The position numbers were made by a program, and so were the translations under genes. DNA of 64,000 nucleotides, from NCBI GenBank assembly GCA_002773135.1, contig PFCB01000022.1, positions 7,591 to 71,590 of the forward strand, given 5' to 3'. This DNA is from Candidatus Magasanikbacteria bacterium CG10_big_fil_rev_8_21_14_0_10_47_10. GTDB taxonomy: Bacteria > Patescibacteriota > Patescibacteriia > Magasanikbacterales > UBA922. The notes beneath the pieces were generated by a model. The model had not been told where the DNA came from. It did no database searches and saw only the letters and a list, made by a program, of their open reading frames with translations. Below, one piece after another: positions 1 to 64,000 of this stretch (positions within the stretch are counted from its first letter, which is position 1; every line of letters starts with the position of its first letter).

Positions 1-40
1 TTCTCGAATTATCTTCGTTCTCAATCCTTAATATTCACGT

Positions 41-634
41 ATGTCCAGTCAATCTCTCGACAAGCTCATGTACTCCTTTGTAATGGAAGATGTATTGAAA
101 GGATTTTTTATTTATGTACCGCCGGGCTATGTGGCGTGCGTGTACGATCTTGGTCGCGGGGTCTTGAAAAAAGTGCTCACGCCTGGGCTTCATTTTAAAA
201 TTCCTTTTTGGCAAAAAGCAAAATTATTCAATACACAGACGCTGGAATATAGTATCAGTCGTGATTTTAACCCACAAAATGAAAAGGCTATGGGGGACAT
301 TCCTATAGCCGCGGTTTCTCAAAATGGGCAGCGGATGGGAGTTGAGGGGACTATCTTACTGCGTTTGGATATCCACCAAATACCTGCCATATGGCAGACG
401 ATTGGTGAAGACTTTGTGGCAAAAATTATCCGTCCCACAGTCAGAAGCCGTATTCGAATGGTGGCCAGTCGCTTTGATCAGGCGGAGATCATGGGTGCCA
501 AACGTGATTCTGTGGAGACGGAGCTGAAAAATGAATTGGAACGGATTTTTTATTCCAGAGGTATATTTGTTGAAAATGTGTTATTGAGCGAGATTGGTAA
601 TATTGAGGATTACAAGAAAGCGGCGACAGAGTAG
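41..634 (+). CDS. SPFH/band-7 (prohibitin/HflC/stomatin-like) domain protein
   Basis: 197-aa ORF; the translation contains an SPFH-like core (GYVACVYDLGRGVLKKVLTPGLHFKIPFWQK...). An in-frame stop lies at 29-31, so the gene looks complete. Confidence 0.6.
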   Translation: MSSQSLDKLMYSFVMEDVLKGFFIYVPPGYVACVYDLGRGVLKKVLTPGLHFKIPFWQKAKLFNTQTLEYSISRDFNPQNEKAMGDIPIAAVSQNGQRMGVEGTILLRLDIHQIPAIWQTIGEDFVAKIIRPTVRSRIRMVASRFDQAEIMGAKRDSVETELKNELERIFYSRGIFVENVLLSEIGNIEDYKKAATE

Positions 635-649
635 GATTGTTTAGAGTGA

Positions 650-680
650 AAAAAAATCGCTATGTTTAGCGATTTTTTTA
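650..680 (+). terminator. intrinsic terminator after the SPFH gene
   Basis: A-run, stem tcgcta/tagcga with loop tgtt, then a T7 run (aaaaaaaatcgctatgtttagcgattttttt). Confidence 0.6.
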
Positions 681-694
681 CATTTTAAACATTG

Positions 695-723
695 TTGACA
701 GCTTTTTTTTACTGTGCTATTAT
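695..723 (+). promoter_or_regulatory. sigma70-like promoter of the hrcA operon
   Basis: TTGACA at 695-700, a 17-bp spacer, then TATTAT at 718-723. The -10 lies about 10 nt upstream of the hrcA ATG. Confidence 0.55.
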
Positions 724-746
724 CACTCTAATATGACGAGTGATAG
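720..746. promoter_or_regulatory. CIRCE-like inverted repeat (HrcA operator)
   Basis: TTATCACTC-N9-GAGTGATAG, compared with the CIRCE consensus TTAGCACTC-N9-GAGTGCTAA. It overlaps the -10 element and the hrcA start codon. Confidence 0.55.
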
Positions 747-1440
747 TCCTCAATTTGATGAACGAAAGCAGCAACTTTTAAAAATTGTTGTTGAGTCATT
801 CATTGCAACGGCTCAGCCGATTGGGTCCTCTGCCATTGTTGATGCTGATATGTTACAAGTAAGCGGTGCGACTGTTCGCAATGAAATGAGGGCATTGGAG
901 GATATGGGGTATTTAACACACCCTCATACATCATCCGGCCGTATTCCCACGGAGCAGGGCTACACATTTTACGCGGAAAATTTGATGCAGCCGACACCAG
1001 TCCCAGTACCAATCAAGCATGAGATAGAACAAATTTTATCTTCCGATGACAGTCAACCAAAAATTAAAAAAGTGGCACAGTGCATCGCGCACAGTACGGG
1101 CAATGCTGTTCTTCTTTCACTGCCGAACAATGTTACCTACTATACGGGCATTTCACAGCTATTTTCGCAGCCGGAGTTTGCCGCAGCCGCACGCGCGATT
1201 GAAATATCACAGGTGTTCGATCATTGTGAACAAAATATGCCAATGCTGCATGAATTGGTTGTCGGAAGCGATGTTCATATATTTGTCGGCGAACAAAATC
1301 CGCTCGGCAAGGGATGCGGACTGGTTGCCGGCCGCATCGCGGATGATCACATGATTATGCTTCTTGGCCCGCTGCGCATGAAGTATGCGCTTTCTACTTC
1401 GCTGGTAGACTATATTCAATCACTGTTTCGATACGTATGA
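733..1440 (+). CDS. hrcA: heat-inducible transcription repressor HrcA (short form)
   Basis: 235 aa; N-terminal wHTH (QQLLKIVVESFIATAQPIGSSAIV...ATVRNEMRALEDMGYL). Context: a CIRCE-like site upstream and grpE downstream with an ATGA overlap. Confidence 0.85.
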   Translation: MTSDSPQFDERKQQLLKIVVESFIATAQPIGSSAIVDADMLQVSGATVRNEMRALEDMGYLTHPHTSSGRIPTEQGYTFYAENLMQPTPVPVPIKHEIEQILSSDDSQPKIKKVAQCIAHSTGNAVLLSLPNNVTYYTGISQLFSQPEFAAAARAIEISQVFDHCEQNMPMLHELVVGSDVHIFVGEQNPLGKGCGLVAGRIADDHMIMLLGPLRMKYALSTSLVDYIQSLFRYV

Positions 1441-1958
1441 GTCACAATGACAAAAATCAAGACACGCACCCGGTTGATACTGACAACACGCCTCCCGATG
1501 GAGCAGAAGCTGTAGCACAGGATATCGTTGATGCTGTTGATTACAAAGATATGTGGTTGCGCGCGCAGGCCGATTATCAAAACTTACAGCGTGAAACAAC
1601 ATTGGTGCGGGTACACTGGGCAAAAATGAGCGAAATTCAGGTCCTTGAGGAGTTTATTCCTGTCTTGGAAAATTTAAAAAAAGCGTTTGCTGCCGATAGC
1701 GGTAACAACGCGCAGCAATTTGAAAATTGGAAAAAGGGAATTGCATTTATTGTGAAGCAGTTCGAAGACATTATGACATTGCACGGTGTTGAGAAAATTG
1801 TGACGGTTGGCCTGCAATTTGATCCAACAGTGCACGAGGCGGTTGGAGAGGAATCATCGGATGCGTTTGCGGAGGGTACCATTATTCGAGAAGTTGATGG
1901 CGGCTACATTTCGGGAGACACGGTACTGCGCGCGGCGCGCGTTATTGTTTCAAAGTAG
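1437..1958 (+). CDS. grpE: nucleotide exchange factor GrpE
   Basis: 173 aa; GrpE-like coiled coil and C-terminal beta domain (DYQNLQRE...VLPVLENL...). Its start overlaps the hrcA stop (ATGA). Confidence 0.85.
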   Translation: MSHNDKNQDTHPVDTDNTPPDGAEAVAQDIVDAVDYKDMWLRAQADYQNLQRETTLVRVHWAKMSEIQVLEEFIPVLENLKKAFAADSGNNAQQFENWKKGIAFIVKQFEDIMTLHGVEKIVTVGLQFDPTVHEAVGEESSDAFAEGTIIREVDGGYISGDTVLRAARVIVSK

Positions 1959-2014
1959 TCTTATTCAATATTGTCAGTATTTGCCATACGGTGGGTACTG
2001 ATAAGGAGAACACT

Positions 2015-2446
2015 ATGGCACTTGTACAATGGGACCCGTTTCGAGAGATGGAGGAAATGCTTTCACGTTTCCCATCTCAGGGGAGAGGAACAACACTATC
2101 AAGCGCGTTTACACCGGCAGTGGATATATATGAGGAAGGCAATAATTTGATCGTGCGGACACCTCTTGCCGGAGTCAATCCAAAGGACGTAGAAGTGAAC
2201 GTTGAAAATGGTCTCCTTACCATAAAAGGGGAGGATAAAAGTGAGCACGAGGTTGATGAAAAAAATTATTATCGCAAAGAAGTGCGAACCGGATCTTTCT
2301 TCAGAAAAATTGCGTTACCTATCGCTGTTGATGAAGAAAAAGTCCAGGCGGAGTTTGAGGATGGCATTCTCAAGGTGACCGCACCGAAAAAAGCCGATTC
2401 ACCGGCAAAAAAGGTGAATGTAAAAGTGGTAAAAAAAGAAACATAA
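2015..2446 (+). CDS. Hsp20/alpha-crystallin family small heat-shock protein
   Basis: Alpha-crystallin domain (VDIYEEGNNLIVRTPLAGVNPKDVEVNVENGLLTIKGE...ILKVTAPKK). AAGGAG sits 6 nt upstream of ATG 2015. The longer ORF from 1991 starts with GTG. Confidence 0.85.
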   Translation: MALVQWDPFREMEEMLSRFPSQGRGTTLSSAFTPAVDIYEEGNNLIVRTPLAGVNPKDVEVNVENGLLTIKGEDKSEHEVDEKNYYRKEVRTGSFFRKIALPIAVDEEKVQAEFEDGILKVTAPKKADSPAKKVNVKVVKKET

Positions 2447-2545
2447 TGCACGGTGATGGTTCAAAGGCGGGCTGATACAGGTCTGAAGAATCGGCATCGG
2501 CCAGTCATTTGAATCATTACACATTGTATAAATATATAATAATAG

Positions 2546-4513
<1,968 letters not shown>

Positions 4514-4526
4514 CGGTACAATGGTT

Positions 4527-4556
4527 TGGGGTCGCAAGGCCCCATTCTATTATTTA
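4527..4556 (+). terminator. possible terminator/attenuator after dnaK
   Basis: Hairpin tggggtc-gcaa-ggcccca with a GNRA-type loop, followed by a T-rich tract (ttctattatttac). Confidence 0.4.
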
Positions 4557-4573
4557 CTCGTAAGCCGGATTGT

Positions 4574-5197
4574 ATGAAAAAAGTTATTATTGTTTTAATT
4601 ATGACGGGAGCTGTCGCGTTGGCATGGTGGCTTATCTCTCCACTGTGGATAAACAAGACCGTTGATGACGTGCTTCCAACAGCAGCAAAGAGTCCACAGA
4701 CACAGGCCACCGGGAATGTTCAAATGGGTGTGACAATTGCTCCGGACAAGACACTGTCAGAAGTTGAGATGCTGGTGGAGCAGGTAGCCCCGGCAGATCG
4801 CGAACAATTTATGCAAGAGATGGAAGACCAAAAAACACATGAAATGGCTGAGTTAGTACCGTCATCTCCGCGCATCCTATCACAGGGAAACTTTTACAGT
4901 GTCGCGCATGAAGGTAGCGGTATTGCAAAATTGTTGAGCGTGGACGGATCAAACATATTGCGTCTTGAAAATTTGGATGTTCTCAATGGTCCTGACCTGC
5001 GCGTTGTCCTGTCAAAAAATACCGGTATCCGGACAAGCGCGGATCTTGGTGACTATATTGAGCTAGATACGCTAAAAGGGAACAAGGGAAACCAAAATTA
5101 TGAAATTGATTCATCGATTGATATAGGTGAATACAAATCTGCGGTTGTATACTGCAAAGCATTTCACGTTGTATTTAATGTCGCTGAACTACAGTAG
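4574..5197 (+). CDS. secreted DM13-domain protein (hypothetical)
   Basis: N-terminal signal/TM ([19 protein letters not shown]). The C-terminal region resembles a DM13 domain ([47 protein letters not shown]); this is recognition from memory. The longer ORF from 4526 starts with TTG. Confidence 0.5.
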
Positions 5198-5199
5198 GC

Positions 5200-6294
5200 A
5201 TGGGAAAAGATTACTACAATACACTCGGCGTTGAAAAAGGCGCAACTGATGAAGAGATAAAGAAAGCCTTTCGAAAGCTTGCGCATAAGTATCACCCGGA
5301 TAAGCCGACCGGAGACGAGCAAAAGTTCAAAGAAGTGAATGAAGCTTATCAGGTGATTGGGAATACAGAAAAGCGCAAGCAGTACGACCAATATGGCGCG
5401 ACCTTTGGCCAACAGGGCGGTTTTGGCGGCGGCATGAATTGGGAAGACTTCATGCGGGCGACACGCCAAGGTGGGGGTGGCGCAAATTTTGACTTTGGTG
5501 TTGACCTGGGCGATATTTTTGGTGACCTTTTTGGATTTGGCGGTGGGCGGAGCCGAGGCGGGCGGGGACGTGGAAGGGATATTCAAGTTGATGTTGAATT
5601 AACCTTCAAGGAAGCTGTCTTTGGAGTTGAAAAAGATCTTCATCTCACAAAGAATAACGCGTGCGCAGTGTGCAGCGGTTCTGGTGCAGAGCCCGGATCG
5701 GATAGAAAAAAATGTGATACATGTCATGGTCAAGGGCAGGTGCGGGTGGTTCAGAGAACCATTCTTGGCGATATGCAATCAGCGCGAGTGTGTACCGCAT
5801 GCTCAGGCGCGGGAGATATTCCAGAAAAGCGCTGCAAACATTGCAGCGGTGCTGGTGTTGAAAAAAGTAGCACATCGCTAACTGTAAAAATTCCTGCTGG
5901 TATTGATAATGGGTCATCGATACGCTTGACAGGCAAGGGGGAATATGGTGGCCCGGGATCAAGCGCAGGAGACCTGTATGTGGCCGTCCATGTTCACGAG
6001 GATAAAAGATTTGTCCGTCAGGGAGATGATATTTTGACAGAAGATACCATATCGTATCCCCAGGCAGTGCTTGGTGATACTATTGATATTGAAACAATTG
6101 ATGGAACCAAGCAGCTTGTTATTCCTTCCGGCACTCAGTCGCATCAACAATTTCGTCTCAAAGGTTTGGGTGTGCCGCATTTGCGTGGCAGCGGAAGAGG
6201 GGATCAGTATGTTCGTGTGAAGGTAGATGTGCCAAAGAAGCCGAGCAGACATGCAAAAAAATTGATTGAGGAGCTCAAAAATGAGCTACAATAA
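5200..6294 (+). CDS. dnaJ: molecular chaperone DnaJ
   Basis: J-domain with HPD ([11 protein letters not shown]), a G/F-rich linker, and four CxxCxGxG zinc-finger repeats. Confidence 0.95.
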
Positions 6295-6303
6295 GCAAAA
6301 AAA

Positions 6304-6338
6304 CAAAAAAACAGGCTTGACAAAGACCTGTTTTTTTG
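6304..6338 (+). terminator. intrinsic terminator after dnaJ
   Basis: aaacagg...cctgttt stem followed by a T7 run. Confidence 0.5.
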
Positions 6339-6385
6339 TTATTGTAATTTGTCCAAACTGCGTTGGACGTACCAAGGAGATTCTC

Positions 6386-6862
6386 GTGATCACGATCATT
6401 CTCGCTGTCCTGCTGGCTGTCGCCATGGCGTTCGCCGCCTTCTTGCTCAAGGAGATGTTCAAGAAGTTTGACTTCATGGCCGAGTTCCTGAGGAGCTCGG
6501 CGCTTATGGTGCACTATCGGCACGATGGGGAAGTCCGCGGGATGCAGAACATCGTGCTGAGGGGCAATGAGCCGTTCTGTGTGCTCGTCGGGTTCAAGAT
6601 GGTGCTCCCGGTTCTGGGGAACGTCGGGTTCGACTACTTCGGATTCGTTCGGTCGAACGACGACGGTGTGGCTGTCATCTGCACCTACCTCGGCTCGGGG
6701 TCGTGCGATTTTATCTTCGTCGCCGATTGTGACGTTGACATCAACCCGATCACAGCATCCTCGACGACAGAGGACCAGCAGCTCCAGCCGGATGTACGGT
6801 ACCCGCCGCACCCGCTGCTGCAGGTGCTGCCGGACAAGCTGAAGATGTTGTTCAACAAGTAG
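6386..6862 (+). CDS. GC-rich hypothetical membrane-anchored protein (compositionally foreign)
   Basis: GTG start 5 nt after AAGGAGA. N-terminal TM (VITIILAVLLAVAMAFAAFLL). GC about 58-60% with very high GC3, against about 45% in the flanks. A hairpin follows the stop. The antisense ORF 6275-6967 would clash with rnhA. Confidence 0.5.
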   Translation: MITIILAVLLAVAMAFAAFLLKEMFKKFDFMAEFLRSSALMVHYRHDGEVRGMQNIVLRGNEPFCVLVGFKMVLPVLGNVGFDYFGFVRSNDDGVAVICTYLGSGSCDFIFVADCDVDINPITASSTTEDQQLQPDVRYPPHPLLQVLPDKLKMLFNK

Positions 6863-6881
6863 GAACAGGGAGGAAGGAGAC

Positions 6882-6912
6882 GAAAAAAGCCCTCGAATCA
6901 TCGGGGGCTTTC
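6882..6912. terminator. bidirectional hairpin between convergent genes
   Basis: agccc...gggct stem flanked by an A-run and a T-run. It lies between the GC-rich gene (+) and rnhA (-). Confidence 0.4.
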
Positions 6913-6929
6913 GCAATGTTACACGTTCC

Positions 6930-7331
6930 TTACATGCGCGCATCAAGCGTTTTGTTGACCTCGGCATCGGCCAGCTTATTGTACTCGCGGCGAATATGCT
7001 TTATGGACCAAGGCTTGAATTCCTGAAGCGCATTGTACGCCTGGACAAATAGCTTTTGCAGTGTCGGCTCTTTTACTTTCCATCGTCCGTTCAGCTGCTC
7101 AACAACAAGTTTACTATCCAATCGGCACTCCACACTTGTTGCGCCAAGTGTTTTTGCTCGTTTCAGTCCGGAAATAATTGCTGAATACTCTGCATAATTA
7201 TTTGTCTGATGACCCAAAAAATCGCCATAGGCAGCCAGCGTTTTACCGGCTGTATCATGAATAACAACACCGGATGCAGAGGGACCGGGATTGCCCCGAG
7301 ATCCGCCGTCCGCGTAAATGATACATTTCAT
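6930..7331 (-). CDS. rnhA: ribonuclease HI
   Basis: 133 aa; the RNase H fold signature (IIYADGGSRGNPGPSASG...NNYAEYSAIISGL...) is obvious. Confidence 0.9.
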   Translation of the reverse strand: MKCIIYADGGSRGNPGPSASGVVIHDTAGKTLAAYGDFLGHQTNNYAEYSAIISGLKRAKTLGATSVECRLDSKLVVEQLNGRWKVKEPTLQKLFVQAYNALQEFKPWSIKHIRREYNKLADAEVNKTLDARM

Positions 7332-7334
7332 AGG

Positions 7335-9098
7335 TTACTTCTTTTTAAGATCAACAATTGTCATTTGTAATTCACGGTTGCCATTCCACTCATTGACACC
7401 AATTTCAAAAACTATATCAAGCACGTCTCCCTTCGACAGTTCACGACTCCAGTCTATCTCTCCACTGCACAAGTTCCAGCCGATTGTTTTGCGAATTGTG
7501 GTAGAGGTATGAGTGATCATGATTCGAAGGTGCTTGCCTTCCTTGCCCACAGGTTCGACACCTACAACAGTTACGTTCTGTGCTAAATATTTCGGCTCCT
7601 CATTTGCCTGACCAAATGGTTTAAATCGGCCAAGTAATTCATAGAGCCCCCAATTTACTTGTTCCAAATCAATCTGGGCATCAATTTTTATCGTCGGTGT
7701 CAAATCAATATCTTTTGTCACGTCTAAAAAATAATCGATAAATGCATTTTCAAATTCTTCGCGAATATCTGGCGATGCAAGGGTAAAACCGCATGCCATT
7801 GGATGGCCGCCAAATTTGGAAAAAAAATGCGGCATCTGTTGCAGCGCCTCAATCATATTGAACCCCTCAACACTGCGGCCTGAACCCATAAACTCAGAAT
7901 CGTCCTTCATGGTCATCGCAAAAACAGGTTTTTGGAATTCATTTTTTATCTGGCTTGCAATCAGACCCACAACCCCACTGGCCCAACCGGGTGCATACAC
8001 AAACAATACTGGTTTATCCATTTGTTTCTGACGTACTTGCTGAATTGCCTCAGTCACAAATTCGTCTGTCATGCGTCTTCGCTCATCATTACTTTGGTTG
8101 AGTTGCCATGCCAAATCCACGGCTTCTGTGCCATCTTTTGTCACCAGCAGCTGATACGCTGTATTGGCATGGTCAAGGCGTCCAGCAGCATTAATTCTGG
8201 GCGCAATGCGAAAGCCAATGGTTTGTGCATCAAGTTCGCGCGTGAGTGATCCGTCTTCATTCATTAGGCGTGCCTCCAAAAGAAGCTTTTGCAGGCCGAT
8301 ACGTTTTGTTTTGTTTAAAACAATAAGTCCAAAGGTTGTCAGAGTCCGTGATTCACCGACAAGTGGCACCATGTCCGCAACACTGGCGATGGCTACCATG
8401 TCGAGCAGCCATTTTTCAAATGCTTCATGATTTTCACCACTTTCAAGAAGTTCATTTTTTTCAGCATGGGTTCTGAGCAGTGCTTGCGCAAGTTTAAATG
8501 CAACACCTCCGCCAGCCAAATGTTTGTACGGGTACGTTTCACCTTCGACTTTTGGATGAATAATGGCAAAGGCAGGAGGGAGTCTTTCTGGAATGCTATG
8601 GTGATCAGTAATAATTACGTCTATCCCTTTTTCGTTGGCGTATTCAACCTCTGCTGTATTACTAATACCACAGTCGCACGTGATGATCAGCGATGTTTCT
8701 TGCGCATGTAGCAGATCAATTGTTTTCATGTTCAGACCATAGCCATCAGTTTCTCTGTGCGGCAAAAAAACGTCAACCGCAGTTGCTCCCAATGCGTGCA
8801 GTGTGTCTGTCAAAATAACCGATGCGCTCACACCGTCGGCATCATAATCTCCATGAATGGTTATTTTTTCATTTTTCTTAACCGCATCAATCAACCGCGA
8901 AACAGCCTTCTTCATGTCTTTAAATAAAAAAGGATCATGAACATGGCAGGTATAATCAGGATTCAGAAATTCGTCAATTGCATCCTGCGTGCGGATGTCT
9001 CTGTGATATAACAATGAGGCAACAGTTCGAGGCAGCTCTGGAAATTGCTCAAAAAAGCTATCTGGCGGAGAGGGGAGGACGTCCCAGCGTTTTTGCAT
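7335..9098 (-). CDS. recJ: single-stranded-DNA-specific exonuclease RecJ
   Basis: 587 aa; DHH (ITIHGDYDADGVSAS...DHH) and DHHA1 motifs. Lies immediately upstream of rnhA on the same strand. Confidence 0.9.
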   Translation of the reverse strand: MQKRWDVLPSPPDSFFEQFPELPRTVASLLYHRDIRTQDAIDEFLNPDYTCHVHDPFLFKDMKKAVSRLIDAVKKNEKITIHGDYDADGVSASVILTDTLHALGATAVDVFLPHRETDGYGLNMKTIDLLHAQETSLIITCDCGISNTAEVEYANEKGIDVIITDHHSIPERLPPAFAIIHPKVEGETYPYKHLAGGGVAFKLAQALLRTHAEKNELLESGENHEAFEKWLLDMVAIASVADMVPLVGESRTLTTFGLIVLNKTKRIGLQKLLLEARLMNEDGSLTRELDAQTIGFRIAPRINAAGRLDHANTAYQLLVTKDGTEAVDLAWQLNQSNDERRRMTDEFVTEAIQQVRQKQMDKPVLFVYAPGWASGVVGLIASQIKNEFQKPVFAMTMKDDSEFMGSGRSVEGFNMIEALQQMPHFFSKFGGHPMACGFTLASPDIREEFENAFIDYFLDVTKDIDLTPTIKIDAQIDLEQVNWGLYELLGRFKPFGQANEEPKYLAQNVTVVGVEPVGKEGKHLRIMITHTSTTIRKTIGWNLCSGEIDWSRELSKGDVLDIVFEIGVNEWNGNRELQMTIVDLKKK

Positions 9099-9163
9099 AC
9101 TACGTATATCTTGATAAGACTGACTTAGGGATGCGCAGCCTGGAGTTTTGCCATACAGGTACG

Positions 9164-9268
9164 CTAAAAAGCGCTAAAAAGCGGTAGAATCGTAAAAATA
9201 ATCATTCCGCCAATACCGACAATGGCAATGATGATTTTAAGTGTCTTCTGTGATTTTTTTCCCCACAT
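9164..9268 (-). CDS. possible small hydrophobic peptide (34 aa)
   Basis: Hand translation: MWGKKSQKTLKIIIAIVGIGGMIIFTILPLFSAF. It lies upstream of recJ on the same strand. No clear SD was found, so this is speculative. Confidence 0.2.
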   Translation of the reverse strand: MWGKKSQKTLKIIIAIVGIGGMIIFTILPLFSAF

Positions 9269-9325
9269 ATTACAATGATTAGTCCTACCGATAATACCAC
9301 AAAGATGTAAACGATGCATACCCCA

Positions 9326-9350
9326 TAAAAAAATCCCCAAAAGGGGATTT
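9326..9350 (-). terminator. intrinsic terminator of lepA
   Basis: Read on the minus strand: stem atcccc/ggggat with loop tttt, then a T7 run directly after the lepA stop. Confidence 0.55.
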
Positions 9351-11137
9351 TAGCGCTTTAAGACTGCCATATATGCCTCGGTTGGAATTTCAACCTTTCC
9401 TTTTCCATGCGCAAGCATTTTTTTCTTTCCCTTTTTCTGCTTTTCAAGCAATTTGCGTTTTCGCGTGACATCACCGCCATAGAGCTTTGCGGTCACATCT
9501 TTACGCAGCGCAGACAGACGCTCTGACGCAACAATTTTCCCTCCAATGGCTGCTTGAATTTTAACTACAAATTGCTGCTTTGGCAGTGTCTCCTTTAGGG
9601 AATGTACAATTTGTTTGCCAATACGAAACGCTTCGTCTTCCCAAACAAGAAGTGCGAGAGCTTCTACGGGTTCCTCTGCCACAACAATATCCATTTTCAC
9701 AACATTTGTCTTCCGGTATTCCTTGAGGTCGTAGCTCAAGGATGCATATCCGCTTGTCACTGATTTTAGCTTATCATAAAAATCTGTAATCAATGCCGCC
9801 AGTGGCATATCGTAGTGAAGCATTGCCCGTTTGCCACCACCCACACTCAGGTACTCAGTTGTGGTATATTCTCCTTTGCGTTCAGCAACCAGGCTCATGA
9901 CATTTCCAATATAGTTGTCTGGAGTAATAATATCCACGCGCATCCACGGTTCCTCAATCCGCTCAATTGACTGAACCTCCGGAAGATCCTGAGGACTTTT
10001 TACAATAAGATCTACTCCATTCGTTTTATACACATGGTACGCAACACTTGGCACTGTGGCAATAATATGGAGACCGAATTCGCGTCGCAATCTTTCTTGA
10101 AAAATTTCAAGGTGCAACATACCGAGAAATCCGCATCGGAATCCAAAGCCAAGCGCCTGTGAGTGTTCCGGCTCAAACATGAGCGCAGAGTCATTGAGTT
10201 TCAGCTTATCCATGGCATCGCGCAGCGCATTGTAGTCATCGCCCTCAGCAGGAAACACACCGGCAAAAACCATGGGGCGTACTTCCTTATATCCCGGTAG
10301 CCGATCGGTCGTTTGCGAATCAAGGCGGGTAATCGTGTCGCCCACAGCGACTTCGCCGATTTCTTTGAGACCGGAAACCAGATATCCAATTTGCCCATTC
10401 TCCATCTGCGCATCCGGTGACATTTTTGGCGAATAGTGACCGATATCCAAAATTTCAGCGGTAGCGCCTGTGCTCATAAAGCGTATTTTGTCACCCTTTT
10501 TGAGAAAGCCATCCTTCATGCGAATCGATGCGACCACGCCTTTATAATCATCGTACGATGAGTCAAAAATGAGCGCGCGTGGGGGCAGCGCGGATGTATC
10601 GACCGGCGCGGGTATTTGCGCGATAACAGTATCAAGCAATTGCGGGACTCCTTCTCCTGTTTTGCCGGAGCAGTGAAGTATGTCCTCGCGTTTGCAACCC
10701 AAAAGATGAATGATCTCCTCACTGACTTTTTCGGGATTAGCGTTTGGCAGGTCAATTTTATTCAAAACAGGGATGATGGCAAGGTCCAGATCCAATGCCA
10801 AATAGAGGTTGGCGATAGTTTGCGCCTGAACACCCTGTGACGCGTCTACCAAAAGAATAGCTCCTTCAACTGCGGCTAGAGAGCGTGAAACCTCGTAAGT
10901 AAAGTCGACGTGGCCCGGTGTATCAATAAGATTGAGCGTGCAGCCCTTGTACTGCATCCGCACGGGCTGTAGTTTTATGGTAATACCGCGTTCCTGCTCC
11001 AGCTCCATTTGATCGAGCATTTGGGCCTTCATATTTCGCTTGTCCACGGTTCCGGTTAATTCCAAAAAGCGGTCAGCCAGCGTGGACTTCCCGTGATCAA
11101 TGTGAGCGATAATACAAAAGTTACGAATAGGGGACAT
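9350..11137 (-). CDS. lepA: translation elongation factor 4 (LepA)
   Basis: 595 aa; GTPase G-domain (IIAHIDHGKSTLADR) and a LepA-type C-terminus. Confidence 0.95.
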   Translation of the reverse strand: MSPIRNFCIIAHIDHGKSTLADRFLELTGTVDKRNMKAQMLDQMELEQERGITIKLQPVRMQYKGCTLNLIDTPGHVDFTYEVSRSLAAVEGAILLVDASQGVQAQTIANLYLALDLDLAIIPVLNKIDLPNANPEKVSEEIIHLLGCKREDILHCSGKTGEGVPQLLDTVIAQIPAPVDTSALPPRALIFDSSYDDYKGVVASIRMKDGFLKKGDKIRFMSTGATAEILDIGHYSPKMSPDAQMENGQIGYLVSGLKEIGEVAVGDTITRLDSQTTDRLPGYKEVRPMVFAGVFPAEGDDYNALRDAMDKLKLNDSALMFEPEHSQALGFGFRCGFLGMLHLEIFQERLRREFGLHIIATVPSVAYHVYKTNGVDLIVKSPQDLPEVQSIERIEEPWMRVDIITPDNYIGNVMSLVAERKGEYTTTEYLSVGGGKRAMLHYDMPLAALITDFYDKLKSVTSGYASLSYDLKEYRKTNVVKMDIVVAEEPVEALALLVWEDEAFRIGKQIVHSLKETLPKQQFVVKIQAAIGGKIVASERLSALRKDVTAKLYGGDVTRKRKLLEKQKKGKKKMLAHGKGKVEIPTEAYMAVLKR

Positions 11138-11176
11138 AGCGAGCGGATACTATCACACAAAGATGATGAAATCAAT

Positions 11177-12796
11177 CTAAATTTCATCCGGTTCTGTCAC
11201 TTCAACATGTCCAGGCATAATTTTGAGCCAGCGTTTGTGGAGCGATCCCAAAAGTTCCATAAGCTCCGGTGATCGAAGAAGATACAGCGTGACCGCGTAT
11301 ACGCCAATCCCCACCACACCCGTGGCGGCGCCTTGTACAAATATTCCCCAAAATCTCGTCATGTCCACAAGGCTCGCAATGGGTCCTTTGAGCCACTGCA
11401 TGAGCATTGCCATGGCAATGCCGCCAACCAATATCTTGTAGGATGATGTTGCAATGCTCTGGGCGTTCATGCTTTGGATTTTCCTCCGCAGAACAACTGC
11501 CAGAGTTGTAGCTTGAAAAACAGCTGCAATAGAAAAGGCAAGGGCAAGTCCGACTATTCCCATACTTTCCTTAAGTGAAAGCGCGGCAATAATGTTGATC
11601 AACACACTCACAAACGCAATAAGAAGCGGTTTTTGCGTGTCATGCATAGCATAAAACGCGCGTGTAAGGAGCGGAATAAGGCATTGCGCGAAAAATGAAA
11701 GCGCGAACAACGCAAGCGCGTTTGCCGTGGTGATTGTCGCGGACCAGTCAAATTTCCCCGCTCCCAAAACCACGCGAACGATTTGAGCGCGTAACAACAG
11801 AAAAACAACACTAAGCGGAATGATAAAAAAAAGAATTTGACGAATAGTATTGGACAGATGCGCGACAAACTCGTTTCGATCGTTTGCCGCAAAATATTCT
11901 GAAAGGGTGGGGAATGCCGCCAACGCGAAAGAAACGCCGATAATACCGACAGGAAAAAATTGCAAATTATTCGCGAAGTTATATATGGTAAGACTGCCGA
12001 TTGCAAGGGTGGATGCCAATATGGTTGTCACCACCATGTTGAGCTGGCTGGTAGCCAAGGTCAGGGTTCGAGGAATCATCAACTTGGCAATTTCGCGCAA
12101 TTCATGACTCTTTAGATCAATCAAGGGTTGGTAGCGGAATCCGGCATGGTAGAGCGTAGGCATCTGAATTGCCAGGTGAAGTACCGCACCGAGCAGCACA
12201 CCATACGCCAGCCCTGCCAGTCCCCAAAGCGGGACAAAAAATAGAGCGCCGATAATGATTCCAATGTTATAAAAAATAGGTGTGAGCGAATAGATAAAAA
12301 AACACTTCAATGACTGCAGAACGCTGCTGGCAATACCACTGAGTCCCAGCAGGAGTGGGCTTGCCAACATGATTCTCGATAAGAGCACAGTCTGACGCAT
12401 TTGATCGGGGTCAAATCCCGGCACTATCAACTTCATAACCCATGGCATAGCCAAAAAAAGTATGAGCAGCACTCCAACAAGGACAACAGCCAGTGAATTT
12501 ATCACGTTATTGGTCAAGACCGCTGCCTCCTTTTTATCCTTCATCCACACCGCCGTAAACACTGGGATAAAACCCGCTGACAGCGCGCCAACGATGATCA
12601 TGTTGTATACCAGATCCGGTATTCGAAAAGCTGCGTAGTAAACATCCAACTCTGTCCCGGCTCCAAACTGCGACGCAAAAATTCGGTCACGGATAACGCC
12701 AATGAACCTGCTCACAAAGGAGGCAGATCCAAGCACCAGCGCAGCGCCGGTAATTGTTTTTGTTTTTGCTGAAACAAATTTTTTAATCATAGCCAT
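11177..12796 (-). CDS. murJ: lipid II flippase MurJ/MviN
   Basis: Multi-TM protein with a MurJ-type N-terminus (GSASFVSRFIGVIRDRIFASQFGAGTELDVYYAAFRIPD). The start is ATG 12796 or 12790; the latter overlaps the corA stop as ATGA. The longer ORF from 12862 overlaps corA. Confidence 0.85.
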   Translation of the reverse strand: MAMIKKFVSAKTKTITGAALVLGSASFVSRFIGVIRDRIFASQFGAGTELDVYYAAFRIPDLVYNMIIVGALSAGFIPVFTAVWMKDKKEAAVLTNNVINSLAVVLVGVLLILFLAMPWVMKLIVPGFDPDQMRQTVLLSRIMLASPLLLGLSGIASSVLQSLKCFFIYSLTPIFYNIGIIIGALFFVPLWGLAGLAYGVLLGAVLHLAIQMPTLYHAGFRYQPLIDLKSHELREIAKLMIPRTLTLATSQLNMVVTTILASTLAIGSLTIYNFANNLQFFPVGIIGVSFALAAFPTLSEYFAANDRNEFVAHLSNTIRQILFFIIPLSVVFLLLRAQIVRVVLGAGKFDWSATITTANALALFALSFFAQCLIPLLTRAFYAMHDTQKPLLIAFVSVLINIIAALSLKESMGIVGLALAFSIAAVFQATTLAVVLRRKIQSMNAQSIATSSYKILVGGIAMAMLMQWLKGPIASLVDMTRFWGIFVQGAATGVVGIGVYAVTLYLLRSPELMELLGSLHKRWLKIMPGHVEVTEPDEI

Positions 12797-13707
12797 TTTT
12801 TGCTTCTCATCGTCCAAATCACAACGGTAACGATGATCGCGAGTACCGCGAACATTCCCCATATCGTCACCGCGTTGTCCGCAAACGGAAGACCAACGAT
12901 ATTCATACCGTAAATGCTGGCAAGCACGGTAAATGGCAGCATCGCCACCGAAATCGTTGTGAGAGATCCGATGACTTTATTTGTGCGCTGATTAATCAGC
13001 GACTCAACCGTGACATGGAGGCCATCAATAGTATCCTTATATGTATCAACAACCGCCCATGTTTTATTAAGGTAGTCGCTGATATCGTCAAAGTAAAGAG
13101 TTGTTTGCTCGTTTACAAATGGCTTACGCACATGAGAAAGTGTCGCAATTAAGTACCGCTGCGGATCTATAATCCTGCGTATTGTAAGAACAGCGCGCCT
13201 GTACACAGCAAGCTCCTTCACCATTTGAGTGTACTGCTGCCCATCAAAAATGGAGGTCTCAATTTTTGAAAGGGTGCGGCCAATGTTATTGATCATTGGC
13301 CGCGAATTTTTAAATAGTGATTCAAGCAGTCTATAGAGTAAGTAGCCGGAAGTGGCGTTCATCCAGTCCTTCTGAATTTTTTTATTTCGCATGCTTTTGT
13401 AAAAAAATTCTTTCATCTGTTTTGATTGTCCCCTCTGAATGGTTATGAGAAAGCCCTCACCAACAAAAATGCTAAGCTCCTCTGCAGTCACCTGCGTATT
13501 CTGTTGATCCCAGTACGGGAAATGAAGAATAAGAAACAAGTAATTTTTGTACGTGTCAAGCTTTGGTGTCTGCGCTTCACCCTGAATATCATCAAGGTCA
13601 AGGTGGTGAAAATTATATTTTTTTTTCAAAAAATCAAGAGCCGCATCATCGACTTGATCAATGTGCACCCATTTCAGAGTGTCTGCTTTGAGTGTTTTAA
13701 TTGCCAT
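12787..13707 (-). CDS. corA: magnesium/cobalt transporter CorA
   Basis: Two C-terminal TM helices with the YGMN signature (YGMNIVGLPF). The likely start is the internal ATG at 13707 (MAIKTLK...). Confidence 0.85.
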   Translation of the reverse strand: MAIKTLKADTLKWVHIDQVDDAALDFLKKKYNFHHLDLDDIQGEAQTPKLDTYKNYLFLILHFPYWDQQNTQVTAEELSIFVGEGFLITIQRGQSKQMKEFFYKSMRNKKIQKDWMNATSGYLLYRLLESLFKNSRPMINNIGRTLSKIETSIFDGQQYTQMVKELAVYRRAVLTIRRIIDPQRYLIATLSHVRKPFVNEQTTLYFDDISDYLNKTWAVVDTYKDTIDGLHVTVESLINQRTNKVIGSLTTISVAMLPFTVLASIYGMNIVGLPFADNAVTIWGMFAVLAIIVTVVIWTMRSKKWL

Positions 13708-14356
13708 AGGAGGCGTGTGTAGGAATAAATACGTCAATAGTCATGAGCGATGTTCCTATTCCGGAAGTATCGGCGGTAATGACGAGCACTCCTTCCACAT
13801 CATTTTTTTTGAATGAAAATCGGTACTCACCGGGTTCCTCGATTTGACGGCTGAGTGTAAAGTCATGTGACTCGTACTCGCGAGTATGAAAATCATATAA
13901 AAAAGATGGCTTCGTCGGCAGATTACGCCACTCAATGGCATACATGTCTCTGTGATCAGCCACAGGCTTTTGCACAAAGTCAGCAACGGATCGGATAAAA
14001 GATGTTTCTGGTGGCTGGTCACCGGTGACAACAAGGATTGGAGAGAGAACCGTTTTTGGAATGTAGGCGGCATACTCCAGTGCTCTGTTGCGAGCCACGC
14101 CGGGACGATACGAGATTGAAAAAACTTGTTCCGGATCGTATATGGGGATAGCGTCTCGAATGTCCGCTCCTAATTCGTGTATTTCCAATTCACGCGGCCC
14201 CGATAGGATCGAAAGCAAAATGGCAAAGGCGGCAATAAAAAAAACCATACAGCCACAGCCGATAAAACATGTCCGTTTGATACAAGAGCGCTGTCTGCCT
14301 ATTTGTTGCATTGGCGGCTCCTGTATGACGACAGTGTCATTTTTGTGTGGCATAGG
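13697..14356 (-). CDS. hypothetical membrane-anchored protein
   Basis: ORF with one TM (CFIGCGCMVFFIAAFAILLSIL) and a soluble domain of unknown family. The start is uncertain (14356, or the upstream alternative at 14467). It heads the corA-murJ-lepA run. Confidence 0.45.
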   Translation of the reverse strand, partial: PMPHKNDTVVIQEPPMQQIGRQRSCIKRTCFIGCGCMVFFIAAFAILLSILSGPRELEIHELGADIRDAIPIYDPEQVFSISYRPGVARNRALEYAAYIPKTVLSPILVVTGDQPPETSFIRSVADFVQKPVADHRDMYAIEWRNLPTKPSFLYDFHTREYESHDFTLSRQIEEPGEYRFSFKKNDVEGVLVITADTSGIGTSLMTIDVFIPTHASYGN

Positions 14357-14456
14357 AACAGTATCTATGATAGCAGAATTGGCACTGAATTGGTAGGCTG
14401 GTAATTTGTTTGGTATAGTAACCTGTAAAGCAGTATTATTAAGATCAACGGACAGT

Positions 14457-15812
14457 ATGAAAGTCACTTTTTTTGGTGCGGCGCATCAGGTTACCGGGTC
14501 GTGTCACCTTATTGAAACAAAGACAAAGCGTATATTATTTGATTGCGGCATGTTTCAGGGAGGTAATTATAATGAGGGCAGAAATGCAGATGCATTTCCG
14601 TTTGACCCGTCTGAGCTTGATGCTGTTTTTGTAAGTCATGCACACGCAGATCACAGCGGACGTGTGCCAAAGCTCATACGCGATGGATACGCTGGCGCGG
14701 TATACATGACGAAAGGCACTCGGGAGCTGGCGAAAATTATTTGGGATGATTCGCTCTCAATCATGCGGTATGACAATGAAAAATTTCAGCGGCCAATTTT
14801 GTTTGATGAACATGATATTGATGAGGCCTATGGCTGCTGTGATGGTGTGGACTATCATCAAAAAATTGACCTGGGTGACGGAGTGACTGCACTATTTAAA
14901 GATGCGGGGCATATATTTGGCTCATCCTTTATAGAGCTTCATGCAGACGGCAAAACCCTAGCATATTCCGGTGATTTGGGCAATAAGAATGCCCCAATCG
15001 TGCGTCCTACTGAAATGCTTGGGGAAATAGACGTACTTCTTATAGAATCAACCTATGGGGACAGACTTCATGAACCAGAGGGGCACAGAAAACAGCTTTT
15101 GCTTGATATTGTAAAAAAGGGGATAGCAAATGGAGGTGTGATTATGATGCCGGCCTTTTCCATAGAACGAACACAGGAAATTTTGTATGATTTGGATCAA
15201 CTCAAAGAGCACGATAAGACACTACCAAATTTACCGATCTACCTGGACAGTCCAATGGCTATTAAAGCGGGCAAAGTATACAAAGAATTTCCAGAGTACT
15301 ATGACGAAGAGGCTGCTCAGCAATATAAAATGGGTGATGATTTTTTACATTTTGACGGTTTGGAAGTAACACCATCTCGAGAAGATTCAAAGCGCATCAA
15401 TCATTCGCCAAATCCAAAGATGATAATCGCGGGAGCTGGCATGATGAACGGTGGGCGGATATTGCACCATGCGAAGCGATATTTACCAGATCCTGCATCG
15501 CTTCTTGTTTTGGTTGGATATCAGGCGCAGGGAACATTGGGTCGCAGATTGTACGAAGGTGCAGAGGAAGTTGAAATACATGGTGATAGAATTCCTGTTC
15601 GTGCAACGGTCACTGCTATTGGCGCGTTGTCAGCGCACGCAGATCAAGATAAGTTGGTTGATTGGGTTCGTTCAGCAAAAAAAACACCGGCAAAGGTGTA
15701 TTGTGTTCATGGCGAGCCGCATGCATCAACTGAGCTTGCTCATCGATTAAAAAAAGAAATTTCAGGTTTAGAAGCATTTGTTCCAGAAGAAGGGGAGACG
15801 GTTGAAATTTGA
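14457..15812 (+). CDS. MBL-fold beta-CASP ribonuclease (RNase J/CPSF-like)
   Basis: HxHxDH motif (SHAHADHSGRVPKL) plus a beta-CASP and RNA-specificity domain architecture, about 450 aa. Start taken at ATG 14457; the 14406 start is TTG. Confidence 0.75.
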   Translation: MKVTFFGAAHQVTGSCHLIETKTKRILFDCGMFQGGNYNEGRNADAFPFDPSELDAVFVSHAHADHSGRVPKLIRDGYAGAVYMTKGTRELAKIIWDDSLSIMRYDNEKFQRPILFDEHDIDEAYGCCDGVDYHQKIDLGDGVTALFKDAGHIFGSSFIELHADGKTLAYSGDLGNKNAPIVRPTEMLGEIDVLLIESTYGDRLHEPEGHRKQLLLDIVKKGIANGGVIMMPAFSIERTQEILYDLDQLKEHDKTLPNLPIYLDSPMAIKAGKVYKEFPEYYDEEAAQQYKMGDDFLHFDGLEVTPSREDSKRINHSPNPKMIIAGAGMMNGGRILHHAKRYLPDPASLLVLVGYQAQGTLGRRLYEGAEEVEIHGDRIPVRATVTAIGALSAHADQDKLVDWVRSAKKTPAKVYCVHGEPHASTELAHRLKKEISGLEAFVPEEGETVEI

Positions 15813-15844
15813 TTGCCTGGGTGAGCAATACAAATCAATCCATA

Positions 15845-16085
15845 GCTGCAGCCGTCGAGGTGTCGTTCCAGATGGTGAGGATACGACCTTCTCGATGCTG
15901 AGGATTGCCGCGCTGACTATTGTGGCACCTCTACCGCCACAAACTGTATTGATCACCCAGGGGTTCTCTCCTACCGCGTCATCGCGTCCTCCGGCCTGCT
16001 TGCCCGCCAGCGCGATGAACCCAACTGTGGTATCAGCGTACCAAGTCAGGCATGCAGGGACATCTGCGCACCCTCGGAAATGCGC
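15845..16085 (-). pseudogene. rhodanese-like gene remnant (no start codon)
   Basis: The minus-strand frame reads ...LEHWIIAHFRGCADVP...ENPWVINTVCGGRGATIVSAAIL..., resembling the rhodanese GHIPGA and active-site Cys-loop motifs. An in-frame TGA precedes it and there is no ATG/GTG/TTG start. It lies in a GC-rich island. Confidence 0.25.
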
Positions 16086-16133
16086 AATTATCCAATGCTC
16101 TAATCATATCAATCAGTTTGAATTGAAGCAAAC

Positions 16134-16160
16134 AAAAAAGCACCAATATGGCGCTTTTTT
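16134..16160. terminator. bidirectional intrinsic terminator
   Basis: aaaaaagcacc-aatat-ggcgctttttt: a GC core stem flanked by an A6 and a T6 run. Confidence 0.55.
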
Positions 16161-16448
16161 GTTCCGTCTATCTGCTAGAAGTAACAAAGAGAGGGGAATT
16201 GGGTGATACCGAAGTACCACCCGTGTGGGATTTACTAGGTTCCCGAACCTCTGTTAGCACGCCGCATCTGCCGTTGCAGATGGCCACAATGCGGCGAGAG
16301 CCGACAGTGGCGACCTATGTCGCCTTCACGCGGGATAAACCCGCGGAGCGTAGATTTCTCCACGCTCGCCAATGGCCAGGCATTGAATGCCGGGCACAAC
16401 TTTGGCGAGATACGTATCTCATCAGAGTTGTGCCTGTCACTTACTGAC
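16135..16448 (-). ncRNA. candidate structured ncRNA (about 310 nt) of unknown family
   Basis: On the minus strand it is bounded by a TTGACA-16-TATAGT promoter and the 16134-16160 terminator. The sequence is GC-rich, has no credible ORF in any frame, and carries at least 7 consecutive short hairpins (e.g. ggcgac-atag-gtcgcc, cgcggg-tttat-cccgcg, catctgc-aacg-gcagatg, cacaact...agttgtg). Confidence 0.35.
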
Positions 16449-16454
16449 CACTCA

Positions 16455-16482
16455 CTATAACAGACAATTATCATTCTGTCAA
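16455..16482 (-). promoter_or_regulatory. sigma70-like promoter driving the candidate ncRNA
   Basis: Minus-strand TTGACA (16482-16477), a 16-nt spacer, then TATAGT (16460-16455). Confidence 0.45.
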
Positions 16483-16639
16483 GTACTGCCAGCCTCTGTG
16501 GTGTGAATAACTAGAATATTGGCTTATTCTATCCAATTTTATCCATGATCATACCACCTTTGCAGATGGAATAGTCACGGGTGAGGTTGGGCAAGCAACC
16601 TCTGACCCTCCAATTGTACCCCTCTTGCCAGGGGCAGAC

Positions 16640-16891
16640 CTACGTGTGGTCGTTAAAGCCGTCGAGCGGGTCCTCGTCACGTCGCAGTGCGATTCGCGCC
16701 ATGTGCTCACAGGCGACGCCCAGTGCTACGCAGAGGAGCACGACTGCGGTAAAGAACCAGTTGACGGCGATGTTCGTCACATAGGCGTACCAGGCGAGGT
16801 ACATCGCGCCACCCAACAGCCCGAAGGCCACCAGGTAGAGCACAGTCGCTGCCGCGATCTGTGAGGGTCGCAGCCCTTTGTGCTTGTCCAT
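16640..16891 (-). CDS. GC-rich small two-TM membrane protein (hypothetical)
   Basis: 83 aa (MDKHKGLRPSQIAAATVLYLVAFGLLGGAMYLAWYAYVTNIAVNWFFTAVVLLCVALGVA...). Strong SD (GGAGA with a 4-nt spacer). Very high GC3. Confidence 0.55.
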   Translation of the reverse strand: MDKHKGLRPSQIAAATVLYLVAFGLLGGAMYLAWYAYVTNIAVNWFFTAVVLLCVALGVACEHMARIALRRDEDPLDGFNDHT

Positions 16892-16931
16892 GTTTTCTCC
16901 TTCTTGATGGACATCCCACCATACTATATCT

Positions 16932-16960
16932 TTGTAAACCTGTCAAGATTATGATACAAT
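16932..16960 (+). promoter_or_regulatory. sigma70-like promoter upstream of the 17002 gene and uvrB
   Basis: TTGTAA, a 17-nt spacer, then TACAAT, in an AT-rich spacer following the GC-rich island. Confidence 0.45.
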
Positions 16961-17001
16961 AATTGCGCTAAAACTAAATAAATATAATCCACAAATTGCA
17001 T

Positions 17002-17685
17002 ATGCCTGAGCGAATTATATCCGGAAAAGAAATTTTTGCGCTTAGACTTATAGATCAACATTCTAATAAAGTTTTGGCTGATAATCCCGGTATACTTGAC
17101 GATATCGCCGGTGGAGAGCTAAGTACAGAAGAGATTGCTATAAAGTATGAGGTTGCGCGCAAATATGGTGTTACACCTGAAATTGCTAAATCCATCATCA
17201 AGGGCATAGGTCAGCGTGAATTTTCTGCTGAAGAAAGAGCTAAAATTTTTGAGCCCAGGGTGCGTGAGAGTAGGCAGCGTGGAGGATATACAACATTGGC
17301 CGCAGGAACTGGAGTACATGGACTAACAGAGTCACAGCGACGAGATGCCTCACACAAGGCTGGTTCGGTCGCAGGGCCGCAGAGTTATAAAGAGAGATTT
17401 GGTTTGTTTGGGCTGGACAAGGAGACCCTAAGAAAAAGGATAGCGAGCAGTATGCGGGGGAAAGAAACTAGTTGGTTTAATCCCAACAATGTTCGCGATG
17501 GCAAAACAGAAGCAGAATATGCACTTTTTTTGGTTTCTCAACCAGATTATCAGTTGCACAAGGGAGACGTAGTTTCGCCGGATTACACAAAGATCATGGG
17601 AGCCGTAAACGCAATATTTGGGAGAAATCGTTCTAGGGCGGCAGTGAAGGGTTTTTTTGAAAATGAAAAAATGCGCAATCGTTAA
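17002..17685 (+). CDS. hypothetical protein (unknown family)
   Basis: 227 aa from ATG 17002 (the ORF at 16996 starts with TTG). Basic and hydrophilic, with no recognisable motifs. Its stop abuts the uvrB start. Confidence 0.5.
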   Translation: MPERIISGKEIFALRLIDQHSNKVLADNPGILDDIAGGELSTEEIAIKYEVARKYGVTPEIAKSIIKGIGQREFSAEERAKIFEPRVRESRQRGGYTTLAAGTGVHGLTESQRRDASHKAGSVAGPQSYKERFGLFGLDKETLRKRIASSMRGKETSWFNPNNVRDGKTEAEYALFLVSQPDYQLHKGDVVSPDYTKIMGAVNAIFGRNRSRAAVKGFFENEKMRNR

Positions 17686-19755
17686 ATGAATATGGAGAGT
17701 CTGAAGTTTAAACTTCAATCACAATACAAACCAGCAGGCGACCAGCCACAGGCCATAGAAGGCCTTGTTTCTGGTTACAAAAATGGCATGAAGCGACAGA
17801 CCTTGCTTGGGGTAACCGGATCAGGAAAAACATTCACCATGGCAAATGTTATTCAACAAACGCAACTGCCAACGCTTGTTATTGCACACAACAAAACACT
17901 GGCCGCCCAGCTATGCAATGAGTTTAGAGAATTTTTTCCAAACAATGCGGTTGAGTACTTTGTGAGTTACTATGATTATTACCAGCCAGAGGCGTACATG
18001 CCGGGTTCTGATACATATATAGAAAAAGAAGCGCAGATCAATGAAGAAATTGATCGCCTGCGCCACGCGTCTACTCAAGCCATTTTATCTCGCAAAGACA
18101 CTATTATCGTGGCGTCTGTTTCTGCTATTTATTCTCTTGGGTCGCCAAAAGAATATGAAAGCAGTGTGCTCCATTTGGAAAAAGGGCAAAAATTGGATAG
18201 ACGCAGCATGCTGGAGCGGCTGGTAGAAATGCAGTTTGAACGAACAAATGCGGATTTGACGCGTGGAACATTTCGCATGCACGGACAAATTTTTGATATC
18301 ATGCCGGTGAATGAGGAGCGGGTGTACAGATTTGAAATAGGGGAGGAGATTAACGCGATTGAACGGATTCATCCAGTATCAAGAAAAATTCTGAATGAAC
18401 TGCAAGACGCATGGATTTTCCCTGCCAAGCATTATGTCGCGACGCCGGCACAGCGAGAACGCGCAATAAAAAGTATTGATGCTGAATTAGTTAATCAGCT
18501 TGCTTTTTTTAAAAAAAGTGGAAAAGTGTTAGAACACGAACGATTAAAACGACGAGTAAAGTATGATATTGAAATGATTCGCAATGTTGGATACTGTAAT
18601 GGTATAGAAAATTACTCGAGCCATTTTGATGGAAGGGCGCCGGGCGAGGCTGCCTATACACTGCTTGATTTTTTTCAGCATGGTGCTGGTGAATACCTCA
18701 CGATTATTGATGAATCGCATGTGACTGTCCCGCAAATTGGTGCTATGTATCGCGGTGATCGTGCACGAAAAGAAACTTTGGTTGAACATGGGTTTCGATT
18801 ACCAAGTGCAAAAGACAACAGGCCGCTCACATTTGAGGAGTTTGACGAACGGGTTAAAAAAATTACATATGTTTCTGCCACGCCAGCAGAATATGAACTG
18901 AAAATCGCAGAGCAAGTGGTGGAGCAGATTGTACGGCCAACCGGCCTTATTGATCCTGAAGTGATCATTTGCCCTGTGACAGAAACAAAGACCAATGCAT
19001 CTCAGGTTGATGATGTGATTATGCGGATTCAAGAGCGAGTTGCTTCTGGCGAGCGCGCATTAGTGACAACACTGACCAAACGTATGGCAGAGGATTTGAC
19101 TGAGTTTCTCGACAAAAAAGGACTAAAGGTTACATATCTGCATAGCGACATTAAGACAATTGAGAGAATAGATATTATTGGTAAGCTTCGGAAAGGCGAA
19201 GTAGACGTCATTGTGGGTGTGAACTTGCTTAGAGAAGGACTGGATATTCCCGAGGTTTCTCTTGTGGCAATTTTGGACGCGGATAAAGAAGGATTTTTGC
19301 GGAGTGAAACAAGCCTTATTCAGACAATTGGTCGTGCAGCGCGGAACGTGAATGGGCAAGTGGTGATGTACGCAGATCACAGTACCGGATCCATTCAGCG
19401 TGCGATAGCTGAAACAGACCGACGCCGCACCGTGCAACTGGCGTATAATAAAAAACATGGCATAACACCAAAGACAATTGAAAAAGCAATTCGGAATATA
19501 TTGGAAGAATTTGGAATAGATACTGTGCAATCTGCAAATGGCATGAACGCGCGAAAAAAAGGAAGAGGAAAACGTGAGAGTTCTATATTGGAGCTCGATT
19601 TAATTGGTGATGCAAGGCCGATAGCAACAATTATTAAAGACAAAGAATCAAAAATGAAAGAGGCTGCAAAAAATTTGGAATTTGAATTAGCTGCAATTTT
19701 GCGCGATGAAGTGCGGGAGCTTCGGGCAAGAGAGAGGACAGGAGAGAAATTATGA
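17686..19755 (+). CDS. uvrB: excinuclease ABC subunit B
   Basis: 689 aa; Walker A (GVTGSGKTFTMANVIQ), helicase motifs and a C-terminal UVR domain. Confidence 0.95.
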   Translation: MNMESLKFKLQSQYKPAGDQPQAIEGLVSGYKNGMKRQTLLGVTGSGKTFTMANVIQQTQLPTLVIAHNKTLAAQLCNEFREFFPNNAVEYFVSYYDYYQPEAYMPGSDTYIEKEAQINEEIDRLRHASTQAILSRKDTIIVASVSAIYSLGSPKEYESSVLHLEKGQKLDRRSMLERLVEMQFERTNADLTRGTFRMHGQIFDIMPVNEERVYRFEIGEEINAIERIHPVSRKILNELQDAWIFPAKHYVATPAQRERAIKSIDAELVNQLAFFKKSGKVLEHERLKRRVKYDIEMIRNVGYCNGIENYSSHFDGRAPGEAAYTLLDFFQHGAGEYLTIIDESHVTVPQIGAMYRGDRARKETLVEHGFRLPSAKDNRPLTFEEFDERVKKITYVSATPAEYELKIAEQVVEQIVRPTGLIDPEVIICPVTETKTNASQVDDVIMRIQERVASGERALVTTLTKRMAEDLTEFLDKKGLKVTYLHSDIKTIERIDIIGKLRKGEVDVIVGVNLLREGLDIPEVSLVAILDADKEGFLRSETSLIQTIGRAARNVNGQVVMYADHSTGSIQRAIAETDRRRTVQLAYNKKHGITPKTIEKAIRNILEEFGIDTVQSANGMNARKKGRGKRESSILELDLIGDARPIATIIKDKESKMKEAAKNLEFELAAILRDEVRELRARERTGEKL

Positions 19756-20369
19756 AAATTTTCACAAGAATAAGTAGCAGCTTGATCATATGTGGCATTT
19801 TGGCCGCCGTGCTTGCGAACTACATCATTTTATTTCATCCGTCTTATACGGGAACACATGAAATTTTGTTCTCGCAATATGATACGGTCCTGGTATTTGG
19901 CGGTGGCATGGAATCAGACGGTACAATGAGCGATTTGCAGCGTTTGCGCGTTGACAAAGCAGTGGAGCTTTATCATGAGGCAAAGGTGTCAAAACTGATC
20001 ATGACAGGGGATGACGGTGCGCATCGATTTAACGAGGTAGACGCGATGATGCAGTATGCAATAGAGCATGGTGTGCCGGAAACGGCAGTCAATGTTGACC
20101 CGCACGGGTACAACACGTATAGCAGTTGCTACAGAGCGTCGCATGAATATCAGCTAGAGAGTGTCATTGTGGTATCTCAGTCGTTTCATTTGCCTCGAAT
20201 TGTGTATTTTTGTTCGCAACAGGGGATTCAAACTGCCTATATTACTGCCGATGACCCGGCATATAGCGCGCTGGGTAATCTCTGGACAATGCATATACGA
20301 GAAATGTTAGCACGCGTGAAAGGGGTATGGCAGACACAATTTACAAGGCCAGCGCCCAGGATGTATTAA
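19752..20369 (+). CDS. SanA/YdcF (DUF218) family protein
   Basis: N-terminal TM plus a DUF218 core (VLVFGGGMESDGTMSDLQRLRVDKAVELYHEAKVSKLIMTGD). ATGA overlap with uvrB. Confidence 0.7.
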   Translation: MKIFTRISSSLIICGILAAVLANYIILFHPSYTGTHEILFSQYDTVLVFGGGMESDGTMSDLQRLRVDKAVELYHEAKVSKLIMTGDDGAHRFNEVDAMMQYAIEHGVPETAVNVDPHGYNTYSSCYRASHEYQLESVIVVSQSFHLPRIVYFCSQQGIQTAYITADDPAYSALGNLWTMHIREMLARVKGVWQTQFTRPAPRMY

Positions 20370-20398
20370 AAAAGAAGAGCGGAAGCTCTTCTTTTTTT
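20367..20398. terminator. bidirectional intrinsic terminator
   Basis: aagaagagc-ggaa-gctcttctt, a perfect 9-bp stem flanked by A- and T-runs. It sits between convergent genes. Confidence 0.6.
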
Positions 20399-20402
20399 AC
20401 GC

Positions 20403-20921
20403 TTAATTTCCTGGAACAGATATCATCACGTCATTGCTATAGACGGTGCACACGTCGTTTTCAACCACGCACAGGCGAAAGTGTGCGTCGCCATCCGGGA
20501 GTCCTTCCCAGATTAAATTCCTGTGCGCCGGACCACGCTCCCACCACCAGCTGGCCGGATAGGTTGGGTTCTCTTCCTCTCCACGAGCAAAGCGAAATCC
20601 CTCTGCGCGCTCCGATAGGTCGCTGGATATGGCCCAATCAAATTTCACTGTGCCTTTTCCTTGTGCAGATCCTGACAGGGTGACGCCTGACTCCGAAAGT
20701 ACCTCCTCCGTCACTTTTTGGTCGTCCGTTGCTTTGTCTTCACTTTGCACATCTCCGTTCTCCATCTCTTCGGAGAACTCGCCCTTTGCCTGTTCTGTTT
20801 CTATCGTCGCGGCATCGTCCATCTGCTCTGCATCGTCGGCTTCTTGATACGCCGCGCAGCCCTGCCCAACGAGGACTACCGCAGATATAAGCAAAAGCCC
20901 CTGGATAAATGTTCTCTTCAT
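20403..20921 (-). CDS. acidic lipoprotein (hypothetical)
   Basis: Signal peptide with a lipobox (LLISAVVLVGQGC), a D/E-rich region, and a Trp-rich C-terminal domain. Confidence 0.55.
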   Translation of the reverse strand: MKRTFIQGLLLISAVVLVGQGCAAYQEADDAEQMDDAATIETEQAKGEFSEEMENGDVQSEDKATDDQKVTEEVLSESGVTLSGSAQGKGTVKFDWAISSDLSERAEGFRFARGEEENPTYPASWWWERGPAHRNLIWEGLPDGDAHFRLCVVENDVCTVYSNDVMISVPGN

Positions 20922-20939
20922 ACGTTCGGGTTAGTGAGT

Positions 20940-20955
20940 TACACTGTATAGTGTA
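20940..20955. promoter_or_regulatory. palindromic operator candidate in the divergent uvrA/lipoprotein promoter region
   Basis: TACACTGTATAGTGTA, a perfect 6-bp arm palindrome, overlaps a TATAAT hexamer. It contains a CTGTAT core reminiscent of SOS boxes. Confidence 0.35.
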
Positions 20956-20972
20956 TAATAGCCATGCTGTCA

Positions 20973-21000
20973 TTGACAAGCGTGTCACTCCATGTATACT
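20973..21000 (+). promoter_or_regulatory. sigma70-like promoter for uvrA
   Basis: TTGACA, a 16-nt spacer, then TATACT. Confidence 0.4.
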
Positions 21001-21061
21001 GCGACAAGATCATTTACTCTTAATTGTTTAGTACAAGCCCGACCGGGGCATTTTTGTGTTT

Positions 21062-23644
21062 ATGCAAGAAAAAATAATCATAAAAGGGGCACGTGAGCAC
21101 AACTTAAAAAATATAAGTCTGGAGCTTCCTCGCAATAGCATGATCGTCTTTACCGGCTTATCCGGTTCCGGGAAATCTTCCCTGGCCTTTGACACGATCT
21201 TTGCCGAGGGACAGCGAAGATATATTGAGAGCCTTTCATCCTACGCTCGGCAGTTTTTAGGTGGGATGCAAAAGCCGGATGTTGATGAAATAGAAGGTTT
21301 GTCCCCGGCCATCTCTATTGATCAGAAGGCTCATTCGGCGAATCCGAGGTCCACTGTATCGACCATAACCGAATTGTATGATTATCTTCGGGTACTTTTT
21401 GCCCGTGTCGGGCATCCGTATTGCCCTGTCTGTGGCGAAAAAATTGAAAAGATGAGTATAGATGCGATGGTCGAAAACGTCGCCGCAAAAATGGAGGATT
21501 CAACACAGACCCCGGAGAAATCCTCAAAAAATGAGGTCGTTATCTTGGCGCCCGTCGTGCGCGGCCGAAAAGGGGAATATTATCAAATGCTGTATGATAT
21601 GTATAACAGCGGTTACCTGGAAGTGAGAATAGACGGAAAAATATTGAGTCTTAAAGAGCGGATCAAACTTTCAAAAAACAAGAAGCACACTATCGAAATT
21701 GTCATAGACAAAATTCCCGGCAGCATCGCGCGGCAGGAGCCGGCGCCGCGCCTAGCGGAGGGGGTGGAGACAGCGGTTGAGTTATCTGATGGGCTCTGCT
21801 CGGTTATCTTTCCGAATGGACACGAGCAAGTGTACAGCACGCAATACGCGTGTCCGAATGATGGATATAGTTTTCCGGAGATTGAACCGCGCATGTTTAG
21901 CTTTAACAGTCCCTACGGATATTGTCAGGCGTGCACCGGATTGGGAACCAAGGAAATATTTAGCGAGGAGATTTGTTCGGTCTGTCAAGGAAAGCGCCTT
22001 AATGAAAATGCGCTGAGCGTTAAGGTAAGCGAAAAGAATATCTGGGAGGTTACTGATTTTACAATCGGCAGGGCAAAAACTTTTTTTGACGCGATTGATA
22101 AAGTGCTGTCCGACAGGGATAAAGAAATAGCAGGTGCCGCATTGCGGGAAATCCGCAATCGGTTGAATTTTTTGCATAATGTGGGGTTGCATTACATCAC
22201 ACTCAATAGGAAAGCCGGAACACTCTCCGGCGGTGAAGCGCAACGTATCCGGCTTGCGTCACAGGTAGGACAGCAGCTGGTAGGATCTCTTTATGTTCTC
22301 GATGAGCCAACCATCGGGTTGCATCAGCGGGACAATGATCGTCTTGTCGCGACCTTGCGAAACCTGTGCGATATTGGCAACACAATTATCGTGGTCGAGC
22401 ATGACGAAGATACTATATTGACCAGTGATTGGGTGGTTGATATCGGACCGGGTGCCGGAACGCATGGCGGCCAAATCGTATATTCCGGCCCATTGGGCGA
22501 GCTGCTTGGAAAAAAGGGAGGAAAGCTAAAAAATGGAGTTTACATTGATACCCAGGGAAGCGCGCGCGAATCCCTCACTGGAAAATACCTGCGGGGCGAG
22601 GAGCGCATTGAGGTGCCCAAAAAAAGAAGGAAGGTGGACAGTTCCACCGCGAAATTAAAGATAAAAAAGGCATCAGAGCACAATCTGAAGCACATTGACG
22701 TGGATATTCCGCTACGACGATTCGTCTGTTTGACGGGCGTTTCCGGTTCCGGGAAGTCAACATTGATGCACAAAATTTTATATCGAGCAGTCGCCAACAA
22801 GCTCAATCATGTAAAGAAAAAAATCGGCGATCACAAGGAGATAACAGGCATTGAATACATTGACAAAATCATTCGAATCGACCAGAGCGCCATTGGCAGA
22901 ACGCCCCGCAGTAATCCAGCAACATATACCAAGGCCTACGATGGAATTCGTGATCTGTTTGCCGCAACAGCAGAGGCGCGTATTCGGGGTTTCAGAAAAG
23001 GGAGATTTAGTTTTAACAGGCCGGGTGGTCGCTGTGAAAATTGCGAGGGTCGTGGCGCACTGCAGATAGAGATGCATTTTTTGCCAAGTGTTGAAATATC
23101 CTGTGATGAATGCTCAGGAAAGCGATTTAACAAAGAAACCTTGCAGGTACACTATAATGGAAAGTCCATTGCGGACGTCCTGAACATGACCATTGAAGAC
23201 GCGGAGGAATTTTTTGCGGACATCCCTTTTATTTTTGATAAGCTCAAAGTACTTAATCAAGTCGGTCTTGGCTACCTGACTCTTGGACAGTCCGCTACTA
23301 CGTTGTCGGGCGGTGAAGCACAGCGCATTAAGCTCTCAAAAGAGCTGGCTAAGCGAAATACAACCAAAACATTGTATTTGCTCGATGAGCCCACCACAGG
23401 ACTGCACTATGACGATGTGAAAAAATTGATAGGCGTGATACAAGACCTGGTTTCAAAGGGCAACACGGTTATGACAATAGAACATAATTTGGATGTCATA
23501 AAGTGTGCTGACTGGATCATTGACCTTGGCCCCGAGGGGGGTGATAAAGGCGGAACAGTGGTGGCGACTGGAACGCCCGAAGAGATAGCGCAGAAAAGTA
23601 CCGCAAGTTACACAGGCGCATACTTGAAGAGATTCTTAGCGTAG
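21062..23644 (+). CDS. uvrA: excinuclease ABC subunit A
   Basis: About 860 aa; two ABC ATPase modules (GLSGSGKSSLAFDT..., GVSGSGKSTLMHK...) and Zn-finger Cys pairs. Start taken at the first ATG (MQEKIIIKG). Confidence 0.95.
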   Translation: MQEKIIIKGAREHNLKNISLELPRNSMIVFTGLSGSGKSSLAFDTIFAEGQRRYIESLSSYARQFLGGMQKPDVDEIEGLSPAISIDQKAHSANPRSTVSTITELYDYLRVLFARVGHPYCPVCGEKIEKMSIDAMVENVAAKMEDSTQTPEKSSKNEVVILAPVVRGRKGEYYQMLYDMYNSGYLEVRIDGKILSLKERIKLSKNKKHTIEIVIDKIPGSIARQEPAPRLAEGVETAVELSDGLCSVIFPNGHEQVYSTQYACPNDGYSFPEIEPRMFSFNSPYGYCQACTGLGTKEIFSEEICSVCQGKRLNENALSVKVSEKNIWEVTDFTIGRAKTFFDAIDKVLSDRDKEIAGAALREIRNRLNFLHNVGLHYITLNRKAGTLSGGEAQRIRLASQVGQQLVGSLYVLDEPTIGLHQRDNDRLVATLRNLCDIGNTIIVVEHDEDTILTSDWVVDIGPGAGTHGGQIVYSGPLGELLGKKGGKLKNGVYIDTQGSARESLTGKYLRGEERIEVPKKRRKVDSSTAKLKIKKASEHNLKHIDVDIPLRRFVCLTGVSGSGKSTLMHKILYRAVANKLNHVKKKIGDHKEITGIEYIDKIIRIDQSAIGRTPRSNPATYTKAYDGIRDLFAATAEARIRGFRKGRFSFNRPGGRCENCEGRGALQIEMHFLPSVEISCDECSGKRFNKETLQVHYNGKSIADVLNMTIEDAEEFFADIPFIFDKLKVLNQVGLGYLTLGQSATTLSGGEAQRIKLSKELAKRNTTKTLYLLDEPTTGLHYDDVKKLIGVIQDLVSKGNTVMTIEHNLDVIKCADWIIDLGPEGGDKGGTVVATGTPEEIAQKSTASYTGAYLKRFLA

Positions 23645-23703
23645 TGGACAACGACACAAAAAAATTCGTCCAAGCGAGTTTTTTTTGCTATACTACTTTC
23701 AAT

Positions 23704-25533
23704 ATGAAACGCAGGAACATCACTATTATTGTATTAGTTCTCGTGATACTGAGCTTGGCTCTGCTTTATTATACACTGCGTTCGCCGGCTGTTGCATACG
23801 ACATTTCGTGGGTTCCCGTTGAACAGGGTGAGCTGGTACAAACTGTTTCAGAAACCGGAACAGTCACATCGGACGATGTACTTGCCTACGGGTGGGAGGT
23901 GAGTGGCAGGGTGTCGGTCATACATAAAAAAATCGGGGACGTGGTGCTAAAAGGTGATGTCATTGCGGAGTTGGAAAATGGGCAGCAGTCCTCGGCGGTT
24001 AAGGAAGCGGATGCCACAGTTGCTGCGGCTCAGGCTTTTCTAAATCGAGAATTGGCGGGTCATACACCCGAACGTGTGCAGGAGTCATTCTCGTCAATCG
24101 CGCAATATGAAGCCGCCCTCTCTCAATCAAAGGCTGAGCTGCTCAAAACACAGGTGACTGCGCAGAAGGCCATCGACGCGGCACAGCAGGCCCTTCGAGA
24201 TGCTGAAAATGACCTGCAGCGTCTGGATGTCACGCATGTATCTCAAATTACACAGTCCGCGTATGATGATTTGCGGACAACGCTTCAGCTGACCATCACA
24301 AAGTTGAACAAGGCACTGCTTGAGGCGGACTTGATTCTGGGGGTTGACGACAAGGACGTTAATGATTCTTTTGAATATTTGCTGGGCGCGTCGGACGTAT
24401 CAACCTATACGCGAGCGGTTCGGTCATACCGCAACGCGCGAGCGACAATCAGGACGCTTGAGCCGCTTGTTTTTTCGCTGACTCGAAATGCCGACTCGGA
24501 GATACTAAACGCAGCTGCCCGTGACGTGCAGGATGCGGGCGATTTGACGCAACTCATGATGTTGCACGTGCAGCAATTATTGTCTGCATCAGAAGGTGTT
24601 TTCATTGACGCAACCCAGGCAACGCTGGACGGCTTTAAAAATAGCATCTCGACCCAGCAGACAGCGGTAGCGACGGCAGAAGCGGCGCTGATCGACGCGG
24701 TGCAGGCAGTGGAGAGCGCAAAGAATTCGGTCGTGACCACCCAAATAGCATATGAGTCATCTGTGCTGAATTTTTCTCATGCCCAGAAGCAGGGCGACGC
24801 TGATACGGCTGTAGCGCAGGCGCGTGTTGAGGCTGATGAAGCAAGGTTAGTGCAGGTACAAGCTGCGCATAGCAATCTTGTTGCGCCACCACGAGCGGTT
24901 GATGTTGCCGCACTGCGAGCTGACGTTGCAAGGGCGGTCGCGGCTCGGGATAGAGCCATTGATACGCTTGAAAAAACACGGCTGGTGGCCCAGGCCGATG
25001 GGGTGATCTCGCGGCTTGAGGTGGCAGTGGGAGAAAATGTCACTGCTCAGATGGAAATAGTGATGCTTATCTCGGACACTCTTTTTGTCGATGTGGACAT
25101 TTCAGAGTCTGACATTGCAAAGGTGCATATTGGGGACTCAGTCACCGTCACGTTGGACGCCTTTGGTGATGAACGCGTCTTTACGGGGACAGTTCGTGCT
25201 GTTGAGCCAGGGGAAACGGAAATATCAGGTGTTATATATTACAATACGGACATTGCATTTGATAAAAATGGTGTTGAAGGCGTTAAAGCGGGAATGACCG
25301 CCAACATTATTATTTATACTGATAACCGCTCAGACGCGCTGTTTGTTCCATCTCGAGCCGTCCTTGGCCAAAATGGCAGACGTTTTGTGCGTGTACTGCT
25401 CGATGAAACAAAGGGCAAATTTGAGGAAAGAGATGTCACGGTGGGACTTCGCGGCGATGATGGCAAGATAGAAATACTATCCGGCGTGCGCGCGAATGAG
25501 CCGGTTATTACCTTCCTGCGTGAAAGAGAATAA
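23704..25533 (+). CDS. HlyD-family periplasmic adaptor (MacA-like efflux membrane fusion protein)
   Basis: N-terminal TM, a long coiled-coil, and C-terminal beta-barrel and lipoyl-like regions. Start at ATG 23704 (MKRRNITIIVL). Confidence 0.75.
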   Translation: MKRRNITIIVLVLVILSLALLYYTLRSPAVAYDISWVPVEQGELVQTVSETGTVTSDDVLAYGWEVSGRVSVIHKKIGDVVLKGDVIAELENGQQSSAVKEADATVAAAQAFLNRELAGHTPERVQESFSSIAQYEAALSQSKAELLKTQVTAQKAIDAAQQALRDAENDLQRLDVTHVSQITQSAYDDLRTTLQLTITKLNKALLEADLILGVDDKDVNDSFEYLLGASDVSTYTRAVRSYRNARATIRTLEPLVFSLTRNADSEILNAAARDVQDAGDLTQLMMLHVQQLLSASEGVFIDATQATLDGFKNSISTQQTAVATAEAALIDAVQAVESAKNSVVTTQIAYESSVLNFSHAQKQGDADTAVAQARVEADEARLVQVQAAHSNLVAPPRAVDVAALRADVARAVAARDRAIDTLEKTRLVAQADGVISRLEVAVGENVTAQMEIVMLISDTLFVDVDISESDIAKVHIGDSVTVTLDAFGDERVFTGTVRAVEPGETEISGVIYYNTDIAFDKNGVEGVKAGMTANIIIYTDNRSDALFVPSRAVLGQNGRRFVRVLLDETKGKFEERDVTVGLRGDDGKIEILSGVRANEPVITFLRERE

Positions 25534-25537
25534 ACGT

Positions 25538-26257
25538 ATGCCTGTAAAAAAGCCCCTTTTGATACAAGCAAGGAACATTACCAAGCAATATGAGACGGGC
25601 GAGGTGATCACACGGGTCTTACATGGTGTTGATCTTGCTGTTGAAGAAGGTGATTTTCTCGCGATCATGGGACCAAGCGGTTCGGGAAAATCCACGTTCA
25701 TGCATATATTGAGCTTTCTGGATTCTCCTACCAGCGGCACCTATGCATTTCGTGGAGAGAATGTATCCAGCCTCACAGAAAATGAATTGGCGAAAATGAG
25801 GAATGAGAGACTTGGTTTTGTGTTTCAATCGTTTAATCTTCTCCCACGAACGACTGTATTTGACAACGTGTCATTGCCTCTTATCTATGCGAAGCAGACC
25901 TTTTCCAGGCAGCGAGTTTTTGACGCGATTGCGGCGGTCGGATTGACTGAACGGGCGCACCATTTTTCAAATCAGCTGTCCGGAGGAGAGAAGCAGCGCG
26001 TGGCTATTGCCAGAGCTATTATCAACAAACCGGATATCATATTTGCGGATGAACCAACAGGAAATTTGGATTCAAAAGCCGGGGCACAGATTTTAAACAT
26101 TTTGCAGTCCTTAAATAAGGACGGAAAAACGATATTGATGGTAACGCATGAGCAAGATGCCGCTGATCACGCGAAACGCATCGTCCGCATTCGCGATGGA
26201 CGGATTATTTCGGATAAAAAAGTGGCAAAGAGGAGTCACGCCGTGGTCGAGTCATAG
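25538..26257 (+). CDS. ABC transporter ATP-binding protein (MacB/LolD-like)
   Basis: Walker [10 protein letters not shown], signature [14 protein letters not shown], Walker [13 protein letters not shown]. Confidence 0.9.
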
Positions 26258-26262
26258 GTTGT

Positions 26263-27489
26263 ATGCAGATAAAACGCACTGCTATCCTTGCCCTAAAAAG
26301 TATGCAGGCCCAGAAGCGGAGGGCTTTTTTAACAATGCTTGGTATTATTATCGGCATTTTTTCCGTTGTGCTGGTTATGTCAATAGGCGCGGGCGCGCAA
26401 GGAATTATTTTGGATCAGGTTGAGCGCCGCGGTCCGACTCAAATTGTTATTTTACCCGGTGCAAGCGATTCAGCAGGACCGCCGGCGCAGGCTCTTGGTA
26501 TTATAATTACATCACTCACTGACGAGGACAGAGATGCGCTTTTGGATAAAGATAACGTAACACACCTCGCTGATCTCACGGGATATATCTTGGGGAATGG
26601 TATTTTGAGTTGGCAAGGTGATGAGCAGTCGGCCACGTTTACGGGCGCAAGCGCCAGTTACGAGCGTGTGGAGCGGATTGATATTACCGAGGGTATTTTT
26701 TTTACCGAGGAAGACGAAAAAGCACGTGAGAAAGTAATTGTACTTGGTTCCAATCTCCGAGAAGATATATTTGGCAACCAGGATGCCGTTGGCCAGCGAC
26801 TCAAGCTGGACGGGATACAATTTCGAGTTATCGGTGTGATGGCCGCAAAGGGGGCCAGTCCGATTGAAGACGTGGATAACGCGGCGATCATACCACTTTC
26901 AGTGGTACAGCGGGATCTGCTGGGCGTGCGTCATGTATCATTTATGCGCGGAGATGTGTCTGATGCCCGTTTTATTGATCAAACCGTAGAGGAAATCCGC
27001 AGTACATTGATAGAACGGCATGGGGAAGAAGATTTTTCAGTGCGGAATATAGCGGACGCGCTGGAAATAATTCGTACGATCACGGACGCGCTTAAGTTTT
27101 TTCTTGTGGGTATCGCGGCCATTTCTTTGTTTGTCGGTGGAGTTGGTGTTATGAATATCATGTTGATCGCTGTTAGAGAAAAAACGCGAGAGATTGGTCT
27201 GCGCAAAGCCGTAGGGGCCACCCGCAGCGATATTTTATTTCAATTCTTGGCGGAAACATTTGTCATTACAATCATAGGGACGTTTGTCGGTTTTCTCTTG
27301 GGAAGCGCGCTTGCGTACGCGATTGCACTGGGTGTGCAGTCACTGGGTTACGCGTATCCCTTTGCCATTTCAATGGCAGGTGCGTTGGTATCTTTCGTGA
27401 TAGCACTCATTATTGCACTCATATTTGGCATTGTTCCCGCCAGTAGAGCCTCCGATTTAAATCCTATTGACGCGCTGCGATATGAATAA
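26263..27489 (+). CDS. ABC transporter permease, FtsX-like (MacB-type)
   Basis: N-terminal TM, a large periplasmic domain, and three C-terminal TM helices of the FtsX family. Confidence 0.8.
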
Positions 27490-27495
27490 TGCACT

Positions 27496-28740
27496 ATGAG
27501 CCGTATCCCTCTGATACTTGCCATGCAGACATTGAAAAAAAATGGACTGCGCAGCATATTAACAGTATTTGGAATTACCATCGGTGTTGCGATGGTGGTG
27601 CTTGTGTTATCTGCGGGGATTGGGGTAAAAACGCTTGTGCTCGGAGAGGTGTCGCAGTTTGGAGATGATTGGATCGATATAGAAATTAAAATTCCGTCAG
27701 CGGGAAAGACCTCGATTGAAAACGCAACCTCTGTAACAAAGGGTGTCTCAATTACAACCCTCACGCAAGGGGACATGCGTGCCGTCGTGGGACTTGATAA
27801 TGTCCGCAACGCCTATGCCGGGATCACAACGCAGGCTGTTGTTTCGTACGGAGCGCAGAAGGAACGTCCATCCGTTTTTGGCGTGTCTGCCAGCTACAAT
27901 GACATAGACAAGACCGAGATAGTGGATGGACGTTTTTTCACCAGTGAAGAGGATCAGGCTGCTGCACAGGTTGTTGTCCTTGGTCATGAAATACGCAGTA
28001 CGCTATTTGGCAATCAAGAGGCGATTGGAACAACCGTAAAAATCGATGGCAGGGGTTTTCGTGTTATTGGTGTGTTTGAAGAGATCGGAGCAGCCGCGTT
28101 TATTAACCTCGATGAACTGGTGTACATTCCCGTGACAACGGTACAAAAGAAAATGATGGGGATTGATCATGTCCTTTGGATTATTGGACAGGTCAAAGAT
28201 AACAGCAAGGCAGAGAGCACTGCGGAGGAAATACGGTCACTCATTCGTCAGCGACACTCGATCACTGATCCGGATAAGGATGATTTCTCGGTAACAACGC
28301 AGGGAGAGGCGCTTGCTATTGTGGACACGGTTTTTGTTGCCATCACCTGGCTGCTTGTCGGCCTTGCTACCGTATCGTTGCTCGTCGGGGGCGTAGGCAT
28401 TATGAATGTCATGTATGTGTCTGTCGCAGAGCGGACATTTGAAATTGGCCTGCGCAAAGCCGTCGGCGCGACACGTCGAGATATCTTGTTGCAATTTTTA
28501 ACAGAGGCCACGTTTATTACCTTTGTGGGCGCAGTTATGGGTGTGTTGCTGGGGATTGCACTATCGTTTACAATGAGTGTTCTTGCGCGCACGTTTGGCG
28601 TTGAGCTGCAATTCGCCGTATCTGTGACGGGAATTGTAATTTCGATACTATTCTCTACCGCAGTTGGTCTTTTTTTCGGTCTCCAGCCCGCGCGAAATGC
28701 CGCCTCGCTGGATCCGATAGAGGCGCTTCGGAAGGAGTAG
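27496..28740 (+). CDS. ABC transporter permease, FtsX-like (second copy)
   Basis: Same architecture as the preceding gene; a paralogous pair. Confidence 0.8.
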   Translation: MSRIPLILAMQTLKKNGLRSILTVFGITIGVAMVVLVLSAGIGVKTLVLGEVSQFGDDWIDIEIKIPSAGKTSIENATSVTKGVSITTLTQGDMRAVVGLDNVRNAYAGITTQAVVSYGAQKERPSVFGVSASYNDIDKTEIVDGRFFTSEEDQAAAQVVVLGHEIRSTLFGNQEAIGTTVKIDGRGFRVIGVFEEIGAAAFINLDELVYIPVTTVQKKMMGIDHVLWIIGQVKDNSKAESTAEEIRSLIRQRHSITDPDKDDFSVTTQGEALAIVDTVFVAITWLLVGLATVSLLVGGVGIMNVMYVSVAERTFEIGLRKAVGATRRDILLQFLTEATFITFVGAVMGVLLGIALSFTMSVLARTFGVELQFAVSVTGIVISILFSTAVGLFFGLQPARNAASLDPIEALRKE

Positions 28741-28761
28741 CAATCCGTACCAACATACTTT

Positions 28762-30171
28762 TTATTGGCCCAACAAGCGCAGGACAACATTGAATGTTCG
28801 AAGAATAATTGAAATATCAAGAAGGAACGATCTGTTTTTGATGTAATACAGATCATACTGAAGCTTTACGAGCGATGCCTCTTTGCTGTCAGCGTAATTT
28901 TGGTGAAGAACAGCCCAGCCACTCAACCCGGGTTTGATCACGTGTCGAAGCGGATAATATGGCATCTCTTCTGTTAACTCGTTTACAAGGTCGGGCCTTT
29001 CCGGCCGAGGCCCGATAAGTGTAATATCCCTGCGCAGTAAATTGAGCACTTGCGGCAGTTCATCTATCCGCATTTTTCTTAAAAAGTTACCGACTGGGGT
29101 TATGCGCTCATCATCCTTGCGCGTAAATTCATACCCGCCAATTTCAGCACTTCCATCCTGCGTGAGGGCGTACATCGAACGAAATTTGTACAGCATAAAT
29201 GTTTCCCCACCCTTGCCAACTCTTTTTTGACTGTAAAAAAGCGGACCTCTTGATGTTAATTTAATAGCCAAAGCGACAAAAGGAAGCAACAGGAGCAGGA
29301 TAACTCCCAAAATAAGTGCCGCCGCATAGTCCATAAGCGATTTCCATCGCTCATAGACAGGAGAGTCCGCGTGCCGCAGATGATCAAGAAACCAAGATTC
29401 GGAAAACGTGGATGGCGGTATACGGCCTGTCAGTCGTTCATAAAAAGCGGGTAAATGAATGAGCTGAACCGGCCAAAAAAGAAGCTCATACAGTTCTCGC
29501 ATGGTTTCTTCATCTCCATGCAAATGACCCGCAATAACAACCATGTCAACACGCTTGTTGGAGATAATTGGACGGAGGGTCTTGATTGCGTGGTAAATGT
29601 CCGTCTGCATGCCCACCTTTTCGTGGGGTGGCAATTTTTTTTCCGGATCAACAAGAGCGCATACTCTGTACCCCTTACTCATGTCTCCCTCAATCAGTGT
29701 CACCAGCTCGCTCACATCTTCCGAATATCCGACAAAGACGACGTTTGTCTGCAATTTTGAGATGCCCAGGAGACGTTCCGCCCCAATACGCCACGCGTAG
29801 AGAAGCGCGTAGCCAATGACGACATTGAACAGAAGAATCGTCTTCGGTGTAATTCCACGGGATGGAATGATATAAAAGAAGACAACACCAACTACCAGCG
29901 ACATCAGGGCTGTGGAGAAAATGCGGCGATCAAAAGCAATTTTATTTGAGCGAAATCGAAGATCATACAAACCGTTAATGTAGTTTACCAGGATCCACAT
30001 CAGGTAAGTAATCGCAAATAGCTTCACGTGCCGCACCGTTACGTCTCCGCTTGGGTACGTCTGGTGACGAAGAACCTGCGCAATAAAAAAACTGGCGACG
30101 AACATGGTCAGGTCACCAACAATCAGCATGAGTTGTTTCAATCGATAGACGACAGTCATATCATTGCCCAC
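28762..30171 (-). CDS. undecaprenyl-phosphate sugar phosphotransferase (WbaP/bacterial sugar transferase family)
   Basis: Multi-TM N-terminus with a C-terminal sugar-transferase domain (YSQKRVGKGGETFMLYKFRSMY...DELPQ). Alternative start at ATG 30159. Confidence 0.85.
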   Translation of the reverse strand: MGNDMTVVYRLKQLMLIVGDLTMFVASFFIAQVLRHQTYPSGDVTVRHVKLFAITYLMWILVNYINGLYDLRFRSNKIAFDRRIFSTALMSLVVGVVFFYIIPSRGITPKTILLFNVVIGYALLYAWRIGAERLLGISKLQTNVVFVGYSEDVSELVTLIEGDMSKGYRVCALVDPEKKLPPHEKVGMQTDIYHAIKTLRPIISNKRVDMVVIAGHLHGDEETMRELYELLFWPVQLIHLPAFYERLTGRIPPSTFSESWFLDHLRHADSPVYERWKSLMDYAAALILGVILLLLLPFVALAIKLTSRGPLFYSQKRVGKGGETFMLYKFRSMYALTQDGSAEIGGYEFTRKDDERITPVGNFLRKMRIDELPQVLNLLRRDITLIGPRPERPDLVNELTEEMPYYPLRHVIKPGLSGWAVLHQNYADSKEASLVKLQYDLYYIKNRSFLLDISIILRTFNVVLRLLGQ

Positions 30172-30229
30172 GCGCTTCTTTTTTAGTATACTATCATCAT
30201 TCGTTTAGTGCATCAGTTATAGCACAGGT

Positions 30230-31735
30230 ATGCGCAGAAATCAATCCATTGGCACCTGCATCTTTGTATTGGGGATATTGTTCTTCTCCGGGGCTGTTCA
30301 GGCAGAGGAGCAGCGCGTGTTTATCAACTCCAATGATCCATTTACTGACACTCGCGCTGTCCGTTTATCAGTAACTCCACCTGCAGGAGTTGTTGAAATG
30401 AGAGTATCGAACACGGAAAATTTTTCCGATGGGTCATCGTGGCAGCCGATTCAACTGAAAAAAGTGTGGAATCTCAGCTATGGGACCGGTCAAAAAATCG
30501 TATACATTAACTTTAGAGCGGCCAGCAAGGCTGAGACAGGGTGGTATTCCGACTCAATTATTTTGGTCGGTCCGGATGCTCCCGGTGTCGTGGCTCATAT
30601 AAACAATTGGGAAAAGCAGACCAGCAGTAGGCGGGTAACGCTGGTATCGGAATACACGGATGGAATAGAATCAGTTGCAATTAGCAATACATCTGATTTT
30701 ACCGGTGTTCGATATCAGCCGATCAGTAAATCTATCCCCTGGATATTGACTGTCGGGTCGGCGGAGAAGAGAGTGTATGTGCGGTATAGAGATGTGAATG
30801 GCAAAACAACAGACGTGCAGGTTTCCATAACATATATTGAACCGCCCAACCATATCGCAGAGGGGACTCTTTTAAAGGGGCAAACAGACACCGTCTATTA
30901 CCTTGGGTATGACGGAAGTATCCATCCTTTTTTGCATAGCAGTATTTTTTTAAGCTTTAGTCAGGATTTTTCGGCCATTCGGCACGTGAGCAATGCATCT
31001 CTGCGTCAATATTCGATAGCTGAGCCCGTATGTATGCGGCAGGGGACATGGCTTGTGAAGTTCAGAGGGTTGCCTCGCGTGTATGCGCCGGAGCCGGGCT
31101 GTGAACTTCGGCCCATTCGATCCGAAGCAGAGGCATTTTTATTATATGGTTCCGCATGGCGATCACGCCTTATTGAGCTCGACCCGGTGCTATCCGGAAC
31201 CTATAGTATTCACGAGCTTACCGATTTTTCGCGCACGGAAGACCGCGACAGAGACGGACTTGATCGCGCGACAGAGGCGCGTTATGGAACGTCTGATACG
31301 AACGAAGATAGTGACAATGATCGTGTGAGCGACTATGAGGAAATATTTTATTGGCTTCTGGATCCAACAGAGCCTGACACTGATGGCGATGGGATATTGG
31401 ATGGCGTTGAGCTGTCGCAGGGACGCTCCCCCTTTGGAACGGGGAATATCACGGCAGTGCCAAAGGGAACCTATGTATACCCATTTGGATCGGTCGTAAA
31501 CCGTTGGTGGGAGGATAGGTATCTTTATTATTATCATCAGGACGGATATGTGTATTATCTTTCAAAAAAGGCGCAAGATACGCCCTTCGCCTCAAATAAA
31601 TTGCAGTCACGATTTGTTATCACACCGCCCGTTGAGATTCCGATGGAGCTGCGCGACGGTTGGTATATCCAGTCGGACCATCTAGATATCAAAGCGCCAT
31701 TAATTCATAGAAATGGTCAAATTGCTCCACTTTAA
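30230..31735 (+). CDS. secreted protein with internal repeats and Ca-binding TSP3-like aspartate repeats
   Basis: Signal peptide; two repeats of about 85 aa; a DRDRDGLD...DSDNDRVSD...DTDGDGILDG tract. Confidence 0.5.
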   Translation: MRRNQSIGTCIFVLGILFFSGAVQAEEQRVFINSNDPFTDTRAVRLSVTPPAGVVEMRVSNTENFSDGSSWQPIQLKKVWNLSYGTGQKIVYINFRAASKAETGWYSDSIILVGPDAPGVVAHINNWEKQTSSRRVTLVSEYTDGIESVAISNTSDFTGVRYQPISKSIPWILTVGSAEKRVYVRYRDVNGKTTDVQVSITYIEPPNHIAEGTLLKGQTDTVYYLGYDGSIHPFLHSSIFLSFSQDFSAIRHVSNASLRQYSIAEPVCMRQGTWLVKFRGLPRVYAPEPGCELRPIRSEAEAFLLYGSAWRSRLIELDPVLSGTYSIHELTDFSRTEDRDRDGLDRATEARYGTSDTNEDSDNDRVSDYEEIFYWLLDPTEPDTDGDGILDGVELSQGRSPFGTGNITAVPKGTYVYPFGSVVNRWWEDRYLYYYHQDGYVYYLSKKAQDTPFASNKLQSRFVITPPVEIPMELRDGWYIQSDHLDIKAPLIHRNGQIAPL

Positions 31736-31739
31736 TACT

Positions 31740-33776
31740 ATGAGGCAGTCGTATTCAATTGGTCTTGTTACTGCGTTCGTCATGAGTGTTTTTAGTATGT
31801 TCCCCCATGTGGCATATGCTGTCACTCCAAACGATCCATTTGTCGAGCAGTGGTCTTTTCGCGATGTGGGCGCGTATGCGGCATGGGATATAGCGCAAGG
31901 GAATCGTGATGTTGTTGTCGCGCTGATTGACAATGGTTTTGATACATTTCACCCGGATTTGCAGGAGAATGTCTGGGTCAACGAGGATGAAATAGCTGAT
32001 AACGGCATTGATGACGACGGGAATGGATATATTGACGATCGGTATGGGTGGAATTTTGTACCGACAGATATTGATAAAAATGGCGCGCTTGAGCTGAGCG
32101 AGGTCAAGGGATCAAACGACCCGCGTCCTCCCGTCGCAGACCTTGATCAAATGGAGAAGGCGCGCGGAAAGGTGCACCATGGAACATTGGTCGCCGGTAT
32201 CATCGGGGCTGTGGCTAATAATAATCAGGGCATCGCCGGTATCAATTGGCATGTCCGCCTCATGAATATTCGATTGCTATCATCCGATGGAGCCGGATCA
32301 ATCGACGCGCTCGCGGACGCCATTATGTACGCTGTTGATAACGGTGCTGATGTTATCAACTTTAGCATTGTGGGAGAATATATTACCCCGGAAGCGTCCG
32401 CAGCCATTGATTATGCGTATAGTCACAATGTCGTGATGGTTGCCGCGGCGGGCAACAATGGTTTATCCCTGGAGAGTGCACCTCTCTATCCCGTTTGCTC
32501 CGATGCGACAGGTCCAAGAAAAATACTGGGGGTCAGCGCTATTACTGAAGATCACTATCTCGCGTCCTTCTCCAACGTTGGGTCAAATTGTATTGATATC
32601 ACAGCGCCGGGCGCGTATATCACATCCACTGTCCGATACGCGCCTCAATATGGCATGACCGATAAGGTATCGGGAGGGTGGCATGGAACATCTTTTGCCG
32701 CCCCATTTGTAAGTGCGACCGCGGCGCTGGTAAAATCAATGCAGCCTCACTGGTCGGCAACCAAAATAATGACGGCTATTTTGGAATCCACGCATGTGAC
32801 ACCCACCGTGATAACCCCCGAATATGCGCAGATGTACGGCCACGGTCTGCTTCAAATTGATAAAACAGTGGCATATGTGCTCGATCACATGGAAAAAACT
32901 GTTCTCCCAATTCGATCTGTCAGTGTTATTGATACGGCAAGCGGTGCGCGAGTATCCAAGTCACTGGTGTCCGAACCACGTCAGCAAATTCAAGCCGAGC
33001 TTCAAGGCATTGACGATATTGCGGCCTATCCGCTTGGAGACATACGATATGCCACGGTTACCTATAGCCATACTACGCGGAGCGCGACCGTCTCTTTGTT
33101 GAGTGGCGCGTATACTGTTCTCTCATCGTTTACCCTGGCCTCCCAGGGGACGCTGCGAATAGAGCTGGCTGATTTGGTTGGAGATGCCGCGCCTGAGATT
33201 ATCTTGGCCCCGGCATATGCATCCGACGAGTTGTTTCGCGTCTATGCTGTCAGTGGCGGCCTTATTGACGCGACAAAGGCAAAGGCAGTGCATACGGGTA
33301 TTTTTCTCGCACGAAAAAATACACTGGCAAAAGATCGTGTTGCTGTGGGGTATATGACAGCCGAATCACGCGTTGTCACTATTGAAATCTACGATGGGGG
33401 CGGCCGAACTCCGGCGGAAGGCGTCACTGTTGACGCGGGACTGCAGTCTCTGGGAGATTTTGCGGCAGTGGATATAAATGGAAGTGGAGGCGATGAATAC
33501 ATCCTCGCCGCCGGGCCGGATGAGCAAGCGGCTCTGGTATACGTTGCGGGTGACGGGAGCATCCTAAGAAAGTTTATTGCCTATGATACGGCAAGAAATG
33601 CGGGAATACATTTGGCGGCCGGGGACTATAGCGGCAACGGCGTCGGTAATGTTGTTACCGTCATGCGGTCCGGTACCTTTAATAAAGTAAGAGTATGGGA
33701 TGCGCGCTCAAAAAAAATTGACCAATGGGACATTTCCGCAATAGGCGGCCCATTGCTCATTTCTCCAAATTATTGA
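31740..33776 (+). CDS. S8 family serine peptidase (subtilase) with C-terminal FG-GAP/VCBS-like repeats
   Basis: Signal peptide, then the Asp, His and Ser catalytic motifs (VALIDNGFD, HGTLVAGIIGA, GTSFAAPFVSA). Confidence 0.85.
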   Translation: MRQSYSIGLVTAFVMSVFSMFPHVAYAVTPNDPFVEQWSFRDVGAYAAWDIAQGNRDVVVALIDNGFDTFHPDLQENVWVNEDEIADNGIDDDGNGYIDDRYGWNFVPTDIDKNGALELSEVKGSNDPRPPVADLDQMEKARGKVHHGTLVAGIIGAVANNNQGIAGINWHVRLMNIRLLSSDGAGSIDALADAIMYAVDNGADVINFSIVGEYITPEASAAIDYAYSHNVVMVAAAGNNGLSLESAPLYPVCSDATGPRKILGVSAITEDHYLASFSNVGSNCIDITAPGAYITSTVRYAPQYGMTDKVSGGWHGTSFAAPFVSATAALVKSMQPHWSATKIMTAILESTHVTPTVITPEYAQMYGHGLLQIDKTVAYVLDHMEKTVLPIRSVSVIDTASGARVSKSLVSEPRQQIQAELQGIDDIAAYPLGDIRYATVTYSHTTRSATVSLLSGAYTVLSSFTLASQGTLRIELADLVGDAAPEIILAPAYASDELFRVYAVSGGLIDATKAKAVHTGIFLARKNTLAKDRVAVGYMTAESRVVTIEIYDGGGRTPAEGVTVDAGLQSLGDFAAVDINGSGGDEYILAAGPDEQAALVYVAGDGSILRKFIAYDTARNAGIHLAAGDYSGNGVGNVVTVMRSGTFNKVRVWDARSKKIDQWDISAIGGPLLISPNY

Positions 33777-33787
33777 CCCTATATATT

Positions 33788-34843
33788 ATGGATAATCCAG
33801 GTTCTATTCCAATTTTTGAAAAAAAGAATGTTGTTATCACAGGTGGCGCGGGATTTATCGGCTCCCACCTGTGTGAGCGGCTGCTTAAAGAGGCAAAAGT
33901 CATTTGCATTGATGACCTTTCAAATTCATCAATAGGAAATATTGAGCATTTGCTGCAGTATCCGGACTTTGAATTTATTAAATATGACGTGAATAATCCA
34001 ATCGATTTGGACGCGTTTGATGAGCTGGATAAATTTAGGGTGAAATATCAAGGGGTTCAGGAAATATATCATCTTGCATGCCCGACAAGCCCAAAAAACT
34101 TTGAGCAGCTTAAAATTCATTCGCTATGGGCAAATTCCATGGCTATGATTTCCACCTTGGATTTGGCGGTGAAATACAAGGCGAAGTATGTATTTGGTTC
34201 GAGCTCCGTGGTGTATGGCTCCCCAACAGAATCAAACACGACATTTTCCGAACCGGAGGAGGGGATTGTCAATCATCTGTCGCCCCGCGCGTGTTATGAT
34301 GAGGGGAAGCGGTTTGCCGAGACCTGCGTTGAGACCTACCGCCAGGTGTATGGCATTGACGGTAAATCGGCGCGTATCTTTACGACGTTCGGTCCGAGAA
34401 TGCGCTTGCGCGATGGCTTGCTCATCCCTGATTTCATCATTAATGCGCTTGACAGCAGGGATTTGACTATTTACGGTGACGGGCTCATGTCGCAAACATT
34501 TGTCTATGTCAGTGATGTTGTGGATGGACTGGTACGGCTTATGCAGTCCGGCCCGGATATATCAATTGTTAATCTGGGGTCAGACCATCTTATAAATGTT
34601 TCTGAGGTCGCGCAAAAAATTATTCAAATGACCCAGTCGCAGTCAAAAGTCGTTTTTGAGAAAGAATTGATTTTTTTAACAAAAAAAGGTATCCCGGATC
34701 TGCAAGTTGCAAAAGAGAAACTTGATTGGATTCCGCTTGTCCTTCTTGAAGATGGCCTGCGAAAAACGATTGACTATGCCATAGCCAATAAATCCGCGGT
34801 TACCCTGGGGGATGCCCCCGGCGGTCAAGGCTCATTGTCATAG
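33788..34843 (+). CDS. NAD-dependent epimerase/dehydratase (UDP-glucuronate decarboxylase-like)
   Basis: Rossmann motif GGAGFIGSHL and a UXS-like length and motif arrangement. Start at ATG 33788. Confidence 0.8.
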   Translation: MDNPGSIPIFEKKNVVITGGAGFIGSHLCERLLKEAKVICIDDLSNSSIGNIEHLLQYPDFEFIKYDVNNPIDLDAFDELDKFRVKYQGVQEIYHLACPTSPKNFEQLKIHSLWANSMAMISTLDLAVKYKAKYVFGSSSVVYGSPTESNTTFSEPEEGIVNHLSPRACYDEGKRFAETCVETYRQVYGIDGKSARIFTTFGPRMRLRDGLLIPDFIINALDSRDLTIYGDGLMSQTFVYVSDVVDGLVRLMQSGPDISIVNLGSDHLINVSEVAQKIIQMTQSQSKVVFEKELIFLTKKGIPDLQVAKEKLDWIPLVLLEDGLRKTIDYAIANKSAVTLGDAPGGQGSLS

Positions 34844-34854
34844 GAGCCTTGTTC

Positions 34855-35532
34855 GTGATACGCTCTGGCTGTATGTTTCTTGCTATTGTACCAGCGTACA
34901 ATGAGGCGCCGCGTATAGGTTCCGTTATCCGGAGCCTTTTTGCGCATGTGGACCGAGTTCTCGTCGTGGATGATGGATCCACCGATGAGACGGCACGAGT
35001 CGCCGGGGAGCTGGGTGCCCATGTTATTATTCACCGCGTAAATCGTGGTCAAGGGGCGGCGCTGGAAACGGGGCACGCCTATGCTCGTCTCATTGGAGCT
35101 GAGTATGTTCTGCATTTTGATGCGGATGGCCAATTTGATGCAGCGGATGTTTCAGGCGCGCTTCAACAGTTGCGCGAGCAGAACGCGGATATCCTGCTCG
35201 GATCTCGTTTTATGGATGTACGCTCAAGGGTTCCCTGGACAAAGCGACACCTGATACTGCCCATCGGCAGACTGATTCACCGTTTCGTGTTTGGAGTACA
35301 CCTGTCGGACGCGCACAATGGCTTTCGAATACTCAACAAGCAGGCAATCGAGTTGCTTCACATTACACAAGACAGGATGGCGCACGCGACAGAGATTCCC
35401 GCTCGCGCGCAGCGGCTGCGACTACGAATTATTGAACACCCTGTCCGCGTCACATACCATACATATGGACAGGGTATTAAAGGCGGCATGAACGTAGTGA
35501 AGGATTTATTATTTAGTCGGTTTGTTAAATAG
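34855..35532 (+). CDS. family 2 glycosyltransferase (polyprenyl-phosphate sugar synthase-like)
   Basis: IVPAYNEAPRIG...VDDGSTDETA signature. Start ambiguous: GTG 34855 has an SD; ATG 34873 is the alternative. Confidence 0.8.
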   Translation: MIRSGCMFLAIVPAYNEAPRIGSVIRSLFAHVDRVLVVDDGSTDETARVAGELGAHVIIHRVNRGQGAALETGHAYARLIGAEYVLHFDADGQFDAADVSGALQQLREQNADILLGSRFMDVRSRVPWTKRHLILPIGRLIHRFVFGVHLSDAHNGFRILNKQAIELLHITQDRMAHATEIPARAQRLRLRIIEHPVRVTYHTYGQGIKGGMNVVKDLLFSRFVK

Positions 35533-35533
35533 T

Positions 35534-35866
35534 ATGCTCCTCATATTTCAAATTATATTCATCGGATTTTCGCTTTTGGCTATCAGATCCGTTTACAAAC
35601 GGCGGAAGGAAGGATTTCTTGGATTGAGCGGTTTCCTTTTTTGGTCACTATTTTGGATTTTTGTCGCCGTTGTGGTGGCAGTACCGGAATCTGCAAATTC
35701 CGCGGCCCGTCTTTTTGGAATAGGTCGTGGGGCTGATTTTGCGATTTATTCATCGATTGGACTGATTTTTTTTATACTCTTTCGCCTCCACATCAAAATT
35801 GAATCGATTGGGCGCGATATCACCAAGTTAACCCGCCATCAGGCGCTGGAGGAAAAAAATGAATAA
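35534..35866 (+). CDS. DUF2304-like small membrane protein (GT2 partner)
   Basis: About 110 aa with four hydrophobic segments. It lies immediately after the GT2, as is typical for DUF2304. Confidence 0.5.
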   Translation: MLLIFQIIFIGFSLLAIRSVYKRRKEGFLGLSGFLFWSLFWIFVAVVVAVPESANSAARLFGIGRGADFAIYSSIGLIFFILFRLHIKIESIGRDITKLTRHQALEEKNE

Positions 35867-37073
35867 TATGAAAATCGCGCATATTGTCAGTACATATCCA
35901 CCCTATTATGGCGGCATGGGGAATGTGGTCTTCCAAACCGTGGAACAATTGGCAGGACGTGGCCATGATGTCTATGTATTTACCCCCGGTGTTCACGAAC
36001 CAAACGAGGTTCGCGCGGTTGACGCACCCCAAACACCCACCCACGCGCAGCCACTGCGCGAAGAGATATTTACGGTTCGACGTCTTAGCCCTTCGCTGCG
36101 ATACGGAAACGCTGCCCGCTTGCCGCAGTTGACTCGAGAACTCGATGACATGGATGTTGTGCATTTACATTACCCTTTTTTTGGCAGCGCTCGTCTTGTT
36201 CGTACATGGAAGCAAACACATCCAAAGGGAGCGCTTGTTATCACATACCATATGGACACGCGCGCTTCAGGGTGGAAGGGACTCATTTTTCAGCTATATA
36301 CCAAATTTTGGATGCCGCGTGTCCTGGGAGCTGCTGATGCGTTAATCGGCAGCTCCTTTGACTATGTACGACATTGTGACGCGTCCATGCTGTATCGCGA
36401 CGCACCGAGCGTCTGGCATGAGCTTCCTTTTGGTGTGGATATTAATCGCTTTTTTCCTCGCCGGCGTTCCGAATCACTCATGCACAGGCATGGGCTAAAC
36501 CCAAATCTTCCTACGGTATTATTTGTTGGAGGCATGGATAGCGCGCATTATTTTAAGGGGATGCCGGATCTGATCAAAGCGCTCTTCCTTTTGAGGAAAT
36601 CCGAGGTACCGGTGCAAGCTATTTTTGTGGGGGATGGAAATTTGCGACCGGAATTTGAGCGCCAAGCTCATGCGCTTCAACTGAAAGCCGCTTATTTTGT
36701 TGGGAGGGTGAGCGATGTGGAGCTGCCGGAATACTACGCGCTGGGCGATCTGTGCGTGCTGCCGTCCACAACGGTCGGCGAGGCCTTCGGCATGGTCTTG
36801 CTGGAGGCAATGGCCAGCGGTATCCCGGTACTTGCCAGTGATTTACCCGGCGTTCGAGTTGTTGCCGGTAAAGGCGGTGATGTTGTTCCCGTCCACAATC
36901 CTGCCGCATTGGCCGAAGCTATAACATCCTACTTTTCACAGAATGATTTAATTATTGCTCAAATGAAGAACACTGCTCGTGCCGTTGTCGAGCGAGATTA
37001 TTCGTGGCCTGACATTGCGGAACGGTTGGAGGGCATATATAAAAAAGCCATTGCCGCAGCGCGATTGGAGTGA
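35859..37073 (+). CDS. family 4 glycosyltransferase (GT-B)
   Basis: C-terminal EAMASGIPVLASDLPG motif of GT4. Confidence 0.8.
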   Translation: MNNMKIAHIVSTYPPYYGGMGNVVFQTVEQLAGRGHDVYVFTPGVHEPNEVRAVDAPQTPTHAQPLREEIFTVRRLSPSLRYGNAARLPQLTRELDDMDVVHLHYPFFGSARLVRTWKQTHPKGALVITYHMDTRASGWKGLIFQLYTKFWMPRVLGAADALIGSSFDYVRHCDASMLYRDAPSVWHELPFGVDINRFFPRRRSESLMHRHGLNPNLPTVLFVGGMDSAHYFKGMPDLIKALFLLRKSEVPVQAIFVGDGNLRPEFERQAHALQLKAAYFVGRVSDVELPEYYALGDLCVLPSTTVGEAFGMVLLEAMASGIPVLASDLPGVRVVAGKGGDVVPVHNPAALAEAITSYFSQNDLIIAQMKNTARAVVERDYSWPDIAERLEGIYKKAIAAARLE

Positions 37074-37115
37074 TATAATGGAAGTATCATTTACTGGCAC
37101 GTAATCACTCTATCT

Positions 37116-37439
37116 ATGGGAAAATTTAAAAAGGGGCTTTTTTTGGGTGGACTTATTGGCGCCGGTTTGACATGGATGTCGACCACGAAAAAGGGAAGGG
37201 AAGTCCGCGACGAAATATTGGATAAGGCTGCCGAGGTCTATGAAGATCTCAAAAAGAAAGTCATGGCATCGGAACAGTACAAAAAAATGACAAAGAGCCA
37301 GTTTGTCAGCATGGTAAGGGATACCGTGGACAAATACGCGGCAAAAAATGGCCTGGCTGACAATGTAAAAACAATGATGGTAAAGCTCGTGAGCGCTCAG
37401 TGGGACAGACTGCGCAAAGAGATCGCGGAAAAAAAGTAG
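37116..37439 (+). CDS. YtxH-like (DUF948) small protein
   Basis: 107 aa with an N-terminal GxxxG-rich TM (GLFLGGLIGAGLTW) followed by a charged coiled-coil. Confidence 0.5.
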   Translation: MGKFKKGLFLGGLIGAGLTWMSTTKKGREVRDEILDKAAEVYEDLKKKVMASEQYKKMTKSQFVSMVRDTVDKYAAKNGLADNVKTMMVKLVSAQWDRLRKEIAEKK

Positions 37440-37451
37440 GGGATTTAAAAA

Positions 37452-37482
37452 GAAACATGCCGTTGCAACGGCATGTTTTTCT
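37452..37482. terminator. intrinsic terminator (perfect palindrome catgccgttgcaacggcatg plus a T5 run)
   Basis: Seen in sequence after the YtxH-like gene. Confidence 0.6.
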
Positions 37483-37582
37483 TATTATAGCCAGGTGTCG
37501 CTTCTATAGATAAGAATTGCCACGTCTACTACACCATGAAATGGGAGCCCCTCAGAGTAATATATGTAAGTATCGATCCGTT

Positions 37583-38806
37583 TCATATCTTTAACAACGT
37601 TTTCTCAATGAAACTAAACAGTGTTTTAAACGTTTTTTCTGAATTAAATTGCCTATCAATCGTTTTCAGTCCATTTGCTATAAATAATTGCCGGACGTCT
37701 TTATCATTGAGCAGGCTCAGTAGCCTATTCGATAAATGACTTGCATCATTTGGGATGGTTAAGTACCCATTAACACCATCTTCTATGATTTCCGGCACTC
37801 CTCCAACCTTTGTACCCAACACCGGGAGTCCGCATGCCATTGCCTCAAGATATACTTGTCCGAACGTTTCGTTTTCTGAAGCAAGGACGAAAACATCTGA
37901 ACCGGCGTATACTCGAGGCATTTCTTCAAGTTTGAATGTGCGAACGATGACCTGATCTTCAACCCCATGAATTTGGATAAAGCCCTCAAGTTTTTTTAAC
38001 GCTTCTTGGAATTGGATATGCAGTCGAGCTGGGGGTTTCCCAATAGCAAGTAACAGACGAAGTGACTCATCTTGATGAGCTATTTTTGAAAAAGCATCAA
38101 GCAGGTTGATAAAACCCTTTTCTTGAATAATGTCTTTGTACCCGTGTAAAATTCTTGAAGCACACAAAATTACTTTCTTTTCTTGAGATAATTTAAGTTT
38201 CTTCTTTAACCACTTTTTATTAACAACTTGATTAAACTCTTTTATATTCACTCCAAGATATTTGGTCGTCAAACTTTTGATATTTGACCCCTTTTGAAAT
38301 ACATCACCTGCGACGCTTTTACTCACACAAATAATCTTTTGCCAAAACAGATTATTAATGAGTTCAGTTTGTAGTTCATTTGTAGAGAAAGAGTGTAGTT
38401 GCAAAAACAGTGGCACATCCTTTGCGTGACAGATCATGTTGACGAGCAAACTGTATGATGGAGGCAGTCCAACATGAAAATTTTGCGCAATCACCGCATC
38501 AATTTCTTTTTGTTCAATGAACGTGTTCAAAAATGAAAAGAACTCATGAGATTTACTTTTTACAGTCTTTTTTGATGCTAACCCGATGTCCAATCCTTTC
38601 CCCGGTCTTGGGGCCATGTCAAGCGATTCCCTATAATAAATCGTGACATTTTTTTGCTTGATGATGGCATCCTTTGTTTTGCTCGGGAGGATAAAATAAT
38701 AACGACCTTCTTGCCTCTCACAATACTCGATAAGATTTTTGATGTATCGTTCTACGCCGCCAATGCTCAATTGAGGTGAATTTGGACTGATAATGAGAAA
38801 ATTCAT
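37583..38806 (-). CDS. family 4 glycosyltransferase
   Basis: GT4 C-terminal motif (EAMACGLPVLGTKVGGVPE). ATG at 38806; the longer ORF from 38866 starts with GTG. Confidence 0.75.
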   Translation of the reverse strand: MNFLIISPNSPQLSIGGVERYIKNLIEYCERQEGRYYFILPSKTKDAIIKQKNVTIYYRESLDMAPRPGKGLDIGLASKKTVKSKSHEFFSFLNTFIEQKEIDAVIAQNFHVGLPPSYSLLVNMICHAKDVPLFLQLHSFSTNELQTELINNLFWQKIICVSKSVAGDVFQKGSNIKSLTTKYLGVNIKEFNQVVNKKWLKKKLKLSQEKKVILCASRILHGYKDIIQEKGFINLLDAFSKIAHQDESLRLLLAIGKPPARLHIQFQEALKKLEGFIQIHGVEDQVIVRTFKLEEMPRVYAGSDVFVLASENETFGQVYLEAMACGLPVLGTKVGGVPEIIEDGVNGYLTIPNDASHLSNRLLSLLNDKDVRQLFIANGLKTIDRQFNSEKTFKTLFSFIEKTLLKI

Positions 38807-38892
38807 GCAAACGTTTTTGTTTATTTTAATATGTTCTGTATCAATACCATCTGTATCAATAACCACTCACTGTTGCCGTTTTCAAATCGTTG

Positions 38893-38964
38893 CTCGGAGA
38901 CTAGGATTCGAACCTAGATACCCAGGACCAGAACCTGGAGTCCTACCATTAGACGATCTCCGAA
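38893..38964 (-). tRNA. tRNA-Gln (anticodon CUG)
   Basis: Hand-folded cloverleaf: acceptor TCGGAGA/TCTCCGA, D-stem GTCT/GGAC, anticodon stem CCAGG/CCTGG with loop TTCTGGT, T-arm CTAGG-TTCGAAT-CCTAG, discriminator G. No CCA is encoded. Confidence 0.8.
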
Positions 38965-38966
38965 TG

Positions 38967-39947
38967 TTATTGCGTTATTTGTGCCCCGTCCGACAGACTC
39001 CGGATAAAGGCACCGCTGAGCACACGGACCGCACTCCATGTCCACCCATGCGACAGAAAAACCGCTTCATTGATAATATGGCGCTTTACGCCACCAATTG
39101 AGAGTGAATACACCTTTGGATCAGACGGAGACTTTATAACGCTACCGACAGGGAGGCGCTGCTCGTTTATTGTCGGCAGATACCCATTGGCAACTTCATA
39201 CCCATCGGTAAATCCATCTCCATCACTATCCGCAAGCCACAGTATAGTACCAAAATCAATTTCCTGCTGCTTGGTGAGACCATCTTCATCCGCATCACTG
39301 CTCGCGGTATCAAGCAGTTCTCTACGAGTGAAAATAGCTCGTGGCGACCCGTTCGCTGTATCGCCCGGAACATAGTCGTGCATCGCGTTCATGATAGTAT
39401 CATATGAATAGTGATAGTCAAGACCATATCGGGTACCCGGCTCCTGAGCAATAAATGTTTGGGACGTATCGTCATAACCCGATATAACGACTGTGTGATA
39501 CACAGGACCGGACGCACGGAAGTGAGGATTATAAAGCGCTCGGCCATAGACAGGTACAATGACCGGATGCCCTGTATCTATTTCACGCTTGATTTGATCC
39601 AAAGAAGGACTGTCTACCACATATGCCTCCCATGGATAGTAGGCGTTAATAATATCACTTATTTTTTGCGCGTTTTCATCAAGACTGGAGCCAAATTTGG
39701 CATTTTTAATATTGAAAACATTCAGCAGCCTTTTTTCGCTTGAATCAACAGAGAGCATTTGGCCGGCGTAGTAGGCGTCAATCATAACAATTGTGGCCTC
39801 TTCACATGCATCCTGCCAAGGCTGTGTCCACGCACCCCGTGGCGCCTGTGAGGTAAAGGGGACTGGCAGTGTTGCCGCACTGACCGGTACCCAAAGAGCC
39901 AGCAGCACAACGGTCAATCCAATATACGACAGGCGGTTAACGGTCAT
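38967..39947 (-). CDS. secreted C39-like cysteine peptidase domain protein with TSP3-like Ca-binding repeats
   Basis: Signal peptide; a peptidase_C39-like region (HPVIVPVYG...YHTVVISGYDD); DADEDG...DSDGDGFTDGYE repeats. Strong SD (GGAGGA). ATGA overlap with dnaX. Confidence 0.5.
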   Translation of the reverse strand: MTVNRLSYIGLTVVLLALWVPVSAATLPVPFTSQAPRGAWTQPWQDACEEATIVMIDAYYAGQMLSVDSSEKRLLNVFNIKNAKFGSSLDENAQKISDIINAYYPWEAYVVDSPSLDQIKREIDTGHPVIVPVYGRALYNPHFRASGPVYHTVVISGYDDTSQTFIAQEPGTRYGLDYHYSYDTIMNAMHDYVPGDTANGSPRAIFTRRELLDTASSDADEDGLTKQQEIDFGTILWLADSDGDGFTDGYEVANGYLPTINEQRLPVGSVIKSPSDPKVYSLSIGGVKRHIINEAVFLSHGWTWSAVRVLSGAFIRSLSDGAQITQ

Positions 39948-41500
39948 AGGACTTCTCCTCCAAAAGCAGCGGCAAGATGGGTGATCTCATTGATGCGCTC
40001 AACCTCCCGCTCCGACTTTTCAACAACAAAATCAAGCTCAATACCAGGGGTGCCCAAGGAGTCGGAAAAGCTTTCCTGTAGTTGTTTTTTACACCTTTTG
40101 TCAGCAAGGCGGTCTCTGTGAAATTCAGACAACACGGCGACGGTAATACTCGTATTATTCACCTGCTCCACTCGGCAACTTTTGAGGATATAGACAAGTG
40201 AGGGTGATTCCTTTTCAATGGCTAGAATTGCGGCATCAAATGCTTTGCGGACATCCGCCTCCGAGAAGGAAGAGATAGAATGCCCGGTATTTTTTTGATC
40301 GAGAATGGTTGGGTGTGGTGATGAGGCTTTTGCTCCAGTTGGTCGCGGCTCAACGGCCTCTATCGGCGGTTTGCGGTGAAGCATTTCTTCGCCCTGATTT
40401 TCTTTTTCATTGCGTGCTTCTTGGGAGTCACACCACTCTATGACTAACAATTCAAGCGGTAGCTGGGCGAGGGGAGCGGTGCCCACCTGTCCACGGCGGG
40501 AGCTTAACATATCCGCAAGGCGCACAAGTTCTATTGGAGAAACAGATCCTTGCGTAGACTCGATCCAATCAATAGTACGCGGGTCATGTTCCGACGATAT
40601 ATTTTTTTGGTAGGCGTATATCAAGAGCGTCCGCAGCATAGTAATAGCCTCATCACAAAAAATTGCGATATCTATACCCTCTGTGCTTACGCGCTGTATC
40701 AACGATAGGCATGCTGCCGCATTTTTTTGAAACAGAGACTGCAACAGGGCGGTTACCTCCTCGGACGTGGATGGCGGAAGAACCATTGAAACGCTTTCGT
40801 CGGTTACCGCGCCGCCGGCCGCGGCAATCAGTTGCTCAAGAAGACTCACTGCATCGCGAACACACCCCTCACTCTTGCCGGCAACTCGCTTTAATACGGA
40901 ATCATCAACCGCCACATTTTCCGCCTTGGCAATGCCCCGCAGCGTATCTATAATTGTGGCCTCACTGACACGACTAAATGCAAAGCGTTGGCAGCGAGAT
41001 TGTATGGTTTGAGGAAGCTTATGCAATTCTGTTGTGGCCAATATAAATAGTACATGACCCGGTGGCTCCTCCAATATTTTTAAAAGGGCGTTAAAAGCAC
41101 TGAGCGATAGCATGTGAACCTCGTCAATGATAAACACTTTGTATCTGGAGGTCGCCGGCTTAAATTTTGCGTTATCAATAATGTTTTCACGAACATTATC
41201 AACTCCCGTATGGCTTGCCGCGTCAATCTCAATCACATCAATCGACATGCCTGCGTTTATTTCATTGCAACTGACACAGTTGTTGCATGGGTTAGCCTCA
41301 GTATCATTTTTATTCACGCAGTTAACCGCCTTGGCAAGAACTCTGGCCGTGGTCGTTTTGCCAATACCTCTTGGTCCGGAAAAAAGATACGCGTGTGCCG
41401 GATGTCCACCGATGACTTGATTCTGTATCGTATGGATAATGTGATGTTGACCAATAATGCTATCAAAGGTTTGCGGCCGGTGTGTATGATAGAGTGCCAT
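39944..41500 (-). CDS. dnaX: DNA polymerase III subunit gamma/tau
   Basis: AAA+ clamp-loader motifs (GPRGIGKTTTARVLAKAVNC, a Zn-module CxxC, SRC). Start at ATG 41500 (MALYHTHRPQTFD...). Confidence 0.85.
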   Translation of the reverse strand: MALYHTHRPQTFDSIIGQHHIIHTIQNQVIGGHPAHAYLFSGPRGIGKTTTARVLAKAVNCVNKNDTEANPCNNCVSCNEINAGMSIDVIEIDAASHTGVDNVRENIIDNAKFKPATSRYKVFIIDEVHMLSLSAFNALLKILEEPPGHVLFILATTELHKLPQTIQSRCQRFAFSRVSEATIIDTLRGIAKAENVAVDDSVLKRVAGKSEGCVRDAVSLLEQLIAAAGGAVTDESVSMVLPPSTSEEVTALLQSLFQKNAAACLSLIQRVSTEGIDIAIFCDEAITMLRTLLIYAYQKNISSEHDPRTIDWIESTQGSVSPIELVRLADMLSSRRGQVGTAPLAQLPLELLVIEWCDSQEARNEKENQGEEMLHRKPPIEAVEPRPTGAKASSPHPTILDQKNTGHSISSFSEADVRKAFDAAILAIEKESPSLVYILKSCRVEQVNNTSITVAVLSEFHRDRLADKRCKKQLQESFSDSLGTPGIELDFVVEKSEREVERINEITHLAAAFGGEVL

Positions 41501-41675
41501 AGTGAGAAGAGAGGCCACTGATTGGCCCGACGAAGTAATGCTGAACAGATGCCTAGTATAGCGCACTGCTGTGCCCCAGTAAACCGTTAGTATGGAGTGG
41601 TATTGCCAACAGTACACATATATGCTATACTGTGGATAACTTATTCAAGGCGTATTTAGTCACTAACACATAGCT

Positions 41676-41933
41676 ATGCCAAGGAAACTGAACCCAGCAT
41701 TGGCCAAACCGCTGAAGTTGACTTCTGAGTTGGAAGCCGTCGTAGGCAATGGACCATTACCACGTTCTGAAGTCATCAAAAAGATTTGGGAGTATATTAA
41801 GAAAAATGACTTACAGAATCCGGAGAATAAACGAAACATCCTTGCAGATGATAAGCTCCTTCCGTTGTTTGATGGAAAGAAGGAAGTAAGTATGTTTGAA
41901 ATGACAAAACTCATTTCAAAGCACATGAGTTAA
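41676..41933 (+). CDS. SWIB/MDM2-domain protein
   Basis: 85 aa; a SWIB-like core (LKLTSELEAVVGNGPLPRSEVIKKIWEYIKKNDLQNPENKRNILADDKLLPLFDGKK). Confidence 0.8.
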   Translation: MPRKLNPALAKPLKLTSELEAVVGNGPLPRSEVIKKIWEYIKKNDLQNPENKRNILADDKLLPLFDGKKEVSMFEMTKLISKHMS

Positions 41934-41944
41934 TTGACGGATAG

Positions 41945-41975
41945 ATAAAAATCCCGCGACGCGGGATTTTTTATT
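41945..41975. terminator. bidirectional intrinsic terminator
   Basis: aaaaatcccgcg-ac-gcgggatttttt. Confidence 0.6.
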
Positions 41976-42624
41976 TCTTGATTAAATGTTCTATTGCCGC
42001 CCACTCACTCTCTCCGTCATCCGGGATAACGCAGGTCAGCGCATCGCCAATTTCACCCCGATGAAATGTGATGGCCGCCGTCAAAATCTTGTATTGCCTG
42101 CCATCCACAACGGCATTCCACTGTTTGTTCGGCGCGTCGTACAAAAGTGAACCGCCGACGTGTCGCCGCACAATCGGACCGATTTGTTTATATATCAGCC
42201 TTCCGTTTTCATCAATGGTCAGCTTTAACAGATCTCCTTCAACCAACTTTGACTTGCTGGCATAATTTGGCGACAGGGGATATTCATTGCCATCCTGGGC
42301 CACCATGCTGTATCCGCTGAAGACGCCCTCCAATGTGGTGCCCGCAGAAGATGGGACATGTCGCGGTACAGCGAAATCCGTCTCCAACAACGCAGTATTA
42401 TCTCCATCAAGCATATTTAAAATCGCTCCGAGCTGGGTTTGTACCAGGAGTATTGCGTCGCGCAGTGCAGGCACATTAATACCTGCTGCTGTCTGCGGTG
42501 GGGGAGATTCCGGCTCAGGCAAAACAACGGTCGGTTCTATCTCTGCCGCCACCTCACGCCCCGCTCCCTTGACAAAGAATGCCTTGGTGTCCAACTCACC
42601 GAGCAAATCTGATAAATGATTCAT
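41971..42624 (-). CDS. hypothetical protein (last gene of the coupling-ATPase operon)
   Basis: About 217 aa, soluble, with no recognisable motif. Its start (MNHLSDLL) directly follows the stop of the upstream ATPase gene. Confidence 0.45.
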   Translation of the reverse strand: MNHLSDLLGELDTKAFFVKGAGREVAAEIEPTVVLPEPESPPPQTAAGINVPALRDAILLVQTQLGAILNMLDGDNTALLETDFAVPRHVPSSAGTTLEGVFSGYSMVAQDGNEYPLSPNYASKSKLVEGDLLKLTIDENGRLIYKQIGPIVRRHVGGSLLYDAPNKQWNAVVDGRQYKILTAAITFHRGEIGDALTCVIPDDGESEWAAIEHLIKK

Positions 42625-42625
42625 A

Positions 42626-45196
42626 CTAGAGTGTCGGTTGTGCGGGATCGGTTTTTCCGGACATTTCCGGCTGATCCAGCTTTGTGCGCTCCATAATTTC
42701 CGATTCCACAATGCGTCTGTCACGACCATACTTCAGTCGAGATAGCTGCTTCATCGCGGCCGCCAACTGTGGATTTCCCTTTTGCGGTGGATACGCGTGC
42801 ATTAAAAAGGGTTTGCTGGCCTGATTATCGATCAGTTCTTTTACATAGAATGAGTACTGCGGTGTATTGAGCAGGTCATACGAACCAAACACGGGCGCAA
42901 ATTCCTTGGCCAATATCTCAGAATCATCAGGGCCTATTCTGCCAACCATCATTGTTCCCACGTTGCCCAAGACCGCGTCACGAATGTCCGATCTTCCTTT
43001 GTCATCGGTAAGCTGCCCCATATATTGGTGCGCAACAATCAGATCCAGTCTATATTTTCGTGCCTCTGACAAAATAGTTGATATCGAATCGGTTACAAAG
43101 TTTTGGAACTCATCGATATACAGATAAAAATCTTTTCGCAATTCCTCTGCCATATCCGCGCGACCCATGGCCGCCATTTGCAGTTTGGCCACGACAATGA
43201 GGCCCAGGAGCTTTGCATTTATCTCGCCCGTTTTCCCTTTTGAAAGGTTCACCAGCAGTATCTTTTGATTATCCATTACATCGCGGAAGTCAAACCCCGA
43301 ATGCTGCTGCCCCATGATGTTGCGCATCATTTCATTCCCCACAAAACGTCCAACCTTGGAGACCAAATAGCCCAACATTTCTGACTTGTGAAAGTCGCTT
43401 GTTTTTGCCATTTCCTTTTCCCAAAAGGCACGAACAACCGGGTCTTTCAAATGCACCAGATATTGTTTGACATAATCATCATCCGTAAACATGCGAGGAA
43501 TATCAATGACCGTGCCGGGGTTACTGATATCGGCCATCAATGTGAGCATTACGTTCCGCATTTGGTGCTCAAACATTGGTCCAATCATCTCGGGTGGAAA
43601 CAGCTTATAAAAAATTGAAATCATTTCTTGAACTGCAAAATCGCGCTGCTCCTCGGTTTTCGGTTCAAGCATGTTCAGACCGACCGGCCGTTCAAGATCC
43701 GATGGCTCAAATATGATGACGTCGTCCGCGCGATGTTTGGGAATGTGCTCCAGGACGGCTTCAACCAAGTCACCATGCGGGTCAACCACGCAGACGCCGT
43801 GGCCGGTCAGTATATCTTGTATAGCCAAATTCGCGACCGTAACAGATTTACCACTGCCGGATTTTCCTATGATATACAGGTGACGCTGGCGGTCGTGAGT
43901 CTGCAATCGGACATCAACGCGACTTCCCCGGTACTCAACATACCCCAGCTGCAGTCCTTCTTTTGGTAGATTGACCGGTGGGGGAGCGCTGCGGCCCTTC
44001 AACCACGCGATATTCGGTGCCTCTGTTGAGTGCAAGGGCAAATGCCATAACGATGACATCTCCTCCGTGTTGACCAACACCTGTCGGCGCTCATTGAATG
44101 ACCTGTAAATAAAATCCTGAATGAGCGGGGTCTGCGTACGAGGAATCACGGCCTTAAAACTGTTGCCAAATCGATACAGATTATACTGACTGAAAGAATT
44201 TATGACATTATCCAAATTCATGCGGGCGCGATCCGCGTTGTCTGACACGCTCAAGACGCGTATGGTCGCGTCCATGCCTCCCTTGGAAATTTTTTCTTCA
44301 ATTCCTTTCAGCATCTGCTCCTCCATTTCAGACAGGCGGTACTGCTCTGGCGTTGATTGGCTTTGATTACCCGTTTGCAGCGCCTCGGCGGTTGCTTTAC
44401 CCGTTGAACGCAGCGCTCGGGATAAAAGGGATTTGCCTGCGACCTCTTCAAATTTTTTTCCTTTTTTAACTTCTCTGACGATACGAATTCCGGCCGCGCG
44501 CCATTTTTTGTGCGCGCTACGAACAACAAATTGTATTGCCGCCGTGCTGTTTTCATCATGAATTTTTGACAGCGTGATGAGAACGGCCGAGAGCGGATCC
44601 GAATCCATTGATTTATATGTGCGCAGTGGGAAAACAGACTGGTTGGTCGCGACCAAGTATCCACCAACAATAGTGCTGTGCTCAAAAAATATATTGTAGT
44701 CCATTATTTCCTCAACCTGCGCGTCCGGATACTGGGCATGTACCTGTTGTTCAATGAATTGCTTCATCTGACGTGGAAGGTCAACATAAAAATGAATCTG
44801 ACCACCATGAACAACAATTTCAAATGAAAAAGAATCGTTTCTGCCGGTGAGCCAGTACTTGAGCCCCTTTTGCGCTTTAAGCCCGGCAATCGTGGAAAAC
44901 AATGTTTCAGTCAGACCAATCTCCTCGCGTATTTGCTCGAGGCGATCTTCGCCACCCACCTGACCGCCCTGCCCTTCTGATTTTCTTTCCTTCGGAACCA
45001 ATATATGGAGTACGACACGACGAAATGCCTTGTTTGAACGGTTCTGGCCTTGATATACCGTGCGGATAATAAAAAGAATACCCGCCCCCACACCCAAAAT
45101 AATGATGCCTAAAAAAAGAGGAAAAAAAATGTCAAGAGAAATGTTTGTTTGCGGCCCGAAGTTTTGCGGTTCAGATCCAAGAAAAAATTGCAACAT
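42626..45196 (-). CDS. VirD4/TraG/TraD-like type IV secretion coupling protein (membrane-anchored P-loop ATPase)
   Basis: Two N-terminal TM helices; Walker A YIIGKSGSGKS; Walker B LYIDEFQNF; a C-terminal RK...Q...QL motif (ARKYRLDLIVAHQYMGQL), as in T4CP/VirB4-type ATPases. Confidence 0.65.
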   Translation of the reverse strand: MLQFFLGSEPQNFGPQTNISLDIFFPLFLGIIILGVGAGILFIIRTVYQGQNRSNKAFRRVVLHILVPKERKSEGQGGQVGGEDRLEQIREEIGLTETLFSTIAGLKAQKGLKYWLTGRNDSFSFEIVVHGGQIHFYVDLPRQMKQFIEQQVHAQYPDAQVEEIMDYNIFFEHSTIVGGYLVATNQSVFPLRTYKSMDSDPLSAVLITLSKIHDENSTAAIQFVVRSAHKKWRAAGIRIVREVKKGKKFEEVAGKSLLSRALRSTGKATAEALQTGNQSQSTPEQYRLSEMEEQMLKGIEEKISKGGMDATIRVLSVSDNADRARMNLDNVINSFSQYNLYRFGNSFKAVIPRTQTPLIQDFIYRSFNERRQVLVNTEEMSSLWHLPLHSTEAPNIAWLKGRSAPPPVNLPKEGLQLGYVEYRGSRVDVRLQTHDRQRHLYIIGKSGSGKSVTVANLAIQDILTGHGVCVVDPHGDLVEAVLEHIPKHRADDVIIFEPSDLERPVGLNMLEPKTEEQRDFAVQEMISIFYKLFPPEMIGPMFEHQMRNVMLTLMADISNPGTVIDIPRMFTDDDYVKQYLVHLKDPVVRAFWEKEMAKTSDFHKSEMLGYLVSKVGRFVGNEMMRNIMGQQHSGFDFRDVMDNQKILLVNLSKGKTGEINAKLLGLIVVAKLQMAAMGRADMAEELRKDFYLYIDEFQNFVTDSISTILSEARKYRLDLIVAHQYMGQLTDDKGRSDIRDAVLGNVGTMMVGRIGPDDSEILAKEFAPVFGSYDLLNTPQYSFYVKELIDNQASKPFLMHAYPPQKGNPQLAAAMKQLSRLKYGRDRRIVESEIMERTKLDQPEMSGKTDPAQPTL

Positions 45197-45198
45197 AA

Positions 45199-45714
45199 TC
45201 ACCCTGTATATTTTTCGTACTCACCCAGCGATACGATTTTATCTGTTTTTATCTTGGCTTCCTGCATCAGGTAAAACCGATTGATTCCGGGCAATTTTTT
45301 TAGCCATCCGACAATGATCTCAAATATTTTTTTTATTTTCACATGTCCGCCTCGAAGCGCCTTCCGTATCTCCATGGCCGCGCGCTCCCCGGCAAGCTTA
45401 AACTCTTGCCGTTCAACCACTGAAAGCTCTGAAAATGCGTCTTGTAAGCCTTCTTCCATAATTTGCTCAACCCGAAGGGTCAACTCGTCTCGGACTTGCG
45501 GTATGGCATTCGGCCTTTGATTCTTCGGCTTGCGCAATCGAGAGCGCAGCGTATCGATATGGCCATCAATGGTTTCCGCCTGGGCGGGGATGGTCTCCCG
45601 GGACGGCTCCAAGAATACCTCTGCAGATTCTTGCCGCGGCAATTGCTCAACAGAAGGTGTCTCCGGAATAAAACGTGAGTGCTCCACGAGCGGAGCGCCC
45701 GGTTGATCAGCCAT
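45199..45714 (-). CDS. hypothetical protein (first gene of the coupling-ATPase operon)
   Basis: About 171 aa, acidic and hydrophilic. Its TGA stop lies 2 nt before the ATPase ATG. Confidence 0.45.
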   Translation of the reverse strand: MADQPGAPLVEHSRFIPETPSVEQLPRQESAEVFLEPSRETIPAQAETIDGHIDTLRSRLRKPKNQRPNAIPQVRDELTLRVEQIMEEGLQDAFSELSVVERQEFKLAGERAAMEIRKALRGGHVKIKKIFEIIVGWLKKLPGINRFYLMQEAKIKTDKIVSLGEYEKYTG

Positions 45715-45827
45715 AGCAAACAAAATAAAGGTGATGGGAGTATACCAAAAAAAAACAGTTTTGAGAATTGTCGCCCGCGGGTGGACGACAGCGTGCCAGT
45801 ATGGTATTGTAGCCTACAAATCACACT

Positions 45828-47348
45828 ATGAAGAAACCGTACTATATTACGCTTACGATCCCATATGTGAATGCTGTTCCGCATATTGGGTACGCGCTTG
45901 AGGCGATTCAGGGCGACACAATGGCGCGCTATCAACGCCTGCTTGGAAAAAATGTCCATTTTGTTTATGGAACCGATGAAAATTCTTTGAAAAATGTGCA
46001 GGCGGCATTGCGCGCCGGAGAGGACGTCAAGTCATTTGTCGATAGACATGCCGCAGCGTTTGAGCGATTACACGATATATTAAATCTTTCCAATGATTCT
46101 TTTATTCGCACCACTGAAGCGAGGCATATCGCAGGCGCGCAAAAGCTCTGGCAGATGTGTAATCCTGATGACATTTACAAAAAAACGTACAAGGGTCTTT
46201 ACTGTATTGGCTGCGAATCTTTTTATGCGAAAGACGACCTGATCCAAGGACTGTGTCCCGAGCACAATACAGCGCCGGAGGACATAGAGGAGGAGAACTA
46301 TTTTTTTAAACTCTCAAAATATCAGCCACAGCTTGAGCAAATTTTCTTGACGGACACGGTCCGTGTCGTTCCCGAGGGGAGAAAAAATGAAATGATGTCG
46401 TTTATCAAGCGGGGGCTTGAAGATTTCAGCATCTCACGTTCAGTCGAACGTGCTCATGGATGGGGGGTTCCCGTCCCCGGCGATGGGTCGCAAATTATGT
46501 ATGTGTGGTTTGATGCTCTAACTAATTATTTGAGCGTTTTGGACTTTGATACGGACGGAAAGAACTACAGTACGTATTGGCTGCAGCCAAATCAGACACC
46601 CCGTGAAGTTGTGCATGTTTTGGGCAAGGGAGTTTCACGGTTCCATCTTATTTACTGGCTTGGCATGCTGCTTTCTGCAAATATCCCGCTGCCGACAGAG
46701 GAATTTGTTCATGGGTACATCACAGTCAACGGCCAAAAAATGAGTAAGTCCCTTGGAAACGTCCTTGACCCCTCAGCGATTGTTGATCTCTACGGACAAG
46801 AGCCTTTTCGCTACTATATGCTCGCCGGTGTATCTGCCTACCAAGACGGTGATTTCTCTGATGAACGCTTTAAAGAAATATATGCGTCGGATTTGGCGAA
46901 CGGTATTGGTAACTTGACGTCACGCGTTATGACCATGCTTATTAAATATAACAAGGGCGTGGTTCCAAAAGCAGCGTCCAATATTTTTGATATAGAAGGA
47001 TTCTGGAAGCAGTATCGAAAGCAAATGGAGGACTTTGCATTTCACGACGTTATTCATAATATACAAACGTTGGTCACCGCGTGTGACGCAACTATCTCCG
47101 CAGATCGGCCTTGGGAGAAAGCGGAGCAGGGGCTGCATGTGGGTGACACGCTTTATCGCGTTGCCGAGGGATTGCGCCACATCGCGCTCGCGTTGCTGCC
47201 TATCATGCCACATGCATCCGGCGCAATTTTTTCTGTTTTGGGTCTTTCGCCAAAGAATATCAAAACGTTAGACCGCGAGTGTGTATGGGGTCTTCTTTTG
47301 GAAGGAACACCCGTAAAAAAACCTGAGCCTCTTTTTCCAAGACTTTGA
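45828..47348 (+). CDS. metG: methionine--tRNA ligase
   Basis: HIGY-type motif (PYVNAVPHIGYA) and KMSKS. Confidence 0.93.
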   Translation: MKKPYYITLTIPYVNAVPHIGYALEAIQGDTMARYQRLLGKNVHFVYGTDENSLKNVQAALRAGEDVKSFVDRHAAAFERLHDILNLSNDSFIRTTEARHIAGAQKLWQMCNPDDIYKKTYKGLYCIGCESFYAKDDLIQGLCPEHNTAPEDIEEENYFFKLSKYQPQLEQIFLTDTVRVVPEGRKNEMMSFIKRGLEDFSISRSVERAHGWGVPVPGDGSQIMYVWFDALTNYLSVLDFDTDGKNYSTYWLQPNQTPREVVHVLGKGVSRFHLIYWLGMLLSANIPLPTEEFVHGYITVNGQKMSKSLGNVLDPSAIVDLYGQEPFRYYMLAGVSAYQDGDFSDERFKEIYASDLANGIGNLTSRVMTMLIKYNKGVVPKAASNIFDIEGFWKQYRKQMEDFAFHDVIHNIQTLVTACDATISADRPWEKAEQGLHVGDTLYRVAEGLRHIALALLPIMPHASGAIFSVLGLSPKNIKTLDRECVWGLLLEGTPVKKPEPLFPRL

Positions 47349-47351
47349 TAT

Positions 47352-48224
47352 ATGCTTTTTGACACGCACTGCCATATTCAATTCAACGCATATAAGGACG
47401 ATAGGGATAGCGTCATCGCGCGATGCACGGAAAAAGGAGTTATCATGAACGTGGTCGGGACGCAAATACCCTCCAGTATCAGTGCTGTCGATTTGGCAAA
47501 TACGCATGATGGCATATACGCAAGTGTCGGCATCCACCCTATTCAGCATGATGTTGTTGATGTAGAGGAGGAGGCGGATTCGTTTCAAACGCGAGGTGAG
47601 CAATGGGATGATGAATTGTTTTATACGCTCGCGCGCGAGCCAAAAGTTATCGGCATTGGGGAGACAGGATTAGATCGATTTCATATACGAACGGATCTTT
47701 CGATTGAAGAGATATTTAATAAGCAGAAAGATCTCTTTTTAAAGCATTATGACCTTGCACGGTCTGTGGATAAACCATTGATCATACATGTCCGGGAGGC
47801 GCATGATGAAATGATTGATCTGCTCGTAGCCCTTGAGAGAAAGCAGAAAGATGAGGGAACCACCGGCGGAAAATTACGGGGTACGATTCATTGTTTTACC
47901 GGCACATGGAGTCATGCGCAAAAATATATAGAGCTTGGGCTTCACCTTGGCTTTACCGGCGTGATTACATTTCCGACTAAAGCCTCTGACCCAAATACCA
48001 TGAATGTTCTGGAAGAAACCATATTCAATATGCCGCTCGACAGGGTGTTGGTCGAGACAGATTCGCCATACCTCACTGCGCAGATTCTTCGGGGGACTCG
48101 AAACGAACCATGGTTGGTAGAGGAATGTGTCAAAAAAATTGCAGCTATTAGGGGGCTTACGTATGATGAAGTTGCGGAAGTGACAACATATAACGCAAAG
48201 CGGCTCTTTGGATTAGCGATCTAG
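47352..48224 (+). CDS. tatD: TatD family metal-dependent hydrolase/DNase
   Basis: N-terminal DTHCH motif and a TIM-barrel hydrolase layout. Confidence 0.88.
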   Translation: MLFDTHCHIQFNAYKDDRDSVIARCTEKGVIMNVVGTQIPSSISAVDLANTHDGIYASVGIHPIQHDVVDVEEEADSFQTRGEQWDDELFYTLAREPKVIGIGETGLDRFHIRTDLSIEEIFNKQKDLFLKHYDLARSVDKPLIIHVREAHDEMIDLLVALERKQKDEGTTGGKLRGTIHCFTGTWSHAQKYIELGLHLGFTGVITFPTKASDPNTMNVLEETIFNMPLDRVLVETDSPYLTAQILRGTRNEPWLVEECVKKIAAIRGLTYDEVAEVTTYNAKRLFGLAI

Positions 48225-48261
48225 CTGACTCTTGTTGGTCTGATGAGGTACCAAAATAAAA

Positions 48262-48285
48262 AAACACACAGATGTGTGAATTGCC
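48262..48285 (-). terminator. terminator downstream of the GC-rich wHTH gene (minus strand)
   Basis: Minus-strand cacaca-tc-tgtgtg followed by a T7 run. Confidence 0.4.
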
Positions 48286-48296
48286 CGCCGAAGCTG

Positions 48297-48620
48297 TTAC
48301 GCTCCGGCGGACGAGGGGTGGGGGATTGGCGGGATGGTGGACACTTGGGATGCCAAATGGTCCGGTGGCTCAGGGAGCATGCTGTTCAGGCATTGCCTCA
48401 CCTCGCGACGGATGGCAACCCATCCGTTGATCACCACGATCAGCCGGGCTCTCTGTAAGCAGTCGATCACATAGATCAACCGCTTCTTCCCCAGATGTTT
48501 TGGGGCATCCGCCATCATACTGTCGAATGCCTGGTTGCCCTCCTTGTGCAGGCTGTAGAGAACCTGCAGGTGAACTCTGTGAAGAAGCGCCGCCCGCGTC
48601 CAAAATTCCTGCTCCGTCAT
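48297..48620 (-). CDS. GC-rich small putative winged-helix DNA-binding protein
   Basis: About 107 aa from MTEQEFW. An HTH-like core (LHRVHLQVLYSLHKEGNQAFDSMMADAPKHLGKKRLIYVIDCLQRARLIVVINGW). High GC and GC3. Lies antisense to the flanking + genes. Confidence 0.45.
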   Translation of the reverse strand: MTEQEFWTRAALLHRVHLQVLYSLHKEGNQAFDSMMADAPKHLGKKRLIYVIDCLQRARLIVVINGWVAIRREVRQCLNSMLPEPPDHLASQVSTIPPIPHPSSAGA

Positions 48621-48689
48621 TGATACCTCCTGTTGTCGAATAAAAACTATATACCGATTTAGACGATTTGTCAATTATACGAGATCCCT

Positions 48690-49217
48690 ATGAAAAAAAT
48701 GTATTTGCTCGGTCTTATTCTACTCATGGGGCAGGGATGCATCAGGCTCGGTCAAACTTCAGAGCCTATTTTGCCGCCTTTAGACGGAAATCCACAGCAG
48801 GAAACACCGAACGATCAACAAAATCGCGATGTGATCCATATGCCTGCGGTTGATAAAAAAGATGATGTCAACGTACAGGTTGACATTGAAAATGCTAACC
48901 AGATACAGGCTGCTGATGATATTCCGGTCGTTCCTGCCACTCGCCCTGCGGTTGTACAACCTACACCAGCTCCCAAACCTGCTCTCCCCGCACAGGTATG
49001 TACAGACAATGACCAAGACGGGTTCTTTGCTGAGGGCGGCAACTGCGGACCAAAGGATTGTGATGATATTTATTCAAACTCGTATCCGGGTACATTTGAA
49101 ATTTGTCTTGATGGCTCTGATAACGATTGCGATGGCAAGGTGGACGAAGAGGATGATTGCAAAATGAGGAAAATTTGCATTGGCGAGGGATGTCAACGTA
49201 CCATTTATTTTGAGTAA
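48690..49217 (+). CDS. Cys-rich secreted lipoprotein with CxDxDxDG-type putative metal-binding motifs
   Basis: Lipobox (LLMGQGC); a Pro/Gln-rich linker; a C-terminal module VCTDNDQDGFFAEGGNCGPKDCDD...CLDGSDNDCDGKVDEEDDC. Confidence 0.55.
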   Translation: MKKMYLLGLILLMGQGCIRLGQTSEPILPPLDGNPQQETPNDQQNRDVIHMPAVDKKDDVNVQVDIENANQIQAADDIPVVPATRPAVVQPTPAPKPALPAQVCTDNDQDGFFAEGGNCGPKDCDDIYSNSYPGTFEICLDGSDNDCDGKVDEEDDCKMRKICIGEGCQRTIYFE

Positions 49218-49270
49218 CACCGGACGCCCTGCGTCGTATGTCCTATTAAAAAAACCATTGACTTATTCGT

Positions 49271-49645
49271 ATGCATTCTCTATACTATGCCCGTTTTAGA
49301 TTGACCGATATGATCAAAGATGATTTGGAGCATATACGCAAAAAAAAAGAGCAACTTGGACATACGTCCTTCATCATGGCGCTCCAATTAATTTTTGTTT
49401 TTGGCCTTCCCGCGGTGGCGGCACTGTTGCTGGGAAAGTGGCTCAATGATTCGACCAGCATTGCCCCGTATGGTACCCTCCTGACCGGTGGACTTGCGTT
49501 TGCTCTCTCTTGGGCAATTGTGATACGGATGTACCAAAGACTGACGAGGTCTTTCAAAGAATTGCAGGAGCAAGAACAAGATATTTTATCATCTCCAGAA
49601 GAGCTGGCGCTCGACAAAGAGCACAGTGAAGATCATCGCCCGTAA
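49271..49645 (+). CDS. AtpI/AtpZ-like small membrane protein preceding ATP synthase genes
   Basis: 124 aa with two TM segments, at the head of the atp operon. Confidence 0.5.
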   Translation: MHSLYYARFRLTDMIKDDLEHIRKKKEQLGHTSFIMALQLIFVFGLPAVAALLLGKWLNDSTSIAPYGTLLTGGLAFALSWAIVIRMYQRLTRSFKELQEQEQDILSSPEELALDKEHSEDHRP

Positions 49646-49648
49646 TAT

Positions 49649-50434
49649 ATGTTTTTTCAAGTGGCAAGCGAACAAGCAAGCATTCAGCCGGAAACCATTT
49701 TTTTAGTGCGAAGTTGGCCAGTCACCAATGCAATGCTCATGGGGCTGCTTGTGACGGCTATTATTTTTATTGTCTCCATTATCATTACCTATCGCTCAAA
49801 AATTCTTCCCTCGAAATTTCAAACTGTGATTGAAATTATGGTGGAGGGTTTTTTTCATCTTGTGACGCAGATCACAGGAAGCGATGGCACGGGAAGAAAG
49901 TTGCTACCACTCATAGGTGCCATTTTTGTTTTTTTCGGCATGTCCAACTTGATCGGGCTTGTTCCGGGATTGACGTCGCTGACATTCGACGGCGTTTCGT
50001 TCCTGAGAACACCAACGAACGACTTTAATATGACCTTTAGCATTGCCCTTTCAATGGTTCTTTTGACTCAGATTGCCAGTATTCGCCATTTCGGCGTCTT
50101 TGGTCATCTGGGCAAGTACTTTAAGCTAAAGGAGCTCATTGCCGGTTTTAGGCAAGGGATTGGCGCGGGCGCTATAGCGTTCATTGAATTTTTGATAGGA
50201 CTCCTCGATATTGTGTCCGAGGTGGCAAAGGTTATTTCGCTTTCACTCCGTTTGTTTGGAAATATGTATGCCGGTGAGGTATTGGCCGCAATTTTGCTTG
50301 GTGCGTTTGCGCTTGCCATACCCTCTGTTTGGCTTGTAATGAACTTGCTTGTGGCCGTGATCCAAGCACTGGTGTTCGGAGCCCTCACAGCAGCATATTT
50401 TCAGCTGGCGGTAGCGGACAGTGAAACACAATAA
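49649..50434 (+). CDS. atpB: F0F1 ATP synthase subunit a
   Basis: Polytopic protein with the conserved Arg region (LSLRLFGNMYAGEV). Confidence 0.85.
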   Translation: MFFQVASEQASIQPETIFLVRSWPVTNAMLMGLLVTAIIFIVSIIITYRSKILPSKFQTVIEIMVEGFFHLVTQITGSDGTGRKLLPLIGAIFVFFGMSNLIGLVPGLTSLTFDGVSFLRTPTNDFNMTFSIALSMVLLTQIASIRHFGVFGHLGKYFKLKELIAGFRQGIGAGAIAFIEFLIGLLDIVSEVAKVISLSLRLFGNMYAGEVLAAILLGAFALAIPSVWLVMNLLVAVIQALVFGALTAAYFQLAVADSETQ

Positions 50435-50468
50435 CATACATTATTATTCGTTATTAATCATATATTCT

Positions 50469-50684
50469 ATGGATATTGAATCAGCACGACTGTTGGCAAA
50501 AGGAATCGCCCTTGCATCAATGTTTGGGTCAGGTATCGGAGAAGGGTACCTCATCGGTAAAGCGCTCGAAGCAATTGGAAGAAACCCAAAGCTTGAGGGT
50601 TCTATTTTTACAAAGATGTTGATCGGTGTCGCGTTGGCGGAGTCAACTGCCATTTACGCGTTTGCCGCCTTCTTTATTCTTTAA
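50469..50684 (+). CDS. atpE: F0F1 ATP synthase subunit c
   Basis: 71 aa hairpin proteolipid (GIALASMFGSGIGEGYLIGKALEAIGRNPKL...AESTAIYAF). Start at ATG 50469. Confidence 0.9.
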   Translation: MDIESARLLAKGIALASMFGSGIGEGYLIGKALEAIGRNPKLEGSIFTKMLIGVALAESTAIYAFAAFFIL

Positions 50685-50822
50685 TCACTTCCCAAATCAC
50701 TTTCCACTGATCCTGACCGCGCACTGATACAGGCAGCGTGGTCGGGGGAGGAGGAATCACAGGAAGAGTCTTCCCATGATTCCTCGTCGCTTACATTGCA
50801 GATAACATTTAGGAACCCCGCT

Positions 50823-51329
50823 ATGCAATTTCTTTTAGACATACTCGCAAAGATAGGCTTTGACTGGCACATGGCATTGTTCAATTTGATTAACTTTTTG
50901 ATTGTTTTTTGGATTCTCAAGCGCCTTGCCTTTGATCCGGTGATGAAAATAATTGATGAACGCCAACAAAAAATGAGGGATGGCATTGATAATTATCAAA
51001 AATCAAAGACAGAACTGCAAATGGCCGAGCGTAAGGCACAGGAAATTATTGACGAGGCAAAATCCGAAGGGAATAAACTTGTGGAGCGGGCGCACGACGC
51101 GGCAAAAGATACCGCCGGGCAAATGAAGGAAAAAGCGAGAGCTGAAATCAGTATGCTTGTGGAGCAAGCAAAGAAGAATATTGAAATAGACAGGCAGGAA
51201 ATGCGTGAGCAGCTTCGCAGAGACACCGTTGCCCTGGTAGCCGAGGCCGCGGAAAAGATTATCGGTGAGAAAATTGATACGCAAAAGGACGAGGCATATA
51301 TTACGAGCATTATCGAAGCCTCCGCCTGA
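50823..51329 (+). CDS. atpF: F0F1 ATP synthase subunit b
   Basis: N-terminal TM followed by a long charged helix. AGGAA sits 7 nt upstream of ATG 50823; the 50796 start is TTG. Confidence 0.8.
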   Translation: MQFLLDILAKIGFDWHMALFNLINFLIVFWILKRLAFDPVMKIIDERQQKMRDGIDNYQKSKTELQMAERKAQEIIDEAKSEGNKLVERAHDAAKDTAGQMKEKARAEISMLVEQAKKNIEIDRQEMREQLRRDTVALVAEAAEKIIGEKIDTQKDEAYITSIIEASA

Positions 51330-51330
51330 T

Positions 51331-51714
51331 ATGCCAAAGCTTATACCAATACAATACGCAAAAATTTTGTATCATCTGACCGCTGAATGCGACGACCGGA
51401 ATATTGATGCCGCGGTGGACAGATTTATGCGTTATCTGCGCGAAAATCAGGCCCTATCAAAGCTGGACTACATTTTGGATGCATTTGTGACGTATGCAAA
51501 AGAGCGGCAGGGAATTGTTTCTTTGCGCATAACATCCGCGCGGGAACTCCGTCCTGCATTTATTGAACAAATGGCGCGGCGCGTATCGGACAAGGCGGAA
51601 ACAGAGGTCGCAGTTGACCCATTGCTCATTGGCGGTCTTGTCATTCAGCATGGAAATTCGATTATAGACGCGAGCGTGAAGCATCAGCTGGACAAACTTC
51701 GACGCGCGCTCTGA
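51331..51714 (+). CDS. atpH: F0F1 ATP synthase subunit delta (OSCP)
   Basis: Position in the operon, size and a delta-like C-terminus (VDPLLIGGLVIQHGNSIIDASVK). Confidence 0.75.
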   Translation: MPKLIPIQYAKILYHLTAECDDRNIDAAVDRFMRYLRENQALSKLDYILDAFVTYAKERQGIVSLRITSARELRPAFIEQMARRVSDKAETEVAVDPLLIGGLVIQHGNSIIDASVKHQLDKLRRAL

Positions 51715-51747
51715 ATATCTTAGACTCAACGTTAATTGTTAAATGTG

Positions 51748-53244
51748 ATGGATATGTCATACACAGATCAAGTCGTTCAATCAATTCGAAAAAACCTTGA
51801 GCAGTTTACAAAGCAAGCTGATGTTCTTGAGGTTGGAACCGTTATAGAAGTGGGTGATGGTATCGCCCGCATGACAGGACTGGACAATTGCCAGGCCCAG
51901 GAAATGCTTTCGTTTGAAAATGGCGCCCTTGGGCTGGCGCTGAATCTCGAAGCGGAAACCGTTAGCGCCATTGTTTTGGGCGAATATAAAGGGATATCCG
52001 AGGGAATGACGGTTAAAAGAACCGGCAAAATCATGTCCGTGCCTGTGGGCGACGCGCTCATAGGAAGAGTTGTGGACGCGCTTGGTCAGCCCATTGATGG
52101 AAAAGGGGACCTTGCTACACAGGAGTTTTATCCTGTTGAGCGTATTGCACCCGGCGTGATGAGTCGCGAGCCTGTCAACAAACCCTTGATCACAGGCATA
52201 AAGGCCATTGACGCACTTATTCCCGTTGGACGAGGCCAGCGCGAATTGATTATCGGGGACAGACAGACGGGTAAAACGGCTATTGCTATTGATACTATTT
52301 TAAATCAAAAGGATCAGGATGTTATTTGTGTGTATGTCGCTGTTGGTCAAAAAGAGTCTAAGGTTGCGCGCATAGTGGCAAAACTTCAGGAGGAAGGCGC
52401 CATGGGGTACACCATTGTTGTATCCGCCGGAGCGAGCGAGCCGGCTCCTATGAGCTACCTTGCTCCCTATACCGGCGTCACAATGGCTGAATTTTTTGCC
52501 GACAAAGGAAAAGACGTGCTTGTTATCTACGATGATTTGACAAAGCAGGCATGGGCATATAGAGAAATGTCGCTCCTATTGCGTAGGCCGCCGGGTCGTG
52601 AGGCATATCCCGGTGATGTCTTTTATCTTCACTCTCGGCTTTTAGAGCGGGCCTGTAACCTCAATACAAAAAATGGTGGCGGCTCTATCACCGCGCTGCC
52701 CATCATAGAAACGCAAGCGGGAGATATTAGCGCCTATGTACCAACAAACGTGATTTCCATTACGGATGGGCAAATTTTTCTGGAAACTTCGCTTTTTTAC
52801 AAGGGCATCCGGCCTGCCCTCAACGTGGGCCTATCCGTATCCCGTGTAGGTGGAGCAGCGCAGACAAAACCAATGAAAAAAGTCGCCGGAAGTTTAAAGC
52901 TGGCACTGGCTCAGTTTCGTGAGCTTGAGGCATTCGCGCAGTTTAGCTCTGATCTGGACCCTGACACAAAAAAACAAATAGATAGAGGACAGCGTCTGAC
53001 AGAACTTCTCAAGCAGCCGCAATATTCTCCAATGCCCGCAGAAGAGCAAGTGCTATCAATTTACGCCGCAAGCAATGGCTATTTTGATGCTATCGACCTG
53101 AAGGAAGTGAAGGCCGCAGAGGAATCCCTTATAAAATTTGCAAGAAAAGCAAAATCCGCGCTTCTTGATAAACTTCGTGCGGGTGAATGGAGCGATGACA
53201 TTCAAAATGAACTCAAGGATACCTGCGAGCAATACGCAAAGTAA
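51748..53244 (+). CDS. atpA: F0F1 ATP synthase subunit alpha
   Basis: Walker [16 protein letters not shown] and an alpha-type C-terminus. The start could be 51748 or 51754. Confidence 0.95.
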
Positions 53245-53247
53245 TCT

Positions 53248-54210
53248 ATGGCAGTCTCCTCTAAAGCAATTAAGACCCGCATCAAGTCGGTCAAAAACAC
53301 TAAAAAAATTACCAAGGCAATGGAGCTTGTTTCGGCTGCAAAAATGAGAAAGGCCGTTGATGCGACACTGCAGGCGCGTTTGTACGCGACACTGGCGCAG
53401 CAGCTAATGGAACGTCTTTCAGAGCTGCAAGAGCCCAACTACCCGCTGTTTGAGCAGCGACCGGTCAAAAAGATTCTCATGATATTGATCAGCTCGAATA
53501 GGGGACTGTGCGGCAGTTTTAATGGGAATGTCATGAAGTTCGGCAAAAGGCTTTTGGAAGACAAAAAAAATCTTGCCGCTCACAGAGGTCCGGACGGACA
53601 AAGCACGCCTCCCGGTGCCGGCGATATTGACGTTGAAGTACTGGGAATTGGGCGCAAGAGCGCCGCATTTGCCAAAAAGAACGACCTCGAGCTTATTGAA
53701 GTGTACGATTCTCTTGGCGATAGTCCGGACATTGATGACGCAATTCATATCAGCAAGAACGTGACGGAAAAATTTAAAACAGGTACATACGATAAGGTAG
53801 TGGTGCTCTTTACACACTTTGCCTCCAGTCTTACGCAGACTGTCAAAGTTCGGCAGCTGTTGCCGGTCGCAAAGGCAGAGGTGGACAAATTGCTGACTGA
53901 ATTTCCGAATAAAGATCACATTGGTGAACTCGCGCCGGACAATAGGCCAATTGAAACCTATTTTCTGGAGCCGAGCAGGGACGCGATTTTTGACATTGTT
54001 ATACCCAGGCTGATCGACGTCCAAGTGTATCAGGCCCTTCTTGAATCGGCCGCGAGCGAACACAGCGCGAGGATGGTGGCCATGAAGAACGCGAGCGAGG
54101 CGGCAAGCGAGATGATTGATGCGCTGACACTGGCATTTAATAAGGCCCGTCAGGCCGCGATTACGCAAGAGATTGCGGAAATTGCAGGCGGTGCGGCGGC
54201 ATTAGAATAA
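53248..54210 (+). CDS. atpG: F0F1 ATP synthase subunit gamma
   Basis: N-terminus (IKTRIKSVKNTKKITKAMELVSAAKMRKA) and C-terminal helix typical of gamma. Confidence 0.9.
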   Translation: MAVSSKAIKTRIKSVKNTKKITKAMELVSAAKMRKAVDATLQARLYATLAQQLMERLSELQEPNYPLFEQRPVKKILMILISSNRGLCGSFNGNVMKFGKRLLEDKKNLAAHRGPDGQSTPPGAGDIDVEVLGIGRKSAAFAKKNDLELIEVYDSLGDSPDIDDAIHISKNVTEKFKTGTYDKVVVLFTHFASSLTQTVKVRQLLPVAKAEVDKLLTEFPNKDHIGELAPDNRPIETYFLEPSRDAIFDIVIPRLIDVQVYQALLESAASEHSARMVAMKNASEAASEMIDALTLAFNKARQAAITQEIAEIAGGAAALE

Positions 54211-54219
54211 TATTATTGA

Positions 54220-55617
<1,398 letters not shown>

Positions 55618-55629
55618 ACAGTACGGACC

Positions 55630-55641
55630 GGGGGGGGGGGG
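55630..55641. repeat. homopolymeric G12 tract
   Basis: 12 consecutive G residues, 18 nt upstream of the cyclophilin ATG and 13 nt after the atpD stop. Confidence 0.9.
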
Positions 55642-55658
55642 AAATTGAGTCAGAGCGT

Positions 55659-56306
55659 ATGAAAAAAATTTCTCTTTTATTCGCAATTTTCATAACCATT
55701 GGCGCCGGATGCGCAGCAACCACGCCCCCGCAAGTGCAAGGCAAAGCTGCTGACGAGCAACCGGCTGTAACCCAACAGAAACCTATGAAACGAACACGCG
55801 ACGGGCAAGAGGATCTTGCACAGCAATATGGCAAGGCAATACTGCATACCACAAAGGGCGATATTTCAGTGCAATTTTACGCCGACGAATCTCCAGTCAC
55901 GGTGAACAATTTCATGCATCTTGCGCAGGAAGGATTTTATGACGGGACAGCCTTTCACCGGGTGATAAAGGATTTCATGATCCAGGGTGGTGATCCGCTG
56001 AGCCGCGACAAAGAGTCCGGGCAGCTTCCCGGTTCCGGAGGTCCGGGATATGCATTTGAGGATGAATTCAATAACCACAGGCTTGTGCGCGGCTCCCTGG
56101 CAATGGCTAACGCAGGACCGAATACGAACGGCTCTCAATTTTTTATCGTGACAGCCGCTGAAACGCCTTGGCTGGATCGCCGTCACACCAATTTTGGAGA
56201 AGTTATCGCCGGCATGAATGTGGTGGACAGTATTGAAAATACAGCTGTTGACAGCAATGATAATCCCACCGACCCAATCGTGATTACATCAGTTGAACTG
56301 CAGTAA
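55659..56306 (+). CDS. cyclophilin-type peptidyl-prolyl cis-trans isomerase, lipoprotein form
   Basis: Lipobox (IGAGC) and a cyclophilin core (FHRVIKDFMIQGGDP...GSLAMANAGPNTNGSQFFI). Confidence 0.85.
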   Translation: MKKISLLFAIFITIGAGCAATTPPQVQGKAADEQPAVTQQKPMKRTRDGQEDLAQQYGKAILHTTKGDISVQFYADESPVTVNNFMHLAQEGFYDGTAFHRVIKDFMIQGGDPLSRDKESGQLPGSGGPGYAFEDEFNNHRLVRGSLAMANAGPNTNGSQFFIVTAAETPWLDRRHTNFGEVIAGMNVVDSIENTAVDSNDNPTDPIVITSVELQ

Positions 56307-56307
56307 T

Positions 56308-56721
56308 ATGGAATTTAAGGTAGTAACCCCCCATGGGGTGACATATAATGACACCATTGAAAAAGTAACCGTCCCAACACTGGCCGGCGCTCTTACAATA
56401 CTCGATCAGCACGCGCCGATTGTATCTGTGCTGGCCGCCGGCGAAATGGTCATACATAGGATGGACGGTTCAACAGTGGATGTCGCCGTCTCAGGCGGTA
56501 TTATGGAGATCGTCTCAAGTGGCGCAGTGTACATAATGGCCGACACGGCGGAGCGAGCCGAGGAAATTGACATTTCTCGTGCCGAGGCGGCAAAAAAGCG
56601 AGCCGAGGAACTGCTTACGCAACAAAAGAATATAGCCGATGTTGACTTCGCTCGAATTCAGGCATCCATTGAAAAGGAATTGGCCCGCATCAGTATCGGA
56701 AAAAAGTATCGTAAACTGTAG
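56308..56721 (+). CDS. atpC: F0F1 ATP synthase subunit epsilon
   Basis: Beta-sandwich N-domain (FKVVTPHGVTYNDTIEKVTVPTLAGALTILDQHAPIV) and a C-terminal helix. ATG 56308 follows the cyclophilin stop by 1 nt. Confidence 0.85.
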   Translation: MEFKVVTPHGVTYNDTIEKVTVPTLAGALTILDQHAPIVSVLAAGEMVIHRMDGSTVDVAVSGGIMEIVSSGAVYIMADTAERAEEIDISRAEAAKKRAEELLTQQKNIADVDFARIQASIEKELARISIGKKYRKL

Positions 56722-56740
56722 GTAACAACATTATCCACAT

Positions 56741-56767
56741 AAAGCCCGCGTCGGGCTTTTTTTTTTT
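56741..56767 (+). terminator. intrinsic terminator ending the atp operon
   Basis: aaagcccg-cgt-cgggcttt followed by a T10 run. Confidence 0.65.
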
Positions 56768-56829
56768 ACGCAAAACTGTGTATGATATAGATATCACTTA
56801 ACAACGCGTACTATAATCTATCATATCTA

Positions 56830-56916
56830 TGGACTGCGAACATTGTGGCGCACCAATGGACGACGGCCCTTGCATGGATTGCACCGGCTGCAACGACTGC
56901 TGCACCTGCAAGTAGA
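56830..56916 (+). CDS. putative 28-aa cysteine-rich peptide
   Basis: MDCEHCGAPMDDGPCMDCTGCNDCCTCK (9 Cys in 28 aa). GC3-rich codons. TATAAT at 56812-56817 and a terminator hairpin directly downstream. No obvious SD. Confidence 0.35.
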
Positions 56917-56920
56917 TGAA

Positions 56921-56948
56921 AAACACGAGACGATCCTCGTGTTTTTTG
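56921..56948 (+). terminator. terminator/attenuator hairpin between the Cys-rich peptide ORF and the ABC exporter
   Basis: cacgag-acgatc-ctcgtg with a flanking A4 run and a T6 run. Confidence 0.5.
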
Positions 56949-56979
56949 ATATACTGATCGCACGATATGAGCCTGTCAT

Positions 56980-58737
56980 ATGAAGCGTCACACAAAGCGA
57001 ACTCTTCAAATATACTGGGAAAGCCTGAAGGGCAAACGCGTCCTTTCTTTTTTTGTTATTCTTGGTATCGTGGCGTCATCGATATTCAATCTCGCGCCGC
57101 CATTGCTCTACAAGGAATTTTTTAACACATTGCTGGCACCCAGGGACGCGCAGACCACGCATGCTCTTGTTCAAATTATCGGATTTGTCTTTATCGTGCA
57201 CTTCATTGGATGGTTTTTTTGGCGGTTGACATCGTTTATCAAGGCACGCATTCAGATTCGCGTGCTTGGCAGACTCTTTGATCGGGTATTTAACTCTATT
57301 CACCATCACTCTGTCGGTTTTTTTAATAATACATTTGTCGGGTCACTCGTAAAGCGCGTGAATAGATTTGTATTCGCGTTCAACGAACTCACGGACACTT
57401 TCTTGTATGACTTGCTGGGAACCGGTGTTGAAATAGTGATCATAACCACTGTCCTCTTTTTTCAAAGTCCGGTATTGGGATGGATTATCCTGGGATGGTC
57501 TGTCGTCTTTATTTTCTTTAACTATTTATTTACAGTTTACAAACTTAAATTTGACATTGAGCAGTCTGCCTTGGATTCTCGGACAACCGGGCACATCGCT
57601 GATACGGTTACCAATCAAATTAATCTGAAGTTTTTCGCCTCTCTCCAATCAGAGGCAACCCTTTTTAAAAAAATACATGGTGAGCAGCTTGCAAAACGGC
57701 TTTTTCGGTGGAATCTGGAGTATACCTATGAGGCATTCCAGACATTGCTGATGATCATGCTTGAGTTTGCCATGTTTTATTACGCGATCCGGCTATGGCA
57801 GGAAGGACAAATACAGGTCGGGGACTTTGTCCTTATACAGGCGTACCTGATAACATTATTTAACCGCCTTTGGGGATTTGCGCGCGTGATCCGGAGAATC
57901 TATGAGCAGCTCGCAGACGCGGAAGAGATGACGGAAATATTGGAAACACCGCGCGAGATAAAAGATCTCAAGCGGGCCAAGGATCTTATGGTAAAAAAAG
58001 GCGCGGTGGTCTTTCGGAATGTGAATTTTTTTTACAACAAAACCCGTCCCGTACTGAAAAATTTTTCTCTTTCTCTTAAACCGGGTGAACGAGTCGCACT
58101 GGTCGGTCCGTCCGGCGCCGGGAAAAGTACTATTATCAAGCTACTCTTGCGTTTTAGTGACATTGCTCAGGGCAGCATTATCATTGACAAGCAGGATATT
58201 CGCAAGGTAACACAAGACAGTCTCCATCGCGCCATGAGTGTTGTTCCGCAGGATCCCATTCTTTTTCACCGGTCGCTTATGGACAATATTCGGTATGGGA
58301 AGCCAGGTGCGACTGATGATGAGGTGATTGAGGCGTCAAAAGCGGCGCATTGCCACGAGTTCATTGATGAATTGCCGGAACAATATGGCACCTATGTGGG
58401 TGAGCGCGGAGTAAAGCTGTCAGGAGGTGAGCGTCAACGTGTGGCTATTGCGCGCGCAATATTAAAGAACGCGCCAATTTTGGTGCTTGATGAAGCAACG
58501 TCCAGTCTGGACTCTGAGTCAGAGTTTTACATTCAGGAAGCACTGGATGTACTTATGAAAGAAAAAACAGTCATTGTGATTGCGCATCGACTATCAACCA
58601 TTATGCGCATGGACCGAATCATCCTCCTGGAAAATGGGATGATCGCGGAGCAGGGCACGCACACACAACTCCTGTCTCAACACAAAGGACGATACAGACG
58701 ATTATGGGAGCTTCAGGCCGGCGGCTTTATTACCTAG
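56980..58737 (+). CDS. ABC transporter, fused permease/ATP-binding protein (MsbA/exporter type)
   Basis: Six-TM domain followed by an NBD with Walker A GPSGAGKST, signature [14 protein letters not shown] and Walker B LVLDEATSSLD. Confidence 0.9.
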   Translation: MKRHTKRTLQIYWESLKGKRVLSFFVILGIVASSIFNLAPPLLYKEFFNTLLAPRDAQTTHALVQIIGFVFIVHFIGWFFWRLTSFIKARIQIRVLGRLFDRVFNSIHHHSVGFFNNTFVGSLVKRVNRFVFAFNELTDTFLYDLLGTGVEIVIITTVLFFQSPVLGWIILGWSVVFIFFNYLFTVYKLKFDIEQSALDSRTTGHIADTVTNQINLKFFASLQSEATLFKKIHGEQLAKRLFRWNLEYTYEAFQTLLMIMLEFAMFYYAIRLWQEGQIQVGDFVLIQAYLITLFNRLWGFARVIRRIYEQLADAEEMTEILETPREIKDLKRAKDLMVKKGAVVFRNVNFFYNKTRPVLKNFSLSLKPGERVALVGPSGAGKSTIIKLLLRFSDIAQGSIIIDKQDIRKVTQDSLHRAMSVVPQDPILFHRSLMDNIRYGKPGATDDEVIEASKAAHCHEFIDELPEQYGTYVGERGVKLSGGERQRVAIARAILKNAPILVLDEATSSLDSESEFYIQEALDVLMKEKTVIVIAHRLSTIMRMDRIILLENGMIAEQGTHTQLLSQHKGRYRRLWELQAGGFIT

Positions 58738-58743
58738 CCATCG

Positions 58744-59313
58744 ATGACTTTCGGTCCTTCTCCTTTCGTCGTTGTACCAATGCTTCTGGACAGACGCCCT
58801 CCAGATGGTATACTACATTCACTAATACTCATATCTATGGCCAAGCATCCATTCCCGGCAAAGATGTTCTTTATGCATCTTTTATCTATCGTTACCCTTT
58901 ACGCGTCAGCAATAGCGTTTATCACCGTCACGCACCAAATGGTGAACCTCTATGTACCGGATCCTTTGTTGAATTATGCGGGATTCCATGAAAATGCAGT
59001 CCAGTCACTTCGTTCCGCATTGTCGTTCTTGATCATAATGTTTCCGGTGTATGTATGGACCCTCTCATACTTGCGAAAAATCTATACAAAAGATTCCGCC
59101 ACAGCCCACAGTGGCATTCGAAAATTTTTAGTATACATGACCATGTTTGTCGCAGGTATAACAATTTTATTTTCTCTTGTGTTCCTGGTGAATAAGTTTC
59201 TGGACGGAGAGCTGACACTGAGTTTTGTTCTCAAGCTCCTGTCCATTCTAATTGTCGCCGGCTCGGTTTTTGGGTACTATACCTATGAAAATAAACAGTA
59301 TGTCACGCATTAA
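58744..59313 (+). CDS. hypothetical polytopic membrane protein
   Basis: ORF with 4-5 hydrophobic segments. The start is uncertain (58744 or the internal MAKHPF at 58837). Confidence 0.45.
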   Translation: MTFGPSPFVVVPMLLDRRPPDGILHSLILISMAKHPFPAKMFFMHLLSIVTLYASAIAFITVTHQMVNLYVPDPLLNYAGFHENAVQSLRSALSFLIIMFPVYVWTLSYLRKIYTKDSATAHSGIRKFLVYMTMFVAGITILFSLVFLVNKFLDGELTLSFVLKLLSILIVAGSVFGYYTYENKQYVTH

Positions 59314-59791
59314 AATTTTTTACGGGCTGATTATCGCAATAGTCGTTTCGGTAATAGGGTTGGGACTATACTACGCAGGATCTCCGGCCCAAGCGCGCCG
59401 CGAAGCTATTGACCGCGCAAAGGTCAGCGATCTGCAACAAATTACCTGGGCTGCACAGGATTTTGCCTTCAATAGACATACGCTTCCTGAATCACTCGAT
59501 CAGCTCCAGATGACGTCGTCAGGATACAACCTGCGCATTGCGGATCCTGAGACGGCAGAGCGATATACGTATGAAATGAATCCGGATGCTCAGTTGTACG
59601 ATCAGCAAGGATTTCGCTTGTGTGCGACTTTTCTTACAGACAGTGAAGACACGACACCCGAGCTGCGACTTGTCCCAAAGGCAGCTGTGAACGAGGACTG
59701 GACACACCCGGCAGGCTCGTATTGTTTTGACCGATATGCTGACGTTACCGCATCGCCGAATGAACCTATTCGCGTCCCAAAATTTGAGTAG
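59300..59791 (+). CDS. hypothetical protein with N-terminal TM anchor
   Basis: MSRIKIFYGLIIAIVVSVIGLGLYY... followed by a soluble domain. Overlaps the previous gene by about 14 nt. Alternative starts at 59285 and 59252. Confidence 0.4.
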   Translation: MSRIKIFYGLIIAIVVSVIGLGLYYAGSPAQARREAIDRAKVSDLQQITWAAQDFAFNRHTLPESLDQLQMTSSGYNLRIADPETAERYTYEMNPDAQLYDQQGFRLCATFLTDSEDTTPELRLVPKAAVNEDWTHPAGSYCFDRYADVTASPNEPIRVPKFE

Positions 59792-59794
59792 CCT

Positions 59795-60346
59795 ATGTAT
59801 ATTCCAATCATATTAGGTACGGGAAGAAGCGATCGCCAGTCCGAAAAGGTGGCGCACTATGTGCACGTGCGCGCCGAATCGTTCGGGCAATTTGACACGG
59901 AGCTGATTGATGTGAGGGAATATGCCGCTCAATTTACCATACCTCCATGGGAGGAAAACGCCGCGACAAAGCCCTGGCGTGACATTGCGGCCAAGGCGGA
60001 CGGTTTTATAATCGTCGCGCCGGAGTATAATCATGGTTACCCGGGCGAGCTAAAGTTGCTGCTTGATCAGGCATATGAAGAATATTTTGATAAGCCTGTG
60101 GCGCTTTGCGGTGTTTCAAGCGGTCAGTTTTCCGGGGTGCGACTTAATTTTGCCCTGCAGGATGTCTGGTTTACCATGAAAATGGTTCCTGCAGGCGCGA
60201 CTTTTTTTGGAAATGTAAAAGAGCTGTTTGATGAGCACGAAAATATTCTGGATGAAACGTATAATACGAGAATTGATGACATGCTCAAACGCCTGCTGGC
60301 GTACGCCAAAGCATTGAAGAATGTCAGAGATGATTTGTCGAAGTAG
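59795..60346 (+). CDS. NADPH-dependent FMN reductase (flavodoxin-like fold)
   Basis: IILGTGRSDRQSEKVA... and APEYNHGYPGELK motifs typical of the NAD(P)H-dependent FMN reductase family. Confidence 0.8.
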   Translation: MYIPIILGTGRSDRQSEKVAHYVHVRAESFGQFDTELIDVREYAAQFTIPPWEENAATKPWRDIAAKADGFIIVAPEYNHGYPGELKLLLDQAYEEYFDKPVALCGVSSGQFSGVRLNFALQDVWFTMKMVPAGATFFGNVKELFDEHENILDETYNTRIDDMLKRLLAYAKALKNVRDDLSK

Positions 60347-60361
60347 AATATTTTCGTGCAA

Positions 60362-60385
60362 CGACCGCCTTCGGGCGGTTTTTCA
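60362..60385 (+). terminator. intrinsic terminator
   Basis: accgcc-ttcg-ggcggt with a UUCG-type loop, followed by a T-run. Confidence 0.55.
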
Positions 60386-60435
60386 TTTTGTCAGCGCTTG
60401 TCCCGACCTCGGCACTCTGATAAAATGATTGCACT

Positions 60436-63378
60436 ATGGCCGAGCGATCACTCAATGAGAACCAAAGAAAAGCCGTGGAGCACACAGGCGGGCCCCTTTT
60501 GATTGTAGCCGGCGCAGGCACCGGCAAAACCACTGTTATTTCCCAAAAAATAGCGCATTTGATCAGCGAGCAGGGCGTAGGGCCGGAACACATACTGGCC
60601 ATGACCTTTACCGACAAGGCGGCTGGGGAGATGGACAAGCGGGTGTCGTCTCTCGTTGACATCGGCTACGCAGATCTGCATATCTCCACATTTCACGCGT
60701 TCTGCCAGCGGCTCCTGGAGCAGTACGCGCTTGATATTGGCCTGCCGAATCGATTCCGCGTGCTGACACAAACCGATGCCTGGCTCCTTGTTCGGGATCA
60801 TATATACGAATTTGACCTAGACTACTACAGACCCTTGGGCAATCCAGGCGCGCACATTCATGAACTTATTCGTCACTTTTCCAAATGCAAGGACGAGCTA
60901 ATTACACCCGACGCGTATCTGGCATACGCGGAGTCGGTCAAACTAGACAACGATGACGTGCACACAGACGAAAAAAACCGTTTGACTGAAGTCGCAAACG
61001 CGTACCACATTTACAACCAACTTTTATTGAAAAAAAGCGCACTTGATTTTGGTGATCTTATATTTCATGCGGTGCGCTTACTCAGGGAGCGGCCCGCACT
61101 CCTCGCCGATCTCAAAAAGAAATATACGCATATTTTGGTTGATGAATTTCAAGACGTGAATTGGTCGCAGTATGAGTTGGTTCGGATGCTCACCAATAAA
61201 GACTCGGCGCTAACAGTCGTGGGGGATGATGATCAGAGCATTTACGCGTTTCGTGGCGCGTCTGTTTCAAATATTCTGCGCTTTAAGGAGGATTTCCCGA
61301 GCGCCAAGGAGGTTGTGCTGAATATAAATTACCGTTCAGGCCAAGAAATACTTGATGCCGCGTACACGCTTGTACAGCACAATAATCCGGACCGACTTGA
61401 GGTAAAATTGCGGCTGCCCAAGGCGCTCACTTCCGCGACAGAATCAACATCCACGGTAGCGCATCGTCACTATCCAACACTGGAGGAAGAAATTGCCGGC
61501 GTTGTCACAAAACTATGCGAGACCAAAAAGCAGAGCAGCAGTGCGGTGTGGGATGATTTTGCTATCCTGGTGCGGGCAAACAGCTACGCTGATCCATGCA
61601 TGCGAGCGCTTGAGGGTGCCGGTGTTCCCTATGAATTTTTGTCTTCCAGTGGTCTGTACCGTCAGCCCATTGTGATGGATTGTATTAACTTTTTTAAGGC
61701 GATTGAAAATCATTTTGACGCCACAGCACTGTACAGACTGATGACCATGCCCGCCCTCAATATGGATGCAGCTGATGTACATGCTATTGTGCAGAGTGCA
61801 AAAAAAAAGGCGTCTTCCTATTTTTCTATTCTCGAACACCCCCAGCACTATGCATTGAGCCAGGATGGCACGGCCAAGGCATTACTCCTGCACTCCTGTA
61901 TCATTCATGGACGTGAAGCAGCACTAAAGCGCAACCCGACAACTGTCTTATACCAATTTTTAGATGGGAGTGGTTATCTTTCGTACCTCGCGCGTGAAGA
62001 GAATCAAGGGAATCACGCAGTCTTGCGAAGTATTTATCACTTGAAACAATTTTTTGACTCAATTCAGGCCTTTGAAACGGCCCAGCCCGGTGCCACGGTG
62101 CATAGTCTCATCGAGCACCTCCTCTATAGCATGGAGGCGGGAGACGAAGGGAAACTGTACCAGCCGGACGATACACCGGACTCAGTGAACATACTCACTA
62201 TTCACGGCGCAAAAGGTCTTGAGTTTGACCATGTTTTTGTCGTCAATATGGTAGAAGATCGTTTCCCGTCTCGACGACGGTCTGATGCGATTGAGCTACC
62301 GCTTGCCCTTGTGAACGAGCAGTTGCCGGAGGGGGACTATCACTATCAGGAGGAACGGCGCCTCTGCTATGTGGCAATGACACGCGCGCGAAAAAATTTA
62401 TTTCTAACAAGCGCGGATGATTATGGCGGTGTCCGAAAGAAAAAAGTCAGTCGGTTTGTAGTGGAAAGTGGACTGCAGGCAACGAACCTTGGACAACAAC
62501 CCAAAAAGTCGGAGTCCCTTGCGGTTACCCGCGATCAGATGCCGACAGATAGAGGCTCATCAGGTGTCGACCACCTTTACCCTCTACCGAAAATGTTCTC
62601 GTTTTCACAAATACGAAGTTATGACACATGCCCATACCAGTACAAACTCGCGCATGTGCTCAAGATTCCTTTTCGCGGCTCCGCGAGCTTTAGCTTTGGC
62701 AATAGCATACACAACACCCTGCAACACTTTTATGAGCGAGTGCGGCAGCTCAACGAGGCCAAGCAATCTTCTCTGTTTGAGGCGACAACAACGCCGTCAC
62801 AGACGGATGAGATCCTGGTACCGGAGCTCAAAGAACTTTTAACGCTCTACGATGAAGCATGGATAGGAGACTGGTACGAGAGCAAGCGTCAAAAGGAGGA
62901 TTACTATAAAAAGGGAAAAGATATTCTTAAAATATTTTATTCGACAAATGAAAGTCACTGGACAATTCCCATTGCAATTGAAGGCAGCTTTAAAATTAAA
63001 GTGGGGCCGTATACTGTTACCGGAAAGATGGATCGCGTCGACGCGACCGGTGACGGGCTGCACATCATTGACTACAAAACAGGCAAGGGCAAAGAAAAAG
63101 TTGCCGGTGATGACAAAGATCAGCTCCTGATGTATCAAATAGCGGCACAGACACTGCCGCAGTACGCACATCATGGAACTGTTTCAAAGCTGACCTTTTA
63201 CTATATAAATGATAATATACAAACATCCTTTATTGGCAAGAGCAAGGAACTTGAAAAAATGCAAGAAAAAATGAAAAAAGTACTTGATCGAATACATACC
63301 CGAGAATTTGCACCGACACCATCCCAGTTCGTCTGCGCGCGCTGCGATTTTCGAGATATTTGTGAATTCAGAAAATAA
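60436..63378 (+). CDS. UvrD/PcrA-like superfamily I helicase fused to a C-terminal Cas4/AddB-like PD-(D/E)XK nuclease with a 4-Cys cluster
   Basis: Walker A AGAGTGKTTV and UvrD helicase motifs. The C-terminus has YDTCPYQYKL...DYKTGK...CARCDFRDICEF (one Cys, then three Cys). Confidence 0.85.
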   Translation: MAERSLNENQRKAVEHTGGPLLIVAGAGTGKTTVISQKIAHLISEQGVGPEHILAMTFTDKAAGEMDKRVSSLVDIGYADLHISTFHAFCQRLLEQYALDIGLPNRFRVLTQTDAWLLVRDHIYEFDLDYYRPLGNPGAHIHELIRHFSKCKDELITPDAYLAYAESVKLDNDDVHTDEKNRLTEVANAYHIYNQLLLKKSALDFGDLIFHAVRLLRERPALLADLKKKYTHILVDEFQDVNWSQYELVRMLTNKDSALTVVGDDDQSIYAFRGASVSNILRFKEDFPSAKEVVLNINYRSGQEILDAAYTLVQHNNPDRLEVKLRLPKALTSATESTSTVAHRHYPTLEEEIAGVVTKLCETKKQSSSAVWDDFAILVRANSYADPCMRALEGAGVPYEFLSSSGLYRQPIVMDCINFFKAIENHFDATALYRLMTMPALNMDAADVHAIVQSAKKKASSYFSILEHPQHYALSQDGTAKALLLHSCIIHGREAALKRNPTTVLYQFLDGSGYLSYLAREENQGNHAVLRSIYHLKQFFDSIQAFETAQPGATVHSLIEHLLYSMEAGDEGKLYQPDDTPDSVNILTIHGAKGLEFDHVFVVNMVEDRFPSRRRSDAIELPLALVNEQLPEGDYHYQEERRLCYVAMTRARKNLFLTSADDYGGVRKKKVSRFVVESGLQATNLGQQPKKSESLAVTRDQMPTDRGSSGVDHLYPLPKMFSFSQIRSYDTCPYQYKLAHVLKIPFRGSASFSFGNSIHNTLQHFYERVRQLNEAKQSSLFEATTTPSQTDEILVPELKELLTLYDEAWIGDWYESKRQKEDYYKKGKDILKIFYSTNESHWTIPIAIEGSFKIKVGPYTVTGKMDRVDATGDGLHIIDYKTGKGKEKVAGDDKDQLLMYQIAAQTLPQYAHHGTVSKLTFYYINDNIQTSFIGKSKELEKMQEKMKKVLDRIHTREFAPTPSQFVCARCDFRDICEFRK

Positions 63379-63464
63379 AAAAACCCCGACGATTCAGGAT
63401 CTTTTCAATGCTCCCGAGGGTCTCCAGGCCTCGGGGTAGGTGGTGGGACGCGATCAGAGATCGC

Positions 63465-64000
63465 CTAGCACGGAAGTGCGGCCCGTTCATAGCTATACGG
63501 CCAAGGAATGTCCAGCCGATCAAAGATATCGTGCCAGTTCCCGGCGACCATGATACCGTCCGGCACCGCGGGCGTGTCCGCGTCACAGGCGTCGTCTTCG
63601 AGAATGAAGGGACGGCGGCCGTACATGACGCGCTTGAGCTGCAGCATGCCAATGCCGGTCAGATCCGGCAGGCGTGCCGACACAAGCGCGCTCAGCCCCT
63701 GCTGCCGCACCACAGTGTCGGTCACCGCCGTCCCGCTGAAGCAGACCACATTCCGCGCCGACAGCTTGCAGTCGGCTAGCAGATGCAGCTCACCCAGCGT
63801 CGCCCCCAGGTCAAGAGCGACCCGCATGGCGTTGCCGCGGTTCATGGCGTTCATCTGCTCGATGGGCGCGAGGAGACGGACGTTATCCGGCCCCAACCGC
63901 TCCACCAGTCGGCGCAGTGGCATGTGGCACCGTCCGCTGCGGACCGCGTCCCTGTACGGATGCGACCCTCTGCCGTCCGTCGCAAGAAGCAGCCCGGGCA
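63465..64000 (-). CDS. GC-rich hypothetical protein, N-terminus beyond the window
   Basis: The minus-strand frame stays open to the window edge (...PGLLLATDGRGSHPYRDAVRSGRCHMPLRRLVERLG...GNWHDIFDRLDIPWPYS*). GC is about 65%. There is a vague resemblance to metallophosphoesterases. Partial gene. Confidence 0.35.
   Translation of the reverse strand, partial: PGLLLATDGRGSHPYRDAVRSGRCHMPLRRLVERLGPDNVRLLAPIEQMNAMNRGNAMRVALDLGATLGELHLLADCKLSARNVVCFSGTAVTDTVVRQQGLSALVSARLPDLTGIGMLQLKRVMYGRRPFILEDDACDADTPAVPDGIMVAGNWHDIFDRLDIPWPYSYERAALPC

Follow-up and report, generated by a model that had tools for sequence, protein, structure and literature searches.

Phage morons are autonomous extra transcription units in the genomes of lambdoid and other phages. 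A different kind of addition is covered by models of the Lawrence-Ochman type, in which acquired ORFans and islets of atypical composition ameliorate to the composition of their host. Transferred genes are usually AT-richer than the hosts that carry them. Integron cassettes, in turn, are normally promoterless.

The gene described here lies in a 64-kb stretch of a CPR (Patescibacteria) genome that was analysed as a whole (the window), and it can be compared with each of these systems. Like a moron, it is a single ORF of deviant composition and patchy distribution, surrounded by its own promoter and terminator, as far as these can be predicted, with hairpins on both sides; it lies between dnaJ and rnhA, a junction that two relatives keep with other small ORFs in it. 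Unlike morons, it sits among chromosomal housekeeping genes (dnaK, dnaJ, rnhA, recJ and lepA) with no phage genes nearby, no member of its family was found in IMG/VR, INPHARED or PHROGs, and the family is GC-richer than its surroundings in many hosts. The unit works like a moron, but it is not part of a phage or prophage and lacks this feature of morons.

With ameliorating ORFan islets, the family shares an atypical G+C content at third codon positions (GC3), a variable context, a patchy distribution, silent-site decay directed towards the host, and the presence of some copies that appear fully ameliorated. It departs from typical ORFan islets in being GC-richer than its hosts, in having first and second codon positions (GC1 and GC2) that are already host-like, and in showing the same anomaly throughout the family. 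The resemblance to integron cassettes lies in a small single-ORF unit that occurs in varied genomic contexts. However, the family unit has its own predicted promoter, no attC-like imperfect palindrome with R/L boxes was seen by eye in the flanks of 18 loci, where the hairpins all belonged to the promoter, leader or terminator, and no integrase was present among the called genes of the loci examined; the unit is therefore not an integron cassette.

Horizontal gene transfer has been reported to be frequent among Patescibacteria (PMC12455944), and a search of the literature found nothing on GC3-rich gene modules of this kind. The window gene is an ordinary accessory ORFan. For the window alone the result is a modest one, namely that an entry annotated as a hypothetical protein is a real accessory gene, for which the start codon given here fits better than that of the GenBank model. 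The noteworthy parts are the GC3 pattern across the family and the insulated design of the module.

Composition and gene model

The ORF at positions 6386-6862 of the window (plus strand) is 477 bp long, starts with GTG, stops with TAG and encodes 158 amino acids. Its GC content is 0.581, with 0.58 at first, 0.32 at second and 0.84 at third codon positions. Elsewhere in the window, 57 ORFs are 100 amino acids or longer; their GC3 is 0.484 +/- 0.069 (maximum 0.80), which places this ORF at z = 5.2. The nearby housekeeping genes are much closer to that background: dnaJ has a GC of 0.485 and a GC3 of 0.42, rnhA 0.479 and 0.46, and recJ 0.441 and 0.40. The host medians for GC1 and GC2 are 0.57 and 0.38. 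The compositional anomaly is real and is restricted to silent positions, GC1 and GC2 being host-like. A first-pass annotation, made from the sequence alone, had described a GC content of about 58-60% and almost exclusively G- or C-ending codons; both descriptions hold when codon positions are compared with the background (0.84 against 0.48 +/- 0.07 for GC3).

In GenBank the gene is entered as the hypothetical protein COU35_02750, a 193-aa model whose start, at 6281, falls within the last part of dnaJ. In the alignments, all homologues begin at the hydrophobic transmembrane helix, so the start at 6386 is preferred and the GenBank model is considered over-extended. This bears out the GTG start proposed in the first-pass annotation, as well as its ribosome-binding site: read from the sequence, a Shine-Dalgarno motif AAGGAG occupies 6374-6379 and is separated from the GTG by 6 nt. 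The ORF is a genuine, expressed-looking accessory gene with a predicted promoter of its own.

A predicted single-gene transcription unit

Just past the dnaJ stop codon at 6294 lies a bidirectional intrinsic terminator (6299-6343) made of an A-tract, a hairpin and a T-tract. The hairpin corresponds to inverted repeat I1, with arms of 17 nt that are 94% complementary, and the RNA folds with -19.3 kcal/mol (z = -6.15 against shuffled sequences). A promoter scan predicts a near-consensus sigma-70-type promoter on the plus strand at 6317-6345, comprising TTGACA (6317-6322), a 17-nt spacer and the extended -10 element TGtTATTGT (6337-6345), with 10/12 matches and the TG present. The -35 box of this promoter is in the loop of the terminator hairpin, and the T-tract of the terminator forms the promoter spacer. 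The element looks like the bidirectional terminator of dnaJ with the promoter of the module built into it. Such a terminator with an embedded promoter could serve as a portable, insulated expression element.

A further hairpin (6351-6368, plus strand; gtccaa-actgcg-ttggac) is located in the 5'-UTR, close to where the mRNA is predicted to begin. On its own, this hairpin of the window copy folds no better than shuffled sequences (z = -0.32). At the other end of the gene, inverted repeat I6 and RNA folds identify a GC-rich hairpin (6886-6911) that the two convergent genes share. Read on the minus strand, it runs into T6, as in a canonical terminator for rnhA; on the plus strand TTTCG comes next, which makes it a weak terminator for the module. 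To judge by the T6, the hairpin serves rnhA no less than the module. The downstream hairpin assigned to the gene at first pass is therefore real, although it is at least equally the terminator of rnhA. The terminator typical of the family (aggcctcc...ggaggcct followed by a T-run) is absent at the window copy.

The first-pass annotation had not mentioned any conserved promoter or leader architecture; both are found here, and they are common to the homologues. The position and sequence of the promoter are conserved across the family loci (alignment A3), with a constant spacing to the start codon, and the -35 box falls inside a terminator hairpin in the window as well as at three other loci (L011, L012 and L016). 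Individual folds place a leader hairpin at the equivalent position in the window and in L008, L011, L012, L015 and L020, with stems of differing sequence. As RNAalifold recovered no consensus structure from a MAFFT alignment of the leaders, conservation of the hairpin is read from these individual folds and from covariation judged by eye. A Shine-Dalgarno motif of the GGAGG type occurs in the same place in the homologues. A near-identical terminator (aggcctcc..cgtttcgacg..ggaggcct plus a T-run) is present in L009, L015, L016 and L018, and a longer variant is common to L008 and L012.

In the GC-rich copies, a TTGACA/extended -10 promoter, which often lies within a bidirectional terminator, is followed by a hairpin in the 5'-UTR, a strong Shine-Dalgarno motif, the coding sequence and a terminator. 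Their GC-richness takes in the leader as well as 60 nt beyond the stop codon and is back at host level by +100 nt. This suggests that the mobile unit is the entire transcription unit, of about 600-700 bp. Five copies with a host-like GC3 (L001, L002, L010, L017 and L023) have no leader hairpin.

The protein

The AlphaFold2 model, built from an alignment of 75 sequences, has a pLDDT of 92.7 and a pTM of 0.82. In this model, an N-terminal helix (residues 2-36; 6389-6493), of which residues 2-22 form a hydrophobic transmembrane segment, is followed by a small jelly-roll-like beta-sandwich with seven predicted strands (residues about 41-125; 6506-6760). The model establishes this predicted fold class, and it supports the N-terminal membrane helix and beta-rich domain that had been proposed from the sequence. 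No basic residues precede the transmembrane helix and a KK pair follows it; by the positive-inside rule, the protein would have an N-out/C-in topology with the domain facing the cytoplasm.

The equally early statement that the protein belongs to no recognisable family is upheld by searches of curated families, which gave no Pfam match at E <= 1 and no PHROGs or PADLOC match at E <= 0.01. Fold searches returned generic beta-sandwich matches only. The predicted fold, an all-beta sandwich that is compact and has about 100 residues, is of the same class as small jelly-roll or CBM-like beta-sandwiches, such as the Anabaena sensory rhodopsin transducer (2ii7), TM1070 (1nc7), the Ruminococcus carbohydrate-binding modules (5aot/5fu2) and PirA (7fcn). 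At most, the predicted fold would support a membrane-tethered binding or scaffold module.

Within the family, a motif E..KKF immediately follows the transmembrane segment, and its residues E23, K26, K27 and F28 are nearly invariant. The domain had also been described as cysteine-containing. Cysteines are indeed present, but only C65 is conserved, and this among the closest homologues and not family-wide. The C-terminal motif YPPHW(Y/W)QRLGFYG is conserved in the family and has been lost from the window copy, which ends instead in a divergent tail, YPPH-PLLQVLPDKLKMLFNK (6806-6862; alignments A1 and A2), that is still GC3-rich. The last 23 nt of the ORF are 78% identical to positions 6445-6467 (repeat D1).

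Family, hosts and genomic context

An exhaustive HMMER search recovered 182 cluster representatives at E <= 1e-3, nearly all of about 150 amino acids. The records with informative names are from Magasanikbacteria (three), Uhrbacteria and the 'Patescibacteria group'; two MAGs with a family gene carry the automatic label 'uncultured Gammaproteobacteria'. Apart from these two automatically labelled MAGs, the family is seen so far only on CPR/Patescibacteria or unclassified contigs. The nearest homologues are only 46-55% identical to the window protein. Family members are single at each locus, and no second copy exists within the 64-kb window; paralogues as drivers of gene conversion were rejected on these grounds.

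The neighbourhoods of the family gene are unrelated, and no conserved synteny was found around it, except in near-duplicate contigs, for which different samples gave identical or almost identical sequence, and in one syntenic pair of loci, L027 and L033. Searches of IMG/VR, of the INPHARED phages and of the PLSDB plasmids matched no family member, and no transposase, integrase, repeats or att-like sites that would explain the movement of the unit were found.

In the window, the unit occupies the junction between the convergent genes dnaJ and rnhA. Even the closest relatives share no more than about 70% identity in DnaJ, and two of them retain the local gene order. One of them (L029) has the order dnaK, DM13, DUF4230, dnaJ, a 70-aa ORF and convergent rnhA; the other, from a Magasanikbacteria genome (L031; GCA_014729395.1), has dnaJ, ORFs of 117 and 130 amino acids, convergent rnhA, recJ and lepA. 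The ORFs in these slots have a host-like GC3, and neither slot is empty. Since both genomes keep the convergent arrangement of dnaJ and rnhA with other small ORFs between them, the slot is variable in content, which makes the family gene an accessory one in the window genome. The first-pass annotation had pointed to related genomes as the place to look for the same insertion; the junction is kept in these two, with different ORFs inside.

GC-rich silent sites across the family

DNA was obtained for 19 independent loci, and the GC3 of the family gene was compared with the median of the flanking ORFs. The family gene is richer in GC3 than its host across these loci (Wilcoxon p = 2e-4), whereas at first and second codon positions the differences between gene and host are about zero (p = 0.89 for GC1 and 0.62 for GC2). 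The hosts of the 19 loci have a GC3 of 0.24 to 0.61. The excess is greater than 0.15 in 13 of the 19: the window itself (0.84 in the family gene against 0.48 in the host), L008 (0.80 against 0.27), L018 (0.77 against 0.24), L012 (0.79 against 0.33), L016 (0.72 against 0.27), L011 (0.84 against 0.45), L015 (0.78 against 0.40), L014 (0.82 against 0.47), L009 (0.66 against 0.37), L027 (0.74 against 0.45), L021 (0.59 against 0.35), L022 (0.55 against 0.36) and L013, from Uhrbacteria and the GC-richest host (0.83 against 0.61). The other six loci (L001, L002, L010, L017, L023 and L025) are near the GC3 of their hosts.

The GC3 excess belongs to the whole family and not to the window copy alone. The single import implied by the first-pass annotation does not agree with this, as the same excess recurs in 13 of 19 host genomes. 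GC-rich silent sites that are kept in hosts of 33-56% GC run against the usual trend for transferred genes, which tend to be AT-richer than their hosts.

No GC-rich reservoir of the family has come to light. None of the 19 loci has a host context whose own genes reach a GC3 of 0.75 or more, and none of them, in database scans that were non-exhaustive, is a homologue from a high-GC lineage with matching codon usage. An amino-acid composition of the high-GC type was found in none of 142 family representatives, in which GARP minus FYMINK is at most +0.10. No donor or vector of the family was identified in the databases scanned.

Proposed transfer and amelioration

The direction of silent change was examined by parsimony on the terminal branches of L009, L015, L016 and L018, where 15 changes from GC to AT and none in the opposite direction were counted; the test covers 15 substitutions in one sister subclade, the window's own branch being too divergent. 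Simulation under a stationary model at the observed divergence gives an expected ratio of 2-3.6:1, and the probability of 15:0 is about 0.01-0.03. This polarity suggests that GC3 is decaying in the present hosts, as acquisition from a GC-richer background predicts. A second observation fits amelioration after horizontal transfer: the decayed copy L014 has lost about 38 residues through an in-frame deletion and has no transmembrane segment, yet its GC3 is still 0.82. Thirdly, the variable slots and differing neighbourhoods count in favour of mobility of the unit.

The explanation that we consider best, and to which we give moderate confidence, is that the module reached AT-richer CPR genomes by transfer from a GC-richer pool and was then ameliorated. 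Both horizontal transfer as the route and the existence of a GC-richer source are inferred. According to this explanation, the family would move as a self-contained, single-gene transcription unit, which the terminator-embedded promoter would insulate from the upstream gene; in the window genome, the unit would have taken the convergent junction of dnaJ and rnhA. The GC-rich silent sites would have been inherited from the lineage of the module and not made in the window genome. Copies would enter AT-richer CPR genomes horizontally, out of the GC-richer pool, and silent-site GC would then be lost slowly, the positions that determine amino acids being host-like already. Fully host-like copies that lack the leader hairpin may be old residents.

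The pattern points to repeated horizontal spread of the family and not to a single import. If there is a donor, it is most probably a different CPR lineage or a mobile element of CPR. The acquisition from a high-GC donor claimed at first pass is thus retained in part. It is borne out by the accessory insertion, the foreign silent sites, the variable slot and the GC-to-AT decay. There is no such backing for a donor organism of high GC, given host-like GC1 and GC2, the lack of a matching host among the loci and the lack of a copy in the phage and plasmid collections. Should a full data set confirm the pattern, the family may act as a convenient tracer of gene flow among ultra-small bacteria, and it would provide a natural system in which mutation bias, amelioration and selection on GC content could be told apart.

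Several observations count against transfer from a GC-richer pool. Firstly, most GC3-rich copies are close to saturation at silent sites when compared with one another, so that a separate and fairly recent transfer out of a diverse GC-rich pool would be required for every copy. Secondly, the family genes of the syntenic pair L027 and L033 have GC3 values of 0.74 and 0.72 at a fixed site, with neighbours at 0.39-0.56, which indicates that the GC-rich state can outlast divergence at the species level. Thirdly, no GC-rich host context, amino-acid signature or phage or plasmid copy was found. The lack of a transposase, integrase, repeats or att-like sites to account for movement of the unit also counts here.

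Maintenance in place and other explanations

The same observations are what would be expected if the GC-richness were kept in place, by selection on the transcript or by GC-biased gene conversion, with no need for a GC-rich donor. Resistance to AU-directed RNases, or high expression that is independent of the host, would be examples of such selection, whatever the mutational bias of the host. We regard this as possible, though unlikely. It would account for an excess that runs through the family over hosts with GC3 of 0.24-0.61 and clusters at about 0.7-0.84 while GC1 and GC2 stay with the host, for the near-saturated silent sites among GC3-rich copies, and for the lack of a GC-rich reservoir in the loci, the amino-acid compositions or the phage and plasmid collections. 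The module also looks built for strong and stable expression, to judge by its consensus promoter, 5' hairpin, strong Shine-Dalgarno motif and terminator. In L009, L015, L016 and L018, codons are C3-rich yet neutral between A and G at K, E and Q, which resembles codon selection more than a general GC pressure.

Nevertheless, the 15:0 polarity of silent changes exceeds what stationarity allows, and the decayed L014 remains GC3-rich. About a quarter of the copies have a fully host-like GC3 with proteins that are equally conserved, which suggests that GC3-richness is not needed for function. Highly expressed genes of the same genomes (rpsF, rpsR, efp and dnaK) show no GC3 enrichment, and the mRNA is not markedly more structured than shuffled sequences (z = -2.05). 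In the L027/L033 pair, four-fold sites are conserved at 0.78 in the family gene against 0.49 in RNase J and 0.41 in SBP5, as maintenance in place would predict; the lower divergence extends into the neighbouring genes, however, and a recombination tract fits this better than constraint on the gene.

It is also conceivable, if rather doubtful, that CPR genomes carry a class of single-gene modules not described before, which are insulated, GC-rich and equipped with strong promoters, and whose GC-rich transcripts are actively maintained, or which are re-seeded by a dedicated mechanism. The family would then be the best example of the class; three or more further units in the window share its style. 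An unsampled GC-rich mobile element of CPR, selection at the transcript level and localised GC-biased conversion would be candidates for the cause, which would not be ordinary sporadic horizontal transfer.

A single recent acquisition by the window genome from a high-GC organism outside CPR is improbable. It would explain a GC3 of 0.84 in a genome at 0.48, and the genome does seem to receive GC-rich DNA, since the ORF at 63465-63923 has a truly high-GC amino-acid signature. However, the informatively named homologues are all from CPR, the nearest being 46-55% identical, GC1 (0.58) and GC2 (0.32) are host-like, the promoter and leader architecture is common to copies in other CPR hosts, and the same anomaly occurs in 12 other hosts.

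An artefact, whether a chimeric assembly, a binning error or a real gene in the form of a 230-aa antisense ORF (6275-6967, minus strand), is very improbable: the edges of the island do lie near gene ends and the long antisense ORF is present, but mis-assembly at 6386-6862 is unlikely because the 193-aa GenBank protein, which spans the left junction, is recorded on three contigs, by NCBI, JGI, ENA and Logan, and because more than ten independent assemblies from other hosts have a GC3-rich family gene in AT-richer flanks, while the flanking regulatory elements are coherent and interlock with the dnaJ and rnhA terminators, and conservation of the plus-strand protein extends over 182 clusters, AT-rich versions included. 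The antisense ORF is a codon-aligned shadow frame with no base-specific conservation at silent sites; it stays open because the sense strand is without A-ending codons.

Other GC3-rich islands in the window

Islands were located by a phase-resolved scan followed by assignment of the reading frame. The first-pass annotation had spoken of several similar GC3-rich mini-islands, and three more were confirmed, all on the minus strand: a small ORF at 16640-16891 (GC3 0.80), another at 48297-48674 (GC3 0.67), and the ORF at 63465-63923, which lies in a GC-rich tract that reaches the end of the window (GC1 0.70, GC2 0.45 and GC3 0.80). Two further peaks, at 24.7-25.1 kb and 34.9-35.3 kb, are not GC3 islands; they are GC1-rich stretches within the ORFs at 23644-25533 and 34849-35532. 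All four GC3-rich ORFs of the window have at least as much G as C at four-fold sites, in contrast to the islands of L013, which all have more C than G. The shared flavour of the window ORFs suggests a common source, and the contrast with L013 suggests that sources are host-specific.

Start and C-terminal tail of the focal gene

The focal gene occupies 6386-6862 on the forward strand, between dnaJ and the convergent rnhA. The GenBank model of this gene (P0001, 193 aa) places its start inside the end of dnaJ, so that 6281-6385 is a read-through of a terminator, a promoter and a leader. The homologues support the GTG at 6386 as the predicted start of the gene, rather than that of P0001.

At the other end of the gene, the final 23 nt of the CDS (6838-6860, encoding LKMLFNK) share 78% identity with 6445-6467, which encodes the juxtamembrane segment (LKEMFKKF). 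The aberrant C-terminal tail of the protein might have arisen by partial internal duplication or recombination, but the likeness could also be due to chance.

Surroundings of the slot at dnaJ

The entire dnaJ-rnhA slot is enclosed by a perfect 10-nt inverted repeat (TACAATAAGC at 6287-6296 and GCTTATTGTA at 6974-6983), both arms of which fall within the coding ends of these two genes. Chance alone would yield about 0.3 such pairs in 800 nt, so the bracketing of the slot is probably a coincidence.

In L032, a related genome that looks complete at 1.23 Mb, no gene is called in the roughly 1.4 kb after dnaJ (6100-7500 of that locus). This stretch has a GC content of about 0.5 in a genome where the GC3 of genes is about 0.2-0.28, and it may be an rRNA gene or another RNA gene.

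Other GC-rich units in the window

The focal gene (GC3 0.84) is one of several GC-rich units in the window. A second GC3-rich mini-ORF lies on the minus strand at 16640-16891 and encodes 83 aa with TM-like hydrophobic stretches (GC3 0.80). It has a promoter (TTGACA-17-TATGGT) and an SD (AAGGAG) of its own, and its product has no match above threshold in Pfam, PHROGs or PADLOC.

This mini-ORF is immediately upstream, on the minus strand, of a structured stretch of about 800 nt (15830-16639; GC about 0.51) that lacks a credible ORF. The stretch as a whole folds much better than its shuffles (z = -9.1 for the minus strand, z = -6.35 for the plus strand). Its core (16135-16450, minus strand; z = -8.0 against shuffles) consists of short, perfect hairpins arranged in a chain. 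The minus strand of the stretch also carries a promoter-like TTGACA-17-TATAGT (about 16483-16455) and a bidirectional terminator that is strong (about 16165-16135). Searches of 15830-16639 gave no Rfam match at E <= 0.1 and detected neither a tRNA nor a tmRNA. Candidate interpretations of the stretch are an undescribed structured RNA and a cluster of palindromes.

The third GC3-rich ORF is at 48297-48674 on the minus strand, with a probable ATG start at 48620, and encodes about 107 aa (GC3 about 0.67-0.75). Its signals comprise a promoter (TTGACA-17-TATAGT), an SD (GGAGG) and a T-rich terminator, and its four-fold sites contain more G than C, which is also true of the focal gene. The fourth unit, at 63465-64000 on the minus strand, contains an ORF of 152 aa (63465-63923; GC1 0.70, GC2 0.45, GC3 0.80). 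In contrast to the focal gene, the amino-acid signature of this ORF is genuinely high-GC. Because the GC-rich tract around it (GC 0.66) extends past the window end, the unit may belong to a larger island. Family matches were sought for the products of both 48297-48674 and 63465-63923, and none was found.

Family copies in other hosts

The uncharacterised family to which the focal gene belongs (about 150 aa, an N-terminal TM helix and a beta-sandwich) has copies in other hosts. In two unrelated hosts, a small ORF of 80-85 aa with a GIY-YIG domain directly adjoins the family gene (L023, 9762-10004; L025, 8484-8741). This neighbour could hint at nuclease-assisted mobility, or could be a coincidence.

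The decayed copy in L014 (7587-8321) has lost about 38 beta-sandwich residues in frame, its TM segment is degenerate, and it is fused to an unrelated reading frame upstream; its GC3 is still 0.82, the host value being 0.47. The copy in L021 has an in-frame TGA at 6154, where homologues often carry Gly, and is either a pseudogene or belongs to a host with genetic code 25, in which UGA means Gly.

A multi-gene GC-rich block containing the family gene is present in only one of the loci, L013 from an Uhrbacteria host. Here, three GC3-rich genes follow in succession (4957-8444), with GC3 values of 0.83-0.90 where the background is 0.61; the first two encode YARHG-domain proteins, and the third is the family gene.

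Follow-up and report, generated by a model that had tools for sequence, protein, structure and literature searches.

Short GC3-rich genes scattered among the housekeeping genes of a Candidatus Magasanikbacteria contig: islands of more than one kind

Coding islands and non-coding elements of the window

The window, i.e., the whole stretch of 64,000 nucleotides analysed here, is part of a contig from a Candidatus Magasanikbacteria MAG (Patescibacteria/CPR) and has a GC content of 47.3%. An earlier note had described at least six small GC3-rich genes scattered over a low-GC housekeeping background; the genome is in fact mid-GC (47%), and the elements flagged there do not all belong to one kind. 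The GC3 of the 57 native open reading frames (ORFs) is 0.469 ± 0.052 and at most 0.562, against which I1 (0.84, z = 7.2, binomial p = 6e-22), I3 (0.80, z = 6.3), I4 (0.75, z = 5.4), and I6 (0.80, z = 6.5) are outliers. Clustering by relative codon usage likewise sets these four genes outside the native spread, at 3.2 to 5.3 on the first axis of a principal component analysis, where native genes occupy −2.1 to 1.5. Codon choice is altered for every amino acid (e.g., TTC 74% in the islands vs. 18% in native genes, ATC 84% vs. 23%, and AAG 88% vs. 38%), and GC3 > GC1 > GC2, the order typical of real coding sequence, is seen in the proposed frames only. I1, I3, I4, and I6 are genuine codon-style outliers; I5 is nominally so, and the remaining element is not a gene.

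The five coding islands are self-contained single-gene units located between housekeeping genes. The private Shine-Dalgarno sites and hairpin terminators previously attributed to all of them hold with one exception, as a hairpin lies 3′ of all five and a Shine-Dalgarno site precedes every one but I5. Three of the five (I3, I4, and I6) are encoded on the strand opposite to both neighbours, as had been observed. Near-consensus TTGACA-N17-TATxxT promoters lie upstream of I1, I3, and I4; of the window's six intergenic promoters with a perfect TTGACA, four precede these three genes and a candidate RNA. The GC shift mostly matches the transcribed unit. In folding, the coding islands surpass shuffled sequences by a modest margin only (z −2.1 to −3.4). 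Their junctions were found again in independent assemblies from other samples and are therefore not chimeras. The window revealed no empty site, target duplication, or mobility gene, no integrase or transposase lies near its islands, and the shared flanking repeats or att-like sites for which the earlier note had proposed to look are absent around them; in the comparison for insertion scars, every copy encountered was clonal and from the same population. PADLOC defence-protein models matched none of the island proteins, and PHROGs, phage genomes, and IMG/VR gave no match to the islands.

I1 (6386..6862, plus strand) codes for 158 amino acids from a GTG start preceded by an AAGGAG Shine-Dalgarno site; in NCBI, it is COU35_02750, annotated from a start further upstream. 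Its promoter, TTGACA-N17-TATTGT (6317..6345, plus strand), has its −35 box within the loop of the hairpin that terminates dnaJ, at an inverted repeat (6299–6315/6327–6343). On its 3′ side, a hairpin acting as a bidirectional terminator (6883..6912) is common to I1 and to the convergent RNase H gene, the T-run being on the RNase H side. The GC1/2/3 values of I1 are 0.58/0.32/0.84, and its amino acid composition is native-like (Lys 4.4%, Arg 3.8%, Phe 8.9%). Structure prediction is confident and gives an N-terminal transmembrane helix followed by a beta-sandwich domain, whose seven predicted strands superpose on carbohydrate-binding modules (CBMs) of Ruminococcus flavefaciens and on CBM6/32/35 modules, and also on the C-terminal domain of the C. 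perfringens enterotoxin and on collagen-binding domains. I1 is likely a membrane-anchored beta-sandwich surface protein, lectin-like or resembling a CBM.

I3 (16640..16891, minus strand; PIR74353.1) codes for a small product of 83 amino acids with two predicted transmembrane helices; it has the promoter TTGACA-N17-TATGGT (16918..16946, minus strand) and the Shine-Dalgarno site AAGGAG, and is followed by two hairpins devoid of a T-run (16583..16634, minus strand). I4 (48297..48620, minus strand; PIR74378.1), which codes for 107 amino acids, has the promoter TTGACA-N17-TATAGT (48646..48674, minus strand) and the Shine-Dalgarno site AGGAGG; its 3′ hairpins (48260..48312, minus strand) consist of a GC-rich stem overlapping the stop codon (48283–48312), then an ACACACA/TGTGTGT hairpin with a T-run. 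I6 (63465..64000, minus strand; COU35_03015) has a full length of 189 amino acids and extends about 34 nucleotides beyond the end of the window, outside of which its Shine-Dalgarno site and promoter region fall. Its GC1/2/3 values are 0.70/0.45/0.80, and its amino acid composition is of the high-GC-proteome type (Arg 10.1%, Lys 1.6%), a tendency that I4 shows to a lesser degree. AlphaFold2 gave no confident model of I6 (pLDDT 35). Scanned exhaustively with HMMER, 1.84 billion cluster representatives returned no relative of I6, nor did plasmids, phages, or IMG/VR; in less deep searches, I3 proved to be a singleton cluster and I4 was without relatives (word-indexed search).

I5 is a mini-unit (56812..56948, plus strand) made of a −10 box (TATAAT, 56812–56817), an ORF of 28 codons, and a terminator. 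The ORF, which encodes MDCEHCGAPMDDGPCMDCTGCNDCCTCK, occupies 56829–56915 (plus strand), one nucleotide off the 56830–56916 originally given; eight of its 28 residues are Cys, and its GC3 has a p value of 3e-3 over 28 codons only. The terminator stem (56923–56942), with a T-run, starts 7 nucleotides past the stop codon, upstream of the ATG of an ABC transporter gene at 56980. Considering I5 as a leader-peptide attenuator, an alternative antiterminator pairing is not evident in the fold.

The second of the flagged elements is part of a GC-rich, non-coding stretch (15813..16130, no strand assigned) in which a 17-nucleotide inverted repeat (15816–15832/15945–15961) closes a long helix. Within 15845–16085, GC ranges from 0.57 to 0.62 at all three codon positions in each frame, codon periodicity is absent, and no convincing ORF exists, so that the gene formerly placed here must be withdrawn. 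A bidirectional terminator (A-run/hairpin/T-run, 16131..16163) separates this element from a second one (16195..16482, minus strand), in which a promoter, TTGACA-N17-TATAGT (16482–16454), precedes a candidate RNA running from about 16447 down to 16195. The latter folds into multiple hairpins (z −7.6 on the minus strand and −8.6 on the plus strand), and the former also folds better relative to its shuffles (z −4.5/−5.3) than do the coding islands. Against Rfam, tRNA-Gln alone reached the gathering score, and a permissive search of 15700–17000 gave chance-level matches. Both 15845–16085 and 16195–16447 look like structured RNA, which would be the reason for their high GC.

Relatives of I1

The relatives of I1 comprise four protein clusters, six loci in species-representative genomes, and seven metagenome loci, some of which recover the same populations. 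All lie on low to mid-GC Patescibacteria-type contigs, with labels such as Magasanikiibacteriota, Uhrbacteria, and “Patescibacteria group”; a neighbour at one locus clusters at 90% identity with a Magasanikbacteria protein, and one at another locus does so with a Parcubacteria protein. No relative came from a high-GC genomic context, and none from IMG/VR. The relatives of I1 thus belong to the same lineage as the housekeeping genes, an outcome that the earlier note had named as refuting its own reading. The family is conserved and under purifying selection, as 42 columns are invariant across five sequences.

Within the family, GC3 ranges from 0.26 to 0.84. Eleven of the 15 members, all deep branches included, are GC3-rich (0.66–0.84) on backgrounds of 0.20 to 0.61, and low values occur only in one derived clade of a simple distance tree, as expected of older, ameliorated residents. 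Each homologue seen stands out as an island against surroundings of lower GC, which is true even of L013, the genome richest in GC (background GC3 0.61, homologue 0.83). Protein sequences of the GC3-rich members diverge by as much as about 50%, and the GC1 (0.48–0.59) and GC2 (0.30–0.40) of these members are like those of low-GC genomes. Four-fold sites are unusually conserved between loci L008 and L015 (0.81 identical at 78% amino acid identity), synonymous divergence being ordinary in the other pairs. When synonymous changes are polarised, those from G/C to A/T are in excess, by about as much as parsimony bias would produce on its own, so ongoing decay of the islands is not demonstrated.

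The family occupies a different site in each genome, and its 19 loci have no neighbours in common. The homologues adjoin housekeeping genes (e.g., those for RecR, DnaG, and prephenate dehydratase). No window gene besides I1 has its counterpart adjoining any of them; the sole other window protein matching near homologues (L011/L019) is an ABC transporter, which is not a neighbour of I1 in the window. Loci L007 and L012 share a housekeeping block with 80% nucleotide identity, and the cassette, only 69% identical, has a different position in each. Homology extends from promoter through terminator between L008 and L009, and spans the Shine-Dalgarno site, coding sequence, and 3′UTR between L008 and L015. 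The 3′ hairpins are kept between homologues, some of which (L007/L012, L008/L018) conserve an imperfect palindrome downstream of the ORF. No integrase or transposase was found near the homologues, and a multi-copy intergenic repeat of 65 nucleotides flanks the cassette at L007 only. Other GC3-rich genes of the related genomes code for secreted YARHG-domain proteins and a lipoprotein.

Comparison with known systems

Within the amelioration framework, the islands are reminiscent of horizontally acquired genes or “genomic islets,” being short orphans of atypical GC3 with sharp edges between housekeeping genes. Likewise, the I1 family is patchy and non-syntenic, with one clade resident-like in composition, as amelioration predicts. 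Among the usual marks of transferred genes, outlier codon usage is found in I1, I3, I4, and I6, nominally in I5, and not in the second element; a patchy, non-syntenic distribution is found for I1 only; and relatives in another lineage are found for none, those of I1 being of Patescibacteria type and I3, I4, and I6 having none. Unlike typical islets, however, the islands are GC-richer than the resident genome, the reverse of foreign and orphan genes in general, which are AT-richer than their host. In addition, the analysis revealed for them neither a donor nor a mobility gene, tRNA site, or target duplication, and I1 is GC3-rich across deeply diverged members with its GC-rich source unseen.

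Phage morons are also single genes with a private promoter and terminator, often opposite to their neighbours, and the islands similarly look dispensable and are compositionally distinct. Unlike morons, they lie outside any prophage and match no PHROGs family, phage genome, or IMG/VR contig. The cassettes of integrons resemble the islands in being small, mostly orphan, single-ORF units, and the 3′ palindrome of some I1 homologues adds to the likeness. In contrast to integron cassettes, the islands are scattered rather than arrayed, have their own promoters, and are accompanied by no integrase; the 3′ palindromes are terminator-like, and no 3′ element is common to the islands of the window.

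Exchange among aquifer Patescibacteria, as presented in the available text of a published survey of MAGs (PMC12455944), is comparable in habitat type, in phylum, in the predominance of within-phylum transfers (83.2% of the detected transfers into Patescibacteria came from other Patescibacteria), and in the presence of membrane and surface functions among the transferred genes. The survey, whose method needs the donor inside the dataset, describes in the same available text neither GC3-rich single-gene cassettes nor a persistently GC3-rich family.

Origin of the islands

For short, monocistronic orphans of alien composition such as these islands, a foreign or mobile origin is reasonable. Our preferred reading, to which we assign a probability of roughly 0.45, is that I1, I3, I4, I5, and I6 are accessory single-gene cassettes gained piecemeal, from more than one source, out of a GC-richer pool circulating among Patescibacteria. 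The outlier codon usage, the near-consensus promoters, the restriction of I1 relatives to Patescibacteria-type contigs at non-syntenic sites, the loss of high GC3 in a single derived clade, and the share of within-phylum transfers in the aquifer survey speak for it. The high-GC-type amino acid composition of I6 and the native type of I1 point to differing histories. On the other hand, a GC-rich source of the islands was not found, which counts against a pool, as does the observation that GC1 and GC2 of the GC3-rich I1 members are unlike those of a genome with GC3 near 0.8. Given the extent of protein divergence among these members, the supposed pool would be old, diverse, and unsampled. The reversed GC polarity relative to foreign and orphan genes in general, and the failure to find insertion scars in the window, also weigh against this reading.

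It is doubtful, but worth weighing, that the islands are instead long-term Patescibacteria residents whose synonymous G/C is kept in place by a force specific to these genes. Such a force could be selection acting on their mRNA, for its stability or structure, its expression level, or its resistance to AU-directed RNases, or else GC-biased gene conversion where recombination is frequent. The persistence of high GC3 on all deep branches of the I1 family regardless of background, the native-like GC1 and GC2 of its members, their absence from any high-GC genome seen, the match of the GC shift to transcribed units with near-consensus promoters, and the conserved four-fold sites of L008 and L015 all speak for such a force. 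However, native genes expected to be highly expressed, i.e., those for DnaK and the ATP synthase subunits, have an ordinary GC3 of 0.46 to 0.56, and expression level alone therefore does not raise GC3 here. All codon families are shifted, toward G-ending as well as C-ending codons, which resembles a compositional bias and not translational selection; the folding gain of the coding islands is modest, synonymous divergence in the other pairs is ordinary, and one I1 clade has wholly lost the bias. On general grounds, weak selection at about 150 synonymous sites would be hard to sustain in small symbiont populations. Moreover, the I1 cassettes lack synteny even where the genomes are related, and transfer must be invoked in either case.

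The piecemeal supply of all islands by one high-GC donor lineage, a host or close partner, was the origin first put forward, and we regard it as improbable. The coding islands do have a G/C-ending codon style in common, the amino acid composition of a high-GC proteome is seen in I6 and, less markedly, in I4, and orphans could come from a donor not yet sequenced. Yet the relatives of I1 lie on Patescibacteria-type contigs only, the scan of 1.84 billion representatives, plasmids, phages, and IMG/VR yielded no relative of I6, the word-indexed search yielded none of I4, and I3 stands as a singleton cluster. GC1/GC2 and amino acid make-up vary among the islands, no flanking repeats or att-like sites are shared, and one element among the six proved not to be a gene. 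Acquisition from elsewhere survives as a claim; its restriction to a single donor is unsupported. Finally, assembly chimeras or chance frames in GC-rich non-coding DNA are a very remote prospect: GC-rich DNA does bear long chance ORFs on both strands, I3, I4, and I6 lack relatives, and I6 has no confident model, but the junctions are identical in independent assemblies of several samples, the codon-position order is confined to the proposed frames, Shine-Dalgarno spacing is right, promoters and terminators bracket the ORFs, and I1 is a conserved family with a confidently predicted fold.

Under the preferred reading of cassettes circulating among Patescibacteria, a GC-rich gene pool within the phylum would be the source, and cassettes would enter by DNA uptake followed by illegitimate or homology-facilitated insertion into intergenic DNA. 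Each could be expressed at once from its own near-consensus sigma-70 promoter, and its composition would then drift slowly toward that of the resident genome. Considering the putative surface protein I1, the predicted transmembrane helices of I3, and the lipoprotein and YARHG-domain genes of related genomes, part of the set at least may represent cell-envelope equipment, of the kind that an episymbiont would trade and replace rapidly.

Codon Style of the Islands

The earlier, sequence-only note had described six small genes rich in G and C at the third codon position (GC3), scattered among low-GC housekeeping genes. Five of the six are upheld as coding islands on strong statistical grounds, the sixth (15845-16085) being non-coding, and the background is better called mid-GC than low-GC, the whole window standing at 47.3% GC. 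Exact sequence matches assign the window to a 129-kb contig of a Candidatus Magasanikbacteria MAG, which belongs to the Patescibacteria (candidate phyla radiation). In a set of 57 native ORFs, GC3 is 0.469 ± 0.052 and does not exceed 0.562. Far above this range lie the islands I1 (6386-6862, plus strand; GC3 0.84, z 7.2, binomial p 6e-22), I3 (16640-16891, minus strand; 0.80, z 6.3), I4 (48297-48620, minus strand; 0.75, z 5.4) and I6 (minus strand; 0.80, z 6.5), together with the 28-codon I5 (0.75, p 3e-3). The proposed frames display the GC3 > GC1 > GC2 pattern of coding sequence, where GC1 and GC2 are the GC fractions at codon positions 1 and 2. On the first axis of a principal component analysis of relative codon usage, the four longer islands score from 3.2 to 5.3 and the native genes from -2.1 to 1.5, which, together with the GC3 z-scores of 5.4 to 7.2, places these four outside the native spread. 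The shift touches every codon family and favors G-ending and C-ending codons alike, as illustrated by the island versus native shares of TTC (74% vs. 18%), ATC (84% vs. 23%), AAG (88% vs. 38%), and AAC (90% vs. 35%). A frame-aware scan of the window returned no further intergenic outliers, its remaining matches being short frames within native genes.

Two other sources of GC-rich sequence were considered and rejected. Long antisense ORFs differ in frame and strand among homologues and are therefore by-products, not overlapping genes responsible for the high GC3. Nor do tRNA, tmRNA, or RNase P genes account for the GC-rich stretches. The sole recognized RNA gene of the window is a tRNA-Gln (38892-38963, minus strand). 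Adjoining this only tRNA gene is a GT4 glycosyltransferase gene (region 37583-38963, minus strand), which is the window's outlier toward AT (GC3 0.36, with GC falling locally to 31%). Such AT-rich composition is the usual sign of an acquired gene, and its polarity is the reverse of that of the islands.

Expression Signals and Non-Coding Elements

A TTGACA-N17-TATxxT promoter is found upstream of each of I1, I3, and I4, and a fourth precedes a candidate RNA at 16195-16447 (minus strand); besides these four, only two intergenic promoters with a perfect TTGACA occur in 64 kb. The claim that the elements carry private signals holds for the 3′ hairpins, which are present in all five coding islands, and for the Shine-Dalgarno sites of I1, I3, I4, and I6; I5 has no Shine-Dalgarno site. 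The folding z-scores of the coding islands against shuffled controls range from -2.1 to -3.4. The islands were also said to lie often on the strand opposite to their neighbors, and I3, I4, and I6 are indeed antiparallel to both flanking genes. Since the island junctions recur in independent assemblies from other samples, the islands are not chimeras. A search for empty sites or strain variants recovered contigs bearing the islands' flanking proteins, all of which belong to one clonal population.

The ORF of I5 occupies 56829-56915, one nucleotide off the 56830-56916 initially proposed, and includes 8 Cys codons among its 28. Its start is leaderless-like, with a -10 box ending 11 nt before the ATG, and a terminator stem begins 7 nt past its stop codon, ahead of an ABC exporter gene that starts at 56980. 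No antiterminator fold was seen in the region 56812-56980, and the I5 sequence is identical across six samples. I5 could act as a leader peptide that senses Cys, or it could be a small exported peptide rich in Cys.

The element at 15845-16085 contains no convincing ORF; its GC content lies at 0.57-0.62 for each codon position of all six frames, and it folds far beyond shuffled controls (z -4.5 on the plus strand, -5.3 on the minus strand). It belongs to a GC-rich non-coding stretch (15813-16130) directly 3′ of an RNase J-like (beta-CASP) gene, where the arms of a 17-nt inverted repeat (15816-15832/15945-15961) pair to close a long helix. This stretch could act as an element of a 3′UTR or be a second RNA that converges on the terminator at 16131-16163. 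The neighboring segment 16195-16460 folds still better (z -8.6 plus, -7.6 minus). Here, a TTGACA-N17-TATAGT promoter would drive a roughly 250-nt candidate for a novel structured RNA on the minus strand (16195-16447; 16195-16482 including the promoter), with a predicted closed multi-hairpin junction and ending at the same terminator, which is bidirectional. Neither element matches an Rfam family or has a second copy in the window or the comparison loci. A hammerhead was rejected for 16195-16447: the CUGAUGAG motif is present, but the GAAA core is absent and no Rfam match was obtained.

Island Products and the I1 Family

The I1 product has a confident predicted structure (pLDDT 79.4, five-sequence alignment), in which a long transmembrane helix at the N-terminus leads into a 7-strand beta domain. 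Missing from the window's copy is the conserved C-terminus of the family, YPPHWYQRLGFYG. An unrelated 17-residue tail (6803-6862) stands in place of the C-terminal motif YPPH-WYQRLGFYG, no remnant of which is visible in other frames of this copy. The I3 protein is small, has two predicted transmembrane helices, and forms a singleton cluster. No relatives of I4 were found in a word-indexed search. I6 is the 189-aa gene COU35_03015, which extends about 34 nt past the window end. It has no relatives in a word-indexed search of 5.8 billion proteins, and an exhaustive scan with HMMER against 1.84 billion cluster representatives likewise gave none; the sole other HMMER match, a 1503-aa repeat protein sharing only a short DVPWPYSH-like motif, is spurious. 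Its AlphaFold2 model, computed without an alignment, is unusable (pLDDT 35). A tblastn search with I6 against plasmid and phage records, IMG/VR scans with I1, I3, I4, and I6, and a PDB sequence search with I4 and I6 gave no meaningful match, and Pfam, NCBIfam, PHROGs, and PADLOC matched none of the island proteins, apart from chance-level membrane matches for I3.

The relatives of I1 comprise 4 protein clusters, 6 loci from genomes of species representatives, and 7 loci on metagenome contigs, several of these being repeat recoveries of the same populations. Their lineage labels include Candidatus Magasanikiibacteriota, Candidatus Uhrbacteria, and “Patescibacteria group,” and two carry the unverified label “uncultured Gammaproteobacteria.” One neighbor of the L018 copy is clustered at 90% identity with a Magasanikbacteria RecQ, and one neighbor of the L010 copy clusters with a Parcubacteria GatB. 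All contigs of I1 relatives have a GC content of 33-56%, so that I1, judged by the criterion set in the earlier note, does not stem from a distinct lineage of high GC.

The I1 homologue stands out as a GC3-rich island in most of the other genomes as well: 0.76-0.77 against a background of about 0.24 in L018, 0.75-0.80 vs. 0.23-0.33 in L007, 0.75 vs. 0.20 (a single neighbor) in L008, 0.80 vs. about 0.35 in L012, 0.71 vs. about 0.30 in L016, 0.77 vs. about 0.40 in L015, 0.80-0.84 vs. about 0.45 in L011, and 0.83 vs. 0.61 in L013. In a simple distance tree, this state is shared by 11 of the 15 members, all deep branches included, and one derived clade (L002, L003, L010, L017) has a resident-like GC3 of 0.26-0.41. 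The GC3-rich members differ by up to about 50% in protein sequence, and their GC1 (0.48-0.59) and GC2 (0.30-0.40) resemble those of low-GC genomes. Polarized synonymous changes show an excess from G/C to A/T about as large as a saturated GC-rich outgroup yields as an artefact. An apparently damaged homologue (L014, 4587-5321), which has an internal stretch deleted between ISTY and PPHWYQ and is aberrantly extended at its N-terminus, still has a GC3 of 0.67 vs. 0.46.

Other isolated GC3-rich genes occur at the comparison loci, namely a lipoprotein gene with a TTGACA-N17-TAAAAT promoter (L012, 9217-9723) and a gene at 1320-1940 of L021. An Uhrbacteria MAG bears a GC3-rich trio (L013, 1957-5444; GC3 0.83-0.90 vs. 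0.61), in which the I1 homologue comes last and the other two genes encode YARHG-domain proteins with apparent signal peptides; this trio may be a larger island preserving more of the source. The recurring pattern described in the earlier note thus characterizes the bacterial group and not this genome alone.

The homologues are surrounded by housekeeping genes, with no mobility genes in their vicinity, and are not syntenic with the window nor, as far as checked, with one another. Between L007 and L012, a RibD_C block has 80% nucleotide identity, whereas the cassette, the single-gene unit from promoter to terminator, is differently placed and only 69% identical. Homology can span promoter to terminator (L008-L009), and 3′ hairpins are kept between homologues. 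The two related Magasanikbacteria-type genomes L007 and L012 also carry, between many genes, multiple copies of an intergenic repeat about 65-90 nt long (L007 347-410 and 1164-1230; L012 1-93, 857-932, 2155-2193, and 3913-3988), in which a terminator hairpin (AATCGCTTAACCAAGCGGTTATTTTTT) is joined to a tail resembling a promoter; in L007 it lies on both sides of the I1-family cassette. Convergent to the I1 homologue in two other loci is an ABC transporter gene (L011 5504-7315 and L019 4127-5938, both minus strand) with 51% identity to the window gene 56980-58737. Its GC3 is 0.69 there vs. a background of about 0.45, and 0.50, a native value, in the window, where I5 lies upstream.

Origin and Meaning of the GC3-Rich State

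The most economical reading takes the islands to be accessory cassettes that move horizontally and stem from a GC-richer pool circulating within Patescibacteria. This reading agrees with a figure given in a survey of aquifer Patescibacteria, in which 83.2% of transfers into these bacteria came from other Patescibacteria (PMC12455944). The weakness of this reading is that the pool has not been observed: all family members seen are islands within genomes of lower GC, and the GC3-rich members have diverged by up to about 50% in protein sequence. This leaves room for a gene-specific force that keeps synonymous sites G/C-rich in place. Selection on expression level alone is an unlikely form of such a force, because the genes for DnaK (PIR74342.1; DnaJ is PIR74344.1, both among the window genes with COU35_ locus tags) and ATP synthase have ordinary GC3. 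Least supported are, jointly, an artefact and the single host donor, the one high-GC lineage invoked at the outset. The single-donor reading is not borne out: the relatives of I1 are of Patescibacteria type, the searches described above found none for I3, I4, and I6, and the amino acids of I6 are of the high-GC-proteome type (Arg 10.1%, Lys 1.6%) and those of I1 are not, so the islands do not share one common history.

Beyond the mobile-cassette reading, it is conceivable, although we consider it improbable, that Magasanikbacteria and related Patescibacteria carry a class of mini-cassettes, many encoding surface proteins, whose GC3 is held at about 0.7-0.85 against a genomic GC3 down to 0.2 by one of three causes. 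A force specific to these genes might act in place, either as selection on the mRNA or as GC-biased conversion at loci that recombine unusually often; the genes might reside in a GC-rich mobile reservoir, as yet undiscovered, that is dedicated to these bacteria; or, in the boldest form, the codon style might match that of a GC-rich host where the genes are intended to function.

What makes these islands interesting is the reason for their high GC3. Foreign and orphan genes of bacteria are normally AT-richer than their hosts. Here, the usual polarity is reversed, a whole gene set being much GC-richer than its genome, and the one traceable family, I1, is in the GC-rich state in at least 11 Patescibacteria genomes with no GC-rich source in sight. 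A hidden mobile reservoir, if real, would be an unsampled vehicle of gene exchange among bacteria of the candidate phyla radiation; maintenance in place, if real, would provide a clean natural setting for testing how selection or biased conversion acts at synonymous sites. In both cases, the cassettes mark a fast-moving, probably surface-exposed part of streamlined episymbiont genomes, and are natural candidates for host-interaction genes.

Follow-up and report, generated by a model that had tools for sequence, protein, structure and literature searches.

In the window, i. e. the complete 64-kb stretch of DNA from an uncultured bacterium of the Magasanikbacteria (CPR) that was analysed here, a GC-rich segment of about 1.1 kb is located at the junction of uvrB with the gene for a beta-CASP ribonuclease. 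We regard this segment, with moderate confidence, as a lineage-specific islet of minus-strand modules that was acquired by horizontal transfer. Two observations carry this idea: the segment is absent from the corresponding junctions of 18 relatives, and the GC3 of its small protein gene sp83 lies beyond the values of all native genes and gene windows. The proposal of the earlier note that this DNA had been acquired is thus upheld. The features of the islet and of its immediate surroundings are the following:

17002 to 17685, plus strand: hyp229, a gene abutting the start codon of uvrB.
16932 to 16960, plus strand: divergent promoter in front of hyp229 and uvrB (TTGTAA-17-TACAAT, with TG).
16918 to 16946, minus strand: promoter P1 of sp83 (TTGACA-17-TATGGT, 10 of 12 consensus matches).
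16897 to 16902, minus strand: Shine-Dalgarno sequence AAGGAG of sp83, read from the sequence, 5 nt upstream of the ATG.
16640 to 16891, minus strand: sp83, an open reading frame of 83 amino acids, identified from the list of open reading frames, hydropathy and GC1/2/3.
16483 to 16639, minus strand: AT-richer 3' untranslated region of sp83, with a stem-loop at about 16583-16602 that lacks a U-tract (fold z about -1).
16454 to 16482, minus strand: promoter P2 of the structured RNA (TTGACA-17-TATAGT, TG-extended -10 region, 11 of 12 matches).
16165 to 16447, minus strand: block B, main part of the gene for a structured RNA (transcript of about 315 nt, from about 16447 to 16131).
16131 to 16163, minus strand: hairpin of an intrinsic terminator (inverted repeat I3), with flanking runs of A6 and T6.
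16103 to 16131, minus strand: weak candidate promoter for block A (TTGCTT-17-TATGAT, TGn extension, 8 of 12 matches).
15813 to 16100, either strand, the minus strand folding somewhat better: block A, non-coding, 56% GC, directly 3' of the beta-CASP stop codon.

A sharp rise of the GC content after position 15812 and a drop at about 16900 had been described before, and both persist in a windowed GC calculation. Positions 15813-16900 have a GC content of 53.6% as compared to 47.3% for the window as a whole, a value that is reached by only 0.5% of all segments of the same size (1088 nt). The flanking genes on the left and on the right have GC contents of 43.7% and 43.9%, respectively. The islet is not uniform: three GC-rich blocks are separated by AT-rich signal regions, and the sub-blocks have the following GC contents:

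15813 to 16100: 56.2%.
16100 to 16200: 35.6% (terminator).
16200 to 16420: 57.9%.
16420 to 16580: 40.4% (promoter).
16580 to 16900: 60.7%.
16900 to 17000: 30.7% (divergent promoters).

The GC content of blocks A and B by itself does not prove a foreign origin, since structured RNAs are enriched in GC in AT-leaning genomes without any transfer. The proof is the GC3 of sp83 alone. The three codon positions of this gene have GC contents of 0.64, 0.41 and 0.80, indicating strong codon periodicity, whereas the native genes (n = 51) have a mean GC3 of 0.473 (sd 0.048) with a maximum of 0.56, and even the 782 native windows of 84 codons do not exceed 0.69. This bears directly on the alternative that the segment is a native, vertically inherited spacer with fast-evolving small RNA genes and open reading frames, in which the high GC content results from selection for RNA structure: the sp83 region folds no better than its shuffled versions (z about 0), as expected of a coding sequence, and RNA structure can therefore not explain a GC3 so far outside the range of the native genes. 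The window harbours a second orphan gene with a GC3 of 0.80, which encodes 189 amino acids and is located at 63.4-64.0 kb, 47 kb away from the islet. This gene suggests that DNA was taken up more than once from a similar source of high GC content.

The abrupt change in composition might also be taken as the mark of an assembly chimera or of a contaminating fragment in the contig. This is very improbable, since six independent assemblies agree in this sequence: the same 3.3 kb including both junctions were found with 100% identity in assemblies from ENA, JGI and Logan that represent several samples. Moreover, a search for empty-site or variant alleles among contigs with an identical RNase or UvrB yielded none; every such contig carried the identical islet.

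The comparison with related bacteria covered 18 Magasanikbacteria loci that contain both genes, none of them with more than 64% identity in the RNase. Some lineages are present in both collections, so that the loci stand for about a dozen different lineages. The gene upstream of the islet, which had been called RNase J-like, encodes a protein with Beta-Casp and RMMBL Pfam domains and is better described as a ribonuclease of the CPSF-like type: the score for TIGR00649 is 13 bits at a cut-off of 400, and the best similarity is to CPSF-type beta-CASP models, below the cut-offs of those models. The order of the beta-CASP gene followed by uvrB is conserved in all 18 loci, with corA and hyp256 upstream in nearly all of them, and the two genes are probably co-transcribed in the related Magasanikbacteria. 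The spacers between them range from -4 to 1456 nt, as compared to 1873 nt in this window. It had been predicted that in relatives the RNase gene would be followed directly by the gene at 17002 (hyp229); instead, it is followed directly by uvrB, and hyp229 is absent from all related loci compared and thus lineage-specific itself. The conserved gene order of the relatives implies that the islet is an insertion, and that the same is the case for hyp229. This gene lies outside the GC-rich islet and within the same variable spot, its GC3 of 0.35 is low as in native genes, and its only homologue (38% identity) is located in an unrelated neighbourhood. Searches of the related loci with blastn, nhmmer and covariance models did not reveal any sequence similar to the islet.

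The spacers of the relatives also contain observations that favour vertical inheritance. They measure at most 170 nt in most lineages (often between -4 and 170 nt), which argues against an inherited spacer; however, the longer ones cluster among the nearer relatives. In one of these loci (L002), the spacer contains two promoter-RNA-terminator modules on the same strand (fold z = -5.6 and -6.4), and in another (L003) it contains a GC-rich membrane-protein frame on the minus strand. In AT-rich bacteria, structured RNAs are known to be marked by long GC-rich intergenic regions (PMC6429828, PMC8723152), and the GC-rich content of the L002 and L003 spacers could instead reflect an old, fast-evolving element. 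The L003 frame and sp83 share a faint similarity (E = 0.019 in one comparison); as both are membrane proteins, we do not trust this apparent relationship. No detectable similarity of sequence or structure connects the spacers of one lineage with those of another; in tblastn and tblastx comparisons, their islets did not match each other. An Rfam search across 11 related loci gave nothing at the gathering level, and a permissive Rfam scan of the L002 spacer returned generic sub-threshold matches only. The GC3 of sp83 and the lack of similarity among the spacers leave a native origin with a small share of the probability.

The second element of the islet is block B. The earlier note had proposed a hairpin-rich transcript bounded by a promoter and a terminator, and this is borne out on the minus strand: P2 deviates from the consensus in a single position, the predicted transcript starts at about 16447 and ends at the intrinsic terminator, and the RNA including the terminator has a fold z of -9.9 (-7.9 without it). 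Block B lacks any three-base periodicity, and this non-coding segment is enclosed by a promoter of the sigma-70 type and an intrinsic terminator, as in an independent small RNA gene. The plus strand folds less well than the minus strand (z = -6.6 vs -7.9), and the three best values of a GC-corrected stability scan, which covered 1276 window-strands, were all obtained for positions 16101-16583 on the minus strand. The predicted fold, which is derived from one sequence, is a chain of stable hairpins that includes an imperfect palindrome of 67 nt (16381-16446), a stem capped by GAAA (16346-16367) and a stem capped by C(UUCG)G (16201-16222). A CU-rich stretch directly precedes the terminator. The terminator is formally bidirectional, since runs of A6 and T6 are present on either side; its GC stem of 6 bp contains a G.U pair on the minus strand and an A.C mismatch on the plus strand, and it is the closing hairpin in the folds of both strands.

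This RNA resembles the structured non-coding RNAs that the GC-IGR approach has revealed in AT-leaning bacteria, where they occupy long intergenic regions of high GC content (PMC6429828, PMC11109978, PMC8723152): it is long, GC-rich, non-coding and intergenic, its predicted fold is exceptional, it has stable GNRA and UUCG tetraloops, and it possesses its own promoter and terminator. Unlike those RNAs, it matches no family among the 4227 of Rfam, this one sequence does not allow a conserved motif or covariation to be derived, and it is probably not a conserved RNA of the host but arrived on foreign DNA. In the Rfam 15 search, the islet had no gathering-level match, and the tRNA-Gln at 38.9 kb was the only such hit in the window; a permissive scan of positions 15700-17050 gave only sub-threshold scores of up to 26 bits, mostly generic hairpin or terminator matches. 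The string CUGAUGAG had been considered as a possible hammerhead, a reading that we dismissed since no hammerhead match appeared in the Rfam scan. Homologues of the RNA were found neither by blastn and nhmmer in 169 fetched loci nor by two single-sequence covariance models in 543 kb of related loci. Moreover, phages and plasmids gave no blastn match to the islet, five exact or degenerate patterns of the RNA were absent from the viral contigs searched, and the spurious 99-amino acid translation of the RNA region matched only itself in a protein search.

The RNA appears to be a stand-alone small RNA, and base-pairing by its CU-rich stretch, which resembles an anti-Shine-Dalgarno sequence, may be its mode of action. 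Alternatively, it may be the 3' region of the membrane-protein transcript and stabilise or regulate this transcript. One may speculate that the RNA, and possibly block A as well, represents a new class of structured RNAs that is spread on GC-rich cassettes together with a small membrane-protein gene, and that such cassettes have repeatedly landed in the beta-CASP/uvrB junction of the Magasanikbacteria; we consider this unlikely. The two unrelated RNA modules in the L002 spacer, the membrane-protein frame in the L003 spacer and the second orphan gene with a GC3 of 0.80 fit such a picture, in which the GC-rich source could be a host of this episymbiotic lineage or an organism living next to it.

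In block A, a long-range stem between positions 15816-15832 and 15945-15961 encloses two hairpins, the inverted repeat I2 (17 nt) is 94% complementary, and the fold z ranges from about -3.2 to -4.3. Its candidate promoter was seen in a relaxed consensus scan and was absent from a stricter one. The minus-strand frame that had been described as rhodanese-like does exist and is open for 101 codons without a start codon (16103 to 15801); the likeness to rhodanese (PF00581) does not go beyond a short string, Cys-Gly-Gly-Arg-Gly, with a loose resemblance to the loop of the active site. In contrast to a rhodanese gene, the frame shows no codon periodicity (GC1/2/3 of 0.55/0.54/0.55), it has no Pfam match up to an E value of 10 or NCBIfam match up to an E value of 1, rhodanese included, and an exhaustive HMMER phmmer search of 1.84 billion protein representatives gave 0 matches. 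We have therefore rejected a rhodanese domain protein or pseudogene. Of the three elements that the earlier note had placed in the segment, the hairpin-rich transcript and the gene for a protein with two transmembrane segments stand, and the rhodanese-like reading of the minus-strand frame is not supported; the description of the cassette as partly decayed leaned on this supposed pseudogene and is unproven.

One may still ask whether blocks A and B are decayed protein genes of the donor and the hairpins are incidental. Both blocks contain startless open frames of about 100 codons, in GC-rich DNA in which stop codons are scarce. However, periodicity is absent throughout blocks A and B while the adjacent sp83 has retained a strong one, neither the frame of block A nor the translation of block B has a homologue, and block B combines a near-consensus promoter and a terminator with the most extreme fold of the window. 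Thus, decay is an unlikely explanation, and block A looks more like non-coding, moderately structured DNA than like a recognisable gene remnant.

The third element, sp83, is the well-signalled gene for a small protein with two transmembrane segments that had been proposed: it has a promoter, a ribosome-binding site and strong periodicity, and the protein has two hydrophobic helices at about residues 12-30 and 41-59 with basic N- and C-terminal flanks. The promoter and terminator scan found no terminator in the 3' untranslated region (16483 to 16639), and since the stem-loop there has no U-tract, read-through from sp83 into the RNA gene is likely. In a word-indexed search of 5.8 billion protein clusters sp83 matched only itself, and no match was obtained in PHROGs, PADLOC, phage and plasmid tblastn searches or viral contigs.

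The combination of a small hydrophobic orphan with an independently promoted small RNA gene on acquired DNA is reminiscent of type I toxin-antitoxin loci such as hok/sok and tisB/istR. The islet might accordingly be an addiction module of this or another type, with sp83 as the membrane toxin and the RNA controlling its translation or stability; the CU-rich stretch of the RNA could in principle mask the purine-rich ribosome-binding site. Typical type I toxins are shorter than 83 amino acids, and sp83 with its two helices is larger. Unlike in those loci, the RNA and sp83 are encoded on the same strand and do not overlap, and extended complementarity is lacking: the longest match between the RNA and the sp83 message has 12 nt and contains a mismatch. 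A target prediction against 52 translation-initiation regions, a scan that proved to be uninformative, did not single out sp83 among the possible duplexes, and there was no match in PADLOC or PHROGs. We consider a toxin-antitoxin function to be as improbable as the decay of donor genes.

Horizontal acquisition, the reading that we prefer, places this segment among the small acquired genomic islets. Like those, it is absent from the syntenic position in relatives, it has an atypical base and codon composition, it carries orphan genes with promoters of their own, and it occupies a variable spot at which the cargo differs between lineages. Unlike those, it measures only about 1.1 kb, and the searches for a mobility hallmark or a donor came back empty: (i) ARAGORN detected no tmRNA, and no tRNA near the islet that might have served as a target. 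(ii) The only flanking repeats, 10-12 nt long, are at chance level. (iii) No integrase or transposase gene was found near the islet, and none of those neighbouring genes for which a family match was obtained is an integrase. (iv) Nothing homologous to the islet or to parts of it turned up in proteins, Rfam, phages, plasmids, viral contigs and related loci, and no donor lineage emerged. The ends of the 67-nt palindrome, GCACAAC/GTTGTGC, are by eye one position off the RYYYAAC/GTTRRRY consensus of integron attC sites; the attC reading is without support.

These observations can be combined in a tentative model. P1 and the ribosome-binding site would drive the synthesis of the two-helix membrane protein of 83 amino acids, and P2 would drive the hairpin-rich RNA of about 315 nt that ends at the intrinsic terminator; the same terminator probably also stops the read-through from sp83. 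Block A, a structured non-coding segment of about 290 nt between this terminator and the stop codon of the RNase gene, would be transcribed either as the 3' untranslated region of the RNase mRNA or from its weak minus-strand promoter. As judged from synteny, the insertion would have split the RNase-uvrB transcription unit, and uvrB would now be served by the promoter at 16932-16960, thus restoring its transcription.

The segment is real, but as an acquired islet it is fairly ordinary; its RNA and its protein, sp83, have no known relative. If our interpretation is true, it presents a compact case of the entry of foreign DNA into a reduced CPR genome, in which the uptake split the conserved RNase-uvrB pair and brought along a ready-made small RNA gene together with a membrane protein. 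To our knowledge, almost no non-coding RNAs are known from this phylum, and the islet provides a lead in the form of a well-bounded and very stably folded orphan RNA candidate. Finally, it gives a hint that one intergenic junction repeatedly takes up GC-rich cargo.

The GC-rich region at 15813-16900 (the islet) lies in a "CG10_big_fil_rev" MAG of an uncultured Candidatus Magasanikbacteria organism (CPR/Patescibacteria), and it is probably lineage-specific foreign DNA. The sharp jump in GC content described in the earlier note was confirmed by a windowed calculation: The islet has 53.6% GC as compared to 47.3% for the window, a value reached by only 0.5% of equal-sized windows, and the genes flanking it have 43.7% and 43.9%. 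The islet is modular, with three GC-rich blocks and AT-rich stretches between them that hold a terminator and a promoter:

14457-15812, plus strand: beta-CASP RNase gene (Beta-Casp and RMMBL domains), left of the islet
15813-16100: block A, 56% GC
16131-16163: terminator hairpin between an A6 and a T6 run, about 315 nt downstream of the RNA promoter
16200-16420: block B, 58% GC
16482..16454, minus strand: RNA promoter, TTGACA-17 nt-TATAGT with TG extension, 11/12 matches
16580-16900: block C, 61% GC
16891..16640, minus strand: ORF of 83 aa (sp83), AAGGAG ribosome-binding site 5 nt before the ATG, TTGACA-17-TATGGT promoter
16900-17000: divergent-promoter region directly past block C, 31% GC
17002-17685, plus strand: hypothetical gene (227 aa), right of the islet and abutting uvrB
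17686-19755: uvrB, right of the 17002 gene

The records for the two islet-adjacent proteins, COU35_02790 and COU35_02795, list both as hypothetical. The designation of the upstream gene as RNase J-like holds loosely, in that it encodes a beta-CASP ribonuclease, but the CPSF-type beta-CASP models score best and the RNase J model lower. Its ORF has two possible starts, TTG at 14406 (468 aa) and ATG at 14457 (451 aa), which are called differently by different pipelines; the longer version overlaps the divergent 256-aa gene, and the alignments of the relatives begin at the ATG (MKxTFxGAAH...).

Two of the proposed elements of the islet were borne out: With moderate confidence, it is predicted to encode a genuine small membrane protein and a structured RNA that is transcribed independently from the minus strand. 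In block C, the gene for a small protein with two transmembrane segments is indicated by its ribosome-binding site and promoter, by two hydrophobic segments (residues ~12-30 and ~41-59) with basic flanks, and by a codon-position GC of 0.64/0.41/0.80, a strong coding signature. Folding of this region is no better than that of shuffled sequence (z ~0). The GC3 of 0.80 is far beyond the host range: 51 native genes have a mean of 0.473 (sd 0.048) and reach 0.56 at most, and the highest value in 782 native 84-codon windows is 0.69. sp83 is an orphan, with only itself as a match among 5.8 billion protein clusters and no matches in PHROGs, PADLOC, phages, plasmids or viral contigs. Weak Pfam matches, all below every cut-off, were dismissed as generic membrane-helix noise.

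Block B corresponds to the hairpin-rich transcript bounded by a promoter and a terminator, and it can be assigned to the minus strand. The 6-bp GC stem of the terminator contains a G.U pair if read on the minus strand and an A.C mismatch on the plus strand, and thus favours a minus-strand reading. The predicted fold is a chain of stable hairpins that includes a 67-nt imperfect palindrome and stems capped by one GAAA and one C(UUCG)G loop. It is much more stable than dinucleotide shuffles (z = -9.9 with the terminator; without it, -7.9 on the minus and -6.6 on the plus strand). In a control with real sequence, 1276 window-strands were folded across the 64 kb and stability was regressed on GC: The three top residuals all come from the minus strand at 16101-16583; the top five are all within 16001-16583, with only one of them on the plus strand. 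The next most stable folds outside the islet (501-900, 6201-6600 and 34801-35200, all plus strand; residual z ~-2.9 to -3.3) are in or near coding regions. Block B has no three-base periodicity, and no Rfam family matched at gathering level; a permissive scan gave weak generic matches only.

Since no terminator was found 3' of sp83, its transcript probably reads through into the block B RNA and ends at the terminator of the latter. As for what the cassette does, our preferred guess is a small RNA that stands alone, or else a structured 3' region with a link to the gene of the membrane protein. Less favoured is an arrangement of sp83 and the RNA in the manner of a type I toxin-antitoxin system: The RNA has the same orientation as the sp83 ORF and does not overlap it, and extended complementarity to its message is absent.

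For block A, the minus-strand frame lacking a start codon does exist (101 open codons), but its interpretation as a rhodanese remnant found no support: There were no Pfam or NCBIfam matches at permissive thresholds, 1.84 billion representatives searched exhaustively with phmmer gave zero matches, and the codon-position GC is flat. The block is moderately structured (z -3.2 to -4.3), folds somewhat better on the minus strand, and contains a 17-nt long-range stem (15816-15832/15945-15961). One possibility is that the RNase message extends through it as a 3' UTR up to the bidirectional hairpin; another is a minus-strand RNA made from a weak TTGCTT-17-TATGAT promoter.

Related loci were fetched from species-representative genomes and metagenomes, the nearest RNase being only 64% identical. 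The order CorA, 256-aa hypothetical gene (hyp256), beta-CASP RNase, UvrB is conserved in 18 Magasanikbacteria loci, which represent about a dozen distinct lineages as some recur in both collections. Most of them have a spacer of 28-170 nt between RNase and UvrB; the extremes are an overlap (-4 nt) and 1456 nt. In the window this spacer is 1873 nt. Several of the MAG records with this gene order, among them loci L002, L003 and L008, are titled "uncultured Gammaproteobacteria bacterium", labels that look wrong (RNase identity to the window 59-63%, UvrB 66-72%). No counterpart of the islet or the 17002 gene was detected in the related loci by blastn, tblastn, nhmmer or covariance models, and an empty-site allele of the islet was not found. 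The prediction that in relatives the RNase gene is followed directly by the 17002 gene thus failed, as uvrB follows there; judged from these sequences, uvrB is the ancestral neighbour of the RNase gene. The 17002 gene is another accessory insertion at this junction, separate from the islet, because it is absent from all related loci and its sole homologue (protein P0003, 38% identity) is surrounded by unrelated genes (locus L087), which include NUDIX, methyltransferase and ParB-N6 methylase genes. Its GC3 is native-like and low (0.35). An assembly artefact was ruled out by six assemblies from three pipelines that are 100% identical across the islet.

The RNase-uvrB spacer is variable among the relatives. 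One locus (L008) carries a 422-aa amidotransferase-like gene. Another (L003) carries a 211-aa membrane ORF and, separately, a GC-rich block immediately upstream of uvrB (8125-8800, 52-57% GC in a 40% genome) with a minus-strand 154-aa membrane ORF (GC3 0.64 vs 0.32 in native genes; AGGAGG ribosome-binding site; no family match). A third (L002) has a 953-nt spacer (7354-8306, 51% GC in a 37% genome) with two minus-strand modules of the block B architecture and no Rfam match:

L002 module 1, minus strand: TTGACA-17-TATATT promoter, GC-rich RNA of ~520 nt (z = -5.6), terminator
L002 module 2, minus strand: promoter, RNA of ~170 nt (z = -6.4), terminator

Part of the larger module (~7594-7900) has mild codon-like periodicity. 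No detectable sequence is shared between the islet and these three spacers; a faint similarity of sp83 to L003 (E = 0.019, single comparison) is unconvincing for membrane helices. The L002 and L003 parallels would fit vertical inheritance of the islet as a native RNA spacer, a reading that cannot account for the GC3 of sp83 and that we consider unlikely.

A second GC-rich islet (63381-64000 in the window and on to ~64040 past its end; 8070-8715 in locus L170; ~63% GC) directly follows a UvrD/PD-(D/E)XK helicase-nuclease gene. Its minus strand encodes an orphan protein of 189 aa behind a GGAGG ribosome-binding site; this ORF has a codon-position GC of 0.70/0.47/0.80 and thus the GC3 of sp83, and no match in Pfam, PADLOC, phages or plasmids. 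At 6266-6967 (57% GC), two long ORFs overlap on opposite strands (plus, 198 aa, GC3 0.76; minus, 230 aa, GC1 0.71).

The cassette resembles small, horizontally acquired genomic islets but differs in having neither mobility hallmarks nor an identifiable donor. Its block B RNA fits the profile of the structured RNAs of long GC-rich intergenic regions (PMC6429828, PMC11109978, PMC8723152) and belongs to none of the described families; with one sequence only, no new RNA family can be claimed. It is rather improbable that GC-rich cassettes carry a new RNA class and land recurrently at one site. By the insertion, the RNase gene and uvrB would have come to be separated by a terminator and a convergent transcription unit, and the plus-strand promoter at 16932-16960, ahead of the 17002 gene, could now serve both this gene and uvrB. 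Taken together, the spacers of the relatives and the second islet in the window are circumstantial evidence that GC-rich DNA was taken up repeatedly, and the RNase-uvrB junction is perhaps a permissive or preferred site.

Follow-up and report, generated by a model that had tools for sequence, protein, structure and literature searches.

The stretch of DNA analysed here (the window, 64 kb) belongs to a Candidatus Magasanikbacteria bacterium of the candidate phyla radiation (CPR), from the CG10 Crystal Geyser set of genomes. Within it, a candidate orphan RNA gene, hairpin-rich and ~315 nt long, is located on the minus strand in a hypervariable gap with a beta-CASP RNase gene on one side and uvrB on the other. 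The neighbours of the RNA encode the beta-CASP RNase, an 83-aa membrane protein, a 229-aa protein without a family and UvrB; the 229-aa protein has one homolog, at 40% identity and in an unrelated gene context, and no match in Pfam, NCBIfam, PADLOC or PDB. No integrase or transposase was found among the neighbouring genes. The intergenic region holding the RNA (827 nt, 51.3% GC) surpasses every other one of the window in both length and GC content, no other exceeding 48% GC, and the RNA itself has 53.1% GC versus 47.3% for the window. Since five independent assemblies from one population carry the locus with 100% identical sequence, it is not an assembly artefact. From the 83-aa gene towards the beta-CASP gene, the features are as follows.

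16640–16891, minus strand: gene for the 83-aa membrane protein, which is predicted to have two helices; a promoter of its own lies at 16946–16918.
16554–16634, minus strand: conserved element upstream of the RNA, made of two hairpins whose loops are complementary to each other, with UGGAGGG, then a GCAA-loop hairpin (16554–16569).
16454–16482, minus strand: sigma-70-type promoter (-35 TTGACA, 16482–16477; 17-nt spacer; -10 TATAGT, 16459–16454).
16393–16448, minus strand: 5' end of the RNA, with a short hairpin (GUCA-guaag-UGAC) followed by the two-tier hairpin H1.
Within 16393–16448, minus strand: long hairpin H1, GGCACAACU...AGUUGUGCC, also detected as an inverted repeat, with the inner stem UGAGAU-ACGU-AUCUCG.
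16309–16391, minus strand: four consecutive hairpins, GGCAU-uca-AUGCC, GAGCGUGGA-GAAA-UCUACGCUC, CGCGGG-uuuau-CCCGCG and GGCGAC-auag-GUCGCC.
16251–16307, minus strand: composite hairpin H7 (CUGU...ACAG), enclosing CGCCGCAU.../...AUGCGGCG.
16201–16249, minus strand: small hairpin GGUU-cggg-AACC, a linker with UAAAUCCCACACGGGU, and hairpin H9.
16164–16200, minus strand: C/U-rich, weakly paired tract AAUUCCCCUCUCUUUGUUACUUCUAGCAGAUAGACGG, the only extended segment of low stability.
16131–16163, minus strand: bidirectional intrinsic terminator, AACAAAAAAGCGCCA-uau-UGGUGCUUUUUUGUU, a 15-bp terminal helix in the fold and a 93% complementary repeat.
15813–16130, no strand: non-coding flank of 53% GC, from the terminator up to the stop codon of the beta-CASP gene.

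A sequence-only reading of this DNA had proposed a near-consensus minus-strand promoter with a 16-nt spacer. The TTGACA and TATAGT boxes are present as claimed, matching 11 of 12 consensus positions, and a TGn extension (16462–16460) lies just before the -10 box; the spacer, however, is 17 nt long. Transcription is predicted to start at about 16447–16448. Sites matching at least 11 of 12 positions number five in the 64-kb window, versus 0.73 expected from shuffles, and three of the other four are directly upstream of genes; the promoter of the RNA is the strongest in the window. At the other end of the unit, the intrinsic terminator proposed by the same reading is borne out by the 15-bp terminal helix with its U-run, which corresponds to an inverted repeat (16131–16145/16149–16163) with the core GCGCCA/UGGUGC and places the predicted 3' end of the RNA at about 16133–16138. 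The A6/U6 flanks make this terminator bidirectional. It escaped a simple terminator scan, the extended stem having probably taken up the U-run. On the plus strand, the scan listed no other terminator-like site from the beta-CASP stop codon to the hairpin, which may therefore serve as the end of the beta-CASP mRNA too.

Between promoter and terminator hairpin lie ~285 nt of back-to-back stable hairpins, and every hairpin named in the sequence-only reading is present both in the sequence and in the minimum-free-energy fold, to which the centroid structure is close. The minus strand folds with a minimum free energy of -153 kcal/mol, compared with -102 ± 6 kcal/mol for shuffled sequences (z -8.3), and none of 100 shuffles was as stable. 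When the 64 kb were scanned in 160-nt windows (1598 in all; background z mean -0.33, sd 1.28), the three most extreme values (-9.5, -8.4 and -7.1) fell in 16081–16480, and this outlier result includes windows that do not contain the terminator. The GAAA loop of GAGCGUGGA-GAAA-UCUACGCUC is a GNRA loop, and H9, GGGUGGUAC-UUCG-GUAUCACCC, carries a C(UUCG)G tetraloop. H7 has an alternative inner stem, CAUCUGC-aacg-GCAGAUG. No internal direct repeats were found in the RNA, and neither terminal inverted repeats nor target duplications were found bracketing the unit.

The plus strand folds nearly as well (z -8.0, -140.5 kcal/mol), the minus strand being 11.7–12.5 kcal/mol more stable. Stems are mostly Watson-Crick, with 8 G-U pairs on each strand, so that the structure is equally compatible with palindromes at the DNA level. 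Because both strands fold almost equally well, the strand of the RNA is assigned from the promoter and not from structure. The flank at 15813–16130 shows moderate structure, with z -3.3 for either strand, and contains a 17-bp inverted repeat (15816–15832/15945–15961).

The claim that the stretch has no plausible ORF holds in that we find no credible ORF and no family match; it needs amending in that mechanical ORFs do exist, of 79 and 41 aa on the minus strand and of 99, 47 and 142 aa on the plus strand, and that the 142-aa and 99-aa ORFs are annotated as genes in public assemblies. These calls are what speaks for the locus encoding one or more small proteins (79, 41, 99 or 142 aa), an explanation that we find scarcely credible. 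The 79-aa ORF begins within the promoter spacer, the plus-strand ORFs cross the terminator or overlap the beta-CASP gene, and direct reading revealed no pair of Shine-Dalgarno sequence and start codon. The internal ORFs have no match in Pfam, NCBIfam or PADLOC. The 99-aa antisense ORF, the only one searched for homologs and used as a stand-in for homologs of the DNA, was compared by HMMER with 1.84 billion representative proteins; apart from itself, it matched only two long proteins, and weakly (E about 1e-7, ~30% identity), hence no convincing homolog. A cluster look-up for sequence variants found none. The 142-aa and 99-aa annotations should be considered spurious and treated as misannotations.

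Own promoter, intrinsic terminator and absence of a credible ORF, three of the marks of a stand-alone, trans-acting sRNA gene in generic terms, are all found here. A known family is not: none of 4227 Rfam families matched the RNA, either when the whole window was searched at gathering score or when the interval 15900–16700 was searched at E<=10 with permissive filters, beyond chance-level matches (for example mir-266 on a palindrome, and leader models on the terminator). The cmscan check suggested with the original proposal thus assigns the RNA to no family at either setting. In the corresponding gaps of related loci, Rfam found nothing either (11 loci at gathering score, 5 at E<=2).

Its size and GC-rich hairpins resemble those of stable RNAs, the string CUGAUGA is present in H1, and CPR sequences are often divergent, which could point to a housekeeping or catalytic RNA (RNase P, tmRNA, SRP, 6S or hammerhead) so altered in its CPR host that the Rfam models miss it. 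The evidence speaks strongly against such an RNA, which we regard as very improbable, and the exclusion of RNase P, tmRNA, SRP and hammerhead in the sequence-only reading is upheld by the missing signatures, the lack of an Rfam match and the ARAGORN result. The P4 strings of RNase P RNA (GGAAAGUCC... / ACAGAA..GGCUUA) are absent. ARAGORN detects only a tRNA-Gln at 38892–38963, and there is neither a tag ORF nor a tRNA-like end of the kind found in tmRNA. SRP RNA would show a GGAA/AGCA domain IV, which the sequence lacks, and 6S RNA, a single long hairpin with a central bubble, does not fit a fold that is a string of independent hairpins; neither gave an Rfam match up to E<=10, nor did RNase P RNA. 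In the case of the hammerhead, CUGAUGA is followed by a stem and GCCAAA, closing on its own 5' strand, with no GAAA, no third helix or three-way junction and no Rfam match. RNase P and other essential RNAs are further disfavoured because none of them would be absent from the nearest relative, as this RNA is from L081.

Other classes were rejected on the basis of architecture or neighbourhood. TIGR arrays consist of tandem repeat units next to a Nop-domain Tas protein (PMC12045711); here there are no internal direct repeats and no neighbour with a Nop-type Pfam match. HEARO/omega RNA, retron msr-msd and bridge RNA are not supported, with no adjacent IscB/TnpB, reverse transcriptase or IS110 recombinase and no Rfam match. 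A type I antitoxin is rejected given that the RNA follows the 83-aa gene on one and the same strand, with a duplex z of -1.8 against the mRNA of that gene that is not significant. Lastly, a MITE/REP-like element is not indicated, the RNA occurring once in the 64-kb window and in none of 58 related loci, and having no flanking terminal inverted repeats.

Searches for homologs were negative throughout. The RNA found nothing by blastn (distant mode) among plasmids and phages, or by nhmmer in a set of 80 related loci and in 7 more. Viral contigs scanned for exact patterns, from segments of the RNA and from the conserved element, gave 0 matches, as did metagenome scans with an RNA seed pattern and a conserved-element pattern; the metagenome negatives are weak, since the source contig itself did not turn up and the collection thus lacks the sample. 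Covariance models of the 5' half (R1, built on the RNAalifold/MFE structure that shows the four hairpins of 16309–16391) and of the 3' half (R2) were run against 686 kb under default filters and, unfiltered, against 47 kb; they recovered only themselves and scattered weak hairpins on the wrong strands. No covariation can be demonstrated, because no homologs were found and the five same-population assemblies are 100% identical; the metagenome homologs on which a covariation check was originally to rest did not appear. Homologs with compensatory changes, on which a conserved class of the Rfam type is founded, were not found.

To place the RNA in its evolutionary setting, we turn to the same junction in related genomes. 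L081, the closest relative (beta-CASP protein 76% identical), does not have the RNA, and only 158 nt separate its small ORF from the beta-CASP gene. The RNA and its flank at 15813–16130 make up a ~720-nt block not present in L081. Among relatives, the length of the beta-CASP/uvrB gap lies between 26 nt and 5 kb, and what the gap contains is unrelated between genomes. The RNA belongs to an accessory, indel-prone segment, not to the conserved core of the lineage.

Minus-strand, GC-rich structured units are nevertheless located at this junction in four other loci (L047, L002, L082 and L094), and two more (L001 and L013) carry tandem small units there; since other Magasanikbacteria hold such units, it can be argued that RNA genes are maintained at this place, which speaks for a real RNA gene in the window. 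L047, L002, L001 and L013 have a promoter-like site of their own for the unit. GC content stands out in L047 (64% in a locus of 39%) and L002 (61–63% versus 37%), and in each of the four loci scanned the junction unit has the most extreme fold z, or is tied for it. In addition, the three closest genomes have in common a conserved upstream element of 56 nt, both flanks of which vary. These observations would suit a class of structured RNAs that is conserved in position and hypervariable in sequence, either diversifying fast or exchanged as cassettes, with the RNA of the window as a member. A marginal anchored alignment with L082 (z 1.8; 17 of 400 shuffles score equally) and the sequence UAAA(U)CCCACACGGGU, common to both, point the same way. 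Apart from one additional base, the linker UAAAUCCCACACGGGU matches the terminator of L082, UAAACCCACACGGGU.

Membership of such a class is nonetheless unlikely. The window RNA shows no sequence likeness to the units of relatives (Smith-Waterman z about 0, no collinear k-mers), and the covariance models, which combine sequence and structure, gave only self-matches or scattered wrong-strand hairpins. Unit lengths vary from 130 to 540 nt, most relatives, L081 included, have no structured unit at the junction, and no strong promoter belongs to the units of L082 and L094. An apparent 3' motif in common with L047 (CUUUGUU...GCAGRUAG) was rejected: the two sequences compared were also those from which the pattern had been drawn, local alignment with the terminators removed gave z -0.15, and the motif occupies different registers of the two hairpins. 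The bolder proposal that the junction is a dedicated hypervariable site for RNA cassettes beside the conserved 56-nt two-hairpin element, each genome keeping its own GC-rich, highly structured and mostly promoter-driven RNA and the window RNA being one allele of an RNA-based system that diversifies fast (perhaps in phage conflict or in the interaction of episymbiont and host), is less probable still, and we offer it as speculation.

The absence from L081, together with gap content that differs in every relative, keeps acquired or decaying DNA, raised as an alternative from the outset, a serious rival. According to this main alternative, which we judge possible yet doubtful, the unit is a relic left behind by acquired or mobile DNA, such as a decayed cassette or a non-autonomous palindromic element, sitting in a permissive intergenic hotspot, and the RNA has no function of its own. 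Its promoter and terminator would possibly be leftovers, or may fire. The ~720-nt indel, the uniform 53% GC of RNA and 318-nt flank versus 47% for the genome, the equally good structure on both strands, the 17-bp inverted repeat and the lack of conservation anywhere all agree with a relic. Random decay, on the other hand, yields neither a z of -8 nor the best promoter of the window exactly one RNA length upstream of a terminator. Such a relic would also sit uneasily with the single copy among the window and 58 related loci, with the absence of terminal inverted repeats, target duplications, and any nearby integrase or transposase, and with the empty searches of plasmids, phages and viral contigs.

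A different alternative arises from the 83-aa gene. From its stop codon (16640) to the RNA, the scan listed no terminator-like site, and the first terminator past this stop codon is that of the RNA; the 83-aa mRNA may thus have the RNA as its 3' UTR as well. The conserved upstream element, which sits between this stop codon and the RNA promoter, is outside the promoter-driven RNA and would be on any read-through transcript. That the RNA is chiefly a long structured 3' UTR, stabilising or regulating the membrane-protein mRNA in cis, is improbable to a marked degree: the comparable regions of L082 and L094, without strong promoters of their own, are in its favour, whereas the internal promoter here is the strongest of the window, and L081 has the equivalent small-ORF arrangement with no RNA. 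DapZ and MicL are 3'-UTR-derived sRNAs with an internal promoter. Our RNA resembles them in lying downstream of a same-strand gene, with a terminator common to both and its own promoter; it differs in that this promoter is ~160 nt past the stop codon, not within the coding sequence, and in that L081 carries a small ORF at the corresponding position and no RNA.

Weighing these alternatives, we put at about even the chances that the locus holds a genuine, independently transcribed orphan structured RNA matching no known family. What stands of the original suggestion of an undescribed structured RNA is a discrete promoter-to-terminator unit that is exceptionally structured and fits no family; a conserved class, for want of homologs, is not established. 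Failure to find a homolog by any method, hence no covariation and no sign of purifying selection, weighs against the orphan-RNA reading. The coding density of the genome is very high, and an 827-nt non-coding stretch that is rich in GC and has the best promoter of the 64 kb is unlikely to be neutral there.

If the orphan RNA is genuine, it would be transcribed on the minus strand from its own extended -10 promoter and ended by the bidirectional intrinsic terminator, possibly also being made by read-through from the 83-aa gene. Its ~nine stable hairpins, including the C(UUCG)G and GAAA loops, may form a nuclease-resistant body, while the C/U-rich tract UUCCCCUCUCUUUGUU just before the terminator may be the part acting in trans, pairing with purine-rich sequences such as ribosome-binding sites, in the manner of a regulatory sRNA. 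This base-pairing mechanism is tentative and, on our estimate, rather unlikely: complementarity of the tract to translation-initiation regions in the window is not enriched versus sequences inside genes, and the RNA as a whole shows no significant complementarity to neighbouring mRNAs, except for a doubtful G-U-rich match, the duplexfold energies of long sequences not being meaningful.

The closest functional parallel may be RsaE/RoxS of Firmicutes, stand-alone and intrinsically terminated sRNAs with C-rich unpaired seeds. The RNA described here has a sigma-70-type promoter, a Rho-independent terminator, no ORF and a C/U tract by the terminator that could, by analogy, pair with purine-rich ribosome-binding sites. 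It is, however, about three times longer, with ~nine stable hairpins compared with two to four, and while RsaE is widely conserved, our RNA has no homologs and no target enrichment. We know of no RNA chaperone in the host lineage. The large RNAs raiA, ROOL, OLE, GOLLD and HEARO/omega RNA are likewise multi-hairpin, GC-rich, several hundred nucleotides long and without obvious function; all of them are in Rfam, yet no covariance model matched the RNA, and they are conserved in many genomes with typical neighbours (IscB for HEARO), none of which are seen here.

To our knowledge, the non-coding RNAs of CPR bacteria are almost unexplored. If expressed, the RNA would be a rare lineage-specific structured sRNA of reduced episymbionts. 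The beta-CASP/uvrB junction, where relatives have unrelated structured RNAs, is a concrete place to seek RNA-based accessory functions. Long GC-rich intergenic regions are a criterion that enriches for structured non-coding RNAs, as put forward in PMC8723152. The orphan or rare candidates of the GC-IGR/DIMPL approach (PMC8723152, PMC11109978, PMC8632094) have in common with our RNA a long GC-rich intergenic region, a strong fold and no family; they differ in being accepted only with several covarying representatives, whereas ours is a single sequence.

Elsewhere in the window, a candidate second structured RNA at 48241–48560 turned out to be an ordinary protein-coding gene.

The predicted RNA, a hairpin-rich minus-strand transcript of ~315 nt, lies among housekeeping genes (MurJ, CorA, an unknown gene, a beta-CASP RNase, a gap, UvrB and a DUF218 gene), within the 1.87 kb gap that separates the beta-CASP and uvrB genes. 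On the minus strand this gap holds a gene for a predicted 83-amino-acid membrane protein and the RNA, with a conserved 56-nt element between them, and on the plus strand a 229-amino-acid unknown gene joined to uvrB.

Features of the beta-CASP/uvrB gap and its borders
14406-15812, plus strand, beta-CASP RNase gene
15778-16206, plus strand, 142-amino-acid ORF called as a protein in public assemblies; crosses the terminator and the RNA
15813-16130, non-coding, GC-rich flank (53%), running from the beta-CASP stop codon to the RNA terminator
16131-16145 and 16149-16163, bidirectional, predicted RNA terminator, 15-bp inverted repeat, GCGCCA/UGGUGC core, A6/U6 flanks
16148-16447, plus strand, 99-amino-acid ORF called as a protein in public assemblies
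16482-16477 (TTGACA) and 16459-16454 (TATAGT), minus strand, predicted RNA promoter with a 17-nt spacer and TGn extension, 11 of 12 positions matched
16554-16634, minus strand, conserved non-coding element of ~56 nt, immediately past the stop codon that ends the 83-amino-acid ORF
16640-16891, minus strand, predicted 83-amino-acid membrane-protein gene
16996-17685, plus strand, 229-amino-acid protein gene, last base immediately before the uvrB start codon
17686-19755, plus strand, UvrB gene

On re-reading, the minus strand of 16131-16482 is as the sequence-only reading had set it out, with a near-consensus promoter, although its spacer is 17 nt and not the 16 nt reported there. Promoter-like sites matching at least 11 of 12 positions number five in the whole window against 0.73 expected from shuffles, and three of the four others lie directly upstream of genes; the site at 48674-48646 has both hexamers identical to those of the RNA promoter. 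The textbook intrinsic terminator of the earlier proposal was likewise recovered, as an inverted repeat predicted to terminate transcription in both directions; this hairpin is absent from the output of a simple terminator scan. Scanning also gave no terminator-like site between the 83-amino-acid gene and the RNA, so that read-through transcripts would carry the RNA as a 3' UTR. Since no other plus-strand terminator-like site is listed before the bidirectional hairpin, the flank may in turn be a ~320-nt 3' UTR of the beta-CASP mRNA; it is moderately structured (z -3.3 on each strand) and contains a 17-bp inverted repeat (15816-15832 / 15945-15961, 94% complementary).

Folding of a 323-nt stretch of the minus strand gave -153 kcal/mol, where dinucleotide-shuffled versions gave -102 +/- 6 (z -8.3), and the centroid differs little from the minimum-free-energy structure. 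When both strands of the window were scanned in segments of 160 nt (n = 1598; mean z -0.33, sd 1.28), the three most extreme values, -9.5, -8.4 and -7.1, all fall in 16081-16480, and some of the top windows exclude the terminator. The hairpin density noticed in the sequence is the top fold outlier of the window, and the promoter-to-terminator, hairpin-dense feature is confirmed, far above chance. A further fold-score outlier, at 48297-48674 on the minus strand, is an ordinary gene of ~106 amino acids with a Shine-Dalgarno sequence and, like the RNA, a TTGACA-17-TATAGT promoter. The surrounding intergenic region (15813-16639) is the longest (827 nt) and most GC-rich (51.3%) of the window, with 53.1% GC in the RNA against 47.3% overall. 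Judged from these sequence features, the locus reads as a discrete, strongly signalled transcription unit that would encode a hairpin chain of unusual stability. Folding is nearly as good on the plus strand (z -8.0, -140.5 kcal/mol, eight G-U pairs on either strand), so the strand assignment rests on the promoter. Such strand-symmetric structure also suits the main rival reading, a functionless but transcribed relic of acquired DNA, as does a GC content that stays at 53% throughout the inserted block, whereas the extreme fold z-score and the quality and spacing of promoter and terminator speak against it.

The RNA belongs to no known family, as the sequence-only reading had held: Rfam 15 at gathering score gave no match at the locus, matches at E<=10 across 15900-16700 were at chance level, and ARAGORN found no tmRNA there. 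A tRNA-Gln (anticodon CTG; 38892-38963, minus strand) is the sole Rfam or ARAGORN match in the window. The RNA is not a hammerhead, because its CUGAUGA sits in a two-tier hairpin closing on its own 5' strand, with no GAAA and no third helix. The claim that the region lacks a plausible ORF needs qualifying, since mechanical ORFs do overlap it, the 99-residue antisense one covering nearly the entire RNA. The 79-, 99- and 142-residue ORFs had no Pfam, NCBIfam or PADLOC match, and the 99-residue product, searched against 1.84 billion representative proteins, recovered only its own entry and two long proteins that match it weakly, with no convincing homolog; the public 142- and 99-residue annotations most likely represent false gene predictions.

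Magasanikbacteria conserve the gene order CorA, unknown gene, beta-CASP, UvrB, and it is among their genome bins that the beta-CASP RNase has its best genome matches (<=64% identity). The beta-CASP/uvrB gap ranges from 26 nt to ~5 kb, with content that varies genome by genome. The 229-amino-acid protein is identical to one from 'Candidatus Magasanikbacteria bacterium CG10_big_fil_rev...'; it is without a match in Pfam, NCBIfam, PADLOC or PDB and has one homolog only (40% identity, unrelated gene context). In the closest relative in the database (L081, 76% beta-CASP protein identity), a small ORF precedes a version of the 56-nt element, and the distance from that ORF to the beta-CASP gene is just 158 nt; hence L081 lacks both the RNA and the 318-nt GC-rich flank. 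This absence makes a divergent housekeeping RNA very unlikely. The next relative (L082, 70%) has at the same place a different hairpin-dense region of 381 nt (2431-2811; z -7.2 on the minus and -3.2 on the plus strand) ending in a bidirectional terminator; its anchored alignment to the RNA is marginal (z 1.8, equalled by 17 of 400 shuffles). The RNA sits in an accessory, indel-prone segment, a pattern that favours a relic; its single copy speaks against one.

The homologs sought for covariation did not emerge from blastn against plasmids and phages, nhmmer against 87 related loci, or five viral-contig scans (four with RNA segments, one with the 56-nt element). Two metagenome scans, one with the RNA and one with the element, were also empty, weak negatives given that the source contig itself was not returned. 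Covariance models of the two RNA halves, searched through 686 kb of sequence with filtering and through 47 kb without it, produced self-matches and scattered weak wrong-strand matches only. Five source-population assemblies are 100% identical over 1250 nt and protein-cluster look-ups gave no sequence variants of the locus, which leaves no basis for reading covariation.

The 56-nt element (L081 1628-1682; L082 2746-2790) reads CCCCUGGCAAGAGGGG-N6-UGGAGGG-N3-GAGGUUG-cuugcc-CAACCUC-N-CCC, followed by a GCAA-loop hairpin. It is 87% identical in L081, where the flanking small ORFs are unalignable, and L082 retains its second hairpin through compensatory stem changes. Two of its loops, GGCAAG and CUUGCC, are mutually complementary, and a 7-codon mini-ORF encodes the same peptide (MLAQPHP) in L081, where it carries two silent differences. 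The element was not found in 80 loci from other genomes.

Several relatives carry GC-rich, strongly folded minus-strand units adjoining the beta-CASP stop codon.

Junction units in other genomes (locus coordinates)
L047, 7365-7722, minus strand, 358 nt, promoter TTGACA-17-TACATT, windows 64% GC (locus 39%)
L002, 7370-7912, minus strand, 543 nt, promoter TTGACA-17-TATATT with TG, 61-63% GC vs 37%
L002, 8035-8245, minus strand, second unit
L094, 5925-6258, minus strand, 62% GC, z -5.4
L001, 7375-7790, and L013, 7365-7690, minus strand, tandem small units, promoters matching 10 to 12 of 12 positions

In four scanned loci these units include, or tie for, the most extreme fold z-score. They align neither to each other nor to the RNA (Smith-Waterman z ~0, no shared collinear k-mers) and have no Rfam match; an apparent 3' motif shared by the RNA and L047 failed an unbiased test. 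The gap is a hypervariable hotspot in Magasanikbacteria, some of whose units have near-consensus promoters, and we regard it as improbable that the junction is a hypervariable RNA-cassette site. Another Magasanikbacteria genome (L012, ~7350-7520) has, adjoining the end of its beta-CASP reading frame at the stop codon, a very long inverted repeat whose arms measure ~35 bp and which may be either MITE-like or an oversized terminator.

The RNA lies outside every described family, and its kind is already known, the stand-alone promoter-to-terminator bacterial sRNA; on its predicted signals the best classification is as a new, orphan member of that kind. We infer a lineage-specific sRNA, whose hairpin body, with its C(UUCG)G and GAAA loops, would make it long-lived. 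The C/U-rich tract at 16164-16200, the sole weakly paired stretch, just before the terminator, would be the most plausible trans-acting part and might pair with purine-rich sites, ribosome-binding sites among them. The pairing step is weak: complementarity to the tract is no higher in the window's translation-initiation regions than in gene-internal sequences, and duplex scans of neighbouring mRNAs were uninformative. Elsewhere in the window, a 13-G run (55631-55643) precedes the ATG of an ORF (55659-56306) by 15 nt; such homopolymers can be subject to slippage or phase variation, or be assembly-prone.
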